Part shown: piece by piece, positions 1 through 64,000 of the stretch | How the letters are laid out: every line of letters begins with the position of its first letter | How positions within the stretch are numbered: position 1 is the stretch's first letter | Assembly: GCA_035344075.1 (NCBI GenBank) | Contig: DAORAI010000005.1 | Span: forward strand, 1,509 to 65,508 | DNA length: 64,000 nucleotides | Reading direction: 5' to 3' | Origin: Woeseiaceae bacterium | GTDB taxonomy: Bacteria; Pseudomonadota; Gammaproteobacteria; Steroidobacterales; Woeseiaceae | Translations under genes and position numbers: made by a program | The notes under the pieces: generated by a model | The model's database searches: none | Seen by the model: only the letters and a program-made list of their open reading frames with translations | What the model was told of the DNA's origin: nothing

Positions 1-1904
1 TTGTCTGGGCGTTCATACTCGCGGCCGATCTCCATGGCTGGCGGATAGCCGCATTCTGGGTCTTCCTGGCCGAGCTGTTGCGAACCGGGGCTTGGTTCAT
101 GTTCCTGGCGTTGTTGCTATCCAAGATCGGCGCGAGTCGGATTCTGATTGGCGCCAGTATTCTGGCGTGGCTTGCCGTTATCGGCGCCGGCACCCTGGTT
201 CGCTATAACGTCCCGATTTTTCCGGCAGGAACGACGCTGGTGTCGGTCCTGAATGCCGGCGGGCTCGTTTTGGCCATGATCGGGCTTCTGATGGTCGAGC
301 AGCTACACCGCAATTCGCCGGACGAGTCCCGCCGGGGCATCAAGGTCCTGATGGCAGGTATCGGCGGAATCTTCGCGTATGACCTGTTTCTCTACTCCCA
401 GAACCTGATGTTGGATGGCATCGTGCCCTGGGCCTGGACGGGCCGCGGATTGTTCAACGCCGCTCTGGTGCCGGTGATTGCGTTCGCCGCACGGGCCAAC
501 AAAGAGTGGGATCTTGATATTTTTGTGTCTCGACAAGTGGTCTTTTATTCAACCACGATTGTCGGCGTCGGCGTCTACCTGCTGCTCATGAGCGCGCTCG
601 GATACTGGATCGTCATTCAGGGCCGGACCTGGAGTGGTTTCGCGAGTGCGACATTTTTCGTCGGAGCGGCTGTACTTCTGATGTTTCTGCTCTTCTCATC
701 GAATCTGAGGGCGCAACTTCGCGTGTTCCTCAGCAAACATTTTTTCCGCAACCGGTATGACTATAGAGAAGAGTGGTTGCGACTGATTGCGACGCTTGCA
801 AGAATGGAGCCCAGCACTGCGCGACGAACGGCGATCACGGCGCTGGCGCAGATTGTCCAGAGTCCGGCAGGGGCGCTTTGGTTGTTGGATGACCGTGAGT
901 CCATACTCGAAGCCGCCGCATCCTACAACATCAATGGCGACGTCCCGAACATCGACCTGGACGACCCGCTGATTGTTTTTATCAAGAAGAACGGCTGGCT
1001 GGTCGACCTCGAAGAGTTCAAGCGAACGCCCCGCATCTACGGAGACTTGCGTATACCGGACTGGTTGCTGATCGATAAGGATGCATGGCTGATTGCACCG
1101 TTGTTTACGCGAGGCGAGCTGATTGGCCTGGTGGTACTGCACAAGGCACCAGGACGGCTTAGGTTGAATTACGAAGACCGAGACTTGCTGAAGACAGTCG
1201 GCAATCACGTCGCTGTTCACCTGGCCCAGGAACGCGCTGATGCTTTGCTTGCCGAATCCAGGCAGTTCGAAGCTTATAATCGACTGACAGCATTTCTCAT
1301 GCACGACCTGAATAACCTGATCGCACAGCAATCTCTCATTGTTGCAAATGCGACCAAGCACAAGCGAAACCCGGATTTTGTCGACGATGCAATGAATACG
1401 ATCGCCAACTCGGTGAACAGAATGAAGCGCGTCATGGATCAGCTAAAGCGCGGCGATACTGCACAAGCCAAGAAGTCGATAGCGCTGAAATTTATTGTCT
1501 CTGGCGCCGTCGACCGTTGCTCAGCCCGACAGCCGGTCCCGATACTTCAATTCAATGACAACAACGCAATTGTCGAGGTCGATGTCGAACGGATTACGAT
1601 GGTTTTGACCCATCTCATTCGCAACGCACAGGATTCAACCGGAGCTGACGGCAGTGTCGTCGTGAAGACAGATCACGTGGATGGCCAGATTATTATTGAG
1701 GTTTCCGACGACGGATGCGGCATGACAGCGGAATTTATTCGCGACCGTTTGTTTCGACCGTTCGATTCGACAAAGGGCAGTCAAGGTATGGGTATTGGTG
1801 TCTACCAGGTCAGGGAATTTGCTCGCAAGCTGGGCGGAGACCTCAAGGTGACCAGTACTGTTTCGAAAGGGACAACTGCTACCATGAGCTTTCCATCGCC
1901 CTGA
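1..1904 (+). CDS. prsK: PEP-CTERM/XrtA-system sensor histidine kinase PrsK-like, 5' end outside window
   Basis: The frame is open from nt 3 to the window edge. Multi-TM N-terminus, GAF-like middle, H-box 'FLMHDLNNLI', ATPase motifs 'HLIRNAQDS', 'DDGCGM', 'GMGIGV'. Sits in an exosortase-A locus next to prsT-type genes. Confidence 0.8.
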   Translation, partial: VWAFILAADLHGWRIAAFWVFLAELLRTGAWFMFLALLLSKIGASRILIGASILAWLAVIGAGTLVRYNVPIFPAGTTLVSVLNAGGLVLAMIGLLMVEQLHRNSPDESRRGIKVLMAGIGGIFAYDLFLYSQNLMLDGIVPWAWTGRGLFNAALVPVIAFAARANKEWDLDIFVSRQVVFYSTTIVGVGVYLLLMSALGYWIVIQGRTWSGFASATFFVGAAVLLMFLLFSSNLRAQLRVFLSKHFFRNRYDYREEWLRLIATLARMEPSTARRTAITALAQIVQSPAGALWLLDDRESILEAAASYNINGDVPNIDLDDPLIVFIKKNGWLVDLEEFKRTPRIYGDLRIPDWLLIDKDAWLIAPLFTRGELIGLVVLHKAPGRLRLNYEDRDLLKTVGNHVAVHLAQERADALLAESRQFEAYNRLTAFLMHDLNNLIAQQSLIVANATKHKRNPDFVDDAMNTIANSVNRMKRVMDQLKRGDTAQAKKSIALKFIVSGAVDRCSARQPVPILQFNDNNAIVEVDVERITMVLTHLIRNAQDSTGADGSVVVKTDHVDGQIIIEVSDDGCGMTAEFIRDRLFRPFDSTKGSQGMGIGVYQVREFARKLGGDLKVTSTVSKGTTATMSFPSP

Positions 1905-1975
1905 CAGATATCTGTGATTTCTTGGCGATTACGAGTCACAGAGTCAACCGGGGCGAAAGAGTTCCTAGTCCTACG

Positions 1976-2656
1976 ATGAGAAAAATTTTGGCAGGGAAAA
2001 ATGATGTCATGAGCAGGGAAGAAGTACAGCAGGGCGGGTACACGGATGTGGAGTACCTGCAGTTTCAACAGGGCGGCTGGGTGAAAGTCTTGCAGCGTGT
2101 ATTGGGCGTGCTCTCGTGGCCGGTTATCTGGCCAATGGCAATGCTGTCTCGATTGTCGGACATCGTATTTCGTTCGTTTTCAGAACTCCTGAGTGTTGTA
2201 CCTTACTTTCCCGGCGTAATTCTGCGCTACGAGTTCTACCGCTTTGCGCTGCGACGTTGCGGCAAAAATTGTCTCTTCGAATTCGGGGCGGTATTCATCT
2301 ACTCCGATGTTGAGGTCGGTGACAATGTTCTGGTTGGACGCTTTTCTATCATTCACCATTGCAATATCGGTAATGACGTACTCATCGGCGAGCGTTGTAC
2401 GTTTCTGAGCGGCATGAAACAACACAAATTCGATCGCGCCGATATCCCGATGAACCTGCAAGGCGGTGCCAAGAAGAGAATTGTCATCAGCGACGATTGC
2501 TGGATTGGCTCGCAGTCGGTGGTCATGGACGATTTGGCCACGGGCTGCATCATTGGTGCGGGTTCCGTCGTAACCAAAGCCATTCCAGGCAATTCAATTG
2601 CGGTAGGAAACCCGGCCAAAGTGGTTCGCAGTCGACTGAACAGCAGCGAGACCTAG
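1976..2656 (+). CDS. Left-handed beta-helix (hexapeptide-repeat) acyltransferase
   Basis: ATG at 1976 chosen because the 1715 ORF start overlaps prsK. C-terminal imperfect hexapeptide repeats 'VGDNVLVGRFSIIHHCNIGNDVLIGERC...ISDDCWIGSQSVVMDDLATGCIIGAGSVVTKAIPGNSIAVGNPAKV'. Confidence 0.75.
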   Translation: MRKILAGKNDVMSREEVQQGGYTDVEYLQFQQGGWVKVLQRVLGVLSWPVIWPMAMLSRLSDIVFRSFSELLSVVPYFPGVILRYEFYRFALRRCGKNCLFEFGAVFIYSDVEVGDNVLVGRFSIIHHCNIGNDVLIGERCTFLSGMKQHKFDRADIPMNLQGGAKKRIVISDDCWIGSQSVVMDDLATGCIIGAGSVVTKAIPGNSIAVGNPAKVVRSRLNSSET

Positions 2657-2657
2657 T

Positions 2658-3557
2658 GTGGGTATTCGCCGGCCGACATATCGCTTCTCAGTTGTTGCCA
2701 GGTTGGCTGCCTGTTTATTGTTATCTGCCACGGGCGCCTGCGGCGGTGAACCCGCACTGGATTTCTCACGGACTCCGGTCGTGTTCGTGCATGGGCACGG
2801 CATGAGCCCGGATGACTGGGGCGACATGATTCAACACTTGTCAAAGGCAGGATACCCGTCGCAATACCTGAGTGCGGTCAGCATACGACCGAACGTCCTG
2901 GGAAATATCGAGGCTGCGGAATCCGCGATTGCGCCGGCAATCGAGAAACTCCTTGAGAATGCCAGTGAGTTCGCCCGCCGTTCCGGACATTCCGGCGCGT
3001 TGCCAAAACGTGTCGATATTGTTTCCCACAGTATGGGGGCCGTTAGCTCGCGTTGGTACGCGGCGAGGATTGCGCCCGAGAGGGTCCGAATCTGGATTTC
3101 GCTGGGCGGCGCAAATCATGGAACAAACGTACTCTGTGCATATGACGACGATGGTGCCGTTGAAATGTGTCCGGCGTTTGCTGTTGACCGCGGTCGAAAC
3201 GCGGTGCAGTTCATGCTGAACGGGACAGGCGACGCCCCGGTAGACGAGACACCCTGGGGTCTCGGCCCGGACGCCCCAGGAACACCCACCATCGTTCCTG
3301 ATGAAGAGCGGCAAATAGCCTGGTTCACACTTCGCATCGAACCGGACAAATGGATCGAACCGTCGGCGAGCGCGATTCTTGATGGCGCGGGCGTGGGGCA
3401 GAGCCTGCGAGCGAACCGACACTTCAAAGAAACCAGTCAAGGCAACCTGTTGTTACTGACTCCGGTATCCCACGACGACATGCCGCGCGACGGAGTCGTT
3501 ATTCGAATCGTGGAAATGCTGCTCCGGCAGAACGTTGCGTCGAACGACAAAGCATAA
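2658..3557 (+). CDS. Secreted/lipoprotein alpha/beta-hydrolase, lipase-like
   Basis: GTG start 2 nt after the upstream stop. Signal peptide ending 'LLLSATGAC'. 'VVFVHGHG' oxyanion-type motif and nucleophile elbow 'SHSMGA' (A/G-H-S-M-G, as in small bacterial lipases). Confidence 0.65.
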   Translation: MGIRRPTYRFSVVARLAACLLLSATGACGGEPALDFSRTPVVFVHGHGMSPDDWGDMIQHLSKAGYPSQYLSAVSIRPNVLGNIEAAESAIAPAIEKLLENASEFARRSGHSGALPKRVDIVSHSMGAVSSRWYAARIAPERVRIWISLGGANHGTNVLCAYDDDGAVEMCPAFAVDRGRNAVQFMLNGTGDAPVDETPWGLGPDAPGTPTIVPDEERQIAWFTLRIEPDKWIEPSASAILDGAGVGQSLRANRHFKETSQGNLLLLTPVSHDDMPRDGVVIRIVEMLLRQNVASNDKA

Positions 3558-3649
3558 TCTGGCATTTGTGATCAAGCTCATTGACTCGGAGGCTCGTGTC
3601 GATACTCTTGGTCGCCCACCCTAAGAAAACCTGCTCGGAAAACCTGTCA

Positions 3650-4714
3650 ATGGACTCCTCGTCTAACAACCCTGGAAAATTGGAAAACATCAATGTGGGC
3701 CCAGTGCCTGTCGCGACGTTGAGTGCGTGGGACCGATATGTCGACAGCAACGACGCCGCGACATTCTTTCATCGTGCGGGCTGGTATCGCGTTATACAGA
3801 AGTCTTTCAATCACACGCCGCACTATCTCCAGGCGACGGACTCGAATGGTGACATCCGGGGAATCTTGCCCCTGTTTGAAGTAAAGAGCCTGCTATTCGG
3901 CCATTTCCTGGTGTCGCTGCCATTCGCTGTCTACGGAGGTGCGGTAGCGGATAACGAAAAGATTCTGCGGCTGCTTGAGGACAGTGCAGCAGAACTGGCC
4001 GTCAAACTTGGAGTTGATTACCTGGAGCTTCGCAATAAGGAGAAAACCCGGGATGACTGGCCGTCAAAATCAATGCATGCGACTTTTGTCCGAGAAATAG
4101 AAGACGGTGACGAAGCGATTCTCCTCAGCATAAAGAACAAGCAGCGTGCGGTCGTTCGCAAATCAATAAACAGCAATTTCAGCCGTGAGATTCAAGACAA
4201 CATTGTTGATTTCTTCCATGCCTATTCCGTGAGTGTCCGAAATCTGGGTACGCCAATATTCAGTCGAAAATACTTTGCGAATCTCAAGAATGAATTCGGC
4301 AGTGATTGTGAGATTGTCTCAATCAGGGACGGTGATGAATTGCATTGCTCTTTGCTCAGTTTTTATTTCAAGGACCAGGTTTTGCCCTACTACGGGGGAG
4401 GACTACCACAAAGCCGGACGTCCAAAGCAATGGACTACATGTATTTCGACCTGATGTGCCGCGCGGGCAGCAAAGGGTGCAAAACCTTCGACTTTGGCCG
4501 AAGCAAGATCGATACGGGCCCGTACAATTACAAGCGTCATTGGGGCTTTACACCACAACCGCTTCACTACCAGTACTTCCTGGTCAATGCCACGGCCATG
4601 CCGGAACTCAACGTGAACAATCCGCGCTACAAGCTGCTGATCGCCGCATGGCAGAAACTACCACTGAAACTCAGTCAGATTGTCGGACCGCTGGTTTCAA
4701 AGTACCTGGGCTAA
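3650..4714 (+). CDS. FemAB-family protein, PEP-CTERM system-associated type
   Basis: From ATG 3650 about 354 aa. 'FFHRAGWYRVIQKSF...LPLFEVKSLLFGHFLVSLPFAVYGGAVAD...YYGGG...DFGRSK...YNYKRHWGF' matches my recollection of the FemAB-like family that travels with exosortase A. Confidence 0.75.
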   Translation: MDSSSNNPGKLENINVGPVPVATLSAWDRYVDSNDAATFFHRAGWYRVIQKSFNHTPHYLQATDSNGDIRGILPLFEVKSLLFGHFLVSLPFAVYGGAVADNEKILRLLEDSAAELAVKLGVDYLELRNKEKTRDDWPSKSMHATFVREIEDGDEAILLSIKNKQRAVVRKSINSNFSREIQDNIVDFFHAYSVSVRNLGTPIFSRKYFANLKNEFGSDCEIVSIRDGDELHCSLLSFYFKDQVLPYYGGGLPQSRTSKAMDYMYFDLMCRAGSKGCKTFDFGRSKIDTGPYNYKRHWGFTPQPLHYQYFLVNATAMPELNVNNPRYKLLIAAWQKLPLKLSQIVGPLVSKYLG

Positions 4715-5736
4715 TGCCGATCATGTAATGATCGATTCTCCTGATCGATAGAGGCGTTGTGCAGGCCGCCCAAGGTCAGGCCGGACTGGCGAAGGTAGTA
4801 GAGTCCGGCGGCCCAGCCCGCAACATAAATGGTCAGGTGAAAGAAAATTGATGCCGCAAACGCCTCGCTGGCTGCGATTCCGTAGGGGGCCAGCCCGAGT
4901 GTAAAGCAAAGCTGGATTGTGCCGAAGAATCCCGGACTACTCGGAAGCGTAACGCCCATGACTGTCAACGCAAGCACAACGAATCCCGCTGACAACGGTA
5001 CCTGCAGTCCGGTGCCAATCATGCCCAGGTAGATACAGAGCCCCATTGCGCCCCATTGCAGCAGCGAAGTAACTGCAATCGACGGGATCCTGCGAAGATC
5101 TCGAACGCTTTGCAGGCCGACGGCTCCCAGTGCTAGTTGTTCGGCGAGTCGATCGCCGATTGCATCGGGCAGAAACGCTGTCATTTTCAGCACCAGTCGG
5201 GTTAATGCCTCGGTCCACACGAGGACTGCGGCAAGCATCAGCAAGAGCGCGCCACTGGCTGCGCCCGCGACAACGCCCACCGTTTTCAGCTCGGCGGGCG
5301 CGCTGGAATCCGCAATGAGGACAATGCCGACAAAGAAAAGTACCGACAGAAAGTCAAAGAATCGCTCCAGGACGACGGTGGCCATCACAGAGGAATAGCG
5401 TAGGCGTAACTGTTTACCAAGCAGATAAACCCTGGCGAATTCGCCGAGATAGGCCGGAAACACAAGGTTTGCGAGATACCCTACGACGGTCGCCGGGAAC
5501 ACTTGCGCCGTTGCGACCGATGCGAACGGATTCAGCAAAATCTTCCAGCGCAGCGCCTTGAACCAGTATTGCAGCATCAGCGCCATGCTGATCGGGATGA
5601 CGAACAGGAAATTCGCATTCTTGAGACTGCTCAGGATGATCGGCCATTCGACGTCGCGCAGTGCCAGTCCCATGAGGAGGATCGCGACCAAAATGCCGAT
5701 GGCGAGTGCGATCCTGACTTTTGCTTTGGGTGTCAA
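4711..5736 (-). CDS. Flippase-like membrane protein (lysyl-PG synthase TM-region / UPF0104 type)
   Basis: About 8 predicted TM helices. N-terminal 'KVRIALAIGILVAILLMGLALRDVEWPIILSSLKNANFLF' is typical of this family. Shares a 4-nt overlap with the upstream GT-C gene. Confidence 0.6.
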   Translation of the reverse strand: MTPKAKVRIALAIGILVAILLMGLALRDVEWPIILSSLKNANFLFVIPISMALMLQYWFKALRWKILLNPFASVATAQVFPATVVGYLANLVFPAYLGEFARVYLLGKQLRLRYSSVMATVVLERFFDFLSVLFFVGIVLIADSSAPAELKTVGVVAGAASGALLLMLAAVLVWTEALTRLVLKMTAFLPDAIGDRLAEQLALGAVGLQSVRDLRRIPSIAVTSLLQWGAMGLCIYLGMIGTGLQVPLSAGFVVLALTVMGVTLPSSPGFFGTIQLCFTLGLAPYGIAASEAFAASIFFHLTIYVAGWAAGLYYLRQSGLTLGGLHNASIDQENRSLHDRH

Positions 5737-7451
5737 GGTGACTGCTGCTTGCCGGAACCCGAAGACCGTGCCAACAGGATCGACCGGGGCCTGGTTCCCG
5801 GTATCTGGCGAAACGGGAAGATATGCGGGGTCTCGAAGTCGGCGACGATGTCGTAGCCGAGCCCGCCGCTGATCAAATCCTGGTAGTACGCCCTGAGCGA
5901 CGGCGTTGTCCAGGCGGCGGGATCGCCCGTCACCCCGAGGCCCTCAAGAATCAGTATGTAGTCGGGATTCCTCGCCACGAGCGCTGCTGGAGTGAGGTCC
6001 TCCGGCACAACCAGCATCGTTATCGGATCGCCTGAGTTGCCCGCAATTGACACGTTGTAATCGGTCGAAATGTAGGGAAGCATGCGTTCGCGCACCTGCG
6101 ATTCGATCACTGCGCCGGGCTTGACGTTCTGATGAATCCAGGAACCCATTGTCTTGCGGCTGTCAGCGATGAGGGACAGGTTCACGTCGACGACGAGGGC
6201 CAGTTGCGAGAGCATCGCCAGGGCGACGATTGACGCAGACGCTGCGCGCCAGCGAAATACCTTCACCGGAAGACGCATGATTCCGAGGCCAATGAATGGC
6301 GTCAGCAAAATTGAGGGTACCAGCAGGTATCGGGCGAATACGAGGTTGAATACGGCAATAACGAATACGTAGTACGAAACGATGAACGTGAGCAGCGACA
6401 ACAGCTTCCAGTTTCGTTCACGCACAGCGCAGACAATTCCGAAAATCGCCAGTCCCAGCGACACGGGCGCCAGGATCTGCAAAAGGATAACGCCGGATTG
6501 GCCGAGTAGCTGAACCTGGCTTGCAATACTGTAAAAGGCCGACTCAGTCGTCAGACGATAGTCGTAAATATCGCTGCCGTAGGAAAGGTGTCGCAGCAAT
6601 CCGTCAAGGCCACCGAAGAAAAGGTTGTTGGCCGCGGCGTAAAAAAATAAGGCGGATGCACCACCGAGAATCATGGGTTTGCTGAGCAGCGCCACGCACC
6701 ATTGCCACAGCGATACATCGCCGGGGATCGACAGGGATCTTGCACGGGCGTAGGCGAGTACAAACGGAGCGAGGACGAAAAAACCGTAAGCCTGGTCCTT
6801 GGTTGCAACGGCCAGGGCGGTAAAACCACCAAACAGCAGGTAGTCCTTCAGGTTCTGCCGATCGAGAATATGGAGAAACCGCCAGATGGCGAGGCAAACC
6901 CAGAATGCATACGGCACATCAAGATTCGACGTTTTGGCGTAATAGCTCAGCGGAGCAATCAAGCTGGCGCAAAGTGTCGCCCAAAGGGCGGCACTCCGTC
7001 CGACGAGACGATCGGTCATTTTAAAGACCAGGCAAATGATGCCGAGCGCCATCAACAGACTTACGCCTCGAGCGATCAAGGTCAGGTCCTGGCAGGCACG
7101 GACAATATCCACAAGCCCGTAAGGGAACGTGGAGCTCGGTACGGCAAGATTGCCGTTAAGCAACTGCAAGCCGACGTACGGGGCATAGGCGACGCTTAAA
7201 ACGACGTAATGGAACAGCGGGTATACGACGTATTCGTTGCCTGATCGGGTAAAACCGTAGTAGGCCTCGTTCAGCGGTGCGATCGGCGCGATTGTATCCA
7301 GTGCCCAGGGTTGGACGGTCTCGGGATTAGCAGCCTGTGGCAAGCCCCACCGGATTCCGGTTACGAATGCCGAAATCGCCACGACGAAGACGAGAATTAT
7401 CTTGAGTCTGCGCCCGCAAAACCAGCGCTTTGGAATGTTGGACAGCTGCAA
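5733..7451 (-). CDS. GT-C fold membrane glycosyltransferase (ArnT/PMT, GT39-like), putative
   Basis: 572 aa, more than 10 hydrophobic helices followed by a roughly 130-aa soluble C-terminal domain. Acidic first-loop motif 'WALDTIAP'. Assignment rests on architecture plus weak motif memory only. Confidence 0.5.
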   Translation of the reverse strand: MQLSNIPKRWFCGRRLKIILVFVVAISAFVTGIRWGLPQAANPETVQPWALDTIAPIAPLNEAYYGFTRSGNEYVVYPLFHYVVLSVAYAPYVGLQLLNGNLAVPSSTFPYGLVDIVRACQDLTLIARGVSLLMALGIICLVFKMTDRLVGRSAALWATLCASLIAPLSYYAKTSNLDVPYAFWVCLAIWRFLHILDRQNLKDYLLFGGFTALAVATKDQAYGFFVLAPFVLAYARARSLSIPGDVSLWQWCVALLSKPMILGGASALFFYAAANNLFFGGLDGLLRHLSYGSDIYDYRLTTESAFYSIASQVQLLGQSGVILLQILAPVSLGLAIFGIVCAVRERNWKLLSLLTFIVSYYVFVIAVFNLVFARYLLVPSILLTPFIGLGIMRLPVKVFRWRAASASIVALAMLSQLALVVDVNLSLIADSRKTMGSWIHQNVKPGAVIESQVRERMLPYISTDYNVSIAGNSGDPITMLVVPEDLTPAALVARNPDYILILEGLGVTGDPAAWTTPSLRAYYQDLISGGLGYDIVADFETPHIFPFRQIPGTRPRSILLARSSGSGKQQSP

Positions 7452-7730
7452 ATCGAATCCCCGGTTGGCGTCGCCGCACTGAGCCGGGCGGTCCGGCGGA
7501 CGCGGCCTGAATCCTACGGAGGTATCTCAAGGGGATCAAGCGAGTAGCTCCGACATCGCTGACCCCATGAACATCGCGGCGGCGAGCCCGGCTGCGCGTC
7601 GGTGTTCTTTACAGAGAGCGTTATTGGCCTCGATCGATTCGTCGCTAATTCCTTGAGTTACATGAGAAATTAAAAGTCGGTGCAAAAAATGCATCTCACC
7701 ATGGGAATGAAAACCGGAGCAGCACATATT

Positions 7731-10700
7731 ATGCAGTGTCAGATATTTCGACTCACTTTCTCTCGCCCGTCCTTCTGGATTGCGGTTGGTATGCTGCTTT
7801 GCGTCTCGATGCCGGCGTCTGCGGTTGATTATTTCGACGACTTTGCGAGACCGGACGGCCCCGAACTGGGCAGCAACTGGATTGAGAAGAACCCGGCCGC
7901 CTTCGGCATCGCCGGCGGTTTGGCGGCCAAGGGCGCTGTGTCGACCGGCTACAGGGACAATATTGCTTATCGCCCTTCGGTCGAGGATCTGCTCGATGCC
8001 GAGGCCAGCGTGGAAATGCGCGTTCTGAATACCGCCGTCGGTTATCCGCAGGTTTTCGTTCGAGTGCAAGGCAACACTGCAGCCACGAGTAACTCGCTTG
8101 ACGCTTATATTCTGTATGTGAACAACAGTACGACGAGCGCCGTTCTCGGACGGCAGCGCGGCTCCGCATTCGTCACGACACTGGCTGACATATTCCTGTC
8201 AACGCCTTTGAACACGACGGATCGATATCGTTTGCGCCTGCGTGCGACGGGAACCAACCCGGTCAACCTCAGCGCATGGATCGAGCGTGACAACGCCGGG
8301 GACTGGCAGGTGATAGGCGAGGCCAGCGTTGCAGACGCCGCTGCGACTCGAATTTCGACGCCTGGTGCTGTCGGATTCGGCGGTTACGTTGAATCGAGCT
8401 ACACGTTCGACAACTTCAATCGACTCGACCTGCAAGGCGGTGGGCAGAACAATCCAGCGCCCGGAACGACCGGTCTTGTCCCGAACAGTATTGACGAGGG
8501 CAGTTCCAGCTTTTCACTGATTGTCGACGGATCGGATTTTGTGCCCGGCGCTACGGTTCGCTGGAATGGTGCGGACAGGGCCACGACTTTTGTTTCGGAA
8601 ACGCAGCTGCAGGCGAACATCACGGCCGCGGACGTCGGTAGTCCGGGCACTGCGTCGGTCACTGTGTTTAATCCGGCGCCGGGAGGCGGCTTGTCCAATG
8701 CCCAGTCGTTCACGGTCACGGCAATACCCGGTAACCCGGTGCCGACAACATCGGATGTGTCACCCAACACTACGGAAGCCGGCGGCTCCGGATTTTCGCT
8801 GACAGTCAACGGCTCCGGTTTTGTGCCGGGTTCGACAGTGCGTTGGGGCGGGATGGATCGACAGACTGCCTATATATCTGCAACACAGCTGCAAGCAGTC
8901 ATTGACTCCGCCGATATCGCGACGGCCGGCACGACGGCGGTGAGAGTGTTCAGCCCCGGCCCGGGCGGCGGTTTGTCCAACGCGCAGAATTTTACGATTA
9001 CCAATCCTGCGAACAACCCACAGCCGATTCTGACCCTGCTCACGCCAAGTTCCGCAACCGAGGGCTCCAGCGGGTTTACGCTTGCAGTCGATGGCCAGGA
9101 CTTTATTCCTGAGTCCCGCGTATTCTGGAACGGTAGCGAGCGTACAACGAGCTTTGTTACCAGCAACCGACTGAATGCGACGATCAGCTCATCGGATATT
9201 GCCTCGGCAGGATTCGCCAATGTGACCGTAGTGTCCCCGGCACCCGGCGGCGGTACATCGAATACGCTGCAATTTGAAATTCTCTCGGGTGGCGGAACCG
9301 GTGGCAATGCGCAAAATCTCACCAACATCAGTCCCGTGTCAGTTGCAGCCGGGGCAAACGGTGTTCAGTTGACGCTGAATGGCGCGGGATTCACGCAGAA
9401 CTCGGTCGTACAGGTTGGCGGCGTTGCCGTTAATACCGTTTACGTCTCGGATCAGCAGCTGCTGGCCGACGTCAGTGCCGGGTTGCTTGCGACCGAACAA
9501 CGCAGCGCGGTGACGGTACGTACACCCAGCGCAAACAACGTTGTCACGAACCCGCAGACGCTGTTCGTGCTCGATGCCGGAGAAACGGTCTATTTCGACA
9601 ATTTTAACCGGCCAGACTCTCCCGATATCGGCAACAACTGGACGGAAAAGGTCCCCAGCGTATTTTCATTGGCCAACGGTGAAGTCTCGGGCGTGGCGAC
9701 GCCATCGCAGGGCTTCAACCACCTGATTACGTATCGTCCGCCAGCTGAAGACGCCCAGAACGTGGAAGTTGGTATGGAATTCACGCGCACACCCGGCGTT
9801 GATTCATGGTACCCGCAGGTTCATGCCCGCGTGCAAAGGGACACTGTCCAGTATTCCTCATCGTTAAGCAGTTACACGCTTTTCTACGATTCTTTCTTCA
9901 ACCCGGGACAGATTCACGTCACGCCAATTGATGATTACTACGAGTGTTACCTGGCTAGCTGGGACGTCACCGAGGCGTTCATCGAGGGCGATCGATATCG
10001 ACTGCGCTTCCAGGTAACCGGCACGAATCCGGTTCGGCTGACGGGCTATATGGAGCATCTGACGGCCGATAACTGGGAAGTCATTGCCTCGGGTACCGTA
10101 CTGCACGACCAGAATTCGCAGGCGGTGCCAGGCGGATTCTGCAATACCCCGCAAATGATCGCGCCGATTACCGGAACCGGTGCCACCGGGTTTGCCAAAT
10201 GGCGCGACGCATCGGATCGGTATGACAACTTCTATACCATCCGGCTGGGTGAAGGCAGCAATCCGGCCCCGGTTACGTCGGGCCTGACGCCGTCTTCGGC
10301 GCAGCAAGGGTCGTCGCCATTCACGCTGACGGTTGCTGGATCCAATTTCGGTCCCGGATCTGTCGTTCGCTGGGGTGGGTCGGATCGCCCGACAACGTTT
10401 GTATCGCCAGGCGAATTGCAGGCGTCGATCAGTGCGGCGGACCTGGCATCGCAGGGTGCGGTCGCAGTGACCGTGCGCAATCCGGCACCCGGTGGTGGCA
10501 TATCGAACGCCCAGAATTTCACGGTAACCGTGCCGGCTGGCAACCCGATACCAGGCCTGACAAGCGTGATGCCGGACCTGGTGGTGGTCGATAGCGCTGG
10601 TTTCACGTTGACGGCGCAAGGCGTCAATTTCGTGCCGGGGTCCATTGTCCGTTGGAATGGGCAGGACCGGGCGACGGCCTATTCGTCGGCGACGCAGTTG

Positions 10701-11438
10701 CAGGCTTCGATCAACGCGTCAGATATCGAAACCGCGGGAACGGCACTCATTACTGTTTACAACCCCGGCCCGGGCGGCGGTGAGTCCGCGTCGATCGCGC
10801 TTACTATTCTCGATCCGGGTACGGACTATTTCGACGACTTCTCGAGACCTGACGCTGCCACGCTGGGGGCAGGCTGGATCGAAAAGCAGCCCGGTGCCTT
10901 TTCACTTGGGGGTTCGAGCGCGGTCAAGAATGCGGTTTCGACCGGCTATCGCGACAACCTCGTCTACCGGCCCGCTGAAGAGGACCTTCTCGACGTCGAA
11001 GCGTCCGTGGAGCTGAACTTCACGACCCCGAGTGTCGGCTACCCGCAGCTGTGGGTTCGGGTTCGTTCCGACACGGCAGCAATTGGCAATATGGCTGATG
11101 GCTACATGCTGTACATGAACAACAGTTCAACTCAGGCCGTTCTCGGACGGCAGCGGGGCAATGTATTCGTGCAGTCGCTGGCGACATTCAACCTGACAAC
11201 GCCGTTGAATACGACGGATCAGTTCCGACTTCGCCTGCGTGCGATCGGCACAAATCCCGTGCTGCTGGACGCAAACATCGAGCGTCTCGGCCCCTCCGGA
11301 TGGGAGATTATCGGCCAGGCCAGCGCCAGCGACAGCTCGGCCAACCGGCTTGATACGCCCGGCTCGGTCGGTTTTGGCGGGTACGTCGAGAGCAGTTACC
11401 TGTTTGACAACTTTACAAGGCTGTACCAGGGGCCGTAG
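7731..11438 (+). CDS. Giant secreted repeat protein: three copies of an unassigned ~200-aa domain separated by IPT/TIG-like Ig modules (4 + 2)
   Basis: Signal peptide '[31 protein letters not shown]' from ATG 7731 with GGAG 11 nt upstream. Domain copies at about 7824-8450, 9585-10260 and 10821-11435. No C-terminal sorting tail. Confidence 0.85.
   Translation: [1235 protein letters not shown]
8454..9584 (+). repeat. Coding tandem repeat: four ~93-aa IPT/TIG-like modules
   Basis: Each module reads '...P.S...G...F.L.V.G..F.PGS.VRW.G.DR.T.(F/Y)(V/I)S.T.L.A.I...D....G...V.V.NP.PGGG.SNAQ.F.(V/I)T'. The fourth copy is divergent. Confidence 0.8.
10262..10820 (+). repeat. Coding tandem repeat: two further IPT/TIG-like modules
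   Basis: Same module as 8454-9584, e.g. '[61 protein letters not shown]'. Confidence 0.8.
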
Positions 11439-11568
11439 TGGCATCGCGCCGGTACGAGGGTGCAGGTGTCGGTTGGTTTTACATCCTTCGACCTGAATTG
11501 GAAGTTCGACAAGAAGGTTGGTAGGCGAGATTATTTAACATACTGATTTATAAAATAAAAAATAGATT

Positions 11569-11585
11569 TGGTATGAATGTTGCTT
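11569..11585 (+). promoter_or_regulatory. sigma54 (RpoN) -24/-12 promoter candidate
   Basis: TGGTATGAATGTTGCTT versus consensus TGGCAC-N5-TTGCW. GG at 11570-11571 and GC at 11582-11583 have the exact 12-nt offset. It lies about 48 nt upstream of ATG 11631. An AT-rich, IHF-like site (AATCAGTATGTTA on the minus strand, 11536-11548) sits just upstream. Confidence 0.6.
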
Positions 11586-11630
11586 TATATTAAACAGCAG
11601 AGCCGGTTCGCGGTTCAAATGGGAATGCAC

Positions 11631-12305
11631 ATGAAACTCAAAAAAATGATTAGCATCTTCGGCGCGAGCATCGTTGCCAGCCTTCTACTTGCGTCACCTG
11701 CTCAGGCGACATTGATCCTGACGTTGAGCGACGGCGAGAATACTCAGACGATCACCGATGTCGGAGACAACGGGGCAGTGCTTTTCGTTGGCTCAGTGGG
11801 CCAATGGATACTGAACGTCACGCTTGGCGTTAGCGATCCTCTGATTGGCGACTCGAACAAGGCGCGCCTGGACCTGAGTTCCCTGAATGTAATGGGCCTG
11901 TCGAATTCCGGTGGTTCGCTGACCATCAGCCTGACGAACACGGATGTCAGCGTCCCGCACGGCGATACGAACTTCTCGGTTGATCTTGGCGGCACGACTG
12001 ACGGCCAGATTTCGTTCCAGTCCTACATTGATTCGACAAATACTGCCTTTGGCACCGAAACGCTGCTTTACGACACAGGTGTATTGACGGGTGGCTCGTT
12101 TAGTTCAACGGTATATGGCGGAGCGTCAGTCACAGGGCCCTATTCGATCACAACCGTTGCGACGATTTATCATGAGCACGGACTGTCGCTGACCGGCTTC
12201 AACCACGGTGTTGAAATTCCTGAGCCAGCGGGCCTGGCTCTGCTGGGAATCGGCCTTCTCGGGCTGGGCTTCGTAATCAGGCGACGACGGTCCAGGTTGA
12301 GCTAG
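11631..12305 (+). CDS. PEP-CTERM-anchored secreted protein (exosortase substrate)
   Basis: Signal peptide 'MKLKKMISIFGASIVASLLLASPAQA'. Ser/Thr/Gly-rich beta-type body. C-terminus 'VEIPEPAGLALLGIGLLGLGFVIRRRRSRLS'. Confidence 0.9.
   Translation: MKLKKMISIFGASIVASLLLASPAQATLILTLSDGENTQTITDVGDNGAVLFVGSVGQWILNVTLGVSDPLIGDSNKARLDLSSLNVMGLSNSGGSLTISLTNTDVSVPHGDTNFSVDLGGTTDGQISFQSYIDSTNTAFGTETLLYDTGVLTGGSFSSTVYGGASVTGPYSITTVATIYHEHGLSLTGFNHGVEIPEPAGLALLGIGLLGLGFVIRRRRSRLS
12219..12305 (+). other. PEP-CTERM sorting signal
   Basis: The P-E-P codons cct gag cca lie at 12219-12227, followed by the hydrophobic helix 'AGLALLGIGLLGLGFVI' and the basic cluster 'RRRRSR'. Confidence 0.9.
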
Positions 12306-12343
12306 CTCGCCTGCAGCCAACTCGCCTGCACTGAATCAGGATG

Positions 12344-12378
12344 CCGGGACGCGATTCGTAATCGCTCCCGGCATTTTT
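12344..12378 (+). terminator. Rho-independent terminator
   Basis: CCGGGA(C)GCGA-ttcgtaa-TCGCTCCCGG forms a 10-bp stem with one bulge. It is followed by CATTTTTCA and lies 39 nt after the PEP-CTERM gene stop. Confidence 0.7.
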
Positions 12379-12509
12379 CATTACGCTGCAAAATGCGCGC
12401 CCCAACACCTTTGATTCCGTGCATCCATCACGCCACGGTCTGTGGATCAGTGCCGTGTTTGCTTGTCGAATGTTAGGTATATTACAGCCCCTTACCCGGA
12501 GTTGGCTGG

Positions 12510-15359
12510 ATGAGCTGTATGCCTGACGAAACGACAAGACCGATGGCGCTCCATCGGCCGTTGAACCTGTATCGCGGGTTAACCATCCTAATCCTGGTTG
12601 TTGCACTGCTCACCGTCGCCGCCTGCGATTTCAGACTCGACAGTGAGGCGCTACTCGCGAGAGCGCAATCGGCCGTTGAGCAGAACGACTATCGTACGGC
12701 AATCATCGATCTCAAAACTGTTCTGCAGCGTGAGCCTGAGAACAAGGATGCGAGACTGGCGCTGGGCCAGGTGTACCTGCAAGTGGCCGAACCGTATGCA
12801 GCGGAGAAAGAGCTGCGGAAGGCCATTGAGCTCGGCGTCCCCAAGAGTAGTGTGGTGGTCTTTCTGGGTGACGCCCTGCTGGCGCAAAAGATCTACGACA
12901 TGGTGCTGGCAGAAATCGACGTAGAAGATGCTGCCAATGACGATGACCGGATTTCGCTGCAGCTGATTCGCGCCGAAGCACACCTCGCGCTTGGGCGTCC
13001 CGATAGCGCCCGCCAGCTTTACGTCGAAGTGCTGGAGAAAGACCCGGAGAACCCGGCCGCGTATCTCGGAATGGCGTCCACGTACATGCTGGAGCGTCAG
13101 TCGCAACAAGCCGCCGTTTCCATTGATCGCGCTATCGAAGTTGGGCCGGACTACGCACCGGCCTGGCTGGCACGAGCTACGTTCAGGCTGAATGCCAGGC
13201 TGCCTGACGCCGCGAAGGCTGATTTCGAACGCGTAATCGAACTGGCGGCTGCCGGTGAGGATCGGAATACTCTGCCCACGGCACTGGCCGGGCTGACCGA
13301 TATCCACCTGCTGCAGGGAAACATTCAGGCTGCGCGCCGCAGTGCCGCAGAATTGAGTTCGATAGCCGAAAACAGTCTCATGGCACGATATACCACTGCA
13401 CGGGTGGCGGTGGCTGAGGACGATCTGGAAACGGCAGTTGTGTTGCTGCAGGGTGTGCTGAAGGACGCCCCGGACTTTCGGCAGGCCCATTTGCTCTACG
13501 GTACGGTCAGCCGTGCCAAAGGCAACCTCGCGCAGGCAGAAATGTACCTTGCCAGCGCGGTACGTGCCTGGCCCGAGAACGCTGAAGCGAGAAAACTGCT
13601 CGCTGACGTTCGGCTGCGGCAGCACAAGCTGCGCGGCGCGTCAGATGCGATCGAACCCCTGTTAAACAATGAAGAGCCTGTTGATGACCACCTGCTGGCA
13701 ACCGCCGGTATCGTAAAACTGCAGTCTGGCGAGTTGTCGGAGGGGCTTCAACTTTTCCAGAGGAGCGTCGCCGCTGATCCTGAAAATCTCAATCGCAAAC
13801 TGGATTTGGCCGCGATCTATCTGGCAGTGGGCGAGGTGAACAAGGCATCGGAAATTCTGGACTCGCTGCAAGGGACGGAGGCTGATCGGGCCAGGCTGGA
13901 TCTGCTGAACGTCGTCGCGCTGCAGCGCAGTGGGGATTCGGCAGGCGCCATCGGATTGGCTGAACGTTTGCTTCTGCGCTACCCGGATAATATTCAGCTC
14001 ACTGCCGTATTGGGAAGCTTGCGCCTGGGAATTGGTGACCTGCCAGCCGCTCGAAGGAGTTTCGAGCGAGTTCTTAAGCTGGATGCCGAAAACCTGGAGG
14101 CTTTATTGGGTCTTGGTCGCATAGACATCGCCAACAAGCGCTATACCAATGCCCGACAGCGATTCCGACGGGCACTGCAGATTTCGCCAGCAAATATCAC
14201 TGCGACGTCCGAGATGGCGCGGCTTGCAGCACTTGAAGGCGACCTGGCGACTTCGGTGAGCTGGCTTGAAAAAGCCAGACAAAGCGGTGCGGACGCTTCG
14301 CTGCCGCGAATAAAACTGGCGACCCACTACCTTTCGCAGCAACGCTACGATGAGGCGATGCAGGTTGCACAGGAGGCGGTGCAGATTGACGACCAGGATG
14401 CACGTGCCCGGAATCTGCTCGGCGTAACCCTAATGGCGCGGGGCGACTTCAAACTGGCGGCCAGAAACTTTGCAGAGGCAATTCGTCTCGGGCCGGACGT
14501 CGCCGCGTATCGCTACAACAGCGCTCGAGCTGAACTTGAGATGGGGAATGACCAAGCAGCCCTGCGGACGGCTGAAGAGGCCTTCGACGCACATCCCGAG
14601 CACGCGGCATTAGCGGCACTATTGGCAGACTACCATTCCCGAAACGGCAACTTCGCGGCAGCGAAAGCTATCGCAGACCGACTGCAATCGGCTCGTCCCG
14701 GAAAAGCCGCTGGGCTTGTACTGCGCGGTGACATCCTGTCGGCACAAGGGGAATTTGCAGCAGCCGTTGAAATGTACGATCAGGCCCTCGCGCTTGACCC
14801 CAGTCAGGATTTGGCAGTTCGTGCCTATCACTTGCGCAAGAAGGCATCCAATCCAGAGCCGTACGGTCCGCTGTTGGACTACGTACAGGCGAATCCGTCA
14901 GATCCGGCAGCACGAATGATCCTGGCAGAGACCTACCATGCGAACAAAGATGTGGATGCGGCTTCCGCCCAGTATGACCAGTTGTTGAAAACCAATCCGG
15001 AAAATGTCGTCGCGTTGAACAACCTTGCGTGGATACTCTTCGACAGGGGAAGTCCGAGGGCGCTTGATCTGGCGGAAAAAGCCTACCGAATTTTACCCGA
15101 CAACGCCGCGATAGCTGATACCTACGGCTGGATATTGCTGAAACAGAAGAAAAGCGAATTGGCGAGCTCGGTGCTGCGTAAAGCAGCCGAAGCGATGCCA
15201 TCAGACCCGGAGATACTCTATCATTTCGCTGTCGCGGTGCTGGAGTTCGGTGACAAGGAAGAGGCTCGCGCGATGCTTGAATCCATCGTGGCATCGGATC
15301 ACGAGTTTGCCAGCCGCAGTGCGGCGGAACAGCTAGCCAGAGAAATTCAGGGAAATTGA
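12510..15359 (+). CDS. prsT: PEP-CTERM system TPR-repeat lipoprotein PrsT-like
   Basis: 949 aa. Lipobox 'LLTVAAC'. The rest is wall-to-wall TPR repeats. GGAG lies 8 nt before the ATG. Size and context fit PrsT. Confidence 0.85.
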   Translation: MSCMPDETTRPMALHRPLNLYRGLTILILVVALLTVAACDFRLDSEALLARAQSAVEQNDYRTAIIDLKTVLQREPENKDARLALGQVYLQVAEPYAAEKELRKAIELGVPKSSVVVFLGDALLAQKIYDMVLAEIDVEDAANDDDRISLQLIRAEAHLALGRPDSARQLYVEVLEKDPENPAAYLGMASTYMLERQSQQAAVSIDRAIEVGPDYAPAWLARATFRLNARLPDAAKADFERVIELAAAGEDRNTLPTALAGLTDIHLLQGNIQAARRSAAELSSIAENSLMARYTTARVAVAEDDLETAVVLLQGVLKDAPDFRQAHLLYGTVSRAKGNLAQAEMYLASAVRAWPENAEARKLLADVRLRQHKLRGASDAIEPLLNNEEPVDDHLLATAGIVKLQSGELSEGLQLFQRSVAADPENLNRKLDLAAIYLAVGEVNKASEILDSLQGTEADRARLDLLNVVALQRSGDSAGAIGLAERLLLRYPDNIQLTAVLGSLRLGIGDLPAARRSFERVLKLDAENLEALLGLGRIDIANKRYTNARQRFRRALQISPANITATSEMARLAALEGDLATSVSWLEKARQSGADASLPRIKLATHYLSQQRYDEAMQVAQEAVQIDDQDARARNLLGVTLMARGDFKLAARNFAEAIRLGPDVAAYRYNSARAELEMGNDQAALRTAEEAFDAHPEHAALAALLADYHSRNGNFAAAKAIADRLQSARPGKAAGLVLRGDILSAQGEFAAAVEMYDQALALDPSQDLAVRAYHLRKKASNPEPYGPLLDYVQANPSDPAARMILAETYHANKDVDAASAQYDQLLKTNPENVVALNNLAWILFDRGSPRALDLAEKAYRILPDNAAIADTYGWILLKQKKSELASSVLRKAAEAMPSDPEILYHFAVAVLEFGDKEEARAMLESIVASDHEFASRSAAEQLAREIQGN

Positions 15360-15426
15360 GGACGCGATCAGAAGCAGCGTAACTGGTTTCCAACAAGCAA
15401 AACCTAAAGAGTGCAGGATCTTAACA

Positions 15427-16047
15427 ATGACGAAAACTTTTTCTTTTTTCGGGTACGCGCTAGTTCTAATCGCACTGCAAGGATGCGCAGGTTCCGGACC
15501 GGTCGTGGCAACGGCGGGTCAAAATGAACCAGTAGACCGGTCCGCTGATTACATCATTGGTCCCGGTGACGTCTTGCAGGTCTACGTCTGGGATAACCCG
15601 GAACTGACCGTGACAATTCCTGTACGCCCGGACGGCATGATAACCATTCCGCTCGTTGAGGATATGCGGGCTGTGAGCAAGACGCCGACGCAGCTGGCAC
15701 GCGATGTGGAAGTGAAGTTATCCGAATATGTCAGGACGCCCCAGGTCAACATAATCGTGACGAATTTTCGGGGAACGTATCAAAAACAGATCCGGGTCGT
15801 TGGTCAGGCGGTGAGTCCGCAGTCGTTGTCATTTCAAAGTGGAATGACGCTGCTGGACGTCATGATAGAAGTCGGTGGACTCACCGAGTTCGCGGCCGGC
15901 AATCGGGCCAAAGTTATCCGTTGGGAAAATAACGAGCAGCAGGAGATCAGGGTTCGCCTGAAGGACCTGATAAGTGATGGGGATATCCGCGAAAATATTG
16001 ACATGAAACCCGGTGATGTTCTGATTATTCCCGAGTCAATATTCTAG
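15427..16047 (+). CDS. epsE: Polysaccharide export outer-membrane lipoprotein, EpsE/Wza-like
   Basis: Lipobox 'LIALQGC'. Poly_export signature 'YIIGPGDVLQVYVWDNPEL' plus an SLBB-like C-terminus 'GDVLIIP'. Confidence 0.85.
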   Translation: MTKTFSFFGYALVLIALQGCAGSGPVVATAGQNEPVDRSADYIIGPGDVLQVYVWDNPELTVTIPVRPDGMITIPLVEDMRAVSKTPTQLARDVEVKLSEYVRTPQVNIIVTNFRGTYQKQIRVVGQAVSPQSLSFQSGMTLLDVMIEVGGLTEFAAGNRAKVIRWENNEQQEIRVRLKDLISDGDIRENIDMKPGDVLIIPESIF

Positions 16048-16151
16048 ACACGGTATAGTTTAGAAATTCTGTTAAATTGAATGTGTATCTATATGATAAC
16101 AGCGATAAAGTGTGGGGTTAGCCTACGTCGTAATCGACGGGAAGAACAATA

Positions 16152-17774
16152 ATGCCCAACATCATTTCTCAAGTAATGGCGGAGCTCGTCGGTGCCAGCC
16201 GGTTTCGGTGGCATGGCATGTTGCTCGCATGGCTGGTTTGCGTACTCGGATGGATTGGCGTCGTACTTATTCCAAATACCTACGAGTCGAAGGCTGTCCT
16301 GTATATCGACACGGCTACCGTTCTTCGGCCCTTGCTGGCCGACCTGGCTGTCAACACAGATGTCATGTCCGAGGTTCGGATGATGACGGAGGTTCTGCTG
16401 AGCCGTCCGCAGCTCGAACGCGTGGTTCGCGAGACGGACCTTGATCTGAGAGCCGAGACAAGCAAGGACTTTGACGAGCTTCTGACGTCAGTGCGTGAAC
16501 GTATTCAAGTGTCGGGTACCTCGGCGCGAAATGCGTACAACGATCAGAATCTTTTTACAATCAAGTTCGAAGACACGAATCCGCAAACCGTCTATGACGT
16601 TGTTCAGTCGCTACTCGATTCATTCGTCGACAAGTCCCTGGGCCAGAACAGAGCGGATTCGGTCGGTGCGCAGGACTTCATCCGCGATCAGATCGCACAA
16701 TATGAGACACGCCTGGCCGAGGCGGAACGAAGCCTGGCTGAATTCAAGAAGGCCAATGTCGGTTTGATGCCGAGTCAGGGACGTGACTACTACGAACGGC
16801 TCCAGATTGCCCTTGAGCAACTCGAAGACGCCCAAGCCGAGTACAACAGAGTTGCGCAACGGCGAAGTGCGTTGCAGAAGCAGATCGATGGCGAGGAACC
16901 GACCTTCGGTTTGCTGGGGTCGCCCGGGAGCGATACCGGTGAATCTGCACCGGGCAACGAGCAGTTGGCGGCACTGGAGAAAGAGCTGGCAACACTCTTG
17001 TTGAAGTACACGGAAAAGCACCCTCGTGTTGTGGAGATCACCAACAGGATTGAACAGATTAGAGTCCAGAATGAACAGCAGATGGCTGAGGTAAACAGCC
17101 AACCGACGTACAGTCTGAATACGGATCTCGTCAGCATGAATTCGCTCGATCTCAATCCTGTGTATCAAAGCCTCAAGATTTCAATCGGTGAGGCGAACGC
17201 CCAGCTCTCAGAGCTGAATGAGAAAATCGCCAGTGCCCGGTCGCAGGTAACCTACCTCCGTGAGATGGTAGATACGATGCCTGAGGTCGAGGCACAGCTC
17301 GCACGTCTGAATCGCGATTACGAGGTTAACAAGACGCAGCACACGGCATTGATGAAGCGACTTGAATCTGCGCGACTGTCCGAAGAGGCGGAGTTTCGGA
17401 ACGAAGAGATCAAATTCCGGATTATTGAGCCGCCGATCGTACCTATGAAACCGGTCGGTCCCAACAGATACCTGTTCGCAACTATCGTTCTTTTCGCCGG
17501 GTTTGGAATCGGCGGCGCGTTCTCGTTTCTCCTTAATCGGATCAATCCGGTCTTTAACTCGGCAAACGAGCTCCGCGAAGCTTTGCAGATTCCTGTGCTT
17601 GGCACGGTTTCCTTGTACCAGTCTGAAACAGCAAAGAAGGAGGCGCGAAGAGGAGCATATAGATTCGGTTATGCGACGTTCGGGCTCTTGGCCCTGTATT
17701 TCACTACCCTGTTTTTGTGGCCCGCGGCGGACATGATCAAGGAAGCGCTTGTCAGCGCGGGAGTTCTGGTTTGA
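16152..17774 (+). CDS. epsF: Polysaccharide chain-length determinant (Wzz/PCP family), EpsF-like
   Basis: N- and C-terminal TM helices flank a long coiled-coil periplasmic region: 'YESKAVLYID' Wzz start motif and 'P..P..P' before the last TM ('IIEPPIVPMKPVGPNR'). Confidence 0.85.
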   Translation: MPNIISQVMAELVGASRFRWHGMLLAWLVCVLGWIGVVLIPNTYESKAVLYIDTATVLRPLLADLAVNTDVMSEVRMMTEVLLSRPQLERVVRETDLDLRAETSKDFDELLTSVRERIQVSGTSARNAYNDQNLFTIKFEDTNPQTVYDVVQSLLDSFVDKSLGQNRADSVGAQDFIRDQIAQYETRLAEAERSLAEFKKANVGLMPSQGRDYYERLQIALEQLEDAQAEYNRVAQRRSALQKQIDGEEPTFGLLGSPGSDTGESAPGNEQLAALEKELATLLLKYTEKHPRVVEITNRIEQIRVQNEQQMAEVNSQPTYSLNTDLVSMNSLDLNPVYQSLKISIGEANAQLSELNEKIASARSQVTYLREMVDTMPEVEAQLARLNRDYEVNKTQHTALMKRLESARLSEEAEFRNEEIKFRIIEPPIVPMKPVGPNRYLFATIVLFAGFGIGGAFSFLLNRINPVFNSANELREALQIPVLGTVSLYQSETAKKEARRGAYRFGYATFGLLALYFTTLFLWPAADMIKEALVSAGVLV

Positions 17775-18649
17775 GCAAGATCCAAAAGGCACTTCAGAAG
17801 GTCACGGCTGCTGCCGGTGGTAAGGCAACGGATTCTCGAACGCGCGAGACCATCAAAACAGCAATACGCTCGGACCATGAAGCCAAGCGGTGTGCATCTT
17901 TGCCGCACAAGCAGAGGATTGAGGTTGACCTGGGATTGTTGTCGACTAGCGGTATCGCGACACTGAATGAAGGCGAGAGCGAGCTTCGCGATGAAATGAG
18001 GCGAATAAAATGGCCGATCCTCGCCAATGCATTTGGCGATCAACGCAAGGATATTCCACGCGGCAATGTCGTTATGGTGGCCAGCGCTACTTCCGGAGAG
18101 GGAAAAACATTTACGACTATCAATCTCGCGATGAGTATCGCTGCTGAGAAAGACTTTGACGTATTGCTGGTCGATGGAGATATTGCGAAATCGCATACCA
18201 GTGAATTATTTGGCCTGACAGGATTCCCAGGTGTCACGGATTATTTATTAGGTGATGTTTCGAACATTTTGGATGTCACGGTCGGCACGGACTTACCGGG
18301 CCTTAGTTTGCTGCCAGCGGGCAGGGCTGATGAGCATGCGTCGGAACTGATTGCAAGCAATAGAATGTCGGACTTGGTCACGGAGCTCAGTCAACTGTTT
18401 CCAAATACCGTGGTCCTTTTTGATTCGTCGCCGCTTCTACAAACAAATGAGTCGCAGGTCTTGTCACGCCATGTCGGCCAGGTGCTTCTCGTAGTAGCGG
18501 CAAATAAGACGCCAACTGCCGCCGTCAAAGACGCCGTTGCATTGCTTGGGCCAGACGTCGTGGTCAATGTTATTTTCAACGGGATGAAGCGACTGTTCGG
18601 GCAGAAATACAGCTTTGGAGGCTACTATGGCTACCATTACAAACGTTGA
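17771..18649 (+). CDS. epsG: Chain-length determinant tyrosine autokinase, EpsG-like (BY-kinase ATPase)
   Basis: TTG start in a TTGA overlap with the epsF stop ('LSKIQKALQK'). Walker A 'SATSGEGKTF', Walker A' 'VLLVDGD', Walker B 'VVLFDSSP'. Confidence 0.8.
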   Translation: MSKIQKALQKVTAAAGGKATDSRTRETIKTAIRSDHEAKRCASLPHKQRIEVDLGLLSTSGIATLNEGESELRDEMRRIKWPILANAFGDQRKDIPRGNVVMVASATSGEGKTFTTINLAMSIAAEKDFDVLLVDGDIAKSHTSELFGLTGFPGVTDYLLGDVSNILDVTVGTDLPGLSLLPAGRADEHASELIASNRMSDLVTELSQLFPNTVVLFDSSPLLQTNESQVLSRHVGQVLLVVAANKTPTAAVKDAVALLGPDVVVNVIFNGMKRLFGQKYSFGGYYGYHYKR

Positions 18650-20150
18650 TCGCATTCATCCAGTAAGGCCGGTTCGGACAAAGGCCCGATCCTCCTTATT
18701 CTGTCTGTTGTTAATGGTGTCGGGTTTGTACAGCGTTCCCGCGGCGGCCCAGGACTGGGAGATAGAGCCTTACATCGAGGTGATTGCGACCTATACCGAC
18801 AACCTGTACCTGCTTCAGAAAGGCTTTGAAATTTCTGACTACGTTGGACAGGTGAATCCCGGCATCAATATCGTCAGAAACGATGGCCGATTCACAACAG
18901 ATACATCGTATCGCATGCAAAATTTGTTCTTTGCAGACGACAGCGACCTTGACACGATTTTTCATCAGCTAAACTCGTCGTCGACACTCGAACTCGCGGC
19001 TGAAACGTTTTTCATTGACGTGGATGCAGCGATAGAACAATCCATATTGGACCCGACTCGGCCCATTTCCACGAGCAACGTCATTACGACGTCAAATTAC
19101 GGCGACGTAATCTACGCTGACATAAATCCATACCTGGTTCAGCGCCTCGGAAATTCAAGTGCCTATGCACGCGTCGACTATACCTGGGGCATCGGCCGTT
19201 ACGAAGATTTTGGACTGCAGACATTCAGCCGCGTCGACGATTTCGATCAGGAATCATGGCGTGCCTACCTTGGTACGGCGCAGCAGGAGACAGGTTTTGA
19301 CTGGGCGCTTACCTATGATCGCCAGTTTGTGAATTACGAGACAATTAGCGACTACAAGTTTGAACGCGCGGGCGCAATGACAGCTATTCCGCTTATGCGA
19401 AATATCCGATTGTTGCTTCTCGGTGGATTTGAAAGCGACGTATTTGTGGGAAGGGACATCGGTGGACTGGATTCCGACTATTGGGAGGTCGGGTTCAGCG
19501 TCAATTCCGGCGAAAGAAACAATTTTGAAGTTCGGGTTGGTGAGCGCTTTTTTGGCAGGTCTTACTTTGGCAATTTCGAGTATGAGGGCAATAACATTAG
19601 TGCGACCATTTCGTACACTGAAAATCCGACGACGTCTGCACTCAGTGGCCCGGGATCATTCGACGCAGATTTCTCCGTCAGCGATCTCGACCCGATTTTT
19701 GACGAAGATCTTGCCGGTGATGAGCTGATCATAGTACCGATACGTGCAGAGGCATACATTTCGAAGATGCTCAGTGCTCGAATCGAAGTCAGTGGCGCGC
19801 GGAGCTTGCTGTTTCTCGCCTACGCAGACGAGGATCGCGAGTTTATTGATTTGGTTGATGGGCTCGCCGGGCAGGAAGATGGACAGGATTCATTGACGCT
19901 TGGCTATCGATACGAGCTGGGTTCACGTACTGAACTTGAATTCAGTGTGGCCACCGGGCGCTACGACTATCCGTTCACCGATGTGCACAGTGACGTCGTC
20001 CAAATTGTGCTGGGTGTTTCGAGACGACTTGGCAGCCAGACCGATCTGCGCGCATCCATTCGCCGTTCGGAGCAGGAAATTGACAACGTCTCGGGTTTTG
20101 GAGACTACGTCGAGAATGCGATCGAGGTCGGGCTGGTGAGACGGTTTTGA
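18627..20150 (+). CDS. PEP-CTERM system-associated outer-membrane beta-barrel protein
   Basis: ATG 18627 lies 5 nt after GGAGG. Signal peptide '...LLLMVSGLYSVPAAA'. Alternating beta-strand pattern and a C-terminal aromatic residue ('VGLVRRF'). Confidence 0.7.
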   Translation: MATITNVDRIHPVRPVRTKARSSLFCLLLMVSGLYSVPAAAQDWEIEPYIEVIATYTDNLYLLQKGFEISDYVGQVNPGINIVRNDGRFTTDTSYRMQNLFFADDSDLDTIFHQLNSSSTLELAAETFFIDVDAAIEQSILDPTRPISTSNVITTSNYGDVIYADINPYLVQRLGNSSAYARVDYTWGIGRYEDFGLQTFSRVDDFDQESWRAYLGTAQQETGFDWALTYDRQFVNYETISDYKFERAGAMTAIPLMRNIRLLLLGGFESDVFVGRDIGGLDSDYWEVGFSVNSGERNNFEVRVGERFFGRSYFGNFEYEGNNISATISYTENPTTSALSGPGSFDADFSVSDLDPIFDEDLAGDELIIVPIRAEAYISKMLSARIEVSGARSLLFLAYADEDREFIDLVDGLAGQEDGQDSLTLGYRYELGSRTELEFSVATGRYDYPFTDVHSDVVQIVLGVSRRLGSQTDLRASIRRSEQEIDNVSGFGDYVENAIEVGLVRRF

Positions 20151-20278
20151 CAGATACTCTGCCCACGGATGATCGAAGGCTCTCTGACACCGCTGCGCGA
20201 CCTCGATCGAAGTCTGGTCTGCGACCCGCCGTTACCGGGAATCTTACCGATGCGCCAGCCGTTCCGCTCCGGAACGGG

Positions 20279-21103
20279 ATGTCAGTTGATGTTGAGGAGT
20301 ATTTCCAGGTCTGGGCTTTTGCACGATCGACCAGCCGGGCTGATTGGGCAGGTTTCCCGAGCCGCATTCGCGAGTCGCTGGGAACGGCGCTGCGGCTTTT
20401 CGACGAAGCCGGAGTCAAAGCGACCTTTTTTACGCTCGGCTGGATCGCAGAGCGCCATCCGGACCTAATTCGTTCGATCGCGGATGCGGGCCACGAAATA
20501 GCCAGCCATGGCTACGCGCATGCAAAAATTACCGAGCAGAGCCAGCAGCAGTTTCGAGAAGATGTGACTCGTGCCAAAGCGATACTGGAGGATGTCTCGG
20601 GCCAACGCGTCCTCGGCTACCGGGCACCCAGCTTTTCGATTGGCACGGACAATCTCTGGGCATTAGATGTGCTGCATGAGACCGGGCATGAATACAGTTC
20701 CAGTATTTACCCGGTCGTTCATGATCACTACGGCATGCCATCGGCGTCGCGTTTTCCGTTTCGCCTGGCGCCTGGCGGCATTCTCGAGATTCCGATGTCG
20801 ACTGCAAATGTCTTCGGCAAAAACCTGCCGTGCGGTGGTGGTGGGTATTTTCGACTCATGCCCTACAACTATTTTCGATGGAGTATTCGCCGCCTGAATG
20901 AAGTCGAGGGACAGTCATCGATATTCTACTTGCACCCATGGGAGCTGGACCCCGATCAGCCACGAATCAAGAATGCACCTCTGAAGTCGAGGATGCGCCA
21001 CTACGTAAATCTCGACAAGACGGAAGGGCGACTGCGAAGATTACTGGCTGATTTTCGCTGGGATCGGATGGACAGGATATTTCTTGGTGATTGTTCCGGC
21101 TGA
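20279..21103 (+). CDS. Polysaccharide deacetylase, XrtA/PEP-CTERM locus subfamily
   Basis: 'MSVDVEEYFQV' start is typical of this subfamily (an alternative TTG start at 20147 is possible). 'TFFTLGWIA', 'ASHGYAH', 'YRAPSFS'. Confidence 0.8.
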   Translation: MSVDVEEYFQVWAFARSTSRADWAGFPSRIRESLGTALRLFDEAGVKATFFTLGWIAERHPDLIRSIADAGHEIASHGYAHAKITEQSQQQFREDVTRAKAILEDVSGQRVLGYRAPSFSIGTDNLWALDVLHETGHEYSSSIYPVVHDHYGMPSASRFPFRLAPGGILEIPMSTANVFGKNLPCGGGGYFRLMPYNYFRWSIRRLNEVEGQSSIFYLHPWELDPDQPRIKNAPLKSRMRHYVNLDKTEGRLRRLLADFRWDRMDRIFLGDCSG

Positions 21104-21118
21104 AGGAAGGCGATTTTC

Positions 21119-22321
21119 GTGAACGATCTGCTGTATTTGACTCATCGAATTCCTTATCCGCCAAACAAGGGCGACAAGATTCGGTCTTACCATTTGTTGC
21201 GTGGCATGGCGGAGCGTTGGAACGTTCACCTTGGTACCTTCATTGACGATCCGGACGACTGGCAATATGTCCCCATGCTTACGGAGTTGTGTTGCGAGAC
21301 GAAGTTTGTAGGCCTGAGTCCAGCAATGGCAAAAGCCAGGGCGCTTCGCGGCCTGATCAGCAACACATCGTTGACGATGCCCTACTACAAAAGCGATGTC
21401 ATGAAACGCTGGGTCAGCGAGATTGCGGCAAAGAAGGACCTTCAGTTCGTGGTTGCTTATTCGTCGTCCATGGCTCAATACGTAACACCATCGGTTGCCG
21501 GCGACGCACGAACTGTCGTCGATTTCTGTGATATCGATTCGGACAAGTGGCGCCAATACAGCAAGAAATCCACTGGTCTCAAGCGGTGGATTTACGGCCG
21601 TGAGGCGAACAAACTATGCTTGGAAGAGACCGACATCGCCAACCGTTTGGATGCCTCGGTCCTCATCTCTGATGACGAAACTTCAATCTTCTGTGAACAG
21701 ATGGGCGTACCCCGAGAAAAAGTACATACCGTCCGCAACGGCGTAGACACGGCGTATTTCGATCCACAGATACCACAGGAAAATCCCTTTTCGGACGACT
21801 GCAAATCGATCGTGTTTGTCGGTGCCATGGATTATTGGCCGAATATCGATGCGGTTAGCTGGTTTGCAAAAGAGATTTTCCCCGGTGTACTTGCGCGAGA
21901 CCCCAGTGCCGTCTTTTACATTGTCGGTTCGAATCCTGGTCACGACGTAAAAAACCTGCAAGACATGCCGGGTGTCGTGGTTACTGGCAAGGTAGCGGAT
22001 GTACGCCCGTACTTGCGGTTCGCACAGTGTGTCGTCGCGCCGCTTCGTGTGGCGAGGGGAGTGCAGAATAAAGTTCTCGAAGCCATGGCAATGGCAAGAC
22101 CTATAGTTGCGACGACTATGGCTCTTGAAGGAATTTCTTTCAGTCCAGACTCCGGGATCCGGGTTTGTGACTCGGTTCAGAACTGGATTGACGAGGTGTG
22201 CGGTGTATTGGCTGAGTGGACACCGGACAGCAGCGTACCGGGCGCAAGGCGACATGTGACCGAGAATTTCAGCTGGGCTGCCAGTGGCCAGGCTCTCGCG
22301 AAAGTCATAACGGGCATCTGA
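21119..22321 (+). CDS. GT-B glycosyltransferase, PEP-CTERM/XrtA system-associated type 1
   Basis: Signature N-terminus 'LLYLTHRIPYPPNKGDKIRSYHLL'. C-terminal 'GVQNKVLEAMAMARPIVAT' (E-x7-E region). Confidence 0.8.
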   Translation: MNDLLYLTHRIPYPPNKGDKIRSYHLLRGMAERWNVHLGTFIDDPDDWQYVPMLTELCCETKFVGLSPAMAKARALRGLISNTSLTMPYYKSDVMKRWVSEIAAKKDLQFVVAYSSSMAQYVTPSVAGDARTVVDFCDIDSDKWRQYSKKSTGLKRWIYGREANKLCLEETDIANRLDASVLISDDETSIFCEQMGVPREKVHTVRNGVDTAYFDPQIPQENPFSDDCKSIVFVGAMDYWPNIDAVSWFAKEIFPGVLARDPSAVFYIVGSNPGHDVKNLQDMPGVVVTGKVADVRPYLRFAQCVVAPLRVARGVQNKVLEAMAMARPIVATTMALEGISFSPDSGIRVCDSVQNWIDEVCGVLAEWTPDSSVPGARRHVTENFSWAASGQALAKVITGI

Positions 22322-23931
22322 TGGCGGTGGATAGGGGCACGGTCATGAGGGGTCGCGATCGAGCGCCGGGAATACCCAGTGTGATGCGTCCTGACTGGAT
22401 TCTCGCGATAGGCCTCTTCATCGCGGCGATCATTGCTTCAGGCATGCTGTTTGTTGAAACGTGGCGCATATTGCTGGGCACGTGGATTAACATCGGTACG
22501 TACAACTACGGTCTGATCGTGCCTTTCATCAGCCTCTACCTGGTTCTAAGAATGAGGAAGCAGCTGGTACGGTTGACGCCAAAGCCGTCGCTGTGGGGGC
22601 CCCTTGCGATAGTCATCATTTCACTCCTTTGGGCAATTGGTAATCTTTCCGGGGTGCTGGTCATTCAGCAGTTCGCTGTACTGGCCCTGATCCCGTCGAC
22701 CGGACTTGCGATTTTCGGGAAAAGCGTCATGCGCTCAGCTGCATTCCCGGCTTTGTTTGTGATACTGGCTTTGCCTGCGGGCGAGATTCTCATTCCCCAG
22801 CTCATTGTCTGGACGGCCGATTTCTCCGTTGTGGCTCTGGAGTTTCTGGGCATTCCGGTATTTCGCGACGGACCCTTCATACGGATTCCGGCCGGCGATT
22901 TTCACGTAGTCAAAGCCTGCAGCGGAATTCGATACCTGTTGACGGCAATCGTACTCGGAGCTTTGTTCGCATATCTCAGTTTCAAATCCTGGCAGCGACG
23001 CGCGGCGTTCCTGTTGGTTTGCGTGCTGGTGCCAATTCTGGCCAACTGGCTGCGCGCGACCGGCATTATTCTGATTGGCCACCTGAGCGGGATGAAGCTG
23101 GCGGGAGGCGTGGACCATTTTATCTACGGCTGGATATTCTTCGGCTTCGTGATGCTAATCATTTTCCTGATTGGCGCCAGGTTCTCAGATCGCAGCTTTA
23201 AAGATCCAGGTGCGTTGCCGTCGCATGAAAGCGCTACCCAAGAGAAGCCGATAAGACCGATTGTGTTTGTTGCGGCATTCATAGGAGTGCTCGTTGCAGC
23301 GCCGGTCGGCACGGTACTTTCGTCGACGCTGTCAGATCGCGCGGTCAGAAACACGATCAGTCTGCAGTCAGTCGCCCTCCCTTCTGCAATTGCCGGTTGG
23401 GAAAGACTCGACTCGTTGACGACAGACTGGAACACGGTTTTTGTCGGTGCGCGTCTCAATCGATCGGTTGAATACCGGGATGGCGACATGCGCGTGATGG
23501 TTACCGCGATCTACTACGACGTGCAGACTGAAGGTGCAGAACTGATTGGCTCCCAGAACAGCCTGTATGAACCTGTAAGGTGGTGGAGCCGGTTCGATAG
23601 CAAGGCCACTTATGCCAGTGAAGAAAACCTTGCCGGACTGAATATCAGGGAATCCAGCGTCAGCGATGGTAACCGTGATCGCCTGATATGGAGCTGGTAT
23701 TACATTTCCGGCGATGAATTTGCGAGCGAGTATCGAGCCAAGCTTGCAATGTTCAAAACCCTGATCAGAGGAGATGGGCAGGGTGTGTACTTGCTGGCGC
23801 TTGCGGTTGACTACGACCATGATGTTGCAGACGCTCGTCGCTCAATGGGGCTGTTTCTCGACGACTACCTGAATCGGTTCAGACAATGCCTGGCTGAGCC
23901 CGCAAATGACGTTGGTAGCACCTGTGACTGA
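22321..23931 (+). CDS. xrtA: Exosortase A (XrtA) fused to an EpsI-family domain
   Basis: ATG overlaps the upstream TGA by 1 nt. Eight-TM exosortase core with Cys in 'VVKACSGIRYL' (codon 22918-22920), Arg in 'ANWLRATG' and His in 'LIGHLSG'. The C-terminal ~200 aa are EpsI-like ('LIWSWYYISGDEFASEYRAKLA'). Confidence 0.9.
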   Translation: MAVDRGTVMRGRDRAPGIPSVMRPDWILAIGLFIAAIIASGMLFVETWRILLGTWINIGTYNYGLIVPFISLYLVLRMRKQLVRLTPKPSLWGPLAIVIISLLWAIGNLSGVLVIQQFAVLALIPSTGLAIFGKSVMRSAAFPALFVILALPAGEILIPQLIVWTADFSVVALEFLGIPVFRDGPFIRIPAGDFHVVKACSGIRYLLTAIVLGALFAYLSFKSWQRRAAFLLVCVLVPILANWLRATGIILIGHLSGMKLAGGVDHFIYGWIFFGFVMLIIFLIGARFSDRSFKDPGALPSHESATQEKPIRPIVFVAAFIGVLVAAPVGTVLSSTLSDRAVRNTISLQSVALPSAIAGWERLDSLTTDWNTVFVGARLNRSVEYRDGDMRVMVTAIYYDVQTEGAELIGSQNSLYEPVRWWSRFDSKATYASEENLAGLNIRESSVSDGNRDRLIWSWYYISGDEFASEYRAKLAMFKTLIRGDGQGVYLLALAVDYDHDVADARRSMGLFLDDYLNRFRQCLAEPANDVGSTCD

Positions 23932-25093
23932 TCAACCGCCACTTGTCGCACACATCATCTACCGACTGGGTATTGGGGGGTTGGAGAACGGTTTGGTCAA
24001 TCTGATCAACTCGTTTCCAGCTGATCAGTATCGCCATGCCGTGATTTGCCTGGCAGGGCATTCCGACTTCGCCGATAGGATTACACGCAAAGACGTCCGT
24101 CTTTTCGACCTCGAAAAGCGCCCCGGAAAAGACTTTCGCTGTTACGTCCGATTGTACCGTTTGTTGCGTCGATTACGACCGAGCATAGTGCATACTCGCA
24201 ACTTCGGAACTCTTGACTGCCAGTTTGTTGCGGCATTTGCTGGCGTGAGTTATCGCATTCATGGTGAGCACGGATGGGATGTCGGCGACCTGCACGGAAC
24301 GCTTGCAAAAACCGTGTTTATGCGCCGACTCTCACGATTGGTGATACACCACTACACGACGGTGTCGCAGCACATGGCAGCGTGGCTGACGAACGTGATA
24401 GGCATTCCCGCAGCCAAATTAACGCAGATATACAATGGTATCGATGCGGCAAAATTCAGTCCGGTCGAAAATCGCACACAGCCTGTTCCGGTTACCGAAC
24501 GCAAACATACCGATCGGCTTGTAATCGGAACGGTGGGTCGCCTGGATCCAATTAAGGATCAGCATACTTTGCTGTGTGCGTTCGATTCTCTGGTTCGAAG
24601 TTCGATTCCCGGTGATCCTGAACTGCAACTTGTCGTGATTGGAGACGGAGAAATGCGGCAGGATCTTGCTCGATTCGTTGCTGAAAGCCGGCTGGATTCG
24701 TACGTCACGTTCGCCGGCGCTTCGGATGACGTCGCCGGACAATTGAGGACGTTTGACATTTTCGTCTTGCCATCATTGAACGAAGGAATCTCAAACACCA
24801 TCCTCGAGGCGATGGCAACAGGCCTGCCGGTGCTGGCAACGTCTGTTGGCGGCAACCCGGAACTTGTTGAAAATGGTGTAACCGGGTTCTTGTTTTCGGC
24901 AGGACAGGTCGAGGAACTCGCGGCTCTGATCAAAGAGTACGTCAAGGATCCCGGCAAGCGGAAGGAGCACGGGGCTGCGGGTAGACGCCGCGCGGTCGAC
25001 AAGTTTGGAATGGATGCAATGGTTGCGAACTATCGTCGCGTTTACGCGCGTAGACAACCGGAAAACAAAGTGCTTGGTAGCACAACAGGATAA
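23906..25093 (+). CDS. GT-B glycosyltransferase, PEP-CTERM/XrtA system-associated type 2
   Basis: 'LVAHIIYRLGIGGLENGLVNLIN' N-terminus and 'EGISNTILEAMATGLPVLAT'. The position right after xrtA matches the canonical locus. Confidence 0.8.
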   Translation: MTLVAPVTDQPPLVAHIIYRLGIGGLENGLVNLINSFPADQYRHAVICLAGHSDFADRITRKDVRLFDLEKRPGKDFRCYVRLYRLLRRLRPSIVHTRNFGTLDCQFVAAFAGVSYRIHGEHGWDVGDLHGTLAKTVFMRRLSRLVIHHYTTVSQHMAAWLTNVIGIPAAKLTQIYNGIDAAKFSPVENRTQPVPVTERKHTDRLVIGTVGRLDPIKDQHTLLCAFDSLVRSSIPGDPELQLVVIGDGEMRQDLARFVAESRLDSYVTFAGASDDVAGQLRTFDIFVLPSLNEGISNTILEAMATGLPVLATSVGGNPELVENGVTGFLFSAGQVEELAALIKEYVKDPGKRKEHGAAGRRRAVDKFGMDAMVANYRRVYARRQPENKVLGSTTG

Positions 25094-25098
25094 GCTAT

Positions 25099-27003
25099 AT
25101 GTGTGGATTCGTTGGAATTGTCGATTTACAGGGACAGCGCGAGATTGACCCGGATTTGCTGCGGAGAATGAACGATTCGCAGTCACATCGCGGCCCGGAT
25201 GAACAGGGCGTTCACCTGTCGCCAGGCGTCGGGCTTGGCCACAGACGACTGTCGATCATTGACCTCTCGTCGGGCCAGCAACCGCTTTACAACGAGGATC
25301 GTTCAGTCGTCGTCGTCTACAACGGCGAAATATACAATCATGCGAGCCTGAGGGAAGAGTTACAGCAGCACGGCCATGTTTTTCGTACACATTGCGACAC
25401 TGAAGTTATTGTGCATGCCTGGGAGCAGTGGGGCGAGAGCGCCGTAACCCGTTTCAACGGAATGTTCTCGTTCGCATTGTGGGATGCCAACAAGTCCGAG
25501 TTGTTCCTTGCGCGCGACAGGCTGGGCATCAAACCGCTTTACTATGCGGTACTGCCAAATGACCAGCTGATCTTCGGCACCGAACTGAAAGCGCTATTGC
25601 TGCATCCGGATTTGCCGCGGGAGCTCAACGGTACAGCGGTTGAGGAATACTTCGCCTTTGGCTACGTTCCGGAACCTAAAACGATCCTCAAACATGCGTG
25701 CAAGCTGCTCCCGGCACATACACTTAGATTCAGGCGTGGGAAAAAAGCCCCGGACCAAAAGGAATACTGGGACGTACCGTTTGGCACCGCGCCAGCAGTA
25801 TCGTTTCAAGACGCACAAGAGGAGCTTGTCGAACGCCTACGCGCATCGGTGCAAAGACGCCTGATGGCGGAAGTTCCGTTGGGGGCATTTTTATCGGGCG
25901 GCGTTGATTCCAGTGCCGTCGTGGCAATGATGTCGGGCCTCTCTGAGTCGAAGGTGAACACCTGCTCAATTTCTTTTGGCGATCCTCGCTACAATGAATC
26001 CCAGTTTGCAGAGCAGGTCGCGAAGCAATACGGAACGAACCACTTTGTCGAGAGTGTGCAGGCAGATGACTTTGGCCTGATCGATACGCTTGCCGCGAAC
26101 TACGACGAGCCGTTTGCCGACAGCTCGGCAATGCCGACCTACAGGGTCTGTCAGCTGGCCCGAAAGCATGTGACTGTGGCCCTGTCGGGCGATGGTGGCG
26201 ATGAGAACTTCGCCGGCTACCGGCGATACCGCTGGCACGCTTATGAGGAAAAGGTAAGGTCTTTGTTGCCCCAGGCCATTCGCGGGCCATTGTTCGGAAT
26301 GCTGGGTTCGGTCTATCCGAAACTGGATTGGGCACCCAAGTACTTGCGCGCGAAAACGACCTTTCAGGCACTGGCGAGAGACAGTCTGGCCGGGTTTCTG
26401 GATAGTGTATCCGTCGTATCAGATGAGAATCGCCGCCTGCTGTTCAGCAAGGCGTTCAAAGATTCACTGCAGGGCTACAATGCAGTGGAAGTGTTCCGGC
26501 ATTACGCAAACAAGGCACCGGTCGACGATGCACTGTCGCTCGTGCAATACCTCGATCTCAAGACCTATTTGCCGGGCGATATCCTGACCAAAGTCGACCG
26601 GGCAAGCATGGCGCATTCTCTCGAAGTTCGTGTGCCGATATTGGACCACACCTTCGTAGAGTGGGTGTCGAGTCTCAATCCCGACTGGAAGCTGCATGGG
26701 CGAGAGGGCAAACATATATTCAAACAGGCCATGAGAAAGCACTTGCCGGACGATATTCTGTTCAGGGAAAAAATGGGATTCGCCGTGCCGTTGGCGAGCT
26801 GGTTTCGAGGCCCATTGAAAGAACGGATCAGAACATTGGCCGACGCGCCTGGACTTGGCCAGCTTGGTCTTTTCGACAGCAATGCAATCAATACAATGGT
26901 GCAGCATCACCAGGCGGGATTGCGAGATCACAGCGCTATTATCTGGTCGTTGGTCATGTTTGAAGCGTCGATGCGAAACCTTGGCCTGTCAAGCAGCACC
27001 TGA
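25099..27003 (+). CDS. Asparagine-synthase-type (glutamine-hydrolysing) amidotransferase, exosortase-A-associated
   Basis: 'MCGFVGIV' carries the N-terminal Cys nucleophile. 'RGPD', 'HRRLSIID', PP-loop 'FLSGGVDSSAV'. 634 aa. Confidence 0.85.
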   Translation: MCGFVGIVDLQGQREIDPDLLRRMNDSQSHRGPDEQGVHLSPGVGLGHRRLSIIDLSSGQQPLYNEDRSVVVVYNGEIYNHASLREELQQHGHVFRTHCDTEVIVHAWEQWGESAVTRFNGMFSFALWDANKSELFLARDRLGIKPLYYAVLPNDQLIFGTELKALLLHPDLPRELNGTAVEEYFAFGYVPEPKTILKHACKLLPAHTLRFRRGKKAPDQKEYWDVPFGTAPAVSFQDAQEELVERLRASVQRRLMAEVPLGAFLSGGVDSSAVVAMMSGLSESKVNTCSISFGDPRYNESQFAEQVAKQYGTNHFVESVQADDFGLIDTLAANYDEPFADSSAMPTYRVCQLARKHVTVALSGDGGDENFAGYRRYRWHAYEEKVRSLLPQAIRGPLFGMLGSVYPKLDWAPKYLRAKTTFQALARDSLAGFLDSVSVVSDENRRLLFSKAFKDSLQGYNAVEVFRHYANKAPVDDALSLVQYLDLKTYLPGDILTKVDRASMAHSLEVRVPILDHTFVEWVSSLNPDWKLHGREGKHIFKQAMRKHLPDDILFREKMGFAVPLASWFRGPLKERIRTLADAPGLGQLGLFDSNAINTMVQHHQAGLRDHSAIIWSLVMFEASMRNLGLSSST

Positions 27004-27020
27004 CCAGACTGTTAAATTCT

Positions 27021-28220
27021 ATGGCCCCGATCCGAATACTGACGTTTTCAACGCTTTATCCCAACGCGAGCATGCCGCGCCATGGAGTTTTCGTTGAGCA
27101 GCGACTGCGGAAGCTAGTCGCCAGCGGAGAGGTGGAATCACGTGTCGTTGCACCGGTCCCATGGTTCCCGTTCAAGAATCAGCGATTCGGATCCTACGCT
27201 GACAGGGCGCGTGCGCCGCATACCGAGGAGCGTCACGGAATATCGGTTGTTCACCCGCGTTATCTTCAAATACCCAAAATCGGCATGTCCATGGCTCCGG
27301 CATTTTTAGCCGCCGGAACGTACAGAGTACTGAAAAAGCACCTTGCGAATGGCTTCGATTTTGACCTGATCGACGCACACTATTTTTACCCGGATGGTGT
27401 GGCCGCTGTAATGCTGGCACGCCGACTTGGCAAACCTGTCGTCGTTACTGCACGCGGCACAGACTTGAATTTGATTCCTCGCTATAGACTGCCCCGCAGG
27501 ATGATTCAATGGGCTGCATCGAATGCAGATGGCATGATCACCGTCTGCGCGGCGCTGAGAGACTCATTGACGAATCTCGGTGTCCCGGCGGAACGCGTTA
27601 CAGTGCTTCGCAATGGTGTTGACCTTGATTTTTTTCGGCCGATTGACAAACTTGAGGCGAGAGGCAAGCTCGGTCTCGACAGTGGCAGCAGAGTATTGCT
27701 GTCCGTGGGCCTGTTGATTGATCGCAAGGGGCATGACATTCCCATTCGGGCACTGCCGAGGTTGCCGGGCGTACAGTTGCTGATTGCCGGTGACGGAGAG
27801 AAAAGAAAATTTCTCGAAGAACTCGCTGCTGCTATCGGTGTTGGTGATCGCGTTACGTTCCTCGGCAGTATTTCTCACGAAAAACTGAAGGTCTACTTCA
27901 GCGCGGCCGATGCACTTGTACTCGCATCAAGTCGTGAAGGATGGGCAAATGTTCTTTTAGAATCAATGGCATGCGGTACCCCTGTCATTGCCAGCGATGT
28001 ATGGGGCACGCCGGAAGTCGTGACCTGTCCAGCTGCAGGTGTGTTGATGGAAGACCGGACGCCGGAGTCTTTCGCAGGCGCGTATCGCAAGTTGATGTCG
28101 GCCTATCCTGATCGTACGGCGACACGCCGGTTTGCCGAGCAGTTCAGCTGGGACGATACGACCAACGGCCAAATTCAGCTAATGCGACGTGTTATTCAAA
28201 ATCACAACGGTCACACATGA
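27021..28220 (+). CDS. Glycosyltransferase family 4 (GT-B)
   Basis: 'REGWANVLLESMACGTPVIASDVWGTPEVV' E-x7-E region. 399 aa. Confidence 0.75.
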   Translation: MAPIRILTFSTLYPNASMPRHGVFVEQRLRKLVASGEVESRVVAPVPWFPFKNQRFGSYADRARAPHTEERHGISVVHPRYLQIPKIGMSMAPAFLAAGTYRVLKKHLANGFDFDLIDAHYFYPDGVAAVMLARRLGKPVVVTARGTDLNLIPRYRLPRRMIQWAASNADGMITVCAALRDSLTNLGVPAERVTVLRNGVDLDFFRPIDKLEARGKLGLDSGSRVLLSVGLLIDRKGHDIPIRALPRLPGVQLLIAGDGEKRKFLEELAAAIGVGDRVTFLGSISHEKLKVYFSAADALVLASSREGWANVLLESMACGTPVIASDVWGTPEVVTCPAAGVLMEDRTPESFAGAYRKLMSAYPDRTATRRFAEQFSWDDTTNGQIQLMRRVIQNHNGHT

Positions 28221-29404
28221 AAATTCTTTATCACCATCGTATTCGATCGAAAGATGGGCAATACGTCCATGTTGAGGAACTGACCAACGCGCTGTTGGAC
28301 GCCGGGCATGAGCTGGTATTTGTTGGACCTAAATCGATCGACAGCGAGGAATTCGGCGCGGATGCAGGTTTCGTCGCCTGGATGAAAAGTCACTTGCCCG
28401 GATTCGTCTATGAGCTTCTCGAACTGGGCTATTCAGTTCTCGATTTCCTGCGCATGTCGAGAGCAATAATCGTGCATCGTCCTGATTGCATTTACGAGAG
28501 GTACAATCTGTTCCTGCCATCAGGAATTTGGGCAAAAAAAGCGTTCAGGATTCCGCTGATACTCGAAGTGAACGCCCCTCTGTTTGAAGAAAGACTGAAA
28601 TACAACGGGATTTCTCTGCAACGGCTGGCGAGTGCGTTAGAACGATATACGTGGCGTGGCGCAGACTATGCTTTGCCTGTAACCGAGGTGCTCGCCGGCA
28701 TGATGCGCAGTGTCGGAGTTGATGCCGAGCGAATTCGTGTCATACCAAACGGCATTAATGTCAAGCGATTCGGAAATGTGCCGTCGCGGGACGAAGCGAA
28801 AGCGAGGCTCGGCCTGGACGGAAAGTTTGTTCTCGGCTTCGCAGGTTTTGTACGTGAGTGGCATGGTCTTGAGCGAGTGCTTGAGTATCTGGCTTCCGCC
28901 GGAGACCGCAATTTACATTTGCTACTGGTTGGGGATGGGCCGGCAAAGGACAACCTGGTAAAAAAGGCGGATGAGCTCGGCATTGCAAATCAGTTCACAA
29001 TCACCGGTATCATCGACAGAGAACGTGTTGCTGCGTACCTGGCCGCATTCGATATTGCGCTGCAACCCAAGGTGGTCGCTTATGCTTCACCATTGAAATT
29101 GTTTGAGTACCTGATGCTCGGTCATGCGATCGTTGCGCCCGCAACTCCAAACATCATGGAGATTCTGGTAGATGGTCAAAACGCGTTGCTGTTTGCGCCG
29201 GATTCGGAGGCGGAATTTTGTGACCAGATCAGGCGTCTGCATCGTGATCGTGAACTGGGCGAGAAGCTGGGTACGAATGCCAGAGAAACAATCCAGGTTC
29301 TTGGTCTGACGTGGACGCAAAATGCGAAGCGAGTGTGCGATCTGTTCGAGAGTCTTGGTGTTGTCGATGCCAGTGCGGACCCATCTGACCGACGTTCGAC
29401 ATGA
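28217..29404 (+). CDS. Glycosyltransferase family 4 (GT-B)
   Basis: ATGA overlap with the upstream gene. 'SPLKLFEYLMLGHAIVAPATPNIMEIL' and GT-B size. Confidence 0.7.
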   Translation: MKILYHHRIRSKDGQYVHVEELTNALLDAGHELVFVGPKSIDSEEFGADAGFVAWMKSHLPGFVYELLELGYSVLDFLRMSRAIIVHRPDCIYERYNLFLPSGIWAKKAFRIPLILEVNAPLFEERLKYNGISLQRLASALERYTWRGADYALPVTEVLAGMMRSVGVDAERIRVIPNGINVKRFGNVPSRDEAKARLGLDGKFVLGFAGFVREWHGLERVLEYLASAGDRNLHLLLVGDGPAKDNLVKKADELGIANQFTITGIIDRERVAAYLAAFDIALQPKVVAYASPLKLFEYLMLGHAIVAPATPNIMEILVDGQNALLFAPDSEAEFCDQIRRLHRDRELGEKLGTNARETIQVLGLTWTQNAKRVCDLFESLGVVDASADPSDRRST

Positions 29405-29453
29405 ACAAGTCCGGTTTTGATCGCGTAGCACGGCAATTATTGAAGGAGTTTTC

Positions 29454-30353
29454 GTGGCGAAGAATCTGATTATCCTGACGTATCATCGCGTGCTGGATGC
29501 GCCAGATGCGTTGCAGCCGGGGGAGATTTCAACGGATTTTTTCGCGGACCAGATGCGATGTTTATCGAGGTATTTCAATGTGTTACCCTTGCTCGACGGG
29601 TGCCGGCAGTTGTCGGGAGGAACCCTGCCTCCACGGGCTGTCAGTATCACCTTTGACGATGGGTATGCTGACAATTATCGAAACGCCTGGCCGGTGCTGA
29701 AGCAGTTCGATCTGCCGGCGACGGTCTTTGTTGCCACCGGGTTTCTTGATGGCGGGCGAATGTGGAATGACACGGTTATTGAGTGTATTCGCAGGATTCC
29801 CGGAACCGAGATTGACTTGCGAGACCTGGGTCTTGGTTGTCATGTAGCGAAAGACGATGCACAGCGGGTTGCTGCCATTCACGACGTGATTCTTCGTCTC
29901 AAGTATCTGGAACCTGGCGTGCGTAACGCCAAAGCGGCGACGCTCGCCGAGAAGGCCAGCAGCCCCGTACCGGACGATCTCATGCTCGAGATACGCCAGG
30001 TGAAAGAGCTGAGTCGGTCGGGAATCGAAATCGGTGCCCACACAATCACGCACCCCATTTTGAGATCGACGGAAATTGGGACGGCCAGGGAAGAAATCGT
30101 TGGTGGAAAAAGACGGCTGGAGGAAATCGTAGGCAGCGACGTTCGTTCGTTCGCCTACCCGAACGGTAAACCCGGCGTTGACTATGATCCCGCGCACGTC
30201 GAACTGGTTAGAGAAGCTGGCTTTGAGTGTGCAGTTTCGACGACTCACGGTGCTGCAACGGCATCCAGCGACATATGGCAACTACCCCGAATCGGGCCGT
30301 GGGCAGAATCAACGTTGCGTTTTGGCCTGCGAACGCTCAGGGCCACGTTTTAG
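29454..30353 (+). CDS. Polysaccharide deacetylase (NodB homology domain)
   Basis: GTG start after GGAG. 'VSITFDDGYADNY' (Asp-Asp motif), 'GAHTITHP' (His motif), 'FAYPNGK'. Confidence 0.8.
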   Translation: MAKNLIILTYHRVLDAPDALQPGEISTDFFADQMRCLSRYFNVLPLLDGCRQLSGGTLPPRAVSITFDDGYADNYRNAWPVLKQFDLPATVFVATGFLDGGRMWNDTVIECIRRIPGTEIDLRDLGLGCHVAKDDAQRVAAIHDVILRLKYLEPGVRNAKAATLAEKASSPVPDDLMLEIRQVKELSRSGIEIGAHTITHPILRSTEIGTAREEIVGGKRRLEEIVGSDVRSFAYPNGKPGVDYDPAHVELVREAGFECAVSTTHGAATASSDIWQLPRIGPWAESTLRFGLRTLRATF

Positions 30354-30372
30354 GCCGATTGCCAAACGGCAA

Positions 30373-31554
30373 TTAGTGCTGATAGCGAAAAAACCAGGTT
30401 GCATGGCGACCGTCCTCGGACGCATGCAGCCAAAAGCCATTGTTAACGGGATCGTATCTGAATCGACCAAAAACATAGCTGCTATCCGTTGGTCGCACGT
30501 CGGGGCGAATGGTTTCCCACTGCTCGGCAGATACGTCGTAGATCCAGATGGTGCCGCCGAAGTAGACTGCCAGAACATCATTCTTCGTGTCGTAAGCCAA
30601 TCCCGGGCCGTTGTTGGATTCCCCATTCGGGCCACTGCCTTTCGGCTGCAAAGATTGCCATCGACGACCGGGGATGTCGAATTCCCATAGAGTATGGTTG
30701 ACCTCGTAATTGCCGCCAAAGTAATACAGCTTGCTGTGTGTGGGATCGTACTCAAGCGTGCCTTCAATGCTCCACGGCGGATTACCTCGCGTTGAAAGTT
30801 TCCGCCAGGTGTTTTTCTTTGGGTCATACGACCAGGTTTCCTGCAACACTTTGGCAAACAGGATCCCATCGCGACTGGAATATGCTGACGCACCGGACCC
30901 GGCAACCTCATTTGGGGATGGGTTTTTGCCGTTGTATAGAAAGGTCCATGCTGCATCGGCGAAATTGAATACCCAGGTATCCATGCAGCGGTTACACCAT
31001 GGTGTTTGCGAGTCACCCCACGTGTAGCCGCCCCATGCCACGGCGCCGTAGCCGTTGACGTACTCCAGTTGATCATAGGAATGGCGTGACATTGGTCTTG
31101 CGTCGGCGATTCCTTCGCCGGCTGGATGGAATAGTGCACCCGGGTAGTTTTCATTGTCATAGTTATTATACGCGCCCTGGTCAGCGCCGTTATACGGCGG
31201 ATCAGTCACCACGTCGGCCGGATACATTTCACGCCATTTCAATGCAGCGATATCGAAGCACCAGACTTCATTGCCCGAATAGTTATAGTGTCCGCCACCG
31301 AATATGCAGAACTGGTGCGCGTCGGGGTCGTACCACCCACCGGAGTACGCCAAAATACCGAGCGGCGCCGTAACGCCTCCCAGGTCCACGAGCATCCACT
31401 TCCTGTCAGGAAGGTCATTAAGAAGGTCTGTTGGCCGATGTTCTGCAACGGCCGGCCCGACGTTCGTGAGCAGCAGCAGCACGGTCCATATCGTGAACCG
31501 GTAACTGATCAGAGTCTTGCTGTTAATGGTCGCCAACTTCGTAGTGAATCGCAT
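30373..31554 (-). CDS. Secreted beta-propeller (Kelch-like) protein
   Basis: Signal peptide '...WTVLLLLTNVGPAVA'. Repeated W/Y-containing blades. Motifs 'AYSGG', 'FGGGHYN' and 'SRHSYDQ' are shared with the N-terminal domain of the 38825-40735 protein. Confidence 0.6.
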   Translation of the reverse strand: MRFTTKLATINSKTLISYRFTIWTVLLLLTNVGPAVAEHRPTDLLNDLPDRKWMLVDLGGVTAPLGILAYSGGWYDPDAHQFCIFGGGHYNYSGNEVWCFDIAALKWREMYPADVVTDPPYNGADQGAYNNYDNENYPGALFHPAGEGIADARPMSRHSYDQLEYVNGYGAVAWGGYTWGDSQTPWCNRCMDTWVFNFADAAWTFLYNGKNPSPNEVAGSGASAYSSRDGILFAKVLQETWSYDPKKNTWRKLSTRGNPPWSIEGTLEYDPTHSKLYYFGGNYEVNHTLWEFDIPGRRWQSLQPKGSGPNGESNNGPGLAYDTKNDVLAVYFGGTIWIYDVSAEQWETIRPDVRPTDSSYVFGRFRYDPVNNGFWLHASEDGRHATWFFRYQH

Positions 31555-33391
31555 GAGCCTTAAACCAAAGTTCCAGAGCCATTAGAACCCAAATAAACTC
31601 GCCATAGTAGTGAGCATTCTCTGAACGATGCAAACGAATCAACTCGTCAAGGTACTCGCGTCGGACAATGTTGCGTTTGCCAATGTCCGAAAGACAATCA
31701 TAGGCGAGTTCCTGCAACGGCTGATGCGATTTCATCCACAAGCCGAATGGCAATCCGAATCCATGCTTGGTCTTGCGAAGGACCTCTCGAGGCAAATAGG
31801 ATCGCATCGAGTGTTTAAAGAAGTGCCGCAGGCGAAATCGGCTAATCTTCATGCCTGCGGGAACGCGATTCGAGAACTCCACGATGTCATCGTCGAGGAA
31901 AGGGAACAGCACGTCTACGCCCGCGAGATCGCACATCGATACAACCTTTCGCAGGTCGTTATCGGCAAGCGTGAACTTCCAGTCAAGTTGTAGCATCCTG
32001 TTGAGCATTGTCGATGCACGTGACGCGAAATACGTTTCCCGTAATGCTTCTACTGGAGACTGCACTCGAATTGAATTCAGAAAATCCGGATGTAATATGT
32101 CGCCAACAGGTGTTCGGTTAAAGTAGTTGTAGGTTTCCAGACGTTCTGGCATAGGCACCTTGGCTTGTTGCACATAACTTTTTAGCTTCCGTGTTGGCAG
32201 GAAGCGGTCGGCGCCCTTCCAACCCAATGCCAATGGCTCGATCACACCGTTTCTGATAATGTGCGGAATTCGATCGTAGATCGAAAAAATTTGTTGGGTT
32301 ACGTAACGCACGTTGCCCCCGAACAATTCGTCTCCGCCGTCACCGCCATACAGGGTTTTAATGCCGTTGCTGCGCGCCATGCGTGCGCAAAAGTACACCG
32401 GAACAACTGATGAATTGCCAAACGGCTCGTCGTACGCCTTCGCAATGTCAGGCAGAATATCGACAACATCCGATGGAGTGACGATGTACTCGTTGTGCTT
32501 TGTTTGAAAATGGTCTGCCGTTATTTTCGCAAAGCTTGTTTCATCGTAGCCTTCCTCCTGAAAGCCGATCGTGAATGTTTTCGCGGGTGGATTCAGTTCC
32601 GACATTACGCCGGATATGGTTGAACTGTCGATCCCACCGCTCAGGAAACATCCGCTGTCTTCATCAGGGGCATGTCTTCGGATCGAGTTGCGCATGAGGT
32701 CATGCAGTTCTTCTTCAAGCAGGCGGCGATCGGCGGGACCGCTGTCAACGAACTCGGGAGACCAGTATTGTCGCTGTGTCAGGTTGCCATCCGCGTAAAC
32801 GATGTACTCACCCGGCCGAAGTTTCTGTTGTTGCTCGAAAATCGATCGAGGGCTGGGAACCATATGAAAATACAGGTAGTCGAATACGGCCTGGTCACTG
32901 ATGCGAGCAGGGAACAGGTTGTCATGATGCAATTGACCTGCGTTGGTTCCGAACACAAGCCCGACCTCTGGACGGCAAGAGAAAAACATCTGTGCGATTC
33001 CCATCCGGTCAATGGCGAGGATGGTGCGCTGTTCGTGGCTGTCGATAAGCGCAAGCGAAAATGTGCCTCGCAAATAACCCAGCATATCGGTGCCGTATCG
33101 GCGACAGGCGCTTGCAATCGATGTGGCGAAGCCTGATTTCCGGCTTTGCTCTTCAAGTTCATCGTTTGCCCAATAGGCTCTGCCGCAAATTGCACCGACA
33201 AGGCCATCGCCACGAATGAGGCATTGTCCTGCCGCGGGCCCGGATATTGCTATTCCGGATGACTCCTGCGCCTCGATGAGTGGTGGCGATGATGCATCCG
33301 TGCCGGGGCGGCCGGACATGCTGCTGAGGCTTTCACGAATGCCCTTTGACGGCGAACTGGTCGTGGCAAGGCCGAGAAACGTGTTTTTCAT
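31523..33391 (-). CDS. Asparagine-synthase-family protein lacking the N-terminal Cys nucleophile
   Basis: The first ATG is at 33391 (the ORF also opens at TTG 33451). PP-loop 'FLSGGIDSSTI' is intact. The glutaminase-like domain is present ('LRGTFSLALIDSHEQRTILAIDRMGIAQMFF'), but no start option gives Met-Cys. Confidence 0.75.
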   Translation of the reverse strand: MKNTFLGLATTSSPSKGIRESLSSMSGRPGTDASSPPLIEAQESSGIAISGPAAGQCLIRGDGLVGAICGRAYWANDELEEQSRKSGFATSIASACRRYGTDMLGYLRGTFSLALIDSHEQRTILAIDRMGIAQMFFSCRPEVGLVFGTNAGQLHHDNLFPARISDQAVFDYLYFHMVPSPRSIFEQQQKLRPGEYIVYADGNLTQRQYWSPEFVDSGPADRRLLEEELHDLMRNSIRRHAPDEDSGCFLSGGIDSSTISGVMSELNPPAKTFTIGFQEEGYDETSFAKITADHFQTKHNEYIVTPSDVVDILPDIAKAYDEPFGNSSVVPVYFCARMARSNGIKTLYGGDGGDELFGGNVRYVTQQIFSIYDRIPHIIRNGVIEPLALGWKGADRFLPTRKLKSYVQQAKVPMPERLETYNYFNRTPVGDILHPDFLNSIRVQSPVEALRETYFASRASTMLNRMLQLDWKFTLADNDLRKVVSMCDLAGVDVLFPFLDDDIVEFSNRVPAGMKISRFRLRHFFKHSMRSYLPREVLRKTKHGFGLPFGLWMKSHQPLQELAYDCLSDIGKRNIVRREYLDELIRLHRSENAHYYGEFIWVLMALELWFKAHAIHYEVGDH

Positions 33392-33804
33392 ATCATCTAA
33401 CCTAAAAAATGCAGTCGAATGCTCCGGCTCGATGCGCAAATTCGCAATCAATTAAGTCACAGATTTGACAATAATGTGATGCGACGAAGGCGATCGGGTT
33501 TGGCTTCCAAATACAGGTTGGTGAGACGTCACCGTGTAAATGGCGTCTCGGGATAGTCCAAGGTTACCGGAAAATCAATGGCTTCAGTGCATTTTCCCAA
33601 ATTGTCTTTAACGATTGAAAAATCGCAGAAGTGTGAACCGGTCGACGTTATTGGAGGCCGCGTCAGCCATAGCGTTCAGCCGATTTTCATGTCTGTATTT
33701 GGAGACAGTTGCAGCATGTTTTTTTTTGTTTATAGTCGTTTTACTGCTTACATAATCGAAGTTGCGCCGAGAACCTTTTAGCGCGTATTTCGAGAAGTGG
33801 ACAG

Positions 33805-33891
33805 CACTGTTTAAAGGCAAACTCATCGAAAGGTGGGGACGCAAAACTACCGGTCTAAGGGAGTCAACCTAAGACGGCGGAGTTGCCAGTG
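33805..33891 (+). promoter_or_regulatory. c-di-GMP class I (GEMM-I) riboswitch aptamer
   Basis: CACTG-tttaaag-GCAAAC[CTCATC-GAAA-GGTGGG]GACGC-AAA-ACT(A)CCG GTCTAAGG-gagtcaa-CCTAAGAC(GG)CGG AGT-tgc-CAGTG. This gives three helices and a GAAA tetraloop. The conserved 'GGCAAAC', 'GGGACGCAAA' and 'GCGGAGTTGCC' strings are near-identical to the V. cholerae Vc2 aptamer as I recall it. Confidence 0.8.
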
Positions 33892-34077
33892 ACGGCCGAT
33901 GCTATCCGTACTTTAACCCGGTGCATCGCCAAGCCTGCCTTCACGTCGTCTAAACAGGATGGTCATAAGCCCACGAGCAGGGCGCTGTCATTCTGTAATG
34001 GAATTGATCGTACTGCCCAATTGGACCGCTTAAGAACAGAACTCAGGCACTGACTTGTGGTTCTCTGGATACACTGG

Positions 34078-36840
34078 ATGCAAAAAATGAAATTGGTGGA
34101 TCTCAAACAACTGGTCTTCTCGTTTAGCGCCATTGTCTGGCTGTTTGCGATTTGTGAATCGGTCAACGCCGCAGACATTGCGTCGGTTTCGATAGATAGC
34201 GAATCGAGCAGCGCCCAGAACAATGTACATGTCACTTTTGGCCACGTCTTCGCTCAGGGCGAGGTCGTGGATCCGGCGGTCCTTGGTGCACGACTGGCGG
34301 GCGGTGCAGTAGTTCCGCTGCAAGTTGATGCCAAAGCAACTCACGCCGACGGCTCGTTGCGACACGCTGTCCTGACAACCGTGCTACCCACCGTCGCTGC
34401 GAATTCGCAGAACGATCTGACACTACAGACGCCGGGCTCAAACGCGACCGGCGCTACAGTTACTCTCGCAAGTTTACTTGCCACGAGTTTTGATTCCGAT
34501 GTATCTGTCAATATTGGTGGCACCGTTTATTCGGCTTCGGCACGAGATTTGCTGAGCAGTGGAACACCCGACAGCTGGTTGTCGGGGCCACTGGTTTCAG
34601 AGTGGCTTGTCGCCGGGCCCATGCGTACGAATGCAGGTTCTCCGCACGCTCATCTAACGGCTCGTTTTCATGTACGTGCCTATGCCGGGCTGGGTGCCGT
34701 TCGTGTGTCGGTTACGCTGGAAAACAACTGGTCGCACGTCAGCGGTCCGCAGAATTTCAACTATGACGCGACGGTCAGCGTGCAGGGTCGTGGCATCGTA
34801 CTGTCGCAAGACAACGTTACTCACTATCGACAGGCGCGATGGCGTCGCGTTTTCTGGTGGGGCGATGAACCGCAGGTCGAAGTTGCGCACGACACCGGTT
34901 ACATGGAGCGTATGGGTGTTGTACCGACCTATGATCCGAGACTTCGCATTCCGCAGAGCGTCCTGAGCGGCATGGCATCGGACTGGAGTGGACGCAAAAC
35001 GGAATTGATGGCTTCCGGGCTTATTTATGAATACATGCCTGACGGTGGAGGGCGGCCAGATATCGCTCCGCTGCCGCGCTGGACAGCCCGATACCTGATG
35101 TCGCAGGACGCCCGGGCAAAAACGGCGGTTCTGGGCACCGGCGAACAAGCGGGCAGTTTCGGCATTCACTATCGCGACAAGGATACGGATCTGCCGATTT
35201 CACTCGATACCTACCCGAACATCAGCATTATGGGCCAGAGCAGCGCGTTCCCGTCATGCGGTGGCAGTTGCAGCACGCCCTATACGCCCGATATTGCGCA
35301 TCAACCATCGATGTCATTCGTTCCCTATCTTGTGACCGGCGACTATTTTCACCTTGAGGAGCTTCAGTTCTGGGCCAACTGGAATTTGTTCTACTGGGGA
35401 AATCATGGCGGAAGCCAGGGCTTGATGGTCAATGACCAGATTCGTGCTCAGGCCTGGGGACTGCGGACGCTTGGACATGCCGCATTTATTACACCCGACA
35501 ACCATCCGCTGAAGGCGTACTTCCTGTCCAAGCTCGACAACAATCTTGACTGGTACGAGAACAACATAGTCAGCAATCCGCCAACTCCGCTCGGTTACCT
35601 GCTGAATACGCCTGATATCGGCCTGGACAATACCTTCGCAACCTGGATGGACGACTTTTTCACCTGGACGGTCGGTCATCTTGTAAACCTTGGATTCGAC
35701 AATGCCGAGGGAATTTTTCAGTACAAGGCACGCTTTCCCGTAGGTCGCATGACCGATCCGGGTTATTGCTGGATTCTTGCACCGACCTACTGGACCCGGG
35801 CACGTGATGCTCAGACGGGCCAGCCTTTTTCCGATTGGACTGACTACAAAGTCGCTGTCGTGCGCTCGTGGGACAGCAGTTCCGTGGGCCCGAGCTTCTC
35901 GTCCTGGACAATTCCGCCAAACATGTCGAGCAGTCAGGAAGACCCACTCATCAATGCGGCCTGCAACAGCAGCGAGATGGCCGATATACTTGGAATGCAG
36001 CGCAGCAACATGATCGGCGGGTCATGGAGTCATGAAGGCTATACGTCGAACATGCAGCCGGCTGTTGCCGTTGCGGCGGAACGACGGGTAACGAATGGCG
36101 AGGCCGCCTGGAACCTGTTTGACAGCCGCGCCGTGGTACCGGATTCAGGTAATTACGATTACAACGTGTCGCCGCAATGGGCAATCGTACCGGGCAATAT
36201 TGACCTCGGTACACCTGGCCCGGGCAACCAGCTGCCAACGGTATCGTTGTCGGCGAATCCGAGATCTATTGCCTCCGGTGGTACGACGACATTGAGCTGG
36301 TCGTCTTCCGACGCGGATTCCTGCCAGGCCTCAGGCGCCTGGAGTGGCAGCAAGTCGTTTTCTGGAACACAGTCAATCGGAGGGCTGACAAGCGACAGCA
36401 CCTTCACGCTGGTTTGCAGCAATTCCCAAGGCAGTGACACGGCAAATGTAACAGTCACGATCCAGGCACCTGGAGCGCCGACAGTTTCGTTTTCGAGCAG
36501 TCTGAGTTCGGTATCTCAGGGCTCCAATGTAACGCTGACCTGGTCATCGCAAAATACCGACTCCTGCTCGGCGTCGGGCGCATGGTCAGGCAACAAGGCG
36601 ACCTCCGGAAGCGAGTCAGTGGGTCCGCTGAGCCAGAACAGCAGTTTCACACTGACCTGTTCGGGTTCCGGAGGTAACGTCAGCGAGAGCCTGAGTGTCA
36701 GCGTCACTGCCACTCCGCCGGATGCGGGCAATCCCGAAGAAGAAGGCGGTGGAGCGATTGGTTACTGGAGTCTGTTGTTTTATCTGTTGGCCGTGTGGCG
36801 TCGCGTACATGGCAGACGGTGTAATGAGGTTTCAGTTTGA
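34078..36840 (+). CDS. Large secreted protein: ~700-aa unassigned (possibly glycan-active) domain + 2 two-Cys Ig-like modules + GlyGly-CTERM-like tail
   Basis: Signal peptide 'MQKMKLVDLKQLVFSFSAIVWLFAICESVNA' (starts at 34057/34078/34087 are possible). The body has no motif I can name. The tail is 'EEEGGGAIGYWSLLFYLLAVWRRVHGRR'. Confidence 0.8.
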   Translation: MQKMKLVDLKQLVFSFSAIVWLFAICESVNAADIASVSIDSESSSAQNNVHVTFGHVFAQGEVVDPAVLGARLAGGAVVPLQVDAKATHADGSLRHAVLTTVLPTVAANSQNDLTLQTPGSNATGATVTLASLLATSFDSDVSVNIGGTVYSASARDLLSSGTPDSWLSGPLVSEWLVAGPMRTNAGSPHAHLTARFHVRAYAGLGAVRVSVTLENNWSHVSGPQNFNYDATVSVQGRGIVLSQDNVTHYRQARWRRVFWWGDEPQVEVAHDTGYMERMGVVPTYDPRLRIPQSVLSGMASDWSGRKTELMASGLIYEYMPDGGGRPDIAPLPRWTARYLMSQDARAKTAVLGTGEQAGSFGIHYRDKDTDLPISLDTYPNISIMGQSSAFPSCGGSCSTPYTPDIAHQPSMSFVPYLVTGDYFHLEELQFWANWNLFYWGNHGGSQGLMVNDQIRAQAWGLRTLGHAAFITPDNHPLKAYFLSKLDNNLDWYENNIVSNPPTPLGYLLNTPDIGLDNTFATWMDDFFTWTVGHLVNLGFDNAEGIFQYKARFPVGRMTDPGYCWILAPTYWTRARDAQTGQPFSDWTDYKVAVVRSWDSSSVGPSFSSWTIPPNMSSSQEDPLINAACNSSEMADILGMQRSNMIGGSWSHEGYTSNMQPAVAVAAERRVTNGEAAWNLFDSRAVVPDSGNYDYNVSPQWAIVPGNIDLGTPGPGNQLPTVSLSANPRSIASGGTTTLSWSSSDADSCQASGAWSGSKSFSGTQSIGGLTSDSTFTLVCSNSQGSDTANVTVTIQAPGAPTVSFSSSLSSVSQGSNVTLTWSSQNTDSCSASGAWSGNKATSGSESVGPLSQNSSFTLTCSGSGGNVSESLSVSVTATPPDAGNPEEEGGGAIGYWSLLFYLLAVWRRVHGRRCNEVSV
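36238..36711 (+). repeat. Coding repeat: two ~80-aa two-Cys Ig-like modules
   Basis: 'TTTLSWSSSDADSCQASGAWSGSKSFSGTQSIGGLTSDSTFTLVCSNSQG' and 'NVTLTWSSQNTDSCSASGAWSGNKATSGSESVGPLSQNSSFTLTCSGSGG'. Confidence 0.8.
36745..36840 (+). other. GlyGly-CTERM-like sorting tail
   Basis: GGG, then hydrophobic 'AIGYWSLLFYLLAVW', then basic 'RRVHGRR'. Confidence 0.6.
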
Positions 36841-38828
36841 TGCGTAACAACATCGCAAGATGGAAGAGGTGGTCGGTCCTCGCGTTGATTCCGACCGTAT
36901 TGTCTGGCTGCCTGAGCGAAGAGAAAGCATCGGTCGAAGACAATCCTGAAGCGCCGGTCGTGTCGATCAACGCGGTACCCTCGACAGTTGACCCGGGCGA
37001 TACAACGACATTGAGCTGGGACGCCACAGGCGCAGACAGCTGTACTGCATCGGGCGCGTGGAGCGGCAGCCGTACATTGACGGGCACAGAGACATCCGGT
37101 CCCTTGCAATCGAGCAGCCAATTCACGCTGACCTGTACGGGGCCCGGTGGCAGCACGAGTCAAACGGCAGCGGTAACGGTCAGTGGTGGGGCTGCGCAAC
37201 CGACGCTGACGTTTACGGCATCGCCCAGCGTAGTCGCGCAGGGAGCCGCGGCGACACTTCAATGGACCACCACGAACGTCGATAGCTGCACCGCATCGGG
37301 TGACTGGACAGGAAACAAGGGAACGTCTGGGTCGGAGTCGACGGGAAGCCTGAATAGCAACGCGACCTATACGCTCGATTGCGTCGGTCCGGGTGGCACT
37401 ATTGGCAACACGCGAACGGTAACAGTGGCGGCCGGGTCTGCCGGAATTTTCGGCAGTGTTGACAGCAGCCTGGTAAGCAGAACGCTATCGAACAGCGTCT
37501 ACCTGTACGCGGGAGCCGTTACTCCCGACGACTTTGACGGCGATTCGGGTGATCCCTTGCTAAGTGCCACAGTCCGTCAGGACAGCGGAGCCTGTACGTT
37601 CGGCTACGACGCAGGCTCGCTGGCGGCAGGCGAATACACGCTGGCCTTCGTAGCTGGTAGCTCCAATGACGACCCGCAAACTGACGAGGTGATCGACTTT
37701 GTTGGCACGCAGACGGTTACTGTCGGCGCGAGTCCGACAGTTGCGAACTTCGACGCCTCCAATATTATTCGCGTCGGCCCAGGCCGCACTTATCAAACCG
37801 TTGCAGCCGCGGCAAATGCGGCTCAAGACGGTGATGTCGTTGAAATTGACGCCGGCGTTTACGCAGCGGATGTTGCGAGCTGGTTTCAGGACAACCTCAC
37901 GCTTCGCGGCGTCGGCGGGTACGCGCACCTGCGCGCAGATGGCGTCAATGCGCAAGGGAAGGCCATCTGGGTAATCGCGGGCAACGACGTGGTTGTTGAG
38001 AATATCGAGTTCTCCGAGATCTCAGTGCCGGATCAGAATGGCGCTGGAATAAGGCATGACGGGCGGAATCTTGTCGTGTGTAACGGTTACTTCCATGACA
38101 GCGAGGAAGGCATTCTGGGTGGTGCCGGAAACGTGCTCGTGGAGTACTCGGAATTCGACAATAACGGTTTTGGTGATGGCTTCAGCCACAACATGTACAT
38201 ACTTGATGCAGACCGGTTCACATTGCGTCATAGCTATATGCACCATGCCCGCATTGGCCACAACGTCAAAAGCCGAGCTCGCGAAAACTACATCTTGTAC
38301 AACAGGATAATGGACGAGTCGAATGGCACGTCCAGTTATGCTGTCGATATACCGAATGGTGGCTTGAGCTACCTGATTGGCAACCTGATGCAGCAGGGGC
38401 CAAATACGGACAACTCGGTCATCGTCAACTATGGCACCGAAGGCCTGTCGGGCGGCCGTACGCACAACCTGTATCTCGTGAACAATACGCTGGTCGATGA
38501 CTACGGCGGCACGTTCTTGCAGGCCGCTGGCGGTACCGCACTGATAGAACTGATCAACAACCTGTTCGTTGGCGGTGGCAACATTATCAGTGGGCCGCAA
38601 GCAAACATGACGACAAACCTGCAAACAACTGCTCCGGAGTTTGTCGCGATCGATTCTTACAATTACCGCCTTACCGGAAACTCGCCTGCCCGCGATGCAG
38701 GCAGCACACCGGGCACCGGCAACGGCTTTGATCTGCACCCTGAGTTTCAGTACCTGCACAAGAGTGACAGGGAATCGCGCCCGGTGGAGGGCGCAATCGA
38801 TGTCGGCGCGTATGAGTTTACGCCATGA
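36840..38828 (+). CDS. Lipoprotein: 2 two-Cys Ig-like modules + beta-sandwich + right-handed parallel beta-helix (polysaccharide lyase/epimerase-like) domain
   Basis: TGATG overlap with the upstream gene. Lipobox 'VLSGC'. The beta-helix part, 'DGDVVEIDAGVYA...LTLRGVGG...AIWVI.GNDVVVENIEFS...NGAGIRHDG.NL.V..GYFHDSEEGIL...EYSEFDNNGFGDGFSHNMYI...HHARIGHNVKSRA', is paralogous to 45870-46955. Confidence 0.8.
   Translation: MRNNIARWKRWSVLALIPTVLSGCLSEEKASVEDNPEAPVVSINAVPSTVDPGDTTTLSWDATGADSCTASGAWSGSRTLTGTETSGPLQSSSQFTLTCTGPGGSTSQTAAVTVSGGAAQPTLTFTASPSVVAQGAAATLQWTTTNVDSCTASGDWTGNKGTSGSESTGSLNSNATYTLDCVGPGGTIGNTRTVTVAAGSAGIFGSVDSSLVSRTLSNSVYLYAGAVTPDDFDGDSGDPLLSATVRQDSGACTFGYDAGSLAAGEYTLAFVAGSSNDDPQTDEVIDFVGTQTVTVGASPTVANFDASNIIRVGPGRTYQTVAAAANAAQDGDVVEIDAGVYAADVASWFQDNLTLRGVGGYAHLRADGVNAQGKAIWVIAGNDVVVENIEFSEISVPDQNGAGIRHDGRNLVVCNGYFHDSEEGILGGAGNVLVEYSEFDNNGFGDGFSHNMYILDADRFTLRHSYMHHARIGHNVKSRARENYILYNRIMDESNGTSSYAVDIPNGGLSYLIGNLMQQGPNTDNSVIVNYGTEGLSGGRTHNLYLVNNTLVDDYGGTFLQAAGGTALIELINNLFVGGGNIISGPQANMTTNLQTTAPEFVAIDSYNYRLTGNSPARDAGSTPGTGNGFDLHPEFQYLHKSDRESRPVEGAIDVGAYEFTP
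36957..37433 (+). repeat. Coding repeat: two two-Cys Ig-like modules
   Basis: 'TTTLSWDATGADSCTASGAWSGSRTLTGTETSGPLQSSSQFTLTCTGPGG' and 'AATLQWTTTNVDSCTASGDWTGNKGTSGSESTGSLNSNATYTLDCVGPGG'. Confidence 0.8.
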
Positions 38829-40735
38829 AACAAGGCCGTACGCTAAAGTTGAACCAAGAGGTTGACCCAATGAATAGAACAGTCTTTGAACGTCATAAGG
38901 ATATGATGACAGAGAAACCGCCAGGCAACAGCCTGCCGTTGACCGCTTGCCTGCTGCTGGCCGGTATCTTTTCCGCGGCGGTTGCCAACGCCCAGGGCAA
39001 TGAAACCAGTCCGTTTATCGACAGTATCGCTGTTGGGTCAGCCTGGCAGAATGTCACGGCGAATGAGGGCAATAACCTCAGAATCGACTATCAGACCGTA
39101 GCGTATTCGGGTGGTGGCACCAAGAATGGCCGGACTGTCGTCTTCGGCGGCGGACATAACAATGGTTTGAATGACGCCGTCGCGTTTCTTGATTGGCGCA
39201 ATTTCGAGACCGTCGGCTGGACAGAAGAGTTGGTATCGACGGCCGACCATATCGGTGTCGCCGATAATGACTGGGGCCAAATCGGCCAGTATCTGAACGC
39301 AAACTACAATGGCGCGACCCCGGGAGGAATCTCCGACGATCGTGGCCTGGTGGCGTTGTCTCGACACACCTATGATCAGATAGTCGTACGATCGGATCAC
39401 TTCTATATTTTCTCCGGCATCCTGCCGTATGACAATCCCGGGCAACCCAATGAACCCTGGGATCATGTAGAGGGCGATATCTGGCGCTATGACTTCGGCT
39501 CCGGCTGGAGCTTTATTGGCGCGCCGCTGGCAAACCAGTATGGCGGGCATGCGGCAGCGGCTGAAGATACATTGACCGGCAATATCTGGGTGCACGACGG
39601 TGCCGGGCTGCGTCTTTTCAATACGACGTCGGAGACGGTCAGTTCGCCGATCGCGTCTTTGAGTTCGCAAGCGGAGGAGTCGTCTTTGAATTTTAATCCG
39701 GACAAAGGCGCACAGGGCACCTTGTTCGGGTCCGGACGTTTCGCAGGTAGTAGCTGGCACGAGTACGACATTGCAACGGGCCAGCAGCGCAACATGGGTG
39801 CTGTTCCCGGCAATGCTGAAAGCACGTATATCATCTACGTTGACGCCTCATTCGGATCGAATTACGGCACCTATTTCGCGATCGTTCCGCAGAACGGGAC
39901 TCTCCGGCGCTGGAATGGGTCCGGTTGGGATACGGTTGCAACCGGTGGTCCAACAGGTAACGGGCACGTTTACGGCCGCGCCGGGTTTGAACCCGTCCAT
40001 CAGGTGTTCTACTGGATACACAATTCGTACAGTGGCAATAATGCCTGGCAAACACGCGTGGTTCGTCCGTATCCATTCAATGGCAGCGCTGAGCCGCCTC
40101 CGACGGTCGCATTGTCTGCGGACCCGGAGTCCGTGCCAGCACAGGGGACGACCACTTTGACGTGGAGCAGCACGAACGCCAATAGTTGCAATGCGTCCGG
40201 AGACTGGAGCGGCGCCAAACCATTGTCAGGCAGCGCATTTTTCGGGCCATTGAACTCGGACAAGACATATTCACTGGCCTGTAGCGGCAGTGGCGGAACC
40301 TCTTCAGATACGGTGACTGTCACGATTCAGGGTACGCAGCCTGCTCCGACTGTCAGTATTTCGGCCAATCCGTCATCTGTCGATGCAGGTGGATTTGCCG
40401 TTGTGGACTGGACCTCGTCAAACGCCAGCAGTTGCTCGGCATTCGGTGACTGGTCCGGAAACAAGCCGCTGCAGGGCAGCGAGTCGGTTGGCCCACTGTC
40501 GCAGGATTCGACTTTCCGAATGACGTGTTCGGGCACGGGCGGCGATGCAACCAATGCAGCGACCATTACTGTGAATACTCCTGCGCCGCCGCCGCCACCA
40601 CCACCGCCCGTTGACGATAATCCGACGACCGACCCCCAGAACCAAATCGGTGGTGGTTCCTTCGGTTTGCTGTTCTTGCTGATGCTTGCGACCCTGGGGC
40701 TTTTCAGGCAGACGGTGATCGATCGCCGACGATAG
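38825..40735 (+). CDS. Secreted beta-propeller-like domain + 2 two-Cys Ig-like modules + poly-Pro linker + GlyGly-CTERM-like tail
   Basis: ATGA overlap with the upstream gene (internal ATG 38870 is an alternative start). Signal peptide '...LTACLLLAGIFSAAVANA'. 'AYSGGG', 'FGGGHNN' and 'SRHTYDQ' are shared with 30373-31554. The tail is 'GGGSFGLLFLLMLATLGLFRQTVIDRRR'. Confidence 0.8.
   Translation: MKQGRTLKLNQEVDPMNRTVFERHKDMMTEKPPGNSLPLTACLLLAGIFSAAVANAQGNETSPFIDSIAVGSAWQNVTANEGNNLRIDYQTVAYSGGGTKNGRTVVFGGGHNNGLNDAVAFLDWRNFETVGWTEELVSTADHIGVADNDWGQIGQYLNANYNGATPGGISDDRGLVALSRHTYDQIVVRSDHFYIFSGILPYDNPGQPNEPWDHVEGDIWRYDFGSGWSFIGAPLANQYGGHAAAAEDTLTGNIWVHDGAGLRLFNTTSETVSSPIASLSSQAEESSLNFNPDKGAQGTLFGSGRFAGSSWHEYDIATGQQRNMGAVPGNAESTYIIYVDASFGSNYGTYFAIVPQNGTLRRWNGSGWDTVATGGPTGNGHVYGRAGFEPVHQVFYWIHNSYSGNNAWQTRVVRPYPFNGSAEPPPTVALSADPESVPAQGTTTLTWSSTNANSCNASGDWSGAKPLSGSAFFGPLNSDKTYSLACSGSGGTSSDTVTVTIQGTQPAPTVSISANPSSVDAGGFAVVDWTSSNASSCSAFGDWSGNKPLQGSESVGPLSQDSTFRMTCSGTGGDATNAATITVNTPAPPPPPPPPVDDNPTTDPQNQIGGGSFGLLFLLMLATLGLFRQTVIDRRR
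40103..40580 (+). repeat. Coding repeat: two two-Cys Ig-like modules
   Basis: 'TTTLTWSSTNANSCNASGDWSGAKPLSGSAFFGPLNSDKTYSLACSGSGG' and 'FAVVDWTSSNASSCSAFGDWSGNKPLQGSESVGPLSQDSTFRMTCSGTGG'. Confidence 0.8.
40649..40735 (+). other. GlyGly-CTERM-like sorting tail
   Basis: The ggt ggt ggt codons at 40649-40657 are followed by 'SFGLLFLLMLATLGLF' and a terminal 'RRR'. The tail is preceded by a P8 linker. Confidence 0.65.
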
Positions 40736-40800
40736 TCCGAACCCGCAGATGATTCGCGGCGCTGTGATTCTCTTCGAGTCGCAGCGTCGCAAGTATCTGC

Positions 40801-42138
40801 TTAGGGAAGACTGCGTTTCTCATCCTGGGCGAAAACGCCGCCCTCCTGCGGAATGCTTTCGTCAGCCGCGATATTCACCCTCGCACCTGGTTCAGGCTCT
40901 CTTGCGACCTCCTGTTCCGCCCGGAAGCGCATCAGTATGACTATTGCGATCAAGTGATAGTAAAGATCGAAATAGGCCAGCCCGAGAAAAGCGCCCCCGA
41001 CCGCGTAGCCGATAATACTGACCTGGATCATTGACGACAGGTTATGTATCCATCGCAATGACTCTCGATTTTTCGATAGTTTCGCAATTTTTCTGCCATT
41101 TTGCAGTGTTACCAGGCCGAGCAACAGGTATATCGCCAGACCGACAAATCCATGCTCCGCCAACACTTCGAAATAAATGCTGTGGGCGTCATGAAAATCA
41201 TCCGGTACCGGTGCATAGGTTTGAAAGAGCTCCGGAAGAAAGGTATCGAATCCGCCTCCGAAAACCGGGTATTCCTTGGCAAGGTTGATCGCAAACCGCC
41301 AGGCATTAATACGTCCCATGGCCGACGCATCCATCTCGTAGTTTTGAATGGTTGCCATTCGTTCTTCCCATTTTTGAGGGATGAATGCGGCCGCGATTAT
41401 TCCCAGTACAACGAGTACAACGCCGATACGAAATTTGTTCTTGCTCTTCAGGATTAGAGACAGCGCCATGGCCGATCCGGCCAGAAACGCGCCACGTGAA
41501 TATGACCCGATTATCGAAACCGAGACCAACAACATCGAGACAATAAGCCCCATGCGAACCCAGCGGTGTTGTGTTTCCAGCTGCAGGTAGCGCATCAGCG
41601 GTAGTGTCATGACCAGCGCGAAAGCAATTTCGTTGTTGCCTGTGATATGAGTCATCGGCGGGCCCCAGACCAGGTAGTTTCCGCCCGTCACAAGCGTGAA
41701 AAGCCCTCCCTTAACGCCGTAAAACCCAATCGATACAACGATCACCCAGACCAGGTTATTAATTCGGGCATGGGTTTTCATTACCATGATGGTTGCGAGA
41801 ACCATCATCTGAATCTTCAGTGTTCGTTCCAACTCCCAGGCGCTGTGGGAGCTGTCGATTGCCATGAAGGTGGTCATGCACATCCACAGGACCCAGATAA
41901 GCCACAAGGTCGTCAATGCATTGAAGGGGATTTTCTTCGGCTCTTTCGAAAAGAAAAGGCCTAAAATAAGACTCGCAGCGACAATCTGCGAAAACGGGAA
42001 GTTGTAGGCAAACCCCCAGGTAAGCCGGTGTGGATTCATGTATCCGAGCCACGACCACATTAGTACACCAATACTTGGGCGCATCAGAATGAATGGCACG
42101 CTGCCAAATACAATAAGTGTTATTAGTAAGTCCCGCAT
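40801..42138 (-). CDS. O-antigen ligase/polymerase-like membrane protein (exosortase-A-associated O-glycosylation ligase type)
   Basis: 445 aa, about 11 TM helices. 'MRDLLITLIVFGSVPFILMRPSIGVLMWSWLGYMNPHRLTWGF' N-terminus and a Wzy_C-like loop 'SYSRGAFLAGSAMAL'. Confidence 0.7.
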   Translation of the reverse strand: MRDLLITLIVFGSVPFILMRPSIGVLMWSWLGYMNPHRLTWGFAYNFPFSQIVAASLILGLFFSKEPKKIPFNALTTLWLIWVLWMCMTTFMAIDSSHSAWELERTLKIQMMVLATIMVMKTHARINNLVWVIVVSIGFYGVKGGLFTLVTGGNYLVWGPPMTHITGNNEIAFALVMTLPLMRYLQLETQHRWVRMGLIVSMLLVSVSIIGSYSRGAFLAGSAMALSLILKSKNKFRIGVVLVVLGIIAAAFIPQKWEERMATIQNYEMDASAMGRINAWRFAINLAKEYPVFGGGFDTFLPELFQTYAPVPDDFHDAHSIYFEVLAEHGFVGLAIYLLLGLVTLQNGRKIAKLSKNRESLRWIHNLSSMIQVSIIGYAVGGAFLGLAYFDLYYHLIAIVILMRFRAEQEVAREPEPGARVNIAADESIPQEGGVFAQDEKRSLP

Positions 42139-42147
42139 TGGCCCTCG

Positions 42148-43083
42148 CTACCGCTTCGCGCGGTATGCTCTTGCAATAAGCTTGAATAATTGCTCATTCT
42201 CCGCCACGGCAACCAGCCTGGTTGCAAAAGCCTCCTGAGAAGTGCGCCCAAGTGTCCAGCTTCGATGGTATTGCTGAACGAGAGTGTACGACATGATTGC
42301 ATCCACAATATCGGCCGGAATTTCGAGCTGGCGAAAGTAGCCGACTGTGTTCGCTGCGATGAAATCGATTGATCGCCGCAATAACCGCGTTTCGCCATTC
42401 TCGAGATTGCAGACATCGAAAACGAGGCTGAACAAATCATAGCCCGGCAACTTGATGTCGCCAAAATCCTCCCAATCCAGAAAATAGATTCGTTGTCCCC
42501 TTGCGAGAATATTATCGAAATAGAGATCGCCATGTTGCGAAATCTCAGGTAGAGGGAACTGCAGAAGTGATTGCGCGTGCTTCGCTGCAAGCTCATTGTA
42601 GTAGTCGGCAACGCTCGCCGGCAATGGAGTATCGTAAAGTCCGGAAAACGGCTTCAGGTAATCATCAGATTTGATTGTCGCAGCGCCAGATTGCGATCGC
42701 AGTGTCGTATGCAGTTCTGCGAGTTGTCGAGTAACGAGTTTCAGCTTTCTTGATTTTGCGCGGTAGCTGCTCAACCTGTTGGCAGCAATAGGCGCTGTGC
42801 AAAGCACGAAAAATTCCCTGGTCTGGTCAAAGAACAGCGGTGCCGCCGCCAGACCAGGACAGACTTTGTGAACGCATTGCAGGTTTTCATACTCGCGGGC
42901 AAGCACGGGACGGTTGCGGCTCAGTTTCAGAACGGCAAAGGGTGAGCTTGATGCTGTATCAAATAGAAACAGCAGGATGCTCCCTTCTGTGAGGTCGTAG
43001 TTGTTATAGAGGAGTACTCTGGCCGCTGTCATTCCCAGGTGTTTCTCGGTCAGAATTTCGATTTCACTTGCGAGCCGAGTCAT
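42148..43083 (-). CDS. APH/choline-kinase-fold phosphotransferase
   Basis: 'AVLKLSRN' (beta3 Lys), catalytic loop 'SQHGDLYFDNIL', metal-binding 'YFLDWEDFG'. Confidence 0.7.
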   Translation of the reverse strand: MTRLASEIEILTEKHLGMTAARVLLYNNYDLTEGSILLFLFDTASSSPFAVLKLSRNRPVLAREYENLQCVHKVCPGLAAAPLFFDQTREFFVLCTAPIAANRLSSYRAKSRKLKLVTRQLAELHTTLRSQSGAATIKSDDYLKPFSGLYDTPLPASVADYYNELAAKHAQSLLQFPLPEISQHGDLYFDNILARGQRIYFLDWEDFGDIKLPGYDLFSLVFDVCNLENGETRLLRRSIDFIAANTVGYFRQLEIPADIVDAIMSYTLVQQYHRSWTLGRTSQEAFATRLVAVAENEQLFKLIARAYRAKR

Positions 43084-43159
43084 AGCGAAACCCTGCGCTG
43101 TGTCGCAAATAGCCGATGTTCTTGCAACGAAATCGGTACACGCCTGTTACTGGACCTGA

Positions 43160-43951
43160 TCAGCACTTTACGCCTGTAATCAACAGATGGCTCTCAAGAA
43201 ATCGATCCAGACCGGATCCTGCAATTAGCTTCGCGACCAGATTGCGAAAGCCTGTGCCCTGCGGGTAGGTAAAGTGGTTTCTGTAGTATCGGTAGGCACC
43301 GGCATCGAACGGGACGACGAATCGAGGTTTCGTGCAGTTGGGAAATGCAACGTAACTCCGGGTTTTTGAGAATCCCGCTGCCTGCAACGCTGCCGTGTAC
43401 TGCATCGGCGACAGGAACAGTTCCCTCTGCCGACGATAGGTTTGCAACACGGCAGATAATCTCCCGGAAATGCCTGATTCCTGTTTCGCTCCGGCCTGAT
43501 ATCTTCGGTAGTCCCAACGATTGGAAACACACAGACAGACACAACCGCCGTCAGTCAGGGTACGGTACAGGCTTGCGAACAGGGATTCATAGTAGGTCCG
43601 CGGGTCTTCGTCGGCGCTGTCGTCGCGCCCGCCACCTGTATTCATGATCACCAATTCATAGCTGTTCTTATTGAAAGGCAGTGACGAAACATCTGCATTT
43701 ATCTGCGGAGAGTTTACTTCGGCCGTACGCGCAGTAATTTTGTCTTTTGAAGCTGCAAGCGAGTGGAGATCCACAGACGCCACATCGCCGAACAGCGTGG
43801 CTAGCGCATGCGCGTGTGCTGCATCAGGGGGGCAGACAGAAAGTACACGAGGCCTCTCAAGGTCGGGTAGCAGTAGACGCCAACTGAGGGCATCGAGCAG
43901 TTCGTTAGTTTCAGCTTTCGTATACAGCGCAATTCCCCAGGGTTTAACCAA
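43160..43951 (-). CDS. Hypothetical protein, weak class-I methyltransferase-like fold
   Basis: The pattern 'RVLSVCPPDA...VASVD...LPFNKNSYELVIM...LTDGGCVCL' resembles SAM-methyltransferase motifs I, II and post-I, but the glycine-rich motif I is degenerate. Confidence 0.35.
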   Translation of the reverse strand: MVKPWGIALYTKAETNELLDALSWRLLLPDLERPRVLSVCPPDAAHAHALATLFGDVASVDLHSLAASKDKITARTAEVNSPQINADVSSLPFNKNSYELVIMNTGGGRDDSADEDPRTYYESLFASLYRTLTDGGCVCLCVSNRWDYRRYQAGAKQESGISGRLSAVLQTYRRQRELFLSPMQYTAALQAAGFSKTRSYVAFPNCTKPRFVVPFDAGAYRYYRNHFTYPQGTGFRNLVAKLIAGSGLDRFLESHLLITGVKC

Positions 43952-43953
43952 TT

Positions 43954-45465
43954 CTAACGGATTGCCTTAAGAGCTCGCAGCAACGGGTGAGTCACGGATG
44001 AGATCACACCTTGTATTTCCGCGAATGACTCGTTGAGTAATCTCCATTTCATGGATCGATCAAGTATCAACAAGGTTAGATAGTAGACAACGGCACCTGT
44101 GATGATTGTTATCAGTAACAACCAGCCACCAGCAAGTTCAAATATTGACTGCAGTCGATCTTGAAGTATGGCGATGGTCAGGGACATGACCAGGCAACCG
44201 AGTACACCGGGCAAGACGCTTTCAACATATTGAAGTGCCGAGAAGCCAATACGCCGAGACAACAGGAACATCAAAAGCAGCCAGTTTGCGAATGCAGAAA
44301 AGGTGACAGCGGAGGCGATACCGATGACACCCCAGCGACTCAGCGCCAGCGTTGCGATGGCAAGCAGCATCAGGTGCACGAATTGTCTCTTGATGTCGTC
44401 GACAAGGAAGCTACGTGCATTGATCAGTGACACCGCAACCGGTTCGACTGAATACAGAATTCCCGCCAGGCATAAAATTTGAAGTGGCAGAACCGTTGGC
44501 TCCCATCGAGCACCGTATACAAACGTTATGAACGTCGGTGCCACAACCAATAATCCGGCCAGCAACGGAAAAATCACCATGGTAAGGACGCAGGTTGCCC
44601 GCTTGAAGGACCACCGCAATGCGGCGTCATCATGTTGAATCTTGGAGAAGGCAGGGAAAAGGACACTGCCTACAGAAACCGATAGCCGCGTTACAGGCAA
44701 CATCATCAGATAGTGTGCTCGCGAGTAAAAGCCGAGCGCCTCCATCCCCAGCTTCATACCCGCAAAGAAATAGCTGATATTGCGGGAGATATCAGCAAGC
44801 ACTTCCTTGCCTGCAAATTGCGTGGCTACCCCAAGCAGTTCTCTGCAGGCTGGCATGCTGAACACAAATCTTGGCCGCCATCGCATCGCAAAGGCGAGCT
44901 GCGCGACTGCGATTGCCGAAGCAAGCACTCTGCCGACGACGAGACTCCACACACCGAATCCGAGCACAGCCATAGTTATTGAAATCACACCGAAGCTGAG
45001 CATCTCCAGCCAATTCGAGATCGCAATGGGTTTGAACTCCATCGCTCGTCGCGCCAACACGGTGGGAATTCCACGAAATGCGAGCACCAGCAAGGCCGTC
45101 GAAAGTGCTACAAGGACAGTTCCAACTTTCGGATCATCCATCATTATCGTCAGCAGCGGTGAGATGCCCGCAAGTACGAGCATGGCGAGAACCGCCGTGA
45201 TCAATTGCAATACAAAACCGGTTGAGAGATCCAGATCCGACACATCGGGTTTGCGGACGAGTGCGGAGGCGAAAGAGGAGGCGATCAGGGTGCTACCGAC
45301 CTCAATGAAGATCAGGCAAGCGGCAATCAGACCGAAATCGGCGGGCTCCAGAATTCGTGCCAGCGTTACGCCTATCGCAAAGGATATTGCCTGGCTACCC
45401 AATGTTCCAGAGATCGACCAGAGCGAACCTCGTCTCGTCTTGGATCGAATACTCTCTTCGGTCAC
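43954..45465 (-). CDS. Polysaccharide/oligosaccharide flippase, MOP (Wzx-like) family
   Basis: 503 aa, about 12-14 TM helices. The N-terminus 'GSLWSISGTLGSQAISFAIGVTLARILEPADFGL' is typical of this family. Confidence 0.75.
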   Translation of the reverse strand: MTEESIRSKTRRGSLWSISGTLGSQAISFAIGVTLARILEPADFGLIAACLIFIEVGSTLIASSFASALVRKPDVSDLDLSTGFVLQLITAVLAMLVLAGISPLLTIMMDDPKVGTVLVALSTALLVLAFRGIPTVLARRAMEFKPIAISNWLEMLSFGVISITMAVLGFGVWSLVVGRVLASAIAVAQLAFAMRWRPRFVFSMPACRELLGVATQFAGKEVLADISRNISYFFAGMKLGMEALGFYSRAHYLMMLPVTRLSVSVGSVLFPAFSKIQHDDAALRWSFKRATCVLTMVIFPLLAGLLVVAPTFITFVYGARWEPTVLPLQILCLAGILYSVEPVAVSLINARSFLVDDIKRQFVHLMLLAIATLALSRWGVIGIASAVTFSAFANWLLLMFLLSRRIGFSALQYVESVLPGVLGCLVMSLTIAILQDRLQSIFELAGGWLLLITIITGAVVYYLTLLILDRSMKWRLLNESFAEIQGVISSVTHPLLRALKAIR

Positions 45466-45869
45466 ATCGCCTCACCCAGCATCGGTGCAAAAAAACAATC
45501 GAAATTTCGCCCCTTGCGCAATCCGTGCAATGGGCGATGCATAATCCACGATGTCCCGCACGAGCGCAATATCGTCAGAAATATTGCAGTTGGCGGTCGT
45601 AGTTACACCACGTGGCGGGCGTTAACATAACCTATAATGAGCACATCGCCTGCAGCGCAATGCAAATAGTTTTGTCATGTCCGGGCCCCTGGCAGGTCAG
45701 ACGGAAGTTCATTTTCTGGTCGACGCAACCGGAACCGGGCAATATGTGGCGGGAAATGCCCGGCTGATCGGTTTGCACAGCGGAACCGGCGCAACGATTG
45801 ACTGTCAATGAAGATCATACTAATGAGTTATCCTGACCACTCGCTCCTCGATTATTTGGATCCCCAAGC

Positions 45870-46955
45870 ATGAACAGAACGCTTTTGCTCCTGGCATCAC
45901 TAGTTGCGGAATCGGCGTATTCCGCCGTATTGCTCGTCGGTCCGAACATGCCGTATGAATTACCGAGTGAGGCCGCGATGGTCGCAGAGGATGGGGATAT
46001 TGTCGAGATTGAGGCGACTGTCTATGCCGGCGACGCTGCCGTTTGGACACAAAACGACCTGGTGATTCGGGGTGTTGGCGGCAGGCCTCACATCAGGGCC
46101 GATGGGGCCGCTGCCGAGGGCAAAGCGATATGGGTGATCAAAGGCGACAACACGGTCATCGAGAACATTGAGATGTCGGGCGCGACCGTAGCCGACGCAA
46201 ATGGTGCCGGTATTCGACTTGAGGGCACGAATCTTACGGTCCGAGGCTGCTATTTTCACGACAATGAAAACGGGATTTTGACGGGCCCGAATCCGGACAG
46301 TGAGGTATTGATTGAGTACTCTGAATTCGCGAATAACGGTTACGGCGATGGGTACTCCCATAATATGTATATAGGCCGTGTGGCAAAGTTTACTTTGCAG
46401 TTCAGCTACGTCCACCATGCCCGTATCGGGCACCAGGTAAAAAGCCGGGCAGTGAAGAACGAAATTCGCTTCAACCGGCTGATGGATGAACGAAGCGGTA
46501 CGTCAAGCTACATCATCGATCTTCCCGATCCGGGCGAGGCCTTCGTCGTCGGCAACGAAATGCAGCAGGGTCCGGATGCGGACAACTGGGCCATGGTGCA
46601 CTCGGCACAGGATCTGCAACTGGTGAACAATACGCTCGTGAACGATCGTAGCAGCGGTGTGTTCGTCACGTTGTCGGGCCCGAGTCGATCAAGCGTCCTG
46701 CAGAATAATTTGTTTATAGGCACCGGCAGGTTCGAGGCGGAGGGCGCAGAAATGCGGGGCAACCTGGTGATTGACGACGGGAAGCTCGCAGACCGTCGGG
46801 GGTTCGACTACAGGCTAACGGCTGCTTCGCCAGCGATCGACACCGGAACACCCGTTGATCCGACCGCACAATTGCTCTGGGAGTACGAGCACGTCGCCAG
46901 CCGCAAAGAGAGGGAAGACGGTGGACAGGTCGACGTTGGCGCACACTCCTACTGA
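45870..46955 (+). CDS. Secreted right-handed parallel beta-helix protein (paralogue of the C-terminal domain of 36840-38828)
   Basis: Signal peptide 'MNRTLLLLASLVAESAYS'. 'DGDIVEIEATVYAGD...LVIRGVGGRPHIRADGAAAEGKAIWVIKGDNTVIENIEMS...NGAGIRLEGTNLTVRGCYFHDNENGIL...EYSEFANNGYGDGYSHNMYI...HHARIGHQVKSRA'. Confidence 0.8.
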   Translation: MNRTLLLLASLVAESAYSAVLLVGPNMPYELPSEAAMVAEDGDIVEIEATVYAGDAAVWTQNDLVIRGVGGRPHIRADGAAAEGKAIWVIKGDNTVIENIEMSGATVADANGAGIRLEGTNLTVRGCYFHDNENGILTGPNPDSEVLIEYSEFANNGYGDGYSHNMYIGRVAKFTLQFSYVHHARIGHQVKSRAVKNEIRFNRLMDERSGTSSYIIDLPDPGEAFVVGNEMQQGPDADNWAMVHSAQDLQLVNNTLVNDRSSGVFVTLSGPSRSSVLQNNLFIGTGRFEAEGAEMRGNLVIDDGKLADRRGFDYRLTAASPAIDTGTPVDPTAQLLWEYEHVASRKEREDGGQVDVGAHSY

Positions 46956-47040
46956 TTCCGGCGGCTCATTATGTCAATGCCCGCATTCCCCGCGTTTTGA
47001 TTTTACTGCAGAAACTCGCACGACTGAGTAGACTATTGCC

Positions 47041-47706
47041 ATGACTAAATCGTATAGCATCCTTTTGGTATCCCTGTCGCTGCTTGCCAGCAATCAGGTC
47101 TGGGCGGAGCTGTGTGGCGGGCCGCTTAGCGACAACAATTTCGGCAGGCCGCTCGATTACACGAGCAATGAGGACAAGTATGGTTATTCGGGCGGCCAGG
47201 GCAACAAGCTGCTCATTGTAGAGAAGCACCATTTCAATCGAGATGTCGAAATGTTGATTGCCGGAATGCAAGGGCCGTTACCGGGCGACATCCACTATAC
47301 GTTGAAGCAGTTCCCGAACCATTATCGAGCTCTGAACACAATGGCTCAATGGCACCTGCAAAACCCGAATCCGACAGATGAGGAATGTGGCAACTGCCTC
47401 GAATGGCTGCTTCCGGCCGAGTGCTATTTTGCCCGCGCGATCGCGCTCACACCCGAGGATCCTGTCATTTACTATATCTTTGGGCTCTATTTGCACAAGA
47501 ACAAGGAGTTGGAAAAGGCCGTCAACGCCTACAACGATGCCTCAACGCTCGGCTTGGACACGGCGGAATTCCATTACAATCTGGGCTTGCTGCTGGTCGA
47601 CATGAAGGACTATGAGTCGGCCAGAACACATGCACTGAAAGCGTACTCGCTGGGTGTGCGGTTCCCCGGGCTGCGAAACAAACTCAAGAAGCTTGGCAAG
47701 TGGTAG
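47041..47706 (+). CDS. Secreted TPR-repeat protein
   Basis: Signal peptide 'MTKSYSILLVSLSLLASNQVWA'. The C-terminal half has TPR-like helices ('YFARAIALTPEDPVIYYIFGLYLHKNKELEKAVNAYNDASTLG...YNLGLLLVDMKDYESA'). Confidence 0.6.
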   Translation: MTKSYSILLVSLSLLASNQVWAELCGGPLSDNNFGRPLDYTSNEDKYGYSGGQGNKLLIVEKHHFNRDVEMLIAGMQGPLPGDIHYTLKQFPNHYRALNTMAQWHLQNPNPTDEECGNCLEWLLPAECYFARAIALTPEDPVIYYIFGLYLHKNKELEKAVNAYNDASTLGLDTAEFHYNLGLLLVDMKDYESARTHALKAYSLGVRFPGLRNKLKKLGKW

Positions 47707-47770
47707 CATATGGCTGCACACTACACAGTGATGCGGTTTGCCAACCAAACAATAACGAAGCGGAAGAATC

Positions 47771-48814
47771 TTGAGCGAATCTGAACGGCCTTTGGTGACT
47801 ATCGTCCTGCCGGCCTTTAATGAAGAGGCTATCCTTGAACAAAACGTAGGGATTCTGTTCGATTACCTGCAGACCCTGGAGGATCGTTATCGGTGGGAGG
47901 TCATCCTGGTCAACGATGGCAGCAGCGACGGTACAGGTGAAATAGCCGAGCGCCTGGCACAGCGCTACGAGGTTTTGACCGTTGTTCACCATCGCACCAA
48001 TTTTGGCCTGGGTCAGGCTTTCAAGACGGCGTTCCGTCGATCGAAGGGCGACTTTGTCGTCAGCCTGGATATCGATCTGAGCTATTCGCCGGAGCATATC
48101 GAATCGCTCCTCGCCAAGATTGAGAGCTCTCCGGCCAAACTGGTGCTTGCATCGCCCTACATGAAGGGTGGCAAGATATCGAACGTGCCGACGCTACGCA
48201 GAGTGCTAAGTGTTTATGCCAACCGTTTCCTTTCGTTCTTCGCTCAGGGACACCTTTCTACGTTGACCTGCATGGTACGAGCTTACGACGGCCAGTTTGT
48301 CCGCAAGCTGGATTTGCGCGCCATGGGCATGGATGTAATGCCGGAGACGGTATACAAGGCTATGATTTTGCGAGCAAAAATCGAGCAGATTCCTGCGCAC
48401 CTTGACTGGGGCTTGCAGCAGCAGGCAGGAACAGCACGGAAATCGAGCATGCGAATCCTGCGCCATATTCTCGCAACCATACTGTCGGGATTTATTTTCC
48501 GACCGTTTATGTTTTTCGTTCTGCCCGGATTATTGCTTCTTGGATTGTCGCTGTATGTCAATATCTGGATGCTGGTCCACATTGCAGACGCATACGGTAG
48601 CGTCACAACGGACCAGGGCGTATCGGGTCGGTTGTCGCTGGCAGTGGCTGAGGCATACGCTTTGTATCCGCATACCTTTATCGTTGGGATGCTGACCCTG
48701 ATGGTCGCAATTCAGCTTGTTAGCCTTGGCATCATGTCTCTTCAGAGCAAGGCATACTTCGAGGATCTTTTCCATCTGGGTTCGTCAAATAAGCGCAGCA
48801 ACATTGACGCGTAA
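47771..48814 (+). CDS. GT2 polyprenyl-phosphate glycosyltransferase (Dpm1/GtrB/ArnC-like) with C-terminal TM helices
   Basis: 'VTIVLPAFNEE', 'VNDGSSDGT', 'VVSLDIDLSYSP' (DxD), and two C-terminal TM helices. The TTG start is uncertain. Confidence 0.75.
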   Translation: MSESERPLVTIVLPAFNEEAILEQNVGILFDYLQTLEDRYRWEVILVNDGSSDGTGEIAERLAQRYEVLTVVHHRTNFGLGQAFKTAFRRSKGDFVVSLDIDLSYSPEHIESLLAKIESSPAKLVLASPYMKGGKISNVPTLRRVLSVYANRFLSFFAQGHLSTLTCMVRAYDGQFVRKLDLRAMGMDVMPETVYKAMILRAKIEQIPAHLDWGLQQQAGTARKSSMRILRHILATILSGFIFRPFMFFVLPGLLLLGLSLYVNIWMLVHIADAYGSVTTDQGVSGRLSLAVAEAYALYPHTFIVGMLTLMVAIQLVSLGIMSLQSKAYFEDLFHLGSSNKRSNIDA

Positions 48815-48976
48815 GCGGACCGGATATCAGGCAGATGGGCGCAGGTCTCGACTCGCTACCGCGACTGTATCGCCAAACACAGTGTGATTGTCATCACGGT
48901 CAGCGATCCCTGGTTGGGCTAGACTCCGTTGGGATCGATTAACGTCGCGTTGAACTTATTGGAAACTAAAGAAAAA

Positions 48977-49954
48977 ATGGGAAAAATACTCGTAACGGGG
49001 GTCGCCGGATTTCTAGGCTCAAATCTCCTGAATAAGCTGATGTCCGAGGGTCATAGTGTTATCGGAATCGATAACCTGTCCATGGGCTACAAGAGAAATA
49101 TCGAAGCTCATTTGGGCAATGATCAATTCCAATTCATTGAAGCCGATGTGACTGAACCTGCCTCGTTTTCCGGGCTGGATGACGGTATAGAATGCATAGT
49201 GCATCTCGCGGCATTCAAGATACCGCGTTACGGTACTGCTCTCGATACACTGCAGATTAATTATCGTGGTACAGAAAACGCGCTGGAATTTGCGAGGAAA
49301 CTCAATTGCAAGTGCGTACTTGCGTCGACGTCTGACGTATACGGCAGGAACCCCAAACTACCGTTCAGCGAAGCGGATTCCGACAGTGTCATAGGATCTT
49401 CGTTAGCACCTCGATGGGCGTACGCCGTGTCAAAGCTGTTCGACGAGCATCTGGCCCTGGCGTACCAGGATGCCTACGGGTTCCCTGTGACGCTGTTGCG
49501 CTTCTTCGGTTCCTATGGCCCCCATCAGCATTTGACCTGGTGGGGAGGACCACAATCCGTGTTCATAAATGCCGTCCTGAATGACGAAGTGATTCCTATA
49601 CACGGCGATGGATCTCAGACAAGGAGTTTTACCTTTGTGTCTGACACGGTCGCAGGAATTTACCAGTCCATCGTGCGTGATGAAGCGAACGGGGAGGTTA
49701 TTAACATTGGTTCGACTTCAGAGATTTCGATCCTGGATCTGGCCAAGAAAATCAAAGAATTGAGCGGCACTCCTGGTGAGCTCAAGATTGAGTTTGTGCC
49801 TTATGAGTCGTTTACCGGAAAGAAATATCAGGATGTCATGCGACGAATCCCGGATACACGGTTGTGCAAGAAACTGCTTGGCGTAGAAGCCAAGGTTTCG
49901 CTGGATGACGGACTCAAGCGCACGATCGAATGGCAACGACAGGTTACGGCCTGA
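48977..49954 (+). CDS. NAD-dependent sugar-nucleotide epimerase/dehydratase (extended SDR, UDP-glucuronate decarboxylase-like)
   Basis: 'ILVTGVAGFLGSNL' (GxxGxxG), catalytic 'YAVSKLFDEHL' (YxxxK). ATG 48977 preferred over TTG 48929. Confidence 0.8.
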   Translation: MGKILVTGVAGFLGSNLLNKLMSEGHSVIGIDNLSMGYKRNIEAHLGNDQFQFIEADVTEPASFSGLDDGIECIVHLAAFKIPRYGTALDTLQINYRGTENALEFARKLNCKCVLASTSDVYGRNPKLPFSEADSDSVIGSSLAPRWAYAVSKLFDEHLALAYQDAYGFPVTLLRFFGSYGPHQHLTWWGGPQSVFINAVLNDEVIPIHGDGSQTRSFTFVSDTVAGIYQSIVRDEANGEVINIGSTSEISILDLAKKIKELSGTPGELKIEFVPYESFTGKKYQDVMRRIPDTRLCKKLLGVEAKVSLDDGLKRTIEWQRQVTA

Positions 49955-50006
49955 ACCCGCGGCAGAACGGCACCTGCTGCCTTTCGTATAGCTCAGACGA
50001 CTTACT

Positions 50007-51350
50007 ATGAAAATAGGCATCATTGGCGCCGGCATGACCGGGCTGGCTCTCGCCCAGAGGCTGACTAAAGAAGATCACGAGGTCACCGTGTTCGAGCGTG
50101 AACCACAGCCGGGTGGGCTCGCGACCTTTCAGGACCACGGCGAGTTTATCTTCGATCGTTTTTATCATGTCATTTTGCCTACGGACCGGTACCTGATTTC
50201 GTTTATCGAGGATATTGGGCTGGGTGACAAACTTCGCTGGCGAACAACATTGACCGGGTTTTTCGTTGATCGGAAAACATATTCCGTTAGCAATGCGCTG
50301 GAGTACCTGAAGTTTCCTCCGCTATCGCTCTGGAGCAAGTTTCGTCTCGGGTTCACGATCCTGTATTGCTCCCGCATCAATGATTGGCAAAGGCTGGAGA
50401 AAATTACCGTTGAAGACTGGCTGCTCAAGTTATCCGGCCGTGCTACCTACGAGAAACTTTGGAAACCGCTGCTACTGGCGAAGCTGGGCGAGAACTACCG
50501 TCGGGTGTCCGCCGTTTTCATCTGGAGTTACATCAAGCGAATGTTTTCGGCGAGAGATAAGTCGGCGAGTCGCGAGCAAATGGGACATGTTTGGGGTGGC
50601 TACAAGACGGTACTTGACCGGCTGGTTGATGTAATCGCACGAGGTGGTGGTAGCGTCAAACTCGGCGTAACCGTCAAACGCATATTTGCAGCCGAAGATC
50701 GTGGTGTCGAAGTCCTGACCGACAAGGGCAGCGAGACATTCGACAAGATCGTATTTACGGGACCGGTAAATGTACTGCAGCAGGTCGTCGATCCAGCGCT
50801 GGTTGACGTCCAGGGCTCGGGCAAGGACGTGGAATATCTTGGCGTGCTCTGCATGGCGCTGGTCACAAGGATACCTTTGACGCCGTTTTATGTACTGAAC
50901 ATTGCAGATGAGCAAGTCCCTTTTACCGGTGTAATCGGCATGAGCACAGTCGTGGACACGGAAGAAACGGCGGGTCTTTATCTCACTTACCTGCCAAAAT
51001 ACATGCTTTCGACGGATGATGAAATGCGCTTGCCGGAGGAACAGGTACGCGATGATTTCATGCGGGGGCTGCGAATCATGTTTCCTGACCTTGATGATAC
51101 CGACATTGTTAGTGCGCGGATTCATCGTGCGGTCAAGGTGCAGCCACTTCAGGTACTGAACTTTTCAGAAATCATACCCACGACCCAAACGCGGCATCCC
51201 GATTTCTTCGTACTCAATACCGCGCAATTTGTTAATAACACGCTTAACAACAATGAAGTAATCCGTGCTGTCGATACTTTTGTTGAAATGTATCGAGACA
51301 CACTGGTAGAAGGTCCGGCAACGCCCGCAGACCTGCAATCAACGGCCTGA
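50007..51350 (+). CDS. FAD/NAD(P)-dependent oxidoreductase (amine-oxidase/desaturase-like Rossmann)
   Basis: 'MKIGIIGAGMTGLALAQRL....VTVFERE...GG' dinucleotide-binding motif. 447 aa. Substrate unknown. Confidence 0.6.
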   Translation: MKIGIIGAGMTGLALAQRLTKEDHEVTVFEREPQPGGLATFQDHGEFIFDRFYHVILPTDRYLISFIEDIGLGDKLRWRTTLTGFFVDRKTYSVSNALEYLKFPPLSLWSKFRLGFTILYCSRINDWQRLEKITVEDWLLKLSGRATYEKLWKPLLLAKLGENYRRVSAVFIWSYIKRMFSARDKSASREQMGHVWGGYKTVLDRLVDVIARGGGSVKLGVTVKRIFAAEDRGVEVLTDKGSETFDKIVFTGPVNVLQQVVDPALVDVQGSGKDVEYLGVLCMALVTRIPLTPFYVLNIADEQVPFTGVIGMSTVVDTEETAGLYLTYLPKYMLSTDDEMRLPEEQVRDDFMRGLRIMFPDLDDTDIVSARIHRAVKVQPLQVLNFSEIIPTTQTRHPDFFVLNTAQFVNNTLNNNEVIRAVDTFVEMYRDTLVEGPATPADLQSTA

Positions 51351-51367
51351 ATTGAGGATCAATTGTC

Positions 51368-51967
51368 ATGTCCGAAAATCCGTACTTTGTCCACGAATCA
51401 TCGTATGTAGATGATCCGTGCTCTATAGGGAAAGGGACTCGTATTTGGCATTTCAGCCACATCATGCAAGGCAGCACGATCGGCAAGAACTGCAATATTG
51501 GCCAGAATGTCGTGATTTCTCCGCGTTGCGTAATTGGCAACAACGTCAAGATTCAAAATAATGTATCGGTTTATACCGGCGTAATTCTCGAAGATGATGT
51601 TTTCTGCGGTCCGTCAATGGTTTTTACCAACGTGATCAATCCGCGGAGTCATGTTGAACGCAAGGATGAATACAAGACGACTCTCGTCAAGAAAGGGGCA
51701 TCAATCGGTGCAAACGCGACAATTGTGTGCGGCGTAACGCTTGGCGAATATGCGTTCGTCGGTGCCGGATCCGTAGTCACCCGGGACGTCCCTGATTACG
51801 CAGTCGTATACGGTTCGCCGGCTCGCATAAAGAGCTGGGTCTGTAATTGTGGACTGCGGTTGTCGCTGTCCGCCGATCTAAACAGCGATGAGTCCGCAAG
51901 CTGTGAATGTGGCAAGCGCTATCAGAAGAAAAAATCATCTGTAACTGAATTGAACCAGAGCACCTAG
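51368..51967 (+). CDS. Hexapeptide N-acetyltransferase, WbpD/WlbB-like
   Basis: '[82 protein letters not shown]'. Confidence 0.75.
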
Positions 51968-51982
51968 CAAGGGACAAAACCT

Positions 51983-53164
51983 ATGGCCGCAAACAAAGAT
52001 ATGACAGTGCCGTTGCTCGACCTGAAGGCGCAGTATGAATCGATCAGAGAGCCGGTTCGCAAGGCAATCGACGAAGTCTGTGAGAGTCAGTGGTTCGTAA
52101 TGGGCCCGAACGTAACGGAGCTGGAAGAACGGATTGCCGCGTACAGCGAGAGTGCGCATGGCATAGGTGTGTCCTCCGGTACGGATGCGCTGCTCGTAGC
52201 CTTAATGGCGCTCGAGATTGGCCCGGACGATGCTGTTATCACGACCCCGTACACGTTTTTTGCTACCGGCGGAACGGTTGCGAGATTGGGTGCTACCCCT
52301 ATTTACTGTGACATCGACCCGGGGACATTTAACCTGGATCCGGCGGCAGTATCATCTCTGGTTGAAAATGATTGCGAGCGTGTCGGCGGAGCACTCGTGC
52401 ACAAGGCCAGCGGTAAAGTCGTAAAAGCACTCCTGCCGGTTCACTTGTACGGACAAACAGCGGACATGGCGGCGTTGATGAAGATCGCCGAGGATCATGA
52501 CCTTCGCGTTGTTGAAGACGCTGCGCAATCTATCGGGTCGGAATACATCGACGGCCGCAGGGCGGGCTCGATAGGGGATGTCGGCTGTTTTTCATTTTTC
52601 CCGAGCAAGAATCTCGGCGCGTTCGGTGATGGCGGCATGTGCACCAGCAACGACGACGAACTCGCTGAACGCATTCGGGTTCTCAGATTGCATGGCGGAA
52701 AGCCGAAATATTATCACTCACTGGTGGGTGGAAATTTCAGGCTCGATGCGCTGCAGGCTGCAGTTCTTTTGGTCAAGCTTCAGTACCTGGATGAGTGGAC
52801 CGCGAGCCGGCAGGCAAACGCAAAATCATACGATGCTGCTATCAGCGCAGCCGGTCTGGATGGCAAGATCACCGCACCGCCCACGCGTACGGGGAAACGG
52901 CATATTTACAATCAGTTTGTCATCCGTGCGGAACGCCGGGATGAACTGCGGCAGTTTTTGGGCGACGCGGGTATTGGTACGGAAATCTATTACCCGGTAC
53001 CCCTGCATTTACAGAAGTGTTTTGCCTATCTGGGCTATGCGGAAGGTGATTGTCCGGAATCGGAACGGGCGGCCGGTGAGACGATTGCGTTGCCGATCTA
53101 CCCTGAGTTGATGGAAAAACAGATTCAGTACGTGGTCGACAAAATCTCGGCATTTTACAGCTAG
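51983..53164 (+). CDS. DegT/DnrJ/EryC1-family PLP aminotransferase, WbpE-like
   Basis: 'GTDALLVALMAL', 'EDAAQSIGS', Schiff-base Lys region 'FSFFPSKNLGAFGDGG'. Confidence 0.8.
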   Translation: MAANKDMTVPLLDLKAQYESIREPVRKAIDEVCESQWFVMGPNVTELEERIAAYSESAHGIGVSSGTDALLVALMALEIGPDDAVITTPYTFFATGGTVARLGATPIYCDIDPGTFNLDPAAVSSLVENDCERVGGALVHKASGKVVKALLPVHLYGQTADMAALMKIAEDHDLRVVEDAAQSIGSEYIDGRRAGSIGDVGCFSFFPSKNLGAFGDGGMCTSNDDELAERIRVLRLHGGKPKYYHSLVGGNFRLDALQAAVLLVKLQYLDEWTASRQANAKSYDAAISAAGLDGKITAPPTRTGKRHIYNQFVIRAERRDELRQFLGDAGIGTEIYYPVPLHLQKCFAYLGYAEGDCPESERAAGETIALPIYPELMEKQIQYVVDKISAFYS

Positions 53165-53167
53165 GCA

Positions 53168-54292
53168 ATGCGTACTGTCAGCATAGTCGGGGCTCGCCCA
53201 CAATTCGTCAAACTGGCCCCGGTCAGTCGGGCGATGTCGTGTGCCCAGGATCAGGGTCGCCCCGCAATAGAAGACTTTATCGTGCATACGGGCCAACACT
53301 ACGATCCGGGGCTTTCGGATATTTTTTTCTCGGAACTGGATATCCCGGCGCCGGGTATCGATCTGAATATTGGCTCGGGGGCGCACGGAGAGCAAACGGC
53401 TCGAATGCTGCAAGGGATTGAACGCGTGCTGTTGGACATTCAGCCGGACATGGTGGTCATTTACGGCGATACGAATTCCACGCTCGCAGGTGCGCTCGCG
53501 GCCTCCAAACTGCACATTCCCATCGCGCATATCGAAGCAGGCCTCAGGAGTTTCGACAGGGCAATGCCAGAGGAAATAAATCGGGTAGTGTCTGATCATG
53601 TTTCCGACATCCTGTTCGCGCCAACAACAACTGCGATGGAGAATCTGGGGAACGAGCATCTGTCCGACAGATCCATTCTCGTCGGTGACGTCATGCTCGA
53701 TGCCATCCGGTTCAATAGCAGCTTATCCCTGCTGAAGTCGAAAATTCTCGACAAGCTGCAACTCGAGGGCCAGCGTTACGGTGTCGCGACATTGCACCGT
53801 GCTGCCAATACTGACAGCGGTCGCCTGCGACTCCTGCTCGACTCTCTAAACCGGGTTGCCAGCGACTATTTGCCCGTTGTCTTTCCAGTGCATCCGCGGA
53901 CCGTCGCCCGAATCAGCACTGAGTGCCCGGACTGGAAACCCGGGCCGCGGCTGATGGTGGTTGATCCTGTCGGGTATCTCGACATGATCAGGCTGACCGA
54001 GATTGCCAGCGTGGTGTTGACCGATTCCGGGGGACTGCAAAAAGAGGCGTTCTTCCTGAATACACCCTGCATAACCCTTCGGGATGAGACCGAATGGCCT
54101 GAGACGGTGGACGGAGGCGGCAATATTCTGGTCGGTACATCGCAGGACAAGATCCACCAAGCTGTGGGAAAGGTTCTCAGTCTTGCCGCGGACGGCGATT
54201 CCAAACCCTCTTTTTCAGCGGAAAAGTACTTTGGAGACGGCGACGCCGCAGGGAAAATCGTGGCGGAAATCGCCGATTTCTTGTCGCGCTAG
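53168..54292 (+). CDS. UDP-N-acetylglucosamine 2-epimerase (non-hydrolysing), WecB/WbpI-like
   Basis: 'GARPQFVKLAPV', 'VHTGQHYD', 'YGDTNSTLAGALAA', 'HIEAGLRSFD', 'LTDSGGLQKEA'. Confidence 0.85.
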   Translation: MRTVSIVGARPQFVKLAPVSRAMSCAQDQGRPAIEDFIVHTGQHYDPGLSDIFFSELDIPAPGIDLNIGSGAHGEQTARMLQGIERVLLDIQPDMVVIYGDTNSTLAGALAASKLHIPIAHIEAGLRSFDRAMPEEINRVVSDHVSDILFAPTTTAMENLGNEHLSDRSILVGDVMLDAIRFNSSLSLLKSKILDKLQLEGQRYGVATLHRAANTDSGRLRLLLDSLNRVASDYLPVVFPVHPRTVARISTECPDWKPGPRLMVVDPVGYLDMIRLTEIASVVLTDSGGLQKEAFFLNTPCITLRDETEWPETVDGGGNILVGTSQDKIHQAVGKVLSLAADGDSKPSFSAEKYFGDGDAAGKIVAEIADFLSR

Positions 54293-54457
54293 ACTGTGGC
54301 GCAGTTCCGATTCCAAGTGTGCAGCAGTTCCACACCTTGCCGACCGTGTCTGTGCGATAATTCGCGCGCCAAACGATTATGAGAAGCCTGTGGCCGGTGG
54401 AAACCGCCTGCAGCCGGATTTGTGTTGAACTGTGCCTGTCGAGTCGAAGGAAGACGA

Positions 54458-55465
54458 ATGAGTGAAATTGCGGTCGTAGGAATTGGTGGCTGGGGCAAAA
54501 ACCTGGCGAGAAACTACTTTGAAATTGGCGAGGCCAATTTGCGGTACGTTTGCGACCTCGACGAAAAAAAACTGAAGGCCGCGCACAGCCAGTATCCCGG
54601 CGTGCGTTGCACAACCGATTTCGAAGAAATGCTGAAAGATCCGGAATTGGACGCTGTCGTAATCGCGACGACGGGCCCAACGCATTATCGACTGGCGAGA
54701 ATGGCACTGCTGGCAAAAAAGGATGTGTATGTTGAAAAGCCTTTCGTGCTTGAGGTGCCTCAAGCCGAAGAGCTGATAGAGCTCGCGGAGTCGACAGGTC
54801 GAATCCTTATGGTAGGGCACCTGCTGGAATATCATCCGGTTGTGATCAAGTTAAAGGAGATGATCGACTCCGGTGAGCTCGGCGACATCTACTACGTCTA
54901 TAGCCAACGTCTCAATCTCGGTACCGTCAGAGAAGACGAAAATGCTTTGTGGAATTTTGCGCCACACGATATTTCGGTAATACTGTATTTGTTGGGCAAA
55001 GAGCCTGTTGACATCTCGGCTCGTGGCCAGTCCTATTTGAGAGAGGGAGTCGAGGACGTTGTGTTCTTCACGCTCACGTTTTCGGACAATTCGATGGCGA
55101 GTATCCAGGTTAGCTGGCTGGACCCTCACAAAGTACGCAAACTGACCATTGTTGGAAGCAACAAGATGGCTGTTTTCGATGATCTCGAGTCCAATGAGAA
55201 ACTGAAGGTGTACGACAAAGGTGCGCAGAGGTCATCTGAATACAACACCTACGCCGAGTATATTGGACTGCGTTTCGGCGACATCACGATCCCCTACATA
55301 AAGACCGGAGAACCGCTGCGCGCGGAATGCTTGCACTTTCTGGATTGCATCAAGAATAGAACGCAGCCCGTGAGTGACGGACATGATGGTCTGCGTGTCG
55401 TTCGTGTACTCGACGCGGCACAGCGCTCGCTCAAGGCAAATGGGGCCCCGGTCTCACTGGGATGA
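54458..55465 (+). CDS. Gfo/Idh/MocA-family sugar-nucleotide oxidoreductase, WbpB-like
   Basis: ATG 54458 gives 'MSEIAVVGIGGWGKNLARNY'. 'VYVEKPF' EKP motif. 'VGHLLEYHP'. Confidence 0.75.
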   Translation: MSEIAVVGIGGWGKNLARNYFEIGEANLRYVCDLDEKKLKAAHSQYPGVRCTTDFEEMLKDPELDAVVIATTGPTHYRLARMALLAKKDVYVEKPFVLEVPQAEELIELAESTGRILMVGHLLEYHPVVIKLKEMIDSGELGDIYYVYSQRLNLGTVREDENALWNFAPHDISVILYLLGKEPVDISARGQSYLREGVEDVVFFTLTFSDNSMASIQVSWLDPHKVRKLTIVGSNKMAVFDDLESNEKLKVYDKGAQRSSEYNTYAEYIGLRFGDITIPYIKTGEPLRAECLHFLDCIKNRTQPVSDGHDGLRVVRVLDAAQRSLKANGAPVSLG

Positions 55466-56463
55466 AAAAGTCAGGAAAGGCCATGAAGGAAGAATCAACG
55501 AATCGTCGAATTGCAAGTCTGTCGCTGGACTTGGATAACCAGTGGTCTTACATGAAAACCCACGGCGACCCGGGCTGGAAAACATTTCCTTCATACCTGG
55601 ACTGGTCTGTGCCACGGATTCTGGAGTTCCTCAAGAAGCGCGACCAGAAAATTACGTTTTTCATCGTGGGCCAGGATGCTGCACAGGATTGCAATGCCGA
55701 TGCGATGCGGGCAATCAGCGAGGACAAGCACGAGATCGGAAATCACAGTTTTCATCATGAGCCCTGGTTACATACCTACTCCGAAGAGGAAATGGAAAAG
55801 GAACTTGAGCTGGCTGAACAAGCCATTGTCGGCGCAACAGGGCAGATGCCGCGCGGGTTCCGGGGGCCTGGATTCAGTCTATCGGATATCACACTGCGCA
55901 CGCTTTCGCGCCGCGGTTACAAGTATGATGCAACCGTTTTTCCCAACCTTCTGAATCCGCTGGCACGAGCCTATTTTTTTGCAACCAGCTCTCTGACCGC
56001 CGAGGAAAAGGAGCAAAGAAAGGAGCTCTTCGGAACATGGCGAGATGCACTTCGACCGGTGAAACCGTTTCAATGGGTTATTGACGATCAGGATTTGATG
56101 GAGTTGCCGGTTACTACCATGCCCTTGTTCAAGACACCGATACATCTGAGTTACATTCTGTTCGCGTCGCGGTACTCCCGCACTCTTGCAATGATGTATT
56201 TCCGGCTTGGACTGCTGATGTGCCGAATTACAGGAACTGCGCCGTCGCTTTTGCTGCATCCGCTGGATTTCATCGGTTGCGATGATGTTGGCGAGCTCGC
56301 ATTTTTCCCGGGAATGGACATGCTGGCGGCGGACAAAATGAGTATTGTTTCGCAAGTTCTTGACATACTGGAGGAGCATTTTGAGCCGGTGACTGTCGGT
56401 GAGCATATTGATGCACTTGATCCCCCATTTCGTCGACTTGAGCTCGAGGCGTCACGAGGCTGA
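55462..56463 (+). CDS. Polysaccharide deacetylase-family protein
   Basis: ATGA overlap with the upstream gene. 'ITFFIVGQDA', 'HEIGNHSFHHEPW', 'FRGPGFS'. Confidence 0.7.
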   Translation: MKKSGKAMKEESTNRRIASLSLDLDNQWSYMKTHGDPGWKTFPSYLDWSVPRILEFLKKRDQKITFFIVGQDAAQDCNADAMRAISEDKHEIGNHSFHHEPWLHTYSEEEMEKELELAEQAIVGATGQMPRGFRGPGFSLSDITLRTLSRRGYKYDATVFPNLLNPLARAYFFATSSLTAEEKEQRKELFGTWRDALRPVKPFQWVIDDQDLMELPVTTMPLFKTPIHLSYILFASRYSRTLAMMYFRLGLLMCRITGTAPSLLLHPLDFIGCDDVGELAFFPGMDMLAADKMSIVSQVLDILEEHFEPVTVGEHIDALDPPFRRLELEASRG

Positions 56464-56493
56464 AATCCAGAAAGTAGTTACAAGGTAGATAAT

Positions 56494-56784
56494 ATGCAGC
56501 AAGAAATCGTTGAATTGATCATTAAAACGGCAAAAGAGCTTGGTGACGAAGAGTTGTCGCTTTCGCAGGAGTTGAACGCAGACACTCAGCTCTTTGGAAA
56601 GGACGGTGTCCTCGACTCCATGGGCCTCGTAACGCTTATCATTGCGGTCGAGCAGGCGATTGAAGACCGATACGAGGTATCTGTTGCACTCGCCGACGAG
56701 AAGGCCCTGTCCCAAGCGCGGAGTCCGTATCGTTCAGTTACCCGACTTGCAGAGTACGCTGCAGGCCAGATGCAGGACACCTAG
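56494..56784 (+). CDS. Acyl/peptidyl carrier protein
   Basis: 96 aa with the phosphopantetheine-attachment motif 'GVLDSMGLVTLI'. Confidence 0.8.
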   Translation: MQQEIVELIIKTAKELGDEELSLSQELNADTQLFGKDGVLDSMGLVTLIIAVEQAIEDRYEVSVALADEKALSQARSPYRSVTRLAEYAAGQMQDT

Positions 56785-56787
56785 ACA

Positions 56788-57486
56788 ATGTCGGCACCTG
56801 TCACTCTGATAACCGGCACGCGCAAGGGAATCGGCCGCCACCTGGCTGAATACTATTGTGACCGTGGTCATATCGTATACGGATGCAGTCGTGGCGATCC
56901 CGGCTGGAGCAGGGAAAACTACAAGCATTTCGTTGCCGATGTTTCGAATGAAGGTGAAGTCAAGCCGATATTTTCTGCGATTCGACGTGAGCATGGGCGC
57001 CTGGACAACTTGCTGAACAACGCTGGCATCGCTTCCATGAATCACTCAATTCTTACACCGATGGACACGGTAAAGAAGATAATGGAAACCAACGTAATCG
57101 GCAGCTTCCTGTTCTGTCGAGAAGCGGCAAAGTTGATGAAGGCCAACAAGTACGGAAGGATAGTGAATTTCTCCACAGTTGCGGTGCCACTCAAGCTTGA
57201 GGGTGAAGCCGCGTACGTGGCTTCAAAATCGGCCGTCGAGGGTCTCACTAACGTCTTGTCTCGAGAGTTTGCAAGCTTCGGCGTTACCGTGAATGTAGTA
57301 GGTCCTGTTCCGATCGAGACAGACCTGATTCGTGCCGTGCCGAAAGAGAAGATCGAAGCACTGGTTGCTCGGCAGGCGATCAAGCGACTGGGCCAAATGG
57401 AGGACGTTGTTAACGTAGTCGATTTCTTTCTCAAGAGAGAAAGTGAGTTCATTACCGGCCAAAGCCTCTACCTCGGAGGCGTGTAG
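56788..57486 (+). CDS. Short-chain dehydrogenase/reductase (FabG-like)
   Basis: 'VTLITGTRKGIGRHLA', 'NNAGIA', 'YVASKSAVEGL'. Confidence 0.8.
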   Translation: MSAPVTLITGTRKGIGRHLAEYYCDRGHIVYGCSRGDPGWSRENYKHFVADVSNEGEVKPIFSAIRREHGRLDNLLNNAGIASMNHSILTPMDTVKKIMETNVIGSFLFCREAAKLMKANKYGRIVNFSTVAVPLKLEGEAAYVASKSAVEGLTNVLSREFASFGVTVNVVGPVPIETDLIRAVPKEKIEALVARQAIKRLGQMEDVVNVVDFFLKRESEFITGQSLYLGGV

Positions 57487-58829
57487 TGCATATTGAATTC
57501 CTGAGGCAAAAGTTTGCCGAGTCCAGCGGAGCCGATGCGCTTGTATGGCACAATCAAGTGTTCACGTATCAGCATCTGCTCGACGAAATCGACAATTGGT
57601 TTCGTATTCTCGATTCCGAGAAAATCGAGAAAGGATCGGTTGTCAGCATTGAGGCGGATTTTTCGCCACGCGCGATTGCACTGATGCTCGCATTGGTCGA
57701 TCGAAATTGCGTGATCGTACCGTTGAGCAGTTCAGTAGCGAATCAAATTCCCGAATTCCGCGAGATCGCGCAGGTTGAGGTTGTTATTTCATTTAGCGCC
57801 GACGATGTTCCCGATATTAGCCGGACAGGCAATACTGTAACCCACCCGGTCTTACTGGGGCTGAAGAACATTGAGCACCCGGGATTGATCTTGTTTTCCT
57901 CCGGGTCAACCGGAAAAAGCAAGGCGGCAGTGCACGACTTTGTGCCCATGTTGCAGAAGTACAAATTGCAACGTCATTCATTGCGCACGATTACTTTTCT
58001 TCTGTTCGATCATATCGGTGGTGTGAATACGCTGCTTTACAACCTGTCCAACGCGGGTTGTGTAATTACAGTTGCAGATCGAAGGCCGGAAACGGTGTGC
58101 GAAACGATCGACAAATACGGCGTCGAGTTGTTGCCTACGTCACCGACTTTTCTGAACCTGATGTTGATGAGTGGCGCGCTGGAGACGAGGAAGCTCGACA
58201 GCCTGAAGATGATTACGTACGGCACAGAGGTGATGCCGGAGAGCACCCTGGCGCGCATTCACGAGCTGCTGCCAAACGTGAAATTGTTGCAGACCTATGG
58301 CTTATCCGAAGTAGGCATACTCAGATCGAAGTCGAAATCGTCCGATTCGCTGTGGGTTCAGGTTGGCGGCGAAGGATTTGAGACGAGAATCGTGGACGGC
58401 CTTCTCGAGATTCGGGCGGAGTCTGCGATGCTTGGCTATCTGAATGCGCCAAGTCCGTTCACGGATGACGGATGGTTCAAAACAGGCGATGCGGTTGAGG
58501 TTGACGGCGAGTACATCAAAATACTTGGCCGCAAGTCTGAAATTATCAATGTCGGCGGTGAGAAGGTTTATCCGGCTGAGATTGAAAGCATATTGCAGAC
58601 GATGGATGGTGTTGTTGAGGTCGTTGTCAGCGCCGAGCCGCACCCGCTAACCGGCAATATCGTTGTCGCTCGCGTAAAACTGAGTTCGAACGAAGATCTT
58701 CCGCAATTTCGCAAGCGCATGCGCGAGTTTTGCTCGTCAAAGCTCGCGCGTTTCAAGGTTCCTCAAAAGGTTGAGCTGGTCGATCAGTCACTTCATGGGG
58801 AGCGCTTCAAGAAAATGAGGAAATTTTGA
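57486..58829 (+). CDS. AMP-forming adenylating enzyme (acyl/aminoacyl-carrier-protein ligase-like)
   Basis: GTG start overlaps the upstream TAG by 1 nt. 'ILFSSGSTGKSKAAVH', 'YGTEV', 'DGWFKTGD', 'ILGRKSEIINVGGEKVYPAEIE'. Short for the family (447 aa). Confidence 0.8.
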   Translation: MHIEFLRQKFAESSGADALVWHNQVFTYQHLLDEIDNWFRILDSEKIEKGSVVSIEADFSPRAIALMLALVDRNCVIVPLSSSVANQIPEFREIAQVEVVISFSADDVPDISRTGNTVTHPVLLGLKNIEHPGLILFSSGSTGKSKAAVHDFVPMLQKYKLQRHSLRTITFLLFDHIGGVNTLLYNLSNAGCVITVADRRPETVCETIDKYGVELLPTSPTFLNLMLMSGALETRKLDSLKMITYGTEVMPESTLARIHELLPNVKLLQTYGLSEVGILRSKSKSSDSLWVQVGGEGFETRIVDGLLEIRAESAMLGYLNAPSPFTDDGWFKTGDAVEVDGEYIKILGRKSEIINVGGEKVYPAEIESILQTMDGVVEVVVSAEPHPLTGNIVVARVKLSSNEDLPQFRKRMREFCSSKLARFKVPQKVELVDQSLHGERFKKMRKF

Positions 58830-59530
58830 GCGCGGTCGAGCACAACGGCCATGTGCATCAGATTCGGGAAATCGCGTACGACGATCAGGCCGATATGGAC
58901 AGAGTGGCGGACTTGCATATCGAGTTGCTCGGCTTCGGGCCCATGGCAGGATTGGGAAGGCGTTTTGTAAGAGATGCCTGCTATGCGAATAACATGCGGG
59001 ATGGGCAGCTCAAAGTCGCCGTCTATGAAATCGATGGAGTCATCGGTGGATTTGTTGCCTACACCGATCGGTCGATATCCTTTCATAGGACGTCACTAAA
59101 GAAGCATTGGCTGCGTACGGCGTTCACTCTTATTCGATCGCTAATTGAAGACCCACGGCGCATCGTGGCTCTCGTGCGCGCGTTAGCGGTATTGGGATCA
59201 CGACGTACCGAGCACGGTATCGTAGGCAATGACCCGATGGGGGAAGTCGTTTGTATAGCAGTGCAGAAGGAATATCTGAAAACAGAATATCGCTTGCCAA
59301 GCGGTCCGCGACCGGGGGAATCGCTGATTGCCTATGCCGCGCATCGTTTGACTGAGCTCGGCGTGCATGAAATGCGAATGCTCGTTGATGCTGACAACAA
59401 GGCGGTTTTGTTCCTGTATCGTGCGCTTGGGGCGAGATTTGAAAATTACCAGCAAGCGGGCGAACCTATGATCCAGGTCTGGTTTGAATTGCCCCTCGAA
59501 AAACAGGGGCTGGAAATCCCGTGGGCCTGA
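58826..59530 (+). CDS. GNAT-fold acyltransferase, putative
   Basis: 'GEVVCIAVQKEY...GESLIAYAAHRLTELGVHEMRMLVDADNKAVLFLYRALGARF' resembles GNAT motifs A and B. The TTG start is uncertain. Confidence 0.5.
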   Translation: MSAVEHNGHVHQIREIAYDDQADMDRVADLHIELLGFGPMAGLGRRFVRDACYANNMRDGQLKVAVYEIDGVIGGFVAYTDRSISFHRTSLKKHWLRTAFTLIRSLIEDPRRIVALVRALAVLGSRRTEHGIVGNDPMGEVVCIAVQKEYLKTEYRLPSGPRPGESLIAYAAHRLTELGVHEMRMLVDADNKAVLFLYRALGARFENYQQAGEPMIQVWFELPLEKQGLEIPWA

Positions 59531-60282
59531 CAAGAAGAGAAACAAAGGCAGAGGTCGTTTCGGCGGTGAACGATCAATCGGGTGACTATTGGCAATCCCA
59601 CTACGATTCAATGGCCCACCACGAGTCACTCGACTTGTTCGATGCGGAGTCCCGCGACTATTTTGCCAGATTGCAAAAGGCAATCGACCTCAGGGACTAT
59701 GAGCGAGTTCTGGACTTCGGTTGTGGTTTGGGTTTCGTCTCCGGACTGCTTGCGCCGAAAGTAGGCAGTTTGTTCTATTGGGACTATTCGGAAAACATGC
59801 TGGCAACGGCCAGGGTCAGGCTGGCCGGGTTTCCCAATGCGCAGGCTGTCGATCTTTCGCATCCCGGTGCGAGTGAGGACGACGCGAGGAGCCTCAACCT
59901 GATTGTTGTCAACAGCGTCATACAGTACATGTCCGAGGACGATCTCTCGACATGGCTCGCGGTGTGGAAAAGCATGTTGAAAGCAAACGGTGAACTGGTG
60001 ATATCTGATCTGATTCTGCCCGAACCGGCATTTTTGCGGGAGGTCGCCGATTCTCTGACATTCTCGGCGAGGCAGGGATTTCTAATCCGGACACTACTGA
60101 AGAACTTCGCACAATACGCGCGTTACCTTAAGGCAAGGCGGGATGCTCCCATGTCACGGTATTCGAAAGAACACTTCCTGAAACTCGCGGTTAGAGCCGG
60201 TTTTACAGTGGACTTCCTGGAGGAGAACCTGACGTACCGCACAAATCGGTACAGCGTAAAACTGAGTCCGATACCTGATTGA
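59521..60282 (+). CDS. Class I SAM-dependent methyltransferase
   Basis: Motif I 'RVLDFGCGLGFVSG', post-I 'YWDYSENM', motif II 'LIVVNSVIQYM'. Confidence 0.75.
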   Translation: MGLTRRETKAEVVSAVNDQSGDYWQSHYDSMAHHESLDLFDAESRDYFARLQKAIDLRDYERVLDFGCGLGFVSGLLAPKVGSLFYWDYSENMLATARVRLAGFPNAQAVDLSHPGASEDDARSLNLIVVNSVIQYMSEDDLSTWLAVWKSMLKANGELVISDLILPEPAFLREVADSLTFSARQGFLIRTLLKNFAQYARYLKARRDAPMSRYSKEHFLKLAVRAGFTVDFLEENLTYRTNRYSVKLSPIPD

Positions 60283-60286
60283 TGCG

Positions 60287-61429
60287 ATGCCTAGTCTCGA
60301 AACTTTCATAATCAGCGATGAAGACGGCTTTCAAGCCCTGGCCAATGACTGGAACAGGCTCGCGAGCCTGACAAATGCGGATTCAGTGTTCTTCCGGCAC
60401 GAATGGAGTGATGCCAGCTGGCAGTGGCTAAAACAGGAAGGATGTGAACTTTGTATAGTTTGCGTTCGCAGGGACGGCAACCTGATTGGGCTATGTCCGC
60501 TCGTTCGTCGTCGCATCACGCTGGCGGGCATTCGGATGCGAAAGTTGAGTTCCCTCGCTGTGCCGGATAACCAGGAGTTCAGTTTGCTCGCCGATCCGCA
60601 GGATGTGGAATGTGTTGCGGCTGCCCTGTTCTCTGCCTTAAGAAACGGCACCGTGCAGTGGGATTTATTGGATTTCGAAAAGCTGCCCTGTGAGCTGCCG
60701 TCAACAAAAGCGCTGTTGAATGCCGCGTCTGAATCTCGCTACGCGATTCAGGAAACGCTGAGACATGCGAATCCGGGCATTGACTTGAGGGGTGGATGGG
60801 ACGCCTACTACGGCCGCCGCTCCAGACGACTCAAGAAAGGCAACAACCTGGTCAGAAATCGCCTGGAACGTGACGGCAAAGTCGTCGAGATTCAGTGCAT
60901 TGATTCATCCAATGACGATCTCGACCTGCAGTCTCTACTCAGGGTTCTGGAGGATATTTCGGCGCGTAGCTGGAAGTCCGTCACCGGGCTGACACTGGAC
61001 AATCCGGGTCCCGGTGCATTTCTCGCGCGGTTAAGTGAATTGGCAAGCAGAAACGCCTGGTTGCTTGTCTGGCTTTTGTTGATCGACCAAAAACCAGTAG
61101 CGATGGAGTATCAATTGGAATTCAATGGCGTGGTATCGGGATTGCGCGCGGACTTTGATGATGAGTACAGCGACTCCTCGCCCGGAACACTGCTGAACTG
61201 GCGAATAATCGAGCAATTATTCGGGCGCGACGCCTCCTATTACGCGCTCGGCCCTGGCTCCAATGCTTACAAGGCCCGGTGGGTTGAGGAGTCCCGGGAA
61301 CTCGTTGATGTGGTCATTTACGGGAATTCGCTACGCGCTAACGCCGTCCGGACACTCCAGCTTTACGTAAAACCGTTCGTCAAGCGAATCCTTGGGAAAA
61401 ACGGCGCTTCGAGCCGCGAAGACGACTGA
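60287..61429 (+). CDS. CelD/BcsL/FemAB-like acyltransferase-fold protein
   Basis: 380 aa. 'FFRHEWSDASWQWL', '...LLVWLLLIDQKPVAMEYQLEFNGVVSGLRADFDDEYSDSSPGTLLNW...' fits the CelD-type GNAT-related domain as I recall it. Confidence 0.55.
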   Translation: MPSLETFIISDEDGFQALANDWNRLASLTNADSVFFRHEWSDASWQWLKQEGCELCIVCVRRDGNLIGLCPLVRRRITLAGIRMRKLSSLAVPDNQEFSLLADPQDVECVAAALFSALRNGTVQWDLLDFEKLPCELPSTKALLNAASESRYAIQETLRHANPGIDLRGGWDAYYGRRSRRLKKGNNLVRNRLERDGKVVEIQCIDSSNDDLDLQSLLRVLEDISARSWKSVTGLTLDNPGPGAFLARLSELASRNAWLLVWLLLIDQKPVAMEYQLEFNGVVSGLRADFDDEYSDSSPGTLLNWRIIEQLFGRDASYYALGPGSNAYKARWVEESRELVDVVIYGNSLRANAVRTLQLYVKPFVKRILGKNGASSREDD

Positions 61430-61580
61430 TTCGGAACAAAATCGTGCGACATGTCCTACTTTCCGGGCTGCGAGTTGCTATTGTGGCGGGAATGTCTTGT
61501 CGCCATAGACAAGGTGAAGCGACAATTGGACGTGTCGGTGTAGATCCTTAACTTTTCGAATAAAACGGTCGGTGAGCACA

Positions 61581-63644
61581 ATGTGGAGATATCATCATCG
61601 GAGCAATGGTTCTGGCCTGATTGTCAGTAAGTTTCTGATATTGTTTGTTTTTCTGGCTTCGTCGCTGGCGAATGCTTCGTCTCTGCGGTATTTCGGCAAT
61701 GGCACCAACGACATCGATAGAGTCAAAATCCGTATTGATGACCCGGCCAACAATGCCCCCGGCCCGCCTGCTGATATTGGCGCCAGTGATTTCACGATCG
61801 AACTGTGGCTCAAGGCAGCCTCGGGCAACAACGCCGGCGCTGTTTCCTGTGGTTTCAACTACAGCTGGATCAACGGCAACGTTGTCGTCGACAGAGATCG
61901 CTTTAACCAGGGACGTACCTTTGGTGTCTCGCTTGGCGCAGGTCGAGTTGCGTTTGCGGTGCAGAATGCGTCAAACGAGTCGCGGACTCTTTGCGGGTCG
62001 ACAGACTTGCGGGATGGTGCCTGGCATCATGTGGCCGTGCAGCGCCGGCGCAGCGATGGGTTCATGTCGGTCTACGTTGATGGCGCACTGGAAGCCTCCG
62101 GTGATGGTCCGGATGGCGATGTGTCGTATCCTGACAATGGGGTACCAACAAACGATTGCGGCGGGCCATGTACCGGCAGTGATCCGTTTCTCGTCATCGG
62201 CGCCGAAAAACACGATGCGGCACCGCAGTACCCGTCATTTTCCGGTTGGGTAGACGAGCTTCGATTGTCCAGTTCCTTGCGTTACTCAGCGAACTTCGCC
62301 CCGGCACAACAGGCATTTGTCGCGGACGCCAATACAGCGGCGCTGTACCATTTCGATGAAGGCAGTGGTGATGTGATTAACGACTCATCCTCTGCCGGTC
62401 AAAGCCCCGGCGAGCGACGATTTGGTGGCAATCCTGCCGGCCCGGCCTGGAGCGCCGATACCCCGTTTTCCGGAGGCGGCGGCGCCGGCACACTCCGCCT
62501 GTCTTCGGCTGCATACTCTGTTGCGGAAGATAGCGGCACGGCGACAATAACGGTCAATCGGACGGGTGGCGCCAGTGGCCAGGTGAGTGTCGACTTTGCA
62601 ACCAGCGACGGCACCGCGACTGCCGGTGCCGACTACCAGGCGGCGATGGGAACCCTTAGCTGGCCGGATCTCGACTCCACCAACAAGTCATTTTCCGTCG
62701 CGATAACAGACGATTTCGATAACGAGGGCGATGAGACGATCGACATAGCGTTGTCGAACGTGTCCGGCAATGCAGTGCTCGGATCTCCAACGGCTGCGGT
62801 GCTGACGATTTCGGACAACGATGTTCCGAATGCCGGAAGCGTGGGTCTGTCGTCAAGCGGCTATTCTACGGGCGAAGGCACCGCGGCGACGATAACGTTG
62901 ACACGCATTGGTGGCAGTGATGGTGTGGCATCCGTCGACTACGCAACCGCAGACGGCAGTGCAACGGCGGGCGCGGACTATCAACCGGCGCTCGGTACTG
63001 TCAATTGGCCGGATGGCGATTCGGCTAACAAAACCTTCTCGGTGACGGTCAACGATGATTCGGAGCTGGAAGGCGATGAAACCGTCAGCATCAGTTTGCA
63101 GAACGTGACCGGCGCGGCCGCGGGAAGCCCACTGACGGCCGTACTGACAATCGTTGACGACGAGGTGGCGGCCCAGGGGTCGGCGCAGTTTGCGGCAAAC
63201 GCTTATACGGTCAACGAAAATATCGCGACAGTGGCCATCGTTGTTACTCGTGAGGGCGGTACCGATGGTGCGGTGACAGTGGACTACGCAACTCAATCAG
63301 CGAGCGCTGTTTCCGGGACGGACTTTCAGGCTGCGAATGGCGTGCTGTCCTGGACCGACGGGGACGGAACGCAAAAGACAGTCAACGTGACGATCATCGA
63401 TGACGCAGGCGACGAAAATAACGAAACGTTTACGGTGTCTCTAAGCAATCCGACTGGCGGCTTACAACTTGGCAATTTCGATACGACGACCGTCACTGTA
63501 GTTGATAACGATGACGCGCCGCCACCGCCGCCTCCCAGTCGCGGTGGCGGTGGCGGATCGACCGGGTTCTTTTTCCTGTTGAGCATACTTGCGGGCACAT
63601 TCATTCGCATGCATAGGCGATTCAGGTCCGCGATCACATTGTAA
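61581..63644 (+). CDS. Secreted LamG-like (concanavalin-type) domain + four Calx-beta domains + GlyGly-CTERM-like tail
   Basis: Signal peptide '...FLILFVFLASSLANA'. LamG-type 'DFTIELWLKA...GAWHHVAVQRR..G..SVYVDG....FSGWVDELRLS'. Four repeats of '...Y.V.E..G.A.I.V.R.GG..G..SVDYAT.DGSATAG.DY....G...W.DGD...K.F.V.I.DD...EG.ET...L'. The tail is 'GGGGGSTGFFFLLSILAGTFIRMHRRFR'. Confidence 0.85.
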   Translation: MWRYHHRSNGSGLIVSKFLILFVFLASSLANASSLRYFGNGTNDIDRVKIRIDDPANNAPGPPADIGASDFTIELWLKAASGNNAGAVSCGFNYSWINGNVVVDRDRFNQGRTFGVSLGAGRVAFAVQNASNESRTLCGSTDLRDGAWHHVAVQRRRSDGFMSVYVDGALEASGDGPDGDVSYPDNGVPTNDCGGPCTGSDPFLVIGAEKHDAAPQYPSFSGWVDELRLSSSLRYSANFAPAQQAFVADANTAALYHFDEGSGDVINDSSSAGQSPGERRFGGNPAGPAWSADTPFSGGGGAGTLRLSSAAYSVAEDSGTATITVNRTGGASGQVSVDFATSDGTATAGADYQAAMGTLSWPDLDSTNKSFSVAITDDFDNEGDETIDIALSNVSGNAVLGSPTAAVLTISDNDVPNAGSVGLSSSGYSTGEGTAATITLTRIGGSDGVASVDYATADGSATAGADYQPALGTVNWPDGDSANKTFSVTVNDDSELEGDETVSISLQNVTGAAAGSPLTAVLTIVDDEVAAQGSAQFAANAYTVNENIATVAIVVTREGGTDGAVTVDYATQSASAVSGTDFQAANGVLSWTDGDGTQKTVNVTIIDDAGDENNETFTVSLSNPTGGLQLGNFDTTTVTVVDNDDAPPPPPPSRGGGGGSTGFFFLLSILAGTFIRMHRRFRSAITL
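63543..63644 (+). other. GlyGly-CTERM-like sorting tail
   Basis: A G5 run after a P6 linker, then hydrophobic 'TGFFFLLSILAGTFI', then basic 'RMHRRFR'. Confidence 0.65.
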
Positions 63645-63676
63645 TGTCGACGCGGCAATCCGTCGCGGCACTAACG

Positions 63677-64000
63677 CTACTGTGCCGACTGATGATAATT
63701 TTCCAGCCCAACTTTCTCGATCAAGCCAATCTGAGTCTCCAACCAGTCCACGTGTTCTTCCTCTGATGCCAGGATCCCGTCGAACAGGTCTCGAGTCACA
63801 TAGTCTTTATGCACTTCACAGTATGCAATCGCGGCACGGAGGTCCGCAATTGCATCGAGTTCCATGTCCAGGTCGCATTGAAGTATTTCTGGAACATTCT
63901 CGCCAATGCGCAGTTTCCCCAGGTCCTGCAAGTTGGGTAGTCCCTCCAGAAAAAGAATTCTTTCGATAAGCGAATCCGCGTGCTTCATCTCATCGATGGA
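63677..64000 (-). CDS. bfr: Bacterioferritin, N-terminal part beyond window edge
   Basis: '[32 protein letters not shown]...[23 protein letters not shown]' aligns with the C-terminal two-thirds of E. coli Bfr ('[31 protein letters not shown]'). The frame is open to nt 64000. Confidence 0.9.

Follow-up and report, generated by a model that had tools for sequence, protein, structure and literature searches.

A predicted class I c-di-GMP riboswitch in the leader of a putative polysaccharide-processing operon within an XrtA exopolysaccharide island of a Woeseiaceae bacterium

The Vc2 and Vc1 riboswitches of Vibrio cholerae (RF01051; PMC6140456), whose targets are tfoY or gbpA, are the class I c-di-GMP riboswitches to which the RNA described here can be most directly compared. 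Structures have been reported (Smith et al. 2009; Kulshina et al. 2009; both as cited in PMC6140456). The two guanines of c-di-GMP are recognised by G20 and C92, the former contacting G-alpha and the latter G-beta, and riboswitches that respond to cGAMP carry an A at position 20 (PMC6140456). Riboswitches of this kind have also been placed in an exopolysaccharide (EPS) context. In Methylophaga nitratireducenticrescens GP59, four c-di-GMP riboswitches (Ribo4-7) are found within 18 kb among genes for EPS synthesis and export, and each adjoins a PEP-CTERM or VPLPA-CTERM gene (PMC12530212). A third point of comparison is Bc1 of Bacillus thuringiensis, a class I aptamer whose expression platform is unusual in its length and is reported to contain two typical rho-independent terminators (PMC11218506).

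The window, by which is meant the whole 64-kb stretch of Woeseiaceae DNA that was analysed, very probably carries a further example: a predicted class I c-di-GMP riboswitch aptamer at 33805-33891, situated in the leader, some 340 nt long, of a three-gene operon with a putative role in polysaccharide processing, within an XrtA island. The parts of the aptamer are as follows.

33805..33891, + strand: c-di-GMP-I (GEMM-I) aptamer, called from RF01051, from our own covariance model and from covariation in nine orthologous aptamers
33805-33809 with 33887-33891, + strand: P1, 4-5 bp, lying outside the Rfam model
33817-33818 with 33841-33842, and 33822-33827 with 33832-33837, + strand: P2, capped by GAAA at 33828-33831
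33845-33855 with 33873-33884, + strand: P3
33854-33859 (UCUAAG) with 33870-33874 (UAAGA), + strand: tetraloop receptor, aligning to the consensus CUAAg...uAuGa
G33816, A33843 and C33886, + strand: equivalents of the ligand-contacting G20, A47 and C92, from alignment to the Rfam consensus and Vc2 numbering

As read from its sequence, 33805-33891 is a textbook class I c-di-GMP (GEMM-I) riboswitch aptamer with all the features of the family present. CACTG at 33805-33809 and CAGTG at 33887-33891 are the two strands of P1, P2 reads GC-AAA-CTCATC[GAAA]GGTGGG-GAC-GC, and P3 spans GTCTAAGG...CCTAAGAC, including (in RNA letters) GUCUAAGG...CCUAAGAC. When the entire 64-kb window was scanned with Rfam cmscan at the gathering threshold, the sole match was that to RF01051 c-di-GMP-I at 33806-33890 (+), which covers model positions 1-87 of 87. 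At 77.4 bits, where the gathering score is 35, and with an E-value of 1.7e-13, this match is far beyond chance. G33816, A33843 and C33886 all align to invariant positions of the RF01051 consensus. In the Rfam structure the junction is AA, AACU pairs with AGUU, and GUCUAAG/UAAGAC forms the tetraloop-receptor motif, not a plain helix.

A first-pass annotation, made from the letters alone, had proposed a class I c-di-GMP riboswitch at this position and named a covariance-model search as the means of checking it. The significant, full-length Rfam match answers that check, and together with the orthologous aptamers and their covariation it bears the proposal out; the strings and coordinates given for P1, P2 and P3 were also all correct. 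Other details needed amendment. The junction had been read as AAA, one A longer than in Rfam, and the CTAAG strings noted within P3 as resembling a tetraloop receptor are indeed the receptor motif, where plain helix had been drawn. The sequence had further been likened to Vc2 nearly base for base, which is true of the conserved core and not of the aptamer as a whole: identity to what we take to be the Vc2 sequence is about 64 of 87 positions, mostly in that core. The mapping of Vc2 numbering onto the window aptamer uses that sequence too; A47 is the base that intercalates. Finally, the surrounding spacer, described as AT-rich and 626 bp long, has a GC content of 47.1% compared with 54.3% for the window and measures 695 nt (33392-34086) between ortholog-supported starts of the upstream gene (ATG 33391, - strand) and of the downstream one (ATG 34087); the figure of 626 came from mechanical ORF limits.

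The three-helix architecture, the GNRA tetraloop on P2, the tetraloop receptor in P3, the equivalents of G20, A47 and C92, the conserved GGCAAA...GACGCAAA core, a location in a 5' UTR and a gammaproteobacterial host are all shared with Vc2 and Vc1 (PMC6140456). The window RNA differs from them in its targets, which are lyase-like surface proteins, in having about 195 nt after the aptamer without a recognisable platform, and in a P1 of just 4-5 bp. With Ribo4-7 of GP59, a marine strain, it has in common a GEMM-type RNA in an exosortase-type EPS cluster of a gammaproteobacterium, ahead of genes whose secreted products bear sorting signals at the C terminus (PMC12530212). In GP59, however, each of four riboswitches precedes a small PEP-CTERM or VPLPA-CTERM protein, whereas in the window one riboswitch precedes a three-gene operon whose products are large and enzyme-like, with GlyGly-CTERM tails or a lipobox. 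The likeness to Bc1 lies in the class I aptamer and the unusually long sequence that follows it, but no counterpart of the two terminators reported for Bc1 (PMC11218506) was found in the window leader.

By its gene content the window is an XrtA/PEP-CTERM exopolysaccharide island, an identity confirmed by above-cutoff matches to NCBIfam equivalogs for XrtA, PrsK, PrsT and EPS genes. The genes concerned are listed here.

78-1904: PrsK, cut by the left edge of the window, TIGR02916, 626 bits
3581-4714: FemAB-like protein, TIGR03019, 434 bits
11577-12305: PEP-CTERM protein, TIGR02595, 22.8 bits (cutoff 16)
12510-15359: PrsT, TIGR02917, 582 bits
15427-16047: export protein, TIGR03027, 237 bits
16152-17774: chain-length determinant, TIGR03007, 498 bits
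17717-18649: Tyr kinase, 210 bits, just below the cutoff of 231
18615-20150: outer-membrane protein, 197 bits
20147-21103: deacetylase, TIGR03006, 423 bits
21119-22321: stp1 glycosyltransferase, TIGR03087, 502 bits
22216-23931: XrtA fused to EpsI, TIGR03109, 298 bits
23906-25093: stp2 glycosyltransferase, TIGR03088, 472 bits
25099-27003: XrtA amidotransferase, TIGR03108, 1038 bits
40801-42138, - strand: O-ligase, TIGR03097, 531 bits

Genes for sugar-nucleotide metabolism carry on to the right of the island. The amidotransferase of the window is identical to one in the metagenome-assembled genome (MAG) GCA_002338605.1.

The operon itself occupies 34087-40735 on the forward strand, and its three genes are read as a single unit because the stop and start codons of adjacent genes overlap.

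34087..36840, + strand: gene 1, 917 aa; signal peptide, PL26-like beta-barrel and helical domain, two Ig-like repeats, GlyGly-CTERM
36840..38828, + strand: gene 2, 662 aa; probable lipoprotein (LSGC), two Ig-like repeats, an extra beta domain, right-handed beta-helix
38825..40735, + strand: gene 3, up to 636 aa, start uncertain; Kelch-like beta-propeller, two Ig-like repeats, Pro-rich linker, GlyGly-CTERM

The start codon of gene 1, ATG 34087, is kept in the close relative L003. Gene 2 overlaps the stop codon of gene 1 by 1 nt, or by 4 nt if its start is TTG 36837, and gene 3 overlaps the stop codon of gene 2. One Ig-like repeat, recognisable by its conserved ...SC.ASG.WSG... motif, occurs twice in each of the three proteins.

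The three families are poorly served by sequence searches. Pfam returned nothing for genes 2 and 3, and a search of PDB sequences returned nothing for genes 1 and 3 and only chance-level matches for gene 2 (E of at least 0.2). Structure prediction was more informative. The AlphaFold2 model of gene 1 (pLDDT 82.8, pTM 0.73) has as its top 13 PDB matches in Foldseek the PL26 exo-rhamnogalacturonan lyase PcRGLX in every case, with E-values down to 5e-9 and a global TM of 0.27-0.30. This PL26-like fold agrees with a sub-threshold match to PF19501 (19.4 bits, below the cutoff of 22.1), a family that several gene 1 homologues carry in precomputed annotation. For gene 2 (pLDDT 84.5) the best Foldseek matches of the beta-helix domain are polysaccharide lyases: the V. 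cholerae lyase RbmB (9OZL; TMt 0.46, E 1.9e-4), together with PL6 alginate lyases (7O84, 7O7A, 7O78), 7W1C, chondroitinase B and a K1 capsule lyase, and its orthologues give weak matches to PF13229. The relatives of gene 2 number thousands, nearly all labelled 'hypothetical', and the homologue P0121 is an identical 662-aa protein. The N-terminal domain of gene 3 is related to the Kelch protein encoded at 30373-31554 (25% identity over 346 aa, E 5e-10).

From these models the products of genes 1-3 look like surface-tethered glycan-processing enzymes, and for genes 1 and 2 a lyase-like identity may be proposed from fold similarity at low TM (0.27-0.46) and the sub-threshold Pfam match. The predicted folds of genes 2 and 1 recall RbmB, which degrades the VPS polysaccharide of V. 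cholerae, and the PL6 and PL26 lyases, and genes 1 and 2 lie inside an EPS locus. They differ from those enzymes in having tandem Ig-like repeats and membrane anchors; sequence similarity to the solved structures is undetectable and the global TM is low.

The sorting signals of these proteins set them apart from the island around them. The isolated tails of genes 1 and 3 match TIGR03501 (GlyGly-CTERM) at 19.3 and 21.8 bits, respectively, against a cutoff of 15.5, and show no match to PEP-CTERM (TIGR02595) even at E<=10. Because genes 1 and 3 end in GlyGly-CTERM and gene 2 has a lipobox, the regulated proteins look as if they rely on a sorting system distinct from XrtA, and they are not obvious XrtA substrates. 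No match to a rhombosortase, the partner of GlyGly-CTERM substrates, was found among the window ORFs scanned. The first-pass annotation had assigned the riboswitch to an exosortase-A EPS island and had noted PrsK at the left edge, and both statements are upheld, the former by XrtA, PrsT, stp1 and stp2, the amidotransferase and the O-ligase, all above cutoff, and the latter by the TIGR02916 match. It had also foreseen a coupling of c-di-GMP to matrix remodelling in a PEP-CTERM/XrtA locus; the lyase-like folds downstream speak for remodelling, while the regulated proteins themselves proved to carry GlyGly-CTERM rather than PEP-CTERM signals.

Upstream of the aptamer the following elements are found.

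31523..33391, - strand: asparagine-synthase-like gene, a paralogue of the XrtA amidotransferase (PF00733, 257 bits; TIGR03108, 276 bits, cutoff 817)
33690..33707, no strand assigned: palindrome TGTCT-N8-AGACA adjoining the -35 box, a candidate transcription-factor operator
33709..33736, + strand: promoter-like element, TTGCAG 33709-33714, 16-nt spacer, TATAGT 33731-33736

The asparagine-synthase-like gene is syntenic in L003, L163, L165, L166 and L167; it is the left bound of the riboswitch spacer and not a target of the riboswitch. The TATAGT and TTGCAG boxes are kept in all loci of the Woeseiaceae group, L166 included, and put the predicted transcription start at around 33743, some 60 nt before P1; from this start the 5' leader of the operon comes to about 340 nt in total. 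A consensus scan also gave an overlapping alternative, TTTATA-16-CATAAT at 33729-33756, which is less conserved. The palindrome recurs in the window, L003, L084, L163, L165 (where it is degenerate) and L167, and its position at the promoter suggests that a second regulator, a protein, may act on the operon.

Homologues of gene 1 are numerous, with more than 370 genomic relatives, nearly all labelled 'hypothetical'; one close homologue carries the name Woeseiaceae in its source record. The neighbourhoods of 80 genomic and 80 metagenomic homologues were examined, along with those of five further close relatives. Rfam detected the aptamer in three of them.

L003: Woeseiaceae MAG, 81% protein identity to gene 1, aptamer 82.9 bits
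L011: soil 'Gammaproteobacteria' MAG, 39% protein identity to gene 1, aptamer 86.5 bits
L069: soil 'Gammaproteobacteria' MAG, 37% protein identity to gene 1, aptamer 74.1 bits

A covariance model of our own, built from these aptamers (it scores that of the window at 90.9 bits), added those of L084, L163, L164, L165 and L167. The same aptamer is thus present 5' of the gene 1 orthologue in eight other genomes or metagenome contigs, giving nine loci with the window, and in all nine it lies on the strand of that gene, 100-210 nt upstream of the start. Synteny between L003 and the window is complete. In L011 and L069 the position of the aptamer is kept despite protein identities of only 37-39%, the lack of genes 2 and 3 and a different upstream neighbour, which in L069 is co-directional; the neighbours of gene 1 in these two loci include WecB and a PrsK/PrsR-like GAF kinase with a sigma-54 regulator. 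Since only gene 1 follows the riboswitch in L011 and L069, it is gene 1 that appears to be the conserved target.

The aptamers have also changed in a manner that preserves their structure. In the nine-sequence alignment, which had itself been fitted to the covariance model, 91.4% of cells are paired, nine of the 22 pairs show double-sided changes, and the covariation score was reached by none of 500 shuffles; a control with slid partners gave only 29-47% paired. Compensatory changes occur in P1, P2 and P3 alike. In P1, for example, the Woeseiaceae group has ACUG/CAGU, L165 has GCUG/CGGC, and L011 and L069 share UCUG/CAGA. The GNRA tetraloop on P2 and its receptor in P3 are both retained in every one of the nine.

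The association of riboswitch and operon is nevertheless patchy. L166, which is syntenic with 59% identity, yields no aptamer with our own model or with Rfam even at E<=10, and none was found with our own model in L004, another syntenic close relative. The operon can therefore do without the riboswitch. In L166 a degenerate aptamer had been suspected from GEMM-like strings noticed on inspection; with neither model matching at E<=10, this candidate was dropped. Among about 150 more distant homologous loci (Burkholderiales, Polyangium, Anaerolineales and others) the riboswitch was found in none.

By homology with the known structures, c-di-GMP would be clamped between G33816, A33843 and C33886, the GAAA tetraloop of P2 would dock on the UCUAAG/UAAGA receptor in P3, and the short P1 helix, CACUG/CAGUG, would close on ligand binding. 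Closure of P1 may then alter the fold of the 195-nt leader downstream, and hence expression of the operon. Two features of this region are relevant.

33892..34086, + strand: downstream leader, about 195 nt, taken as the expression platform
33894-33930, + strand: post-aptamer hairpin GGCCGAUGC...GCAUCGCC

Hairpins occupy the equivalent post-aptamer position in L084, L163 and L167, and a semi-conserved CUGCCUUC is present at 33935-33942. A consensus scan of 33300-34300 gave no intrinsic terminator. A relaxed scan for a hairpin plus U-tract in the nine leaders found seven of nine to lack a U-run of four or more, and a terminator-like hairpin only in L165. When partition-function folds with the aptamer free or enforced were compared for eight loci, accessibility of the ribosome-binding site showed no consistent shift. 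Candidate duplex partners against P1 or the ribosome-binding site never rose above shuffled controls and did not keep their place from locus to locus. RNAalifold assigned the 80 nt after the aptamer only -2.2 kcal/mol, a consensus fold too weak to carry a mechanism, in which an outer stem covaries in part and CAG pairs with CUG over 3 bp, and the whole leader has a minimum-free-energy z-score of -0.15, that is, it is no more structured than shuffled sequence. Because the leader lacks an intrinsic terminator, the riboswitch would most likely act on translation initiation, on Rho-dependent termination or on both.

Several other accounts of these observations can be considered. That the resemblance to GEMM-I arose by chance, for which there is only the general caveat that covariance-model matches are predictions, is effectively refuted by an Rfam score more than twice the gathering score (E 1.7e-13) and by the recurrence of the aptamer, with covariation, in independent orthologous loci. 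It is very improbable that the aptamer senses 3'3'-cGAMP, as GEMM-Ib RNAs do, or is bispecific. The GEMM-I and GEMM-Ib folds are near-identical, and one overlapping, lower-scoring match of the same clan was suppressed in the Rfam scan; against this, the best clan member is c-di-GMP-I, and every one of the nine orthologous aptamers (AAAGGCAAA or AAGGGCAAA) has G at the equivalent of G20 of Vc2, the specificity position at which selective cGAMP riboswitches have A (PMC6140456), so that c-di-GMP is the predicted ligand. It is also very improbable that the aptamer is anything other than a cis-regulator of the operon, whether an RNA sponge that binds c-di-GMP on its own or in trans, a relic in decay, or a control element for the asparagine-synthase-like gene. 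Such readings draw on the leader, in which no terminator or supported alternative pairing was found, and on L166 and L004, which run the same operon without the aptamer. Yet orientation and distance to gene 1 are kept in nine loci across differing neighbourhoods; no terminator that could set free a short RNA, as a sponge would require, was found after the aptamer; decay is at odds with ligand- and tertiary-contact motifs that are all intact, with compensatory changes; and the asparagine-synthase-like gene lies on the opposite strand from the aptamer, while the upstream gene of L069 is co-directional with it.

The direction of the switch is a more evenly balanced matter. It may be that the same riboswitch is an OFF switch, with the lyase-like operon repressed while c-di-GMP is high and its matrix-degrading enzymes made available for dispersal once the level drops, a prospect that we place somewhat short of even. 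Well-studied GEMM-I examples such as Vc2/tfoY and Cd1/flgB are OFF switches, and the modelled fold of gene 2 resembles RbmB, a matrix lyase, and the PL6 lyases. Nothing in the folding, consensus and duplex analyses speaks for ON over OFF. On the other side, EPS lyases and hydrolases encoded within their own loci (for example AlgL, PelA, PslG and, in the rbm/vps cluster, rbmB) are generally co-expressed with the synthesis genes. In the window, moreover, CACUGG at 34072-34077 adjoins a weak Shine-Dalgarno sequence and is complementary to CCAGUG at 33886-33891, a pairing that would give ON logic in the window only; since L003 lacks it, it was rejected as a mechanism of general reach. The usual co-expression of EPS lyases and hydrolases with the matrix synthesis genes of their locus makes our analysis lean, slightly and by weak inference, towards a riboswitch that is ON at high c-di-GMP.

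The aptamer of the window is a canonical member of RF01051 that any annotation pipeline based on Rfam would call, and the literature already describes c-di-GMP riboswitches beside PEP-CTERM genes of an EPS cluster (PMC12530212). Literature searches combining GlyGly-CTERM with riboswitch, and GEMM-I with polysaccharide lyase, found no papers, and none were found on a lyase-like operon of unannotated families as a target, on GlyGly-CTERM enzymes in an XrtA island or on a long leader without a terminator. A bolder proposal, tentative and on present evidence rather doubtful, is that c-di-GMP, read directly by RNA, gates a dedicated set of surface-tethered EPS lyases, PL26-like and RbmB-like and of unannotated families, in Woeseiaceae-like sediment bacteria and in a soil gammaproteobacterial lineage. 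The riboswitch, and not PrsK/PrsR, would then time the maturation or dispersal of an XrtA-type matrix, by way of a long platform without a terminator, a type new for GEMM-I, for example one that is Rho-dependent or acts by long-range translational control.

Routine in itself, the riboswitch has its value as a functional pointer. It connects three large unannotated families with c-di-GMP, with biofilm physiology and with the XrtA exopolysaccharide, and suggests that they may be matrix-processing enzymes. Its terminator-less leader of 195 nt offers a fair case in which to study non-canonical expression platforms of GEMM-I. In marine sediments Woeseiaceae rank with the most abundant bacteria, and a c-di-GMP output in an uncultured member of the family would be a testable handle on how matrix is built and remodelled. 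The riboswitch may also be a clue to the regulation of the XrtA-type matrix in Woeseiaceae-like bacteria.

Upstream of the c-di-GMP-I (GEMM-I) riboswitch, a palindrome, TGTCT-N8-AGACA, adjoins a promoter-like element, TTGCAG-N16-TATAGT (window 33690-33736). Both are conserved and are common to the Woeseiaceae-group loci. The conserved palindrome at the promoter suggests that a protein regulator would act on the operon besides the RNA switch.

The RNA switch itself is not uniformly present in relatives. No GEMM-I signal was found in L166 (6325-7000) or in L004 (1-621), two close relatives whose gene 1 orthologue has 59% protein identity, the absence in L004 being bounded by a short contig with only ~620 nt of upstream sequence. 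L166 retains the operon, the synteny and the promoter boxes. Because these two loci lack the signal, gain or loss of the riboswitch has occurred inside the lineage. Among the leaders, only that of the close relative L165 (~6942-6975) has a hairpin resembling a terminator, AAUCGCA-CGGAA-UGCGAUU with UGGGUUUUU after it, ~110 nt 3' of the aptamer. Expression platforms may differ from relative to relative.

In two soil gammaproteobacterial loci, the riboswitch and gene 1 are followed by WecB, and then by a GAF-histidine kinase and a sigma-54 response regulator, which resemble PrsK/PrsR, such that the RNA input adjoins a two-component input:

L011 10003-13454
L069 9935-13386

Two genes on the opposite strand are paralogues of other members of the island:

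31523-33391 (-), second asparagine-synthase-like gene, divergent from the riboswitch operon
30373-31554 (-), Kelch-repeat propeller protein

The former and the true XrtA amidotransferase (25099-27003) are paralogues; the asparagine-synthase-like gene matches weakly in the glutamine-amidotransferase domain, scoring 276 bits with TIGR03108 against a cutoff of 817, and its synteny with the riboswitch operon is kept in all close relatives. The latter is a paralogue of the N-terminal domain of gene 3 (38825-40735, +), the two being 25% identical across 346 aa (E 5e-10).

The proteins encoded by genes 1, 2 and 3 each carry two tandem copies of one and the same Ig-like repeat of ~75 aa, in which two Cys residues and an SC.ASG.WSG motif are conserved and which matches no Pfam model:

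~36220-36700, ~36950-37420 and ~40090-40560, Ig-like repeat regions

Other proteins are also encoded in the island:

7680-11438 (+), 1252-aa protein with six 'choice-of-anchor Z' PGGG repeats (NF058597, 549 bits)
45870-46955 (+), another right-handed beta-helix protein (53.6 bits with PF13229)
61572-63644 (+), Calx-beta/LamG-domain protein

The last two may be extra matrix-associated proteins. The PGGG-repeat protein adjoins a small PEP-CTERM protein (11577-12305).

Genes 1 and 3 end in GlyGly-CTERM (rhombosortase-type) tails (36700-36840 and 40600-40735, respectively), in the setting of an exosortase-A/PEP-CTERM island; no rhombosortase match was found among the scanned window ORFs. One EPS locus appears to be served by two distinct C-terminal sorting systems.

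Follow-up and report, generated by a model that had tools for sequence, protein, structure and literature searches.

What does a c-di-GMP riboswitch control when the three genes behind it encode anchored, multidomain surface proteins and the genes around them belong to an exopolysaccharide (EPS) locus? We addressed this question in a 64,000-nucleotide stretch of DNA (the window) from a Woeseiaceae-like genome of a marine-sediment bacterium, the Woeseiaceae being among the most abundant bacteria of marine sediments. The riboswitch and the three genes, here called A, B and C, are a genuine, uncharacterized unit, presumably for handling sugar polymers, because the trio recurs in related bacteria, at times as a single fused protein. 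A preliminary description of this DNA, made from the letters alone, had held that no operon of this composition was described, and after literature searches this still holds. We place just on the probable side the reading that A-B-C is a c-di-GMP-riboswitch-controlled accessory module of an XrtA/PEP-CTERM EPS locus, whose products would act jointly on one polysaccharide.

The c-di-GMP-I (GEMM-I) aptamer proposed to precede the trio was recovered at 33806-33890 on the forward strand by Rfam model RF01051 with 77.4 bits, far over the gathering score of 35 (E 1.7e-13, model positions 1-87 of 87). About 50 nt upstream lies a sigma-70-like promoter candidate, TTTATA-16-CATAAT (33729-33756, forward strand), with 9 of 12 matches in a consensus scan only. 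Aptamer homologues were found 5' of A orthologues in eight further loci (L079, L080, L081, L082, L004, L005, L006 and L095; the L080 copy is cut by the contig end), in which the identity of A ranges from 81% down to about 49%. The aptamer helices covary between loci, most clearly in the first hairpin, the GAAA-tetraloop stem (CTCATC/GGTGGG versus CCTGTC/GACAGG versus CCCGCC/GGCGGG), and a structure model built from the copies themselves gave every one of them 83-104 bits. GEMM-Ib aptamers have 3'3'-cGAMP as their ligand and other variant classes exist; as we align the copies, G and A occupy the places of Vc2 G20 and A47, which presumably assigns the aptamer to the c-di-GMP type. The L081 copy scored best with the variant model RF03167. 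The riboswitch is missing from the syntenic locus L083 and from distant loci carrying A, indicating that c-di-GMP control is a feature of a clade and not intrinsic to the module.

The leader, or expression platform (33891-34086, forward strand), has at 33936-33941 the sequence TGCCTT, which can pair with the 5' strand of P1 in the aptamer, and RNAalifold analysis of the window, L079 and L081 paired AAGGCA with this downstream UGCCUU as a candidate anti-P1 element. A hairpin at about 33955-33995 was kept in all three leaders, mostly by invariant pairs with a few two-sided changes, and is not followed by a U-tract. No terminator-like site was detected in 33891-34086, neither a canonical terminator nor a Shine-Dalgarno-sequestering helix was recognized in the leader, and folding of the leaders of other loci gave no common structural solution.

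Genes A (34087-36840), B (36840-38828) and C (38870-40735) are co-oriented on the forward strand and tightly packed 3' of the aptamer. From the aptamer end to A there are 187 nt if the ATG at 34078 is used or 196 nt to the ATG at 34087, which is conserved in L079 and is the start in the database gene call P0001. The TGATG overlap of A and B at 36838-36842 was confirmed, and the stop/start overlap is kept in five of five syntenic loci. At the B/C junction the ATGA motif described at 38825-38828 is present and supplies an alternative in-frame ATG at 38825, but it is probably not where C starts in practice: the working start is most likely 38870, because the NCBI call P0241 (621 aa) begins there and a Shine-Dalgarno motif (AGAGG) and ATG are conserved at that place. 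Both are retained in L079, where no ATG coincides with the B stop, and the distance from the B stop to the C start is 41 nt in L079, L081 and L083. This gap and the separate Shine-Dalgarno motif, together with a few promoter-like hexamers within the genes, are what might be expected if A alone were riboswitch-regulated and B and C were independent neighbors. Such an arrangement seems very improbable, however, since the promoter-like matches within the operon are at chance level in a consensus scan (6 versus 3.9+/-2.2), since the scan found no terminator between A, B and C beyond chance-level sites (10 terminator-like sites in the operon versus 7.9+/-3.1), since the A/B overlap persists in all syntenic loci and since A-B and A-propeller fusions occur behind the same riboswitch. 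The aptamer, the junctions and the conserved A/B overlap bear out a riboswitch-led, translationally packed three-gene unit.

Gene A encodes 917 residues with a signal peptide (34087-34170), a large three-part domain (up to about 36222), two Ig-like modules (36235-36465 and 36478-36705) and a GlyGly-CTERM-like tail (about 36739-36837). The structure prediction and Foldseek search suggested earlier for its unassigned domain of about 700 residues gave a high-confidence AF2 model (residues 1-712, pLDDT 92.7, pTM 0.92) with a lyase fold like that of PcRGLX. The best PDB match was this PL26 exo-rhamnogalacturonan lyase (5xqg/5xq3, E 1.8e-9, probability 1.0) and the top 13 matches were all PcRGLX chains (E 1.8e-9 to 1e-6), at TM 0.27-0.36 (0.33 for the best match), an rmsd of about 14 Å and about 10% identity; GH38, GH88, GH105 and YteR came next, and the fold of A includes an (alpha/alpha)6-type region, as in the GH88, GH105 and YteR enzymes. 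As modeled, A shares the overall fold and the domain order of PcRGLX. The first PcRGLX Pfam domain, PF19501, was matched by A with 19.4-19.8 bits, under the gathering score of 22.1, and by 37 of 50 A-family members at E <= 0.01; a Pfam search gave no match to the second and third domains in A or its relatives. No PDB sequence was matched by A with phmmer or by the family profile with hmmsearch at E <= 10. With no PDB sequence match and PF19501 below threshold, A was rejected as a sequence member of PL26. Its homologues number more than 1000, every one named hypothetical, and 37 residues of A are invariant, with Arg, His, Trp, Tyr, Glu and Asp prominent among them.

Gene B encodes 662 residues with a lipoprotein signal, two Ig-like modules (36954-37181 and 37200-37427), an unassigned domain of about 100 residues and a right-handed beta-helix (about 37740-38825). 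Its N-terminus, MRNNIARWKRWSVLALIPTVLSGC, fits the lipobox [LVI][ASTVI][GAS]C, with LSGC at 36900-36911; the lipobox cysteine is nearly invariant in the family and most orthologues fit the pattern. Although B itself has no Pfam match, PF13229 (Beta_helix) was matched by 9 of 39 homologues (best 2e-9) and the choice-of-anchor Q model, a C-terminal cap, by 23 of 39. The helix domain is also 48% identical over 364 aa (E 1e-107) to a paralogue, B' (45870-46955, forward strand), a secreted beta-helix protein outside the riboswitch operon, with a short signal peptide and neither Ig modules nor lipobox, which matches PF13229 at 2.5e-14, over the gathering score, and has a homologue in L081. The earlier assignment of B as a beta-helix protein is upheld by these homologues and the paralogue, as far as sequence comparison can carry it.

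The 621-aa product of C is composed of a signal peptide, a propeller (38990-40114), two Ig-like modules (40100-40330 and 40346-40576), a Pro-rich linker and a GlyGly-CTERM tail. The database protein identical to it, P0241, bears the NCBI name 'GlyGly-CTERM sorting domain-containing protein [Woeseiaceae bacterium]'. The propeller first proposed is predicted by the AF2 model (pLDDT 86.6, pTM 0.89) to be six-bladed, four-stranded and of the Kelch type: among 409 PDB matches at E <= 0.001, Kelch domains (KLHL12, KEAP1) lead with E 5e-9 and TM 0.5-0.65, even though C itself has no Pfam Kelch match. The nearest folds were those of Kelch interaction or lectin propellers rather than of a known lyase propeller. 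Outside the riboswitch operon lies K (30373-31554, reverse strand), a secreted Kelch propeller that has neither Ig modules nor an anchor; it matches PF24681 at 2e-16, is a distant homologue of C (24.6% identity over 346 aa, E 4e-10) and belongs to the same locus toolkit.

The two copies per protein of one two-Cys Ig-like module, as originally described, were all found: six ungapped copies of about 81 aa, 40-53% identical in pairs, with no further copy anywhere in the 64-kb window. In A, B and C they stand between the functional domain and the anchor. Each of the three proteins is predicted to leave the cytoplasm and remain attached to the cell, as the preliminary description had it: the tail of C scores over the TIGR03501 GlyGly-CTERM cut-off (17.5 versus 15.5), B has its lipobox, and the tail of A falls just below that cut-off (13.9 versus 15.5) and is matched in its tail region by rhom_dep_M36 (NF038111) at E 2.7e-5. 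The tails of orthologues share a GGG-TM-RR pattern and the anchors are conserved in them. From these tails A and C are predicted to be rhombosortase substrates; no rhombosortase gene was found among the scanned ORFs of the window, all but about a dozen (those at 16152-21103 and 54422-63644). XrtA cargo status was rejected for A, B and C, which gave no PEP-CTERM model match and have no PEP motif in their tails; judged by these motifs and models, the three are neighbors of the XrtA/PEP-CTERM system and not its sorted substrates. The anchors also predict that the products are kept on the cell rather than released.

This architecture could also be that of a matrix scaffold or adhesin, with A, B and C acting mainly as non-catalytic, tethered glycan binders that hold EPS, cells or particles and are made at high c-di-GMP; Bap1 and RbmC of Vibrio cholerae, both beta-propeller lectins, and the Pseudomonas beta-helix adhesin CdrA organize matrices. 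The similarity of C to Kelch interaction domains, the retention of all three proteins on Ig-like stalks, the aptamer that would put the trio under c-di-GMP control and the presence of the same Ig-like module in many long repetitive proteins, labeled adhesins by JGI, all agree with such a role. We nonetheless consider it unlikely, because the lyase fold of A is enzyme-like, contains an (alpha/alpha)6 region and keeps many charged and aromatic residues invariant over 700 aa and across phyla, because the helix of B carries strongly conserved polar motifs in the family alignment and because the same module is joined elsewhere to bona fide enzyme domains (GH5, DUF4038/GH140-like and SGNH).

Enzymatic or not, the trio sits in a canonical, full XrtA/PEP-CTERM EPS locus comprising PrsK, FemAB, PrsT, an export protein, stp1, XrtA-EpsI, stp2, an amidotransferase, an O-ligase-like protein and Wzx. 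The XrtA genes said to flank it form a complete marker set, all nine exosortase A markers exceeding their own cut-offs (PrsK 626 bits, FemAB 434, PrsT 582, export protein 237, stp1 502, XrtA 298, stp2 472, amidotransferase 1038 and PEP_O_lig_1 531). L079-L083 all preserve the order A-B-C within the EPS locus. The module is placed between a divergent Asn-synthase-like gene and, according to the locus, the O-ligase-like gene or Wzx in the window, L079, L081 and L082, and in L080 and L083 it again adjoins Wzx. The domains also travel together beyond this clade. Of 78 GTDB loci, 16 have a B-type helix at most 10 kb from A, Massilia and Noviherbaspirillum among them, and K-type Kelch propellers directly adjoin A homologues in many distant loci from many phyla. 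Natural fusions join A with B (P0024) and an A-like domain with the C propeller (P0275, P0277 and P0281), and in L004 a 2620-aa ORF directly behind the riboswitch strings together a Kelch motif, Ig modules, A, Ig modules and B. With the PcRGLX-like fold modeled for A and this coupling and fusion of A, B and propeller, the glycan-active role first suggested for the trio is better founded, on predicted structures and gene neighborhoods.

The glycan in question might also be exogenous, for instance an acidic algal or detrital polysaccharide of the sediment, with the trio attacking or binding it for foraging or colonization and c-di-GMP coupling its production to surface-attached life; the Vc1 riboswitch of V. 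cholerae, which governs the chitin-binding protein GbpA, is a model for this. In favor of this, the enzyme nearest to A in structure degrades pectin as an exo-lyase, foraging enzymes are typically anchored at the cell surface, and 38 of 61 long A-carrying GTDB loci in other taxa have no EPS marker within 10 kb, against 23 of 61 that do (raw counts, with no background rate). Around the module itself, however, there are no adjacent transporter, TonB receptor or sugar catabolism genes, the locus also contains paralogues of B and C that lack the stalk, and the module keeps its place in the EPS locus from the window to L079, L081 and L082 and beside Wzx in L080 and L083, all of which makes foraging quite unlikely here.

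If A-B-C is instead the accessory module of its own EPS locus, its operation may be pictured as follows. The leader aptamer is predicted to bind c-di-GMP, and P1 closure, in competition with the alternative pairing to the downstream UGCCUU, would set the level of full-length or translatable A-B-C mRNA. A and B would be translationally coupled through their overlapping stop and start, and C would be translated after the 41-nt gap from its own Shine-Dalgarno motif. After export the proteins would stay at the cell envelope, through GlyGly-CTERM tails in A and C and a lipoprotein anchor in B, with the paired disulfide-type Ig-like modules as a stalk between anchor and functional domain. We infer that the lyase-fold domain of A, the beta-helix of B and the Kelch propeller of C work together on one polysaccharide, the most likely substrate being the acidic EPS from the surrounding genes, which could be cut, trimmed, modified or bound at the cell surface.

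As to the polarity of the switch, we lean slightly towards expression at high c-di-GMP, along with matrix production. The converse would be an OFF switch, the enzymes being made as c-di-GMP falls, degrading the matrix and freeing the cells. ON and OFF c-di-GMP-I riboswitches are both established, Cd1 of Clostridioides difficile being of the OFF type, a lyase-like protein such as A could well serve to break down the matrix, and the P1 5' strand has an alternative pairing. Dispersal nevertheless appears rather unlikely: the enzymes are tethered to the producing cell and not released, no ligand-dependent terminator was found in the leader, and in Methylophaga, where c-di-GMP riboswitches precede genes for exosortase-sorted proteins within an EPS region, three of the four riboswitch-led transcripts of that region were higher in biofilm (PMC12530212).

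Through this locus, c-di-GMP can be tied in a concrete, testable way to a set of accessory enzymes of the XrtA/PEP-CTERM EPS system, which is still poorly understood. A represents a large uncharacterized family with a polysaccharide-lyase-like fold, whose partners and natural fusions point to a multi-enzyme unit; if activity were confirmed, it could become a CAZy-type family and a tool for dissecting exosortase-linked EPS. A bolder proposal, which we think doubtful, is that A is the founder of a new, widespread polysaccharide-lyase-type family (>575 species) and forms, with its beta-helix and Kelch partners, a c-di-GMP-switched surface EPS-remodeling machine in Woeseiaceae/Steroidobacterales; this would be the first riboswitch control of post-polymerization EPS processing in an exosortase system. 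The succession of anchor, two Ig stalks and catalytic head would be a tidy example of Gram-negative enzyme display, with two anchoring routes in one operon.

Among known systems, the c-di-GMP-I regulons include Vc1/gbpA and Vc2/tfoY of V. cholerae and Cd1/flgB of C. difficile, with which the present operon shares the aptamer family in the 5' leader and the extracytoplasmic surface or matrix cargo. The EPS region of Methylophaga nitratireducenticrescens GP59, with riboswitches ahead of PEP-CTERM and VPLPA-CTERM protein genes, provides a precedent for the regulatory idea, its switches likewise lying within an exosortase-type EPS region (PMC12530212). Unlike in the known c-di-GMP-I regulons, the cargo here is an enzyme-like three-gene operon with GlyGly-CTERM and lipoprotein anchors, not PEP-CTERM, and the expression platform is not a recognizable terminator.

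EPS operons are also known to carry processing enzymes, such as the lyase AlgL and the beta-helix C5-epimerase AlgG for alginate, PelA, PslG and BcsZ. Here too glycan-active-looking proteins lie in the polymer's own locus, with a beta-helix beside a lyase-fold protein, but those enzymes are periplasmic and share the operon promoter, whereas A, B and C stand on Ig stalks at the cell surface and have their own riboswitch and a Kelch propeller as third partner; sequence and profile searches detected no relationship of A, B or C to the AlgL, AlgG, PelA, PslG and BcsZ families. The likeness of A to PcRGLX, an N-terminal RIFT barrel (PF19501) followed by a beta-sandwich and a helical toroid-like region, is one of fold level at the identity and TM score given above. 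GlyGly-CTERM/rhombosortase cargo includes VesB of V. cholerae and rhombosortase-dependent M36 peptidases; A and C have the same C-terminal Gly-rich motif, TM helix and basic cluster, but in the libraries searched, domains like theirs are not otherwise seen with this sorting signal. C resembles Bap1 and RbmC, which bind VPS, as a beta-propeller protein tied to EPS and c-di-GMP signaling, although those propellers are eight-bladed and that of C is six-bladed, of Kelch type and membrane-tethered. Regulons of c-di-GMP riboswitches and processing enzymes within EPS loci are both themes already known, and the A-B-C operon is a variant on both.

Genes A (34087-36840), B (36840-38828) and C (38870-40735), all on the forward strand, lie between a divergent Asn-synthase-like gene and an O-ligase-like gene, and their flanks form a textbook XrtA/PEP-CTERM exopolysaccharide (EPS) locus. 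The upstream flank encodes PrsK, a FemAB-like protein, PrsT, an export protein, stp1, an XrtA-EpsI fusion, stp2, the system amidotransferase, GT4 enzymes and a deacetylase, and the downstream flank an exosortase-A-associated O-ligase-like protein, Wzx and sugar-nucleotide enzymes. Also within the EPS locus are a lipase or alpha/beta-hydrolase-like protein (2658-3557, forward strand), a PMT_2-type glycosyltransferase (5733-7451, reverse strand) and an APH-like kinase (42148-43083, reverse strand). The divergent neighbour, a second Asn-synthase-like amidotransferase (31523-33451, reverse strand) oriented away from the riboswitch, matched TIGR03108 with 277 bits, below the cut-off of 817; it was retained in the comparison loci L079, L081, L082 and L083, with a weaker match in L004-L006. 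Recent horizontal insertion of the module was considered and rejected, its GC content (0.54-0.61) being just slightly higher than that of the flanks (0.50-0.54) and its position being conserved in relatives.

A full-length c-di-GMP-I aptamer at 33806-33890 of the forward strand (Rfam, 77.4 bits against a gathering score of 35, E 1.7e-13), the sole Rfam match across the 64-kb window, precedes the three co-oriented ORFs, in agreement with the preliminary description. The distance of about 185 nt given there between aptamer and gene A fits a non-conserved ATG at 34078; the most likely start is ATG 34087, which is that of an identical database protein (P0001, 917 aa), is kept in locus L079 (81% identical) and gives 196 nt. 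The TGATG overlap proposed for the A/B junction (36838-36842) was confirmed, and a stop/start overlap is retained there in all five syntenic loci. At the B/C junction the ATGA motif (38825-38828) is present, although probably not as the start of C, which probably lies at 38870: an identical NCBI protein (P0241) has 621 aa, an AGAGG-N8-ATG arrangement ahead of C is conserved with L079, where no ATG occurs at the B stop, and C begins 41 nt past B in L079, L081 and L083. Promoter-like and terminator-like motifs do occur within the unit, as they might if A, B and C were independent genes, and were no commoner than in shuffled sequence; the gene that follows C (40801-42138, reverse strand) is convergent. 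The unit therefore comprises three genes, and their independence is very improbable.

Orthologous A-B-C operons were found in L079, L080, L081, L082 and L083, with A identities from 81% down to 59% and all within EPS loci. The aptamer precedes A in L079, L080 (where the contig end cuts it), L081 and L082 and also, among more distant Gammaproteobacteria, in L004, L005, L006 and L095, the last being the sole further riboswitch locus among the metagenome matches listed, which were mostly distant A relatives. Our own covariance model R1, which is narrow enough for very divergent aptamers to escape it, detected no aptamer near A in the sampled Burkholderiales, Myxococcota, Anaerolineae and other A loci, and Rfam at the gathering threshold agreed on six of them. 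Regular-expression matches to GEMM-I in L057 and L041 were false positives on inspection. In L083 (9325-10000) the syntenic operon, with an A 59% identical, is preceded by a 677-nt upstream region without a detectable riboswitch, as if the c-di-GMP input had been lost or replaced in one lineage; an apparent degenerate aptamer in the alignment was rejected, as Rfam at E <= 10 found none. The L081 aptamer (9726-9810), about 90% identical to that of the window, scored best with RF03167 (c-di-GMP-I-GGC, 65.8 bits against 59) rather than RF01051; the ligand preferences of the aptamers in this clade might repay closer study.

Downstream of the aptamer, a UGCCUU element (33936-33941) is complementary to the 5' strand of aptamer helix P1 and is followed by a long hairpin (about 33955-33995) without a U-tract, both being kept in the window, L079 and L081. 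The ability of UGCCUU to pair with the P1 5' strand, together with the hairpin after it, suggests a conformational switch, and the two may belong to a non-classical expression platform: c-di-GMP binding would close P1, and UGCCUU would alternatively pair with its 5' strand. Neither a U-tract terminator nor an SD-sequestering helix was evident in any leader, and when five leaders were folded by MFE and consensus prediction to assign polarity, no shared structure of either type emerged. Control might act on Rho-dependent termination, on translation or on the stability of the RNA. We weakly favour expression of the operon at high c-di-GMP, because its products stay on the producer cell; the opposite polarity, in which an OFF-switch would make the operon a dispersal unit, seems somewhat less likely.

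The ~700-aa domain of A, for which structure prediction and a Foldseek search had been proposed, was modelled with AlphaFold2 (residues 1-712, from a 50-sequence alignment) with high confidence (pLDDT 92.7, pTM 0.92). PcRGLX, the PL26 exo-rhamnogalacturonan lyase, accounted for the top 13 PDB matches (best E 1.8e-9, probability 1.0), with an identity of just ~10% and a TM of ~0.33, followed by GH38 N-domains and then by the (alpha/alpha)6 enzymes GH88, GH105 and YteR. Invariant residues of A include R197, E212, N213, H246, R251, R363, H405, Y414, E424, R453, R460 and D523. The only match at the sequence level was the N-terminal RIFT barrel PF19501, under the Pfam cut-off in the window protein and matched by 37 of 50 relatives at E <= 0.01. 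PDB sequence searches with A, B, C and family profiles returned nothing usable, and for A there was no match even with the family profile. Given this weak sequence signal and the low-identity fold match, A is not a PL26 member and, judging from the model, is a distinct family with a predicted PcRGLX-like architecture. The family is large and essentially unannotated: the protein search returned more than 1000 matches, and 575 loci were confirmed across GTDB species genomes. Against the viral structure library BFVD, the A model matched two uncharacterised phage-metagenome proteins, A0A6J5SAL0 (E 2e-17, TMt 0.69 over 447 columns) and A0A516M318 (E 7e-9, full length), which might represent depolymerase-like relatives from phages or contamination from bacteria and are uninformative on function.

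B itself had no Pfam match, but 9 of its 39 homologues matched PF13229 (Beta_helix) and 23 of 39 a choice-of-anchor Q cap. A secreted paralogue, B' (45870-46955, forward strand), is 48% identical to B over 364 aa and matched PF13229 at 2.5e-14; it has a short signal peptide and lacks Ig-like modules and a lipobox. A homologue of B' was also present in L081 (18650-19756). The right-handed beta-helix first proposed for B therefore appears sound from these sequence relationships, although it is silent on activity; many lyases, hydrolases and C5-epimerases share the beta-helix fold. The beta-propeller attributed to C was likewise recovered, its N-terminal domain modelling as six blades (pLDDT 86.6) with Kelch domains as the nearest PDB relatives (TM 0.5-0.65). 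Outside the riboswitch operon, a secreted Kelch-propeller paralogue, K (30373-31554, reverse strand; PF24681 at 2e-16), is a distant homologue of C (E 4e-10) without Ig-like modules or an anchor.

Each of the three proteins carries two copies of the same 81-aa two-Cys module, as had been noted, at residues ~714-878 of A, 36-201 of B and 408-573 of C. The six ungapped copies share 40-53% pairwise identity, are seen only marginally by Pfam (as DUF5979 or a PKD-like domain) and have no further copies in the rest of the window. The modules stand between the anchor and the large domain in all three proteins, C-terminally in A and C and N-terminally in B, and each pair would thus form a stalk. The predicted soluble heads span residues 29-712 of A, 196-662 of B and 42-415 of C. 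Of the anchors read from the sequence at the outset, the lipobox of B (LSGC) is classical and conserved among family members and the GlyGly-CTERM tail of C lies above the TIGR03501 cut-off (17.5 against 15.5), while that of A falls just under it (13.9) and aligns with the tail of rhombosortase-dependent M36 peptidases; the GGG-TM-RR pattern is maintained in orthologue tails. A homologues from other lineages (P0030, P0032, P0034 and P0044) bear a T9SS Por secretion tail (PF18962) in place of GlyGly-CTERM, so the A domain is an extracellular domain of the 'choice-of-anchor' type. None of A, B and C has a PEP-CTERM signal and they are therefore not XrtA cargo, an assignment considered for A and C and rejected; the true cargo of the locus is likely a 1252-aa protein with six choice-of-anchor Z repeats (7680-11438, forward strand, 549 bits) and an EDSAP-1-type PEP-CTERM protein (11577-12305, forward strand). 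Anchored proteins with such stalks might also be read as a non-catalytic matrix or adhesin scaffold, which we consider unlikely beside the enzyme structures that the A model resembles.

The strongest argument for A, B and C as one functional unit comes from natural fusions. P0024 is an A+B fusion, in P0275, P0277 and P0281 an A-like domain is fused to the C propeller, and in L004 (7572-15676) an aptamer (83 bits) is followed, 156 nt on, by one 2620-aa ORF encoding in a single frame a Kelch motif, Ig modules, A, Ig modules and B. L004 has another A copy downstream of this ORF (18695-20701), and L005, L006 and L095 look similar. The link between the three head domains extends well outside the clade: 16 of 78 GTDB loci have a B-type helix no more than 10 kb from A, directly downstream of it in Massilia and Noviherbaspirillum, and K-type propellers adjoin A in Acidiferrobacterales, Myxococcota, Anaerolineales, Lysobacterales and others. 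By raw count, A homologues also tend to lie near EPS genes, 23 of 61 long loci having one or more EPS markers within 10 kb. Foraging by the trio on external glycans, for which the remaining A loci might leave room, seems quite improbable alongside the EPS setting of all five orthologous operons.

We infer instead that the lyase-like A, the beta-helix B and the propeller C would act jointly on the EPS of the locus at the cell surface, with C possibly serving as a binding or specificity subunit. B and C each have a stalk-less paralogue at another site in the locus, which suggests that beta-helix and propeller activities are core to the EPS system, of which the riboswitch operon would supply a surface-displayed, c-di-GMP-tuned version plus A.

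The preliminary description knew of no operon of such composition, and our literature searches, which covered exosortase, GlyGly-CTERM or Woeseia in combination with c-di-GMP riboswitches, found no description of the A-B-C operon, of a function for the A family or of an A/beta-helix/Kelch trio. Riboswitches of the c-di-GMP-I class are well known upstream of surface and matrix genes, and it is classical for an EPS locus to encode its own lyase, epimerase or hydrolase, as with AlgL, AlgG, PelA, PslG and BcsZ. In the EPS region of Methylophaga GP59, c-di-GMP riboswitches are reported to precede genes for PEP-CTERM and VPLPA-CTERM proteins, mostly upregulated in biofilm (2025, PMC12530212). The A-B-C operon is thus a solid and well-conserved feature that is not categorically new, and its main interest is that it opens a way into an uncharacterised enzyme family and into the control of exosortase-type EPS by c-di-GMP.

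Follow-up and report, generated by a model that had tools for sequence, protein, structure and literature searches.

Three secreted proteins encoded in an exosortase exopolysaccharide island of a Woeseiaceae bacterium end in GlyGly-CTERM-type sorting signals. These proteins, here termed P1, P3 and P4, are probably glycan-processing proteins, and the favored reading, which is judged fairly probable as a whole, is that their tails are GlyGly-CTERM signals (canonical in P3, borderline in P1 and divergent in P4) that would be processed by a rhombosortase, with lipidation and secretion likely to follow as in known systems of this type. Within the P1 family, the tail behaves as an anchor that is interchangeable with an N-terminal lipobox.

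The exosortase island

The window, meaning the whole stretch of 64,000 nucleotides that was analyzed, belongs to a Woeseiaceae MAG and contains a complete XrtA/PEP-CTERM exopolysaccharide locus, as identified by NCBIfam matches. Its main landmarks are as follows.

78..45465, no strand assigned: core XrtA/PEP-CTERM exopolysaccharide locus, NCBIfam equivalog matches above cut-offs
11569..11584, + strand: sigma-54-type -24/-12 element TGGTAT-N5-TTGCT, a perfect match to TGGYAYN5TTGCW
11631..12305, + strand: PEP-CTERM protein, the single canonical one in the window, with the tail ...VEIPEPAGLALLGIGLLGLGFVIRRRRSRLS
22216..23931 (likely start near 22321), + strand: exosortase A (XrtA) fused to an EpsI domain (TIGR03109, TIGR02914, Pfam)
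45870-46955: PF13229 beta-helix protein (Pfam)

The core locus encodes PrsK, FemAB, PrsT, an export protein, a chain-length determinant, a Tyr kinase and the TIGR03016 outer-membrane protein, along with a deacetylase, the stp1 and stp2 glycosyltransferases, an amidotransferase, the TIGR03097 O-ligase and a flippase. XrtA, PrsK, PrsT, TIGR03016, the TIGR03006 deacetylase, the TIGR03087/TIGR03088 glycosyltransferases, the TIGR03108 amidotransferase and the TIGR03097 ligase all score above their curated cut-offs; the exception among the locus markers is the Tyr-kinase domain (210 vs a cut-off of 230 bits). XrtA is canonical, with 298.2 bits against TIGR03109 (cut-off 208), 75.7 bits against TIGR02914 (EpsI) and Pfam matches to Exosortase_EpsH and DUF3485, and in related contigs its gene is called as 536 aa. 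The PEP tail of the protein at 11631-12305 scores 22.8 bits against TIGR02595 (cut-off 16) and 25.8 bits against PF07589. The sigma-54-type element lies 47 nt upstream of the ATG of this gene; P1, P4, the CoaZ gene, PrsT and the beta-helix gene lack one in their upstream regions. The window also encodes a choice-of-anchor Z repeat protein (548.8 bits). P1 and P3, together with a further protein, P2, are embedded in the core locus between the second amidotransferase and the O-ligase.

As the sequence-only reading of this DNA had stated, the window itself holds no rhombosortase. Among about 46 window ORFs searched with NCBIfam, and in some cases also with Pfam, none matched a rhomboid or TIGR03902, and a motif scan of the window found no rhomboid-like ORF. 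The 4.6 kb of the same contig downstream of the window's 3ʹ end, which encodes bacterioferritin, a CCP_MauG peroxidase and Bfd, also contains no rhomboid gene.

Architecture of the three tails

36745..36837, + strand: P1 tail, GGGAIGYWSLLFYLLAVWRRVHGRRCNEVSV; ORF 34057..36840, ending ...EEEGGGAIGYWSLLFYLLAVWRRVHGRRCNEVSV, then stop
40649..40732, + strand: P3 tail, GGGSFGLLFLLMLATLGLFRQTVIDRRR; ORF 38825..40735, ending ...PPPPPPPPVDDNPTTDPQNQIGGGSFGLLFLLMLATLGLFRQTVIDRRR, then stop
63543..63641, + strand: P4 tail, GGGGGSTGFFFLLSILAGTFIRMHRRFRSAITL; ORF 61572..63644, ending ...DAPPPPPPSRGGGGGSTGFFFLLSILAGTFIRMHRRFRSAITL, then stop

The sequence-only reading had placed tails made of a Gly run, hydrophobic helix and basic cluster at the ends of three secreted proteins, and translation bears out these positions. 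Its remark that two of the tails follow poly-Pro linkers holds for P3 and P4; P1 lacks such a linker. The Gly motifs (GGGA, GGGS and GGGGGS in P1, P3 and P4) are all free of Cys, and between them and the basic clusters (RRVHGRR, R..DRRR and RMHRRFR, respectively) lie 16-19 uncharged hydrophobic residues. All three tails have the tripartite GlyGly-CTERM architecture of a Gly-rich motif, a transmembrane helix and a basic cluster. At their N-termini, P1, P3 and P4 have signal peptides with AxA-type sites, read from the sequence (...CESVNA/AD, ...AAVANA/QG and ...SLANA/SS), and the AlphaFold model of P1 contains no further long hydrophobic helix.

These features closely resemble the GlyGly-CTERM/rhombosortase system (RrtA, RssP; VesB; TIGR03501/TIGR03902; PMC3237569, PMC6219818, PMC13393428), which likewise combines a Cys-free Gly motif, helix and basic cluster at the C-terminus with a signal peptide, no other transmembrane segment and an unstructured linker ahead of the motif. 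The system also resembles the present case in that several unrelated secreted cargo proteins are found per genome, here sharing the tail via paralogous cassettes. However, the cargo lies outside the described families and the genes lie inside an exosortase island. The tails also differ in length: classic ones have 0-5 residues after the basic cluster (PMC3237569), whereas P1 has 6 (P3 has 0 and P4 has 5) and homologous tails have 0-24, with a median of about 6-8 and many members at 6-24.

The pattern is rare within the window. A scan of all 499 stop-to-stop ORFs with a length of 60 aa or more looked for C-termini in which basic residues cluster behind a hydrophobic stretch, and seven were positive. 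Four of these are real genes, namely the three with GG tails and the PEP-CTERM gene at 11631-12305; the remaining ORFs are short, antisense and lack a Gly run. Because only four real genes are among the seven positives, the tail pattern is not an artefact of composition. The same scan, with the TIGR02595 and PF07589 matches, agrees with the earlier count of a single true PEP tail in 64 kb.

Class of the sorting signals

The GlyGly-CTERM model TIGR03501 has a curated cut-off of 15.5 bits, applied to the whole protein. P3 exceeds it with 17.5 bits for the full protein (21.4 bits for the tail alone), whereas P1 falls below it at full length with 13.9 bits (19.0-19.3 bits for the isolated tail). 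P4 does not match TIGR03501; its only related match is to the C-terminus of an SVAGG GlyGly-CTERM family, reaching position 404 of the 407 in that model (35.9 bits over the entire protein). For P1 and P3, TIGR03501 is alone among the sorting-signal models in giving a match. At E values up to 10, the three tails match no PEP-CTERM model, and none of them contains a Pro-Glu-Pro motif; the positive control, the PEP tail of 11631-12305, matches about 20 PEP-type models. NCBI has named a protein that is 100% identical to P3 (HNP62619.1) 'GlyGly-CTERM sorting domain-containing protein'. The sequence-only reading had assigned all three tails to the GlyGly-CTERM rather than the PEP-CTERM pattern and had proposed HMM searches as the check. 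These searches sustain the exclusion of the PEP type and the placement of P3, but they leave P1 borderline and P4 unmatched.

Homologous tails extend this picture. The set comprises 48 tails, 46 from the P1 family plus those of P3 and P4, in which two Gly positions and one basic position are at least 90% conserved at an identity of otherwise about 24%. At E<=0.02, TIGR03501 recognizes 16 of these tails (best 4e-6, e.g., SGGGSMGWLSLALLGLLGLRRR) and leaves 32 unmatched, and no PEP-CTERM model matches any of them. The P1 and P3 cassettes, each made up of two Ig modules, linker and tail, are 52% identical to each other, and orthologues keep the tails at 50-81% identity. According to the rule of Haft and Varghese, weak tails are promoted via extended homology to trusted ones (PMC3237569). 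Given the 16 matches and the 52% cassette identity, P1 and P3 fall under this rule; for P4, the extended-homology support is weaker and consists of the SVAGG family C-terminal alignment and one homologue at 13.9 bits.

The PEP-CTERM/XrtA system with PrsK/PrsT and an EPS locus (TIGR02595/TIGR03109; PMC1569441) supplies the setting, a textbook XrtA locus, and shares the general tripartite architecture of the tails. However, the tails have a Gly run in place of Pro-Glu-Pro, and PEP tails occur on none of 120 P1 homologues, even though this family often accompanies XrtA loci. Since XrtA is canonical and the window contains no rhombosortase, the signals of two sorting systems are interleaved in one island, as had been proposed.

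Cargo proteins

34078..36840, + strand: P1, secreted, 917-920 aa; PL26-lyase-like core, two Ig-like stalk modules, disordered linker, GG tail
36837..38828, + strand: P2, predicted lipoprotein with lipobox LSGC; two Ig-like stalk modules, then a domain homologous to the beta-helix protein
38870..40735, + strand: P3, secreted, 621-628 aa; N-terminal domain, two Ig-like stalk modules, poly-Pro linker, GlyGly-CTERM tail
61581..63644, + strand: P4, secreted, 687 aa; LamG/ConA-like domain, three Calx-beta domains, poly-Pro linker, GG tail

P1 is 100% identical to HNP62617.1, 'hypothetical protein PKH39_01715 [Woeseiaceae bacterium]', and matches no curated NCBIfam family. Its AlphaFold model (mean pLDDT 85) places the tail in a C-terminal helix of residues 894-916, after a linker of pLDDT <50. 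The best Foldseek matches of this model are to the PL26 exo-rhamnogalacturonan lyase (5xqg/5xq3, E 6e-9, probability 1.0) and span the whole P1 core. The Pfam family PcRGLX_1st (PF19501, N-terminal RIFT barrel) is matched weakly by P1, at 19.4 bits and below the cut-off of 22.1, and is a precomputed annotation on many P1 homologues. However, P1 shares about 10% sequence identity with PL26 PcRGLX and aligns with it at a whole-chain TM-score of only about 0.3, and no PDB sequence was matched by P1 in a profile search. P1 has a putative PL26-lyase-like fold, a label that covers the fold and assigns neither lyase nor hydrolase chemistry.

P2, encoded between P1 and P3, has no C-terminal tail. The Ig-like repeats of P2 can be aligned to the ones in P1 and P3. 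The three proteins have an Ig-like stalk in common, and it adjoins the anchor in each, at the C-terminal tail in P1 and P3 and at the N-terminal lipobox in P2, where the stalk starts directly after the lipobox Cys. The C-terminus of P2 matches a choice-of-anchor Q model weakly (17.6 bits vs a cut-off of 25). In tblastn searches, P2 and the beta-helix protein at 45870-46955 match the same regions of related loci. A Pfam search assigned P3 to no family.

P4 matches Laminin_G_3 and Calx-beta (three copies) in Pfam. It is identical in sequence to HNP62640.1, 'Calx-beta domain-containing protein [Woeseiaceae bacterium]', and its gene call is confirmed in five Logan contigs. Full-length P4 homologues in JGI metagenomes keep the Gly run, helix and basic cluster, in one case after a poly-Pro linker, and their tails are mostly below the TIGR03501 cut-off. 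GG-tailed P4 homologues also occur on contigs without XrtA core genes within 10 kb.

Anchor exchange in the P1 family

Of the 120 P1 homologues, 38 end in a GG tail and 29 carry a lipobox at the N-terminus; no homologue combines the two. In some homologues, a T9SS C-terminal domain (PF18962) takes their place. This alternation of GG tail, lipobox, T9SS C-terminal domain and no anchor resembles that of the NCBIfam choice-of-anchor families, although the P1 family is not catalogued there and the likeness is one of description rather than homology.

P1 homologues reside in XrtA loci of Woeseiaceae, Steroidobacteraceae, Noviherbaspirillum, Massilia and Undibacterium. In many gammaproteobacterial loci, the GG-tailed P1-P2-P3 module is found again within or beside XrtA-system genes. 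In betaproteobacterial XrtA loci, P1 homologues use lipoboxes and not PEP or GG tails, and PEP tails are present on neighboring genes. Because lipoboxes replace GG tails in these loci, anchoring in the P1 family does not follow XrtA.

Proposed processing and alternatives

A rhombosortase encoded elsewhere in the genome most likely handles the tails, independently of XrtA. A rhombosortase gene was present in 104 of the 108 genomes that encode GlyGly-CTERM proteins, and in genomes with several targets it lies far from them (PMC3237569). A scan of 158 related loci found no rhomboid-like ORF up to 10 kb away, a result that is expected for multi-target genomes and therefore gives no positive evidence. 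By analogy with VesB and RssP of Vibrio cholerae (PMC6219818, PMC13393428), each protein would cross the inner membrane via its signal peptide and stay there through its hydrophobic C-terminal helix and the basic cluster, the Gly run facing the periplasm. The rhombosortase would then cut within the Gly motif, and a glycerophosphoethanolamine-containing, lipid-like moiety would be added to the new C-terminus. The protein would remain membrane-associated, and a type II secretion system may carry it to the cell surface. The Ig-like pair and Pro-rich linker could serve as a stalk that keeps the enzyme domain off the membrane. XrtA would take no part in handling the GG tails and would serve PEP-CTERM proteins, one of which is encoded in the same locus. 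The sigma-54-type element, which among the genes compared precedes the PEP gene alone, is in keeping with this independence. Exopolysaccharide loci commonly carry a lyase or hydrolase for their own polymer. The genes are proposed to be co-located because the cargo acts on the polysaccharide of the island, not because the two sorting systems are linked.

The tails might instead be plain, uncleaved transmembrane anchors that hold the proteins at the periplasmic face of the inner membrane, beside Wzx/Wzy-type machinery, with the Gly and Pro residues serving only as a linker and no sorting protease involved. Exopolysaccharide systems commonly have polymer-trimming enzymes in the periplasm or tethered to the inner membrane, which counts in favor of such anchoring, as do the positions of P1 and P4 under the TIGR03501 cut-off, the 32 unmatched homologous tails and the lack of a rhomboid near the related loci. 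The 6-24 residues past the basic cluster in many members, unusual for GlyGly-CTERM (PMC3237569), point the same way. However, a simple linker does not need Gly positions before the helix that are conserved at such low overall identity, P3 and 16 homologous tails match a curated GlyGly-CTERM model, and the mutual exclusion with lipoboxes suggests the equivalent of a lipid anchor, which is what rhombosortase produces. Plain anchoring is accordingly considered unlikely.

A further alternative, raised in part by the sequence-only reading when it suggested that XrtA may accept a non-PEP signal, is that this lineage has its own variant signal, which XrtA or an unrecognized enzyme handles and which is dedicated to glycan-processing enzymes of gammaproteobacterial XrtA-type islands (Woeseiaceae, Steroidobacteraceae and relatives). 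The recurrence of the GG-tailed module in or near XrtA genes of these loci would fit a dedicated signal, and so would scores around or below the cut-off and the frequent long C-terminal extensions. Nevertheless, this XrtA is of the canonical type, with a canonical PEP substrate encoded in the locus, the P1 family alternates GG tails with lipoboxes and never with PEP tails, its betaproteobacterial members in XrtA loci use lipoboxes, GG-tailed P4 homologues occur apart from XrtA core genes, and no candidate protease gene was found in the window. A variant signal of this kind is improbable, and its fuller form, in which the tails of the P1-P2-P3 module and P4 would physically couple polysaccharide trimming to the exosortase machinery, is very doubtful.

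Coincidence, meaning unrelated hydrophobic C-termini or mis-called frames, could draw on the low complexity of tripartite tails and on the three antisense ORFs of the window that also combine a hydrophobic stretch with basic residues, but it is effectively refuted by the conservation of the orthologue tails, the paralogous P1 and P3 cassettes, the location of the tails on long ORFs with domain matches and signal peptides, and the matching NCBI proteins and identical gene calls of other pipelines.

Significance

The finding is real and fairly ordinary, and it leaves current models unchallenged. Its main practical value lies in annotation: NCBI labels neither P1 nor P4 as a sorting-signal protein, and a tail model tuned to this lineage would recover both. 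Protein families that swap GlyGly, PEP-CTERM and LPXTG tails were already noted by Haft and Varghese in 2011 (PMC3237569); the present case is a clear natural instance of anchor swapping among lipobox, GG tail and T9SS domain within one family and even within one operon. If rhombosortase processing is correct, the known GlyGly-CTERM cargo would gain a PL26-like lyase, P3 with its unassigned N-terminal domain, and a LamG and Calx-beta protein. Woeseiaceae, which are abundant in marine sediments, would then run the exosortase/PEP-CTERM and rhombosortase/GlyGly-CTERM systems side by side, and the GlyGly-CTERM system would anchor the probable polymer-trimming enzymes of the exopolysaccharide island.

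Glycine-rich C-terminal tails on P1, P3 and P4

Three secreted proteins of the window, P1, P3 and P4, each begin with a signal peptide with an AxA-type cleavage site and end in a glycine run, a hydrophobic helix and a basic cluster (GG tail). Translation places the tails where the sequence-only reading had located them, and the three proteins are identical to NCBI proteins labelled 'MAG TPA: Woeseiaceae bacterium'.

GG-tailed proteins, with C-termini from translation and matching NCBI entries
34078-36840 (+): P1, ORF 34057..36840, C-terminus EEEGGGAIGYWSLLFYLLAVWRRVHGRRCNEVSV; HNP62617.1, 'hypothetical protein PKH39_01715', 100% identity
38870-40735 (+): P3, ORF 38825..40735, C-terminus PPPPPPPPVDDNPTTDPQNQIGGGSFGLLFLLMLATLGLFRQTVIDRRR; HNP62619.1, 'GlyGly-CTERM sorting domain-containing protein', 100% identity
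61581-63644 (+): P4, ORF 61572..63644, C-terminus DAPPPPPPSRGGGGGSTGFFFLLSILAGTFIRMHRRFRSAITL; HNP62640.1, 'Calx-beta domain-containing protein', 100% identity

The same locus has been assembled from about ten sequencing runs (SRR31366765-81), and its amidotransferase has an identical copy in the UBA MAG GCA_002338605.1. The nearest species representative is the uncultured Woeseiaceae MAG FO_M_Gamma_097 (81% identity).

In V. cholerae, the GlyGly-CTERM of VesB is cut by rhombosortase, the exposed glycine is joined to a glycerophosphoethanolamine-containing moiety, whereupon the type II secretion system puts VesB on the cell surface (PMC6219818). A GlyGly-CTERM tail and rhombosortase are sufficient for membrane association, with an unstructured linker joining the tail to its cargo (PMC13393428). 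We consider it probable that the GG tails are GlyGly-CTERM signals processed in this V. cholerae-like manner. On the published model, a rhombosortase encoded outside the window would cut the tails as it does that of VesB, the exposed glycine would be joined to a glycerophosphoethanolamine-containing moiety, and a type II secretion system would move the protein to the cell surface.

Signal class and homology of the tails

When sorting-signal models are searched with E values of up to 10, the GlyGly-CTERM model TIGR03501 (cut-off 15.5 bits) is the only one to match P1 and P3. P3 scores 17.5 bits as a full protein and 21.4 bits as an isolated tail; the corresponding values for P1 are 13.9 and 19.0-19.3 bits. 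At the same limit P4 has no TIGR03501 match, aligning only with the SVAGG GlyGly-CTERM family, at the C-terminal end of that model, and no PEP-type model matches any of the three tails; about 20 such models match the tail of the PEP-CTERM protein at 11631-12305. These scores mark P3 as a curated-threshold member of GlyGly-CTERM, and so annotated already, P1 as borderline and P4 as divergent. The earlier claim that the tails are GlyGly-CTERM and not PEP-CTERM is largely right: none is of PEP type and P3 stands above the cut-off, but P1 falls at the border and P4 goes unmatched.

Homology extends the comparison. P1 and P3 share a C-terminal cassette of two Ig-like modules, linker and tail, with 52% identity across about 200 residues. 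A protein search with P1 yields 1410 relatives, which have in common a core of some 700 aa that ends in ...PQWAIVPR, followed by variable C-termini. In an alignment of 48 tails, 46 of them from the P1 family, conservation is 90% or more at two glycines and at one basic position, against a mean column identity of 24%; 16 of these tails match TIGR03501 with E<=0.02 (best 4e-6), and none matches PEP-CTERM. Curation of GlyGly-CTERM admits proteins whose extended homology runs through a trusted tail (PMC3237569), and by this rule P1 qualifies.

Full-length P4 homologues from JGI metagenomes keep the glycine run, helix and basic cluster, one with a poly-Pro linker before the tail. Their tails mostly score under the TIGR03501 cut-off (best 13.9 bits), which makes the assignment of P4 to GlyGly-CTERM tentative. 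One such tail, from locus L101 (JGI contig Ga0187892_10000225; ...PPPPPPPPPRGGGGASGWLALGFLLLLGRLGAGRRERLSAA), has no TIGR03501 match and weakly matches NF058595, the 'lipo-invert putative C-terminal anchoring domain' (15.6 bits against a cut-off of 37, E 0.016), a model named in no paper found by literature search.

The sub-threshold TIGR03501 scores, together with extensions of 6-24 residues in many homologues, would suit uncleaved C-terminal anchors; the glycine motif is nevertheless conserved, and we regard such anchors as unlikely.

Relation to XrtA

NCBIfam scans of about 46 window ORFs identify a complete XrtA/PEP-CTERM exopolysaccharide locus. It encodes PrsK, FemAB and PrsT; the export protein, chain-length determinant and Tyr kinase; the TIGR03016 outer-membrane protein and TIGR03006 deacetylase; the stp1 and stp2 glycosyltransferases; XrtA (exosortase A) fused to EpsI (298 bits, cut-off 208); and the TIGR03108 amidotransferase, TIGR03097 O-ligase and a flippase. 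P1, P2 (36837-38828, +) and P3 form a tight operon flanked by a second amidotransferase and by the O-ligase, and P4 is the final gene ahead of bacterioferritin.

Further features of the locus
7680-11438: 1252-aa protein with six choice-of-anchor Z repeats (NF058597, 548.8 bits), no Pfam match and no C-terminal anchor
31523-33451 (-): second amidotransferase, asparagine-synthase-like, aligned with TIGR03108 only from model position 102 (276 bits, cut-off 817), its N-terminal ~110 residues unmatched to the glutaminase part; conserved beside the P1 module in many related loci
33452-34077: ~630 bp non-coding, upstream of the P1 operon, no sigma-54 element found
47771-61429: second block of sugar-nucleotide modification genes (GT2, 4,6-dehydratase or epimerase, FAD oxidoreductase, acetyltransferase, DegT-type aminotransferase, WecB, GFO-type dehydrogenase, deacetylase, SDR, AMP-dependent ligase, methyltransferase, GNAT-like proteins)

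The 47771-61429 block suggests an N-acylated amino-sugar component in the polymer; on related contigs a 96-aa gene is also called between its deacetylase and SDR. On several JGI contigs (L099-L103, L168), a CoaZ-like gene directly adjoins a GG-tailed P4-like gene; the two lie 50 kb apart in the window. A foreign origin of P1-P3 was rejected, as their GC and GC3 match the rest of the island.

Among 78 species-representative loci, the P1 family often adjoins XrtA-system genes (PrsK, PrsT, O-ligase, amidotransferases), in Woeseiaceae, Steroidobacteraceae, 'Chromatiales', Noviherbaspirillum, Massilia and Undibacterium. Thus, P1 is a recurrent accessory of XrtA islands in Gamma- and Betaproteobacteria. 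A literature search found no description of GlyGly-CTERM proteins embedded in an XrtA island.

The tails could, alternatively, be a variant signal that XrtA, or else an unknown enzyme, handles; the sequence-only reading had offered acceptance of a non-PEP signal by XrtA as its second explanation. Several points together argue against XrtA accepting GG tails. The XrtA of the window is canonical and has a canonical PEP-CTERM substrate in the locus. In betaproteobacterial loci P1 has no C-terminal tail and neighbouring genes carry canonical PEP-CTERM tails; GG tails are present on the P1-P2-P3 module in the gammaproteobacterial loci. Anchoring in the P1 family therefore does not follow XrtA. Finally, a perfect sigma-54-type -24/-12 element (TGGTAT-N5-TTGCT, 11569-11584), for which about 0.24 chance matches are expected in the whole window, lies 47 nt upstream of the PEP-CTERM ATG at 11631, and none lies upstream of the P1 operon or P4. 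The element fits RpoN-dependent PEP-CTERM genes under PrsK/PrsR control; a sigma-54 promoter common to the GG-tailed genes and the PEP-CTERM regulon was rejected, only the PEP gene having the element. We judge a variant signal of this kind improbable.

Coincidence has next to no probability: of the window's 499 stop-to-stop ORFs with 60 aa or more, only seven have a C-terminal hydrophobic stretch plus basic cluster, and four of these seven are real genes, namely the three with GG tails and the PEP-CTERM gene at 11631-12305 (the one PEP tail in the window, as had been claimed), which confirms that the pattern is not due to chance and the GG-tail feature of P1, P3 and P4 is real.

Search for a rhombosortase

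Rhombosortase processing, the favoured reading, calls on an enzyme from outside the window. Rhomboid and rhombosortase models match none of the about 46 window ORFs scanned with NCBIfam, some of them also with Pfam, and a motif scan of the window also finds none, in agreement with the earlier observation. The unannotated ORF 58826-59530, considered as a hidden protease, was rejected as a soluble protein with no family match. The 4.6 kb of contig beyond the 3ʹ end of the window encode bacterioferritin, a CCP_MauG peroxidase and Bfd, and motif scans of 158 related loci detect no rhomboid-like ORF. A protein search with the one published rhombosortase peptide, QLLGYVGLSGMLHGL of SO_2504 (PMC3237569), padded to 40 aa, returned no match, and a PDB sequence search with the GlpG core no rhombosortase. 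In plasmids and chromids, tblastn with GlpG detected rhomboid genes of Ralstonia, Pseudoalteromonas and Acinetobacter, which were rejected as rhombosortases by motif alone, having Tyr not His at catalytic Ser +4 or being long multidomain proteins. Rhombosortase was found in 104 of 108 GlyGly-CTERM genomes, and where a genome has several targets the enzyme is encoded far from them (PMC3237569); its absence from the 64-kb window is therefore expected.

Interchangeable anchors and cargo

Within-family tail swapping among GlyGly, PEP-CTERM and LPXTG signals has been known since 2011. Among the matches listed, 38 of 120 P1 homologues have GG tails, about five more have divergent helical tails, and 29 have an N-terminal lipobox; none of the 120 combines GG tail and lipobox, and none has a PEP tail. 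A few P1 homologues have the T9SS C-terminal domain PF18962.

P2, whose gene lies between those of P1 and P3, has a lipobox (LSGC) and, immediately after it, the two Ig-like modules common to P1 and P3. The Ig-like pair always adjoins the anchor: P1 and P3 have it ahead of the GG tail, and P2 has it right behind the lipobox Cys. P1-P3 share a design of anchor, stalk and enzyme in either polarity. The module, about 85 aa long, is duplicated in the consecutive P1, P2 and P3 (consensus ...TLxWSSxNAxSCxASGxWSGxK...). As a query it retrieves hundreds of short proteins, many with lipobox starts and only few with GG-tail ends among the matches listed; a search with the stalk-plus-tail cassette returned mostly short lipoproteins of other organisms, in which an Ig-like module precedes an fn3-like C-terminal domain.

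The AlphaFold model of P1 (mean pLDDT 85) comprises, in order, N-terminal beta-sandwich domains, an alpha-helical barrel-like domain, two Ig domains, a disordered linker and a C-terminal helix. Its best PDB fold match is a Penicillium chrysogenum enzyme, the PL26 exo-rhamnogalacturonan lyase (E 6e-9, probability 1.0), at a TM-score of only about 0.3 and about 10% identity, and a sub-threshold Pfam PcRGLX match agrees with it. P2 and the PF13229 beta-helix protein encoded at 45870-46955 are homologous; no Pfam family matches P3, and PDB profile and sequence searches with P1, P2 and P3 gave nothing useful. It is plausible that P1 and P2 are glycan-processing proteins. In P4, Pfam identifies one LamG domain and, after it, three Calx-beta domains, an arrangement that would be consistent with glycan binding.

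Some MAGs encode 1500-aa proteins joining a P1-like region to Kelch-type Pfam domains. The P1 family, with its PL26-lyase-like fold, is without a curated NCBIfam family; it could be a polymer-trimming enzyme of XrtA/PEP-CTERM systems and a candidate new 'choice-of-anchor' family.
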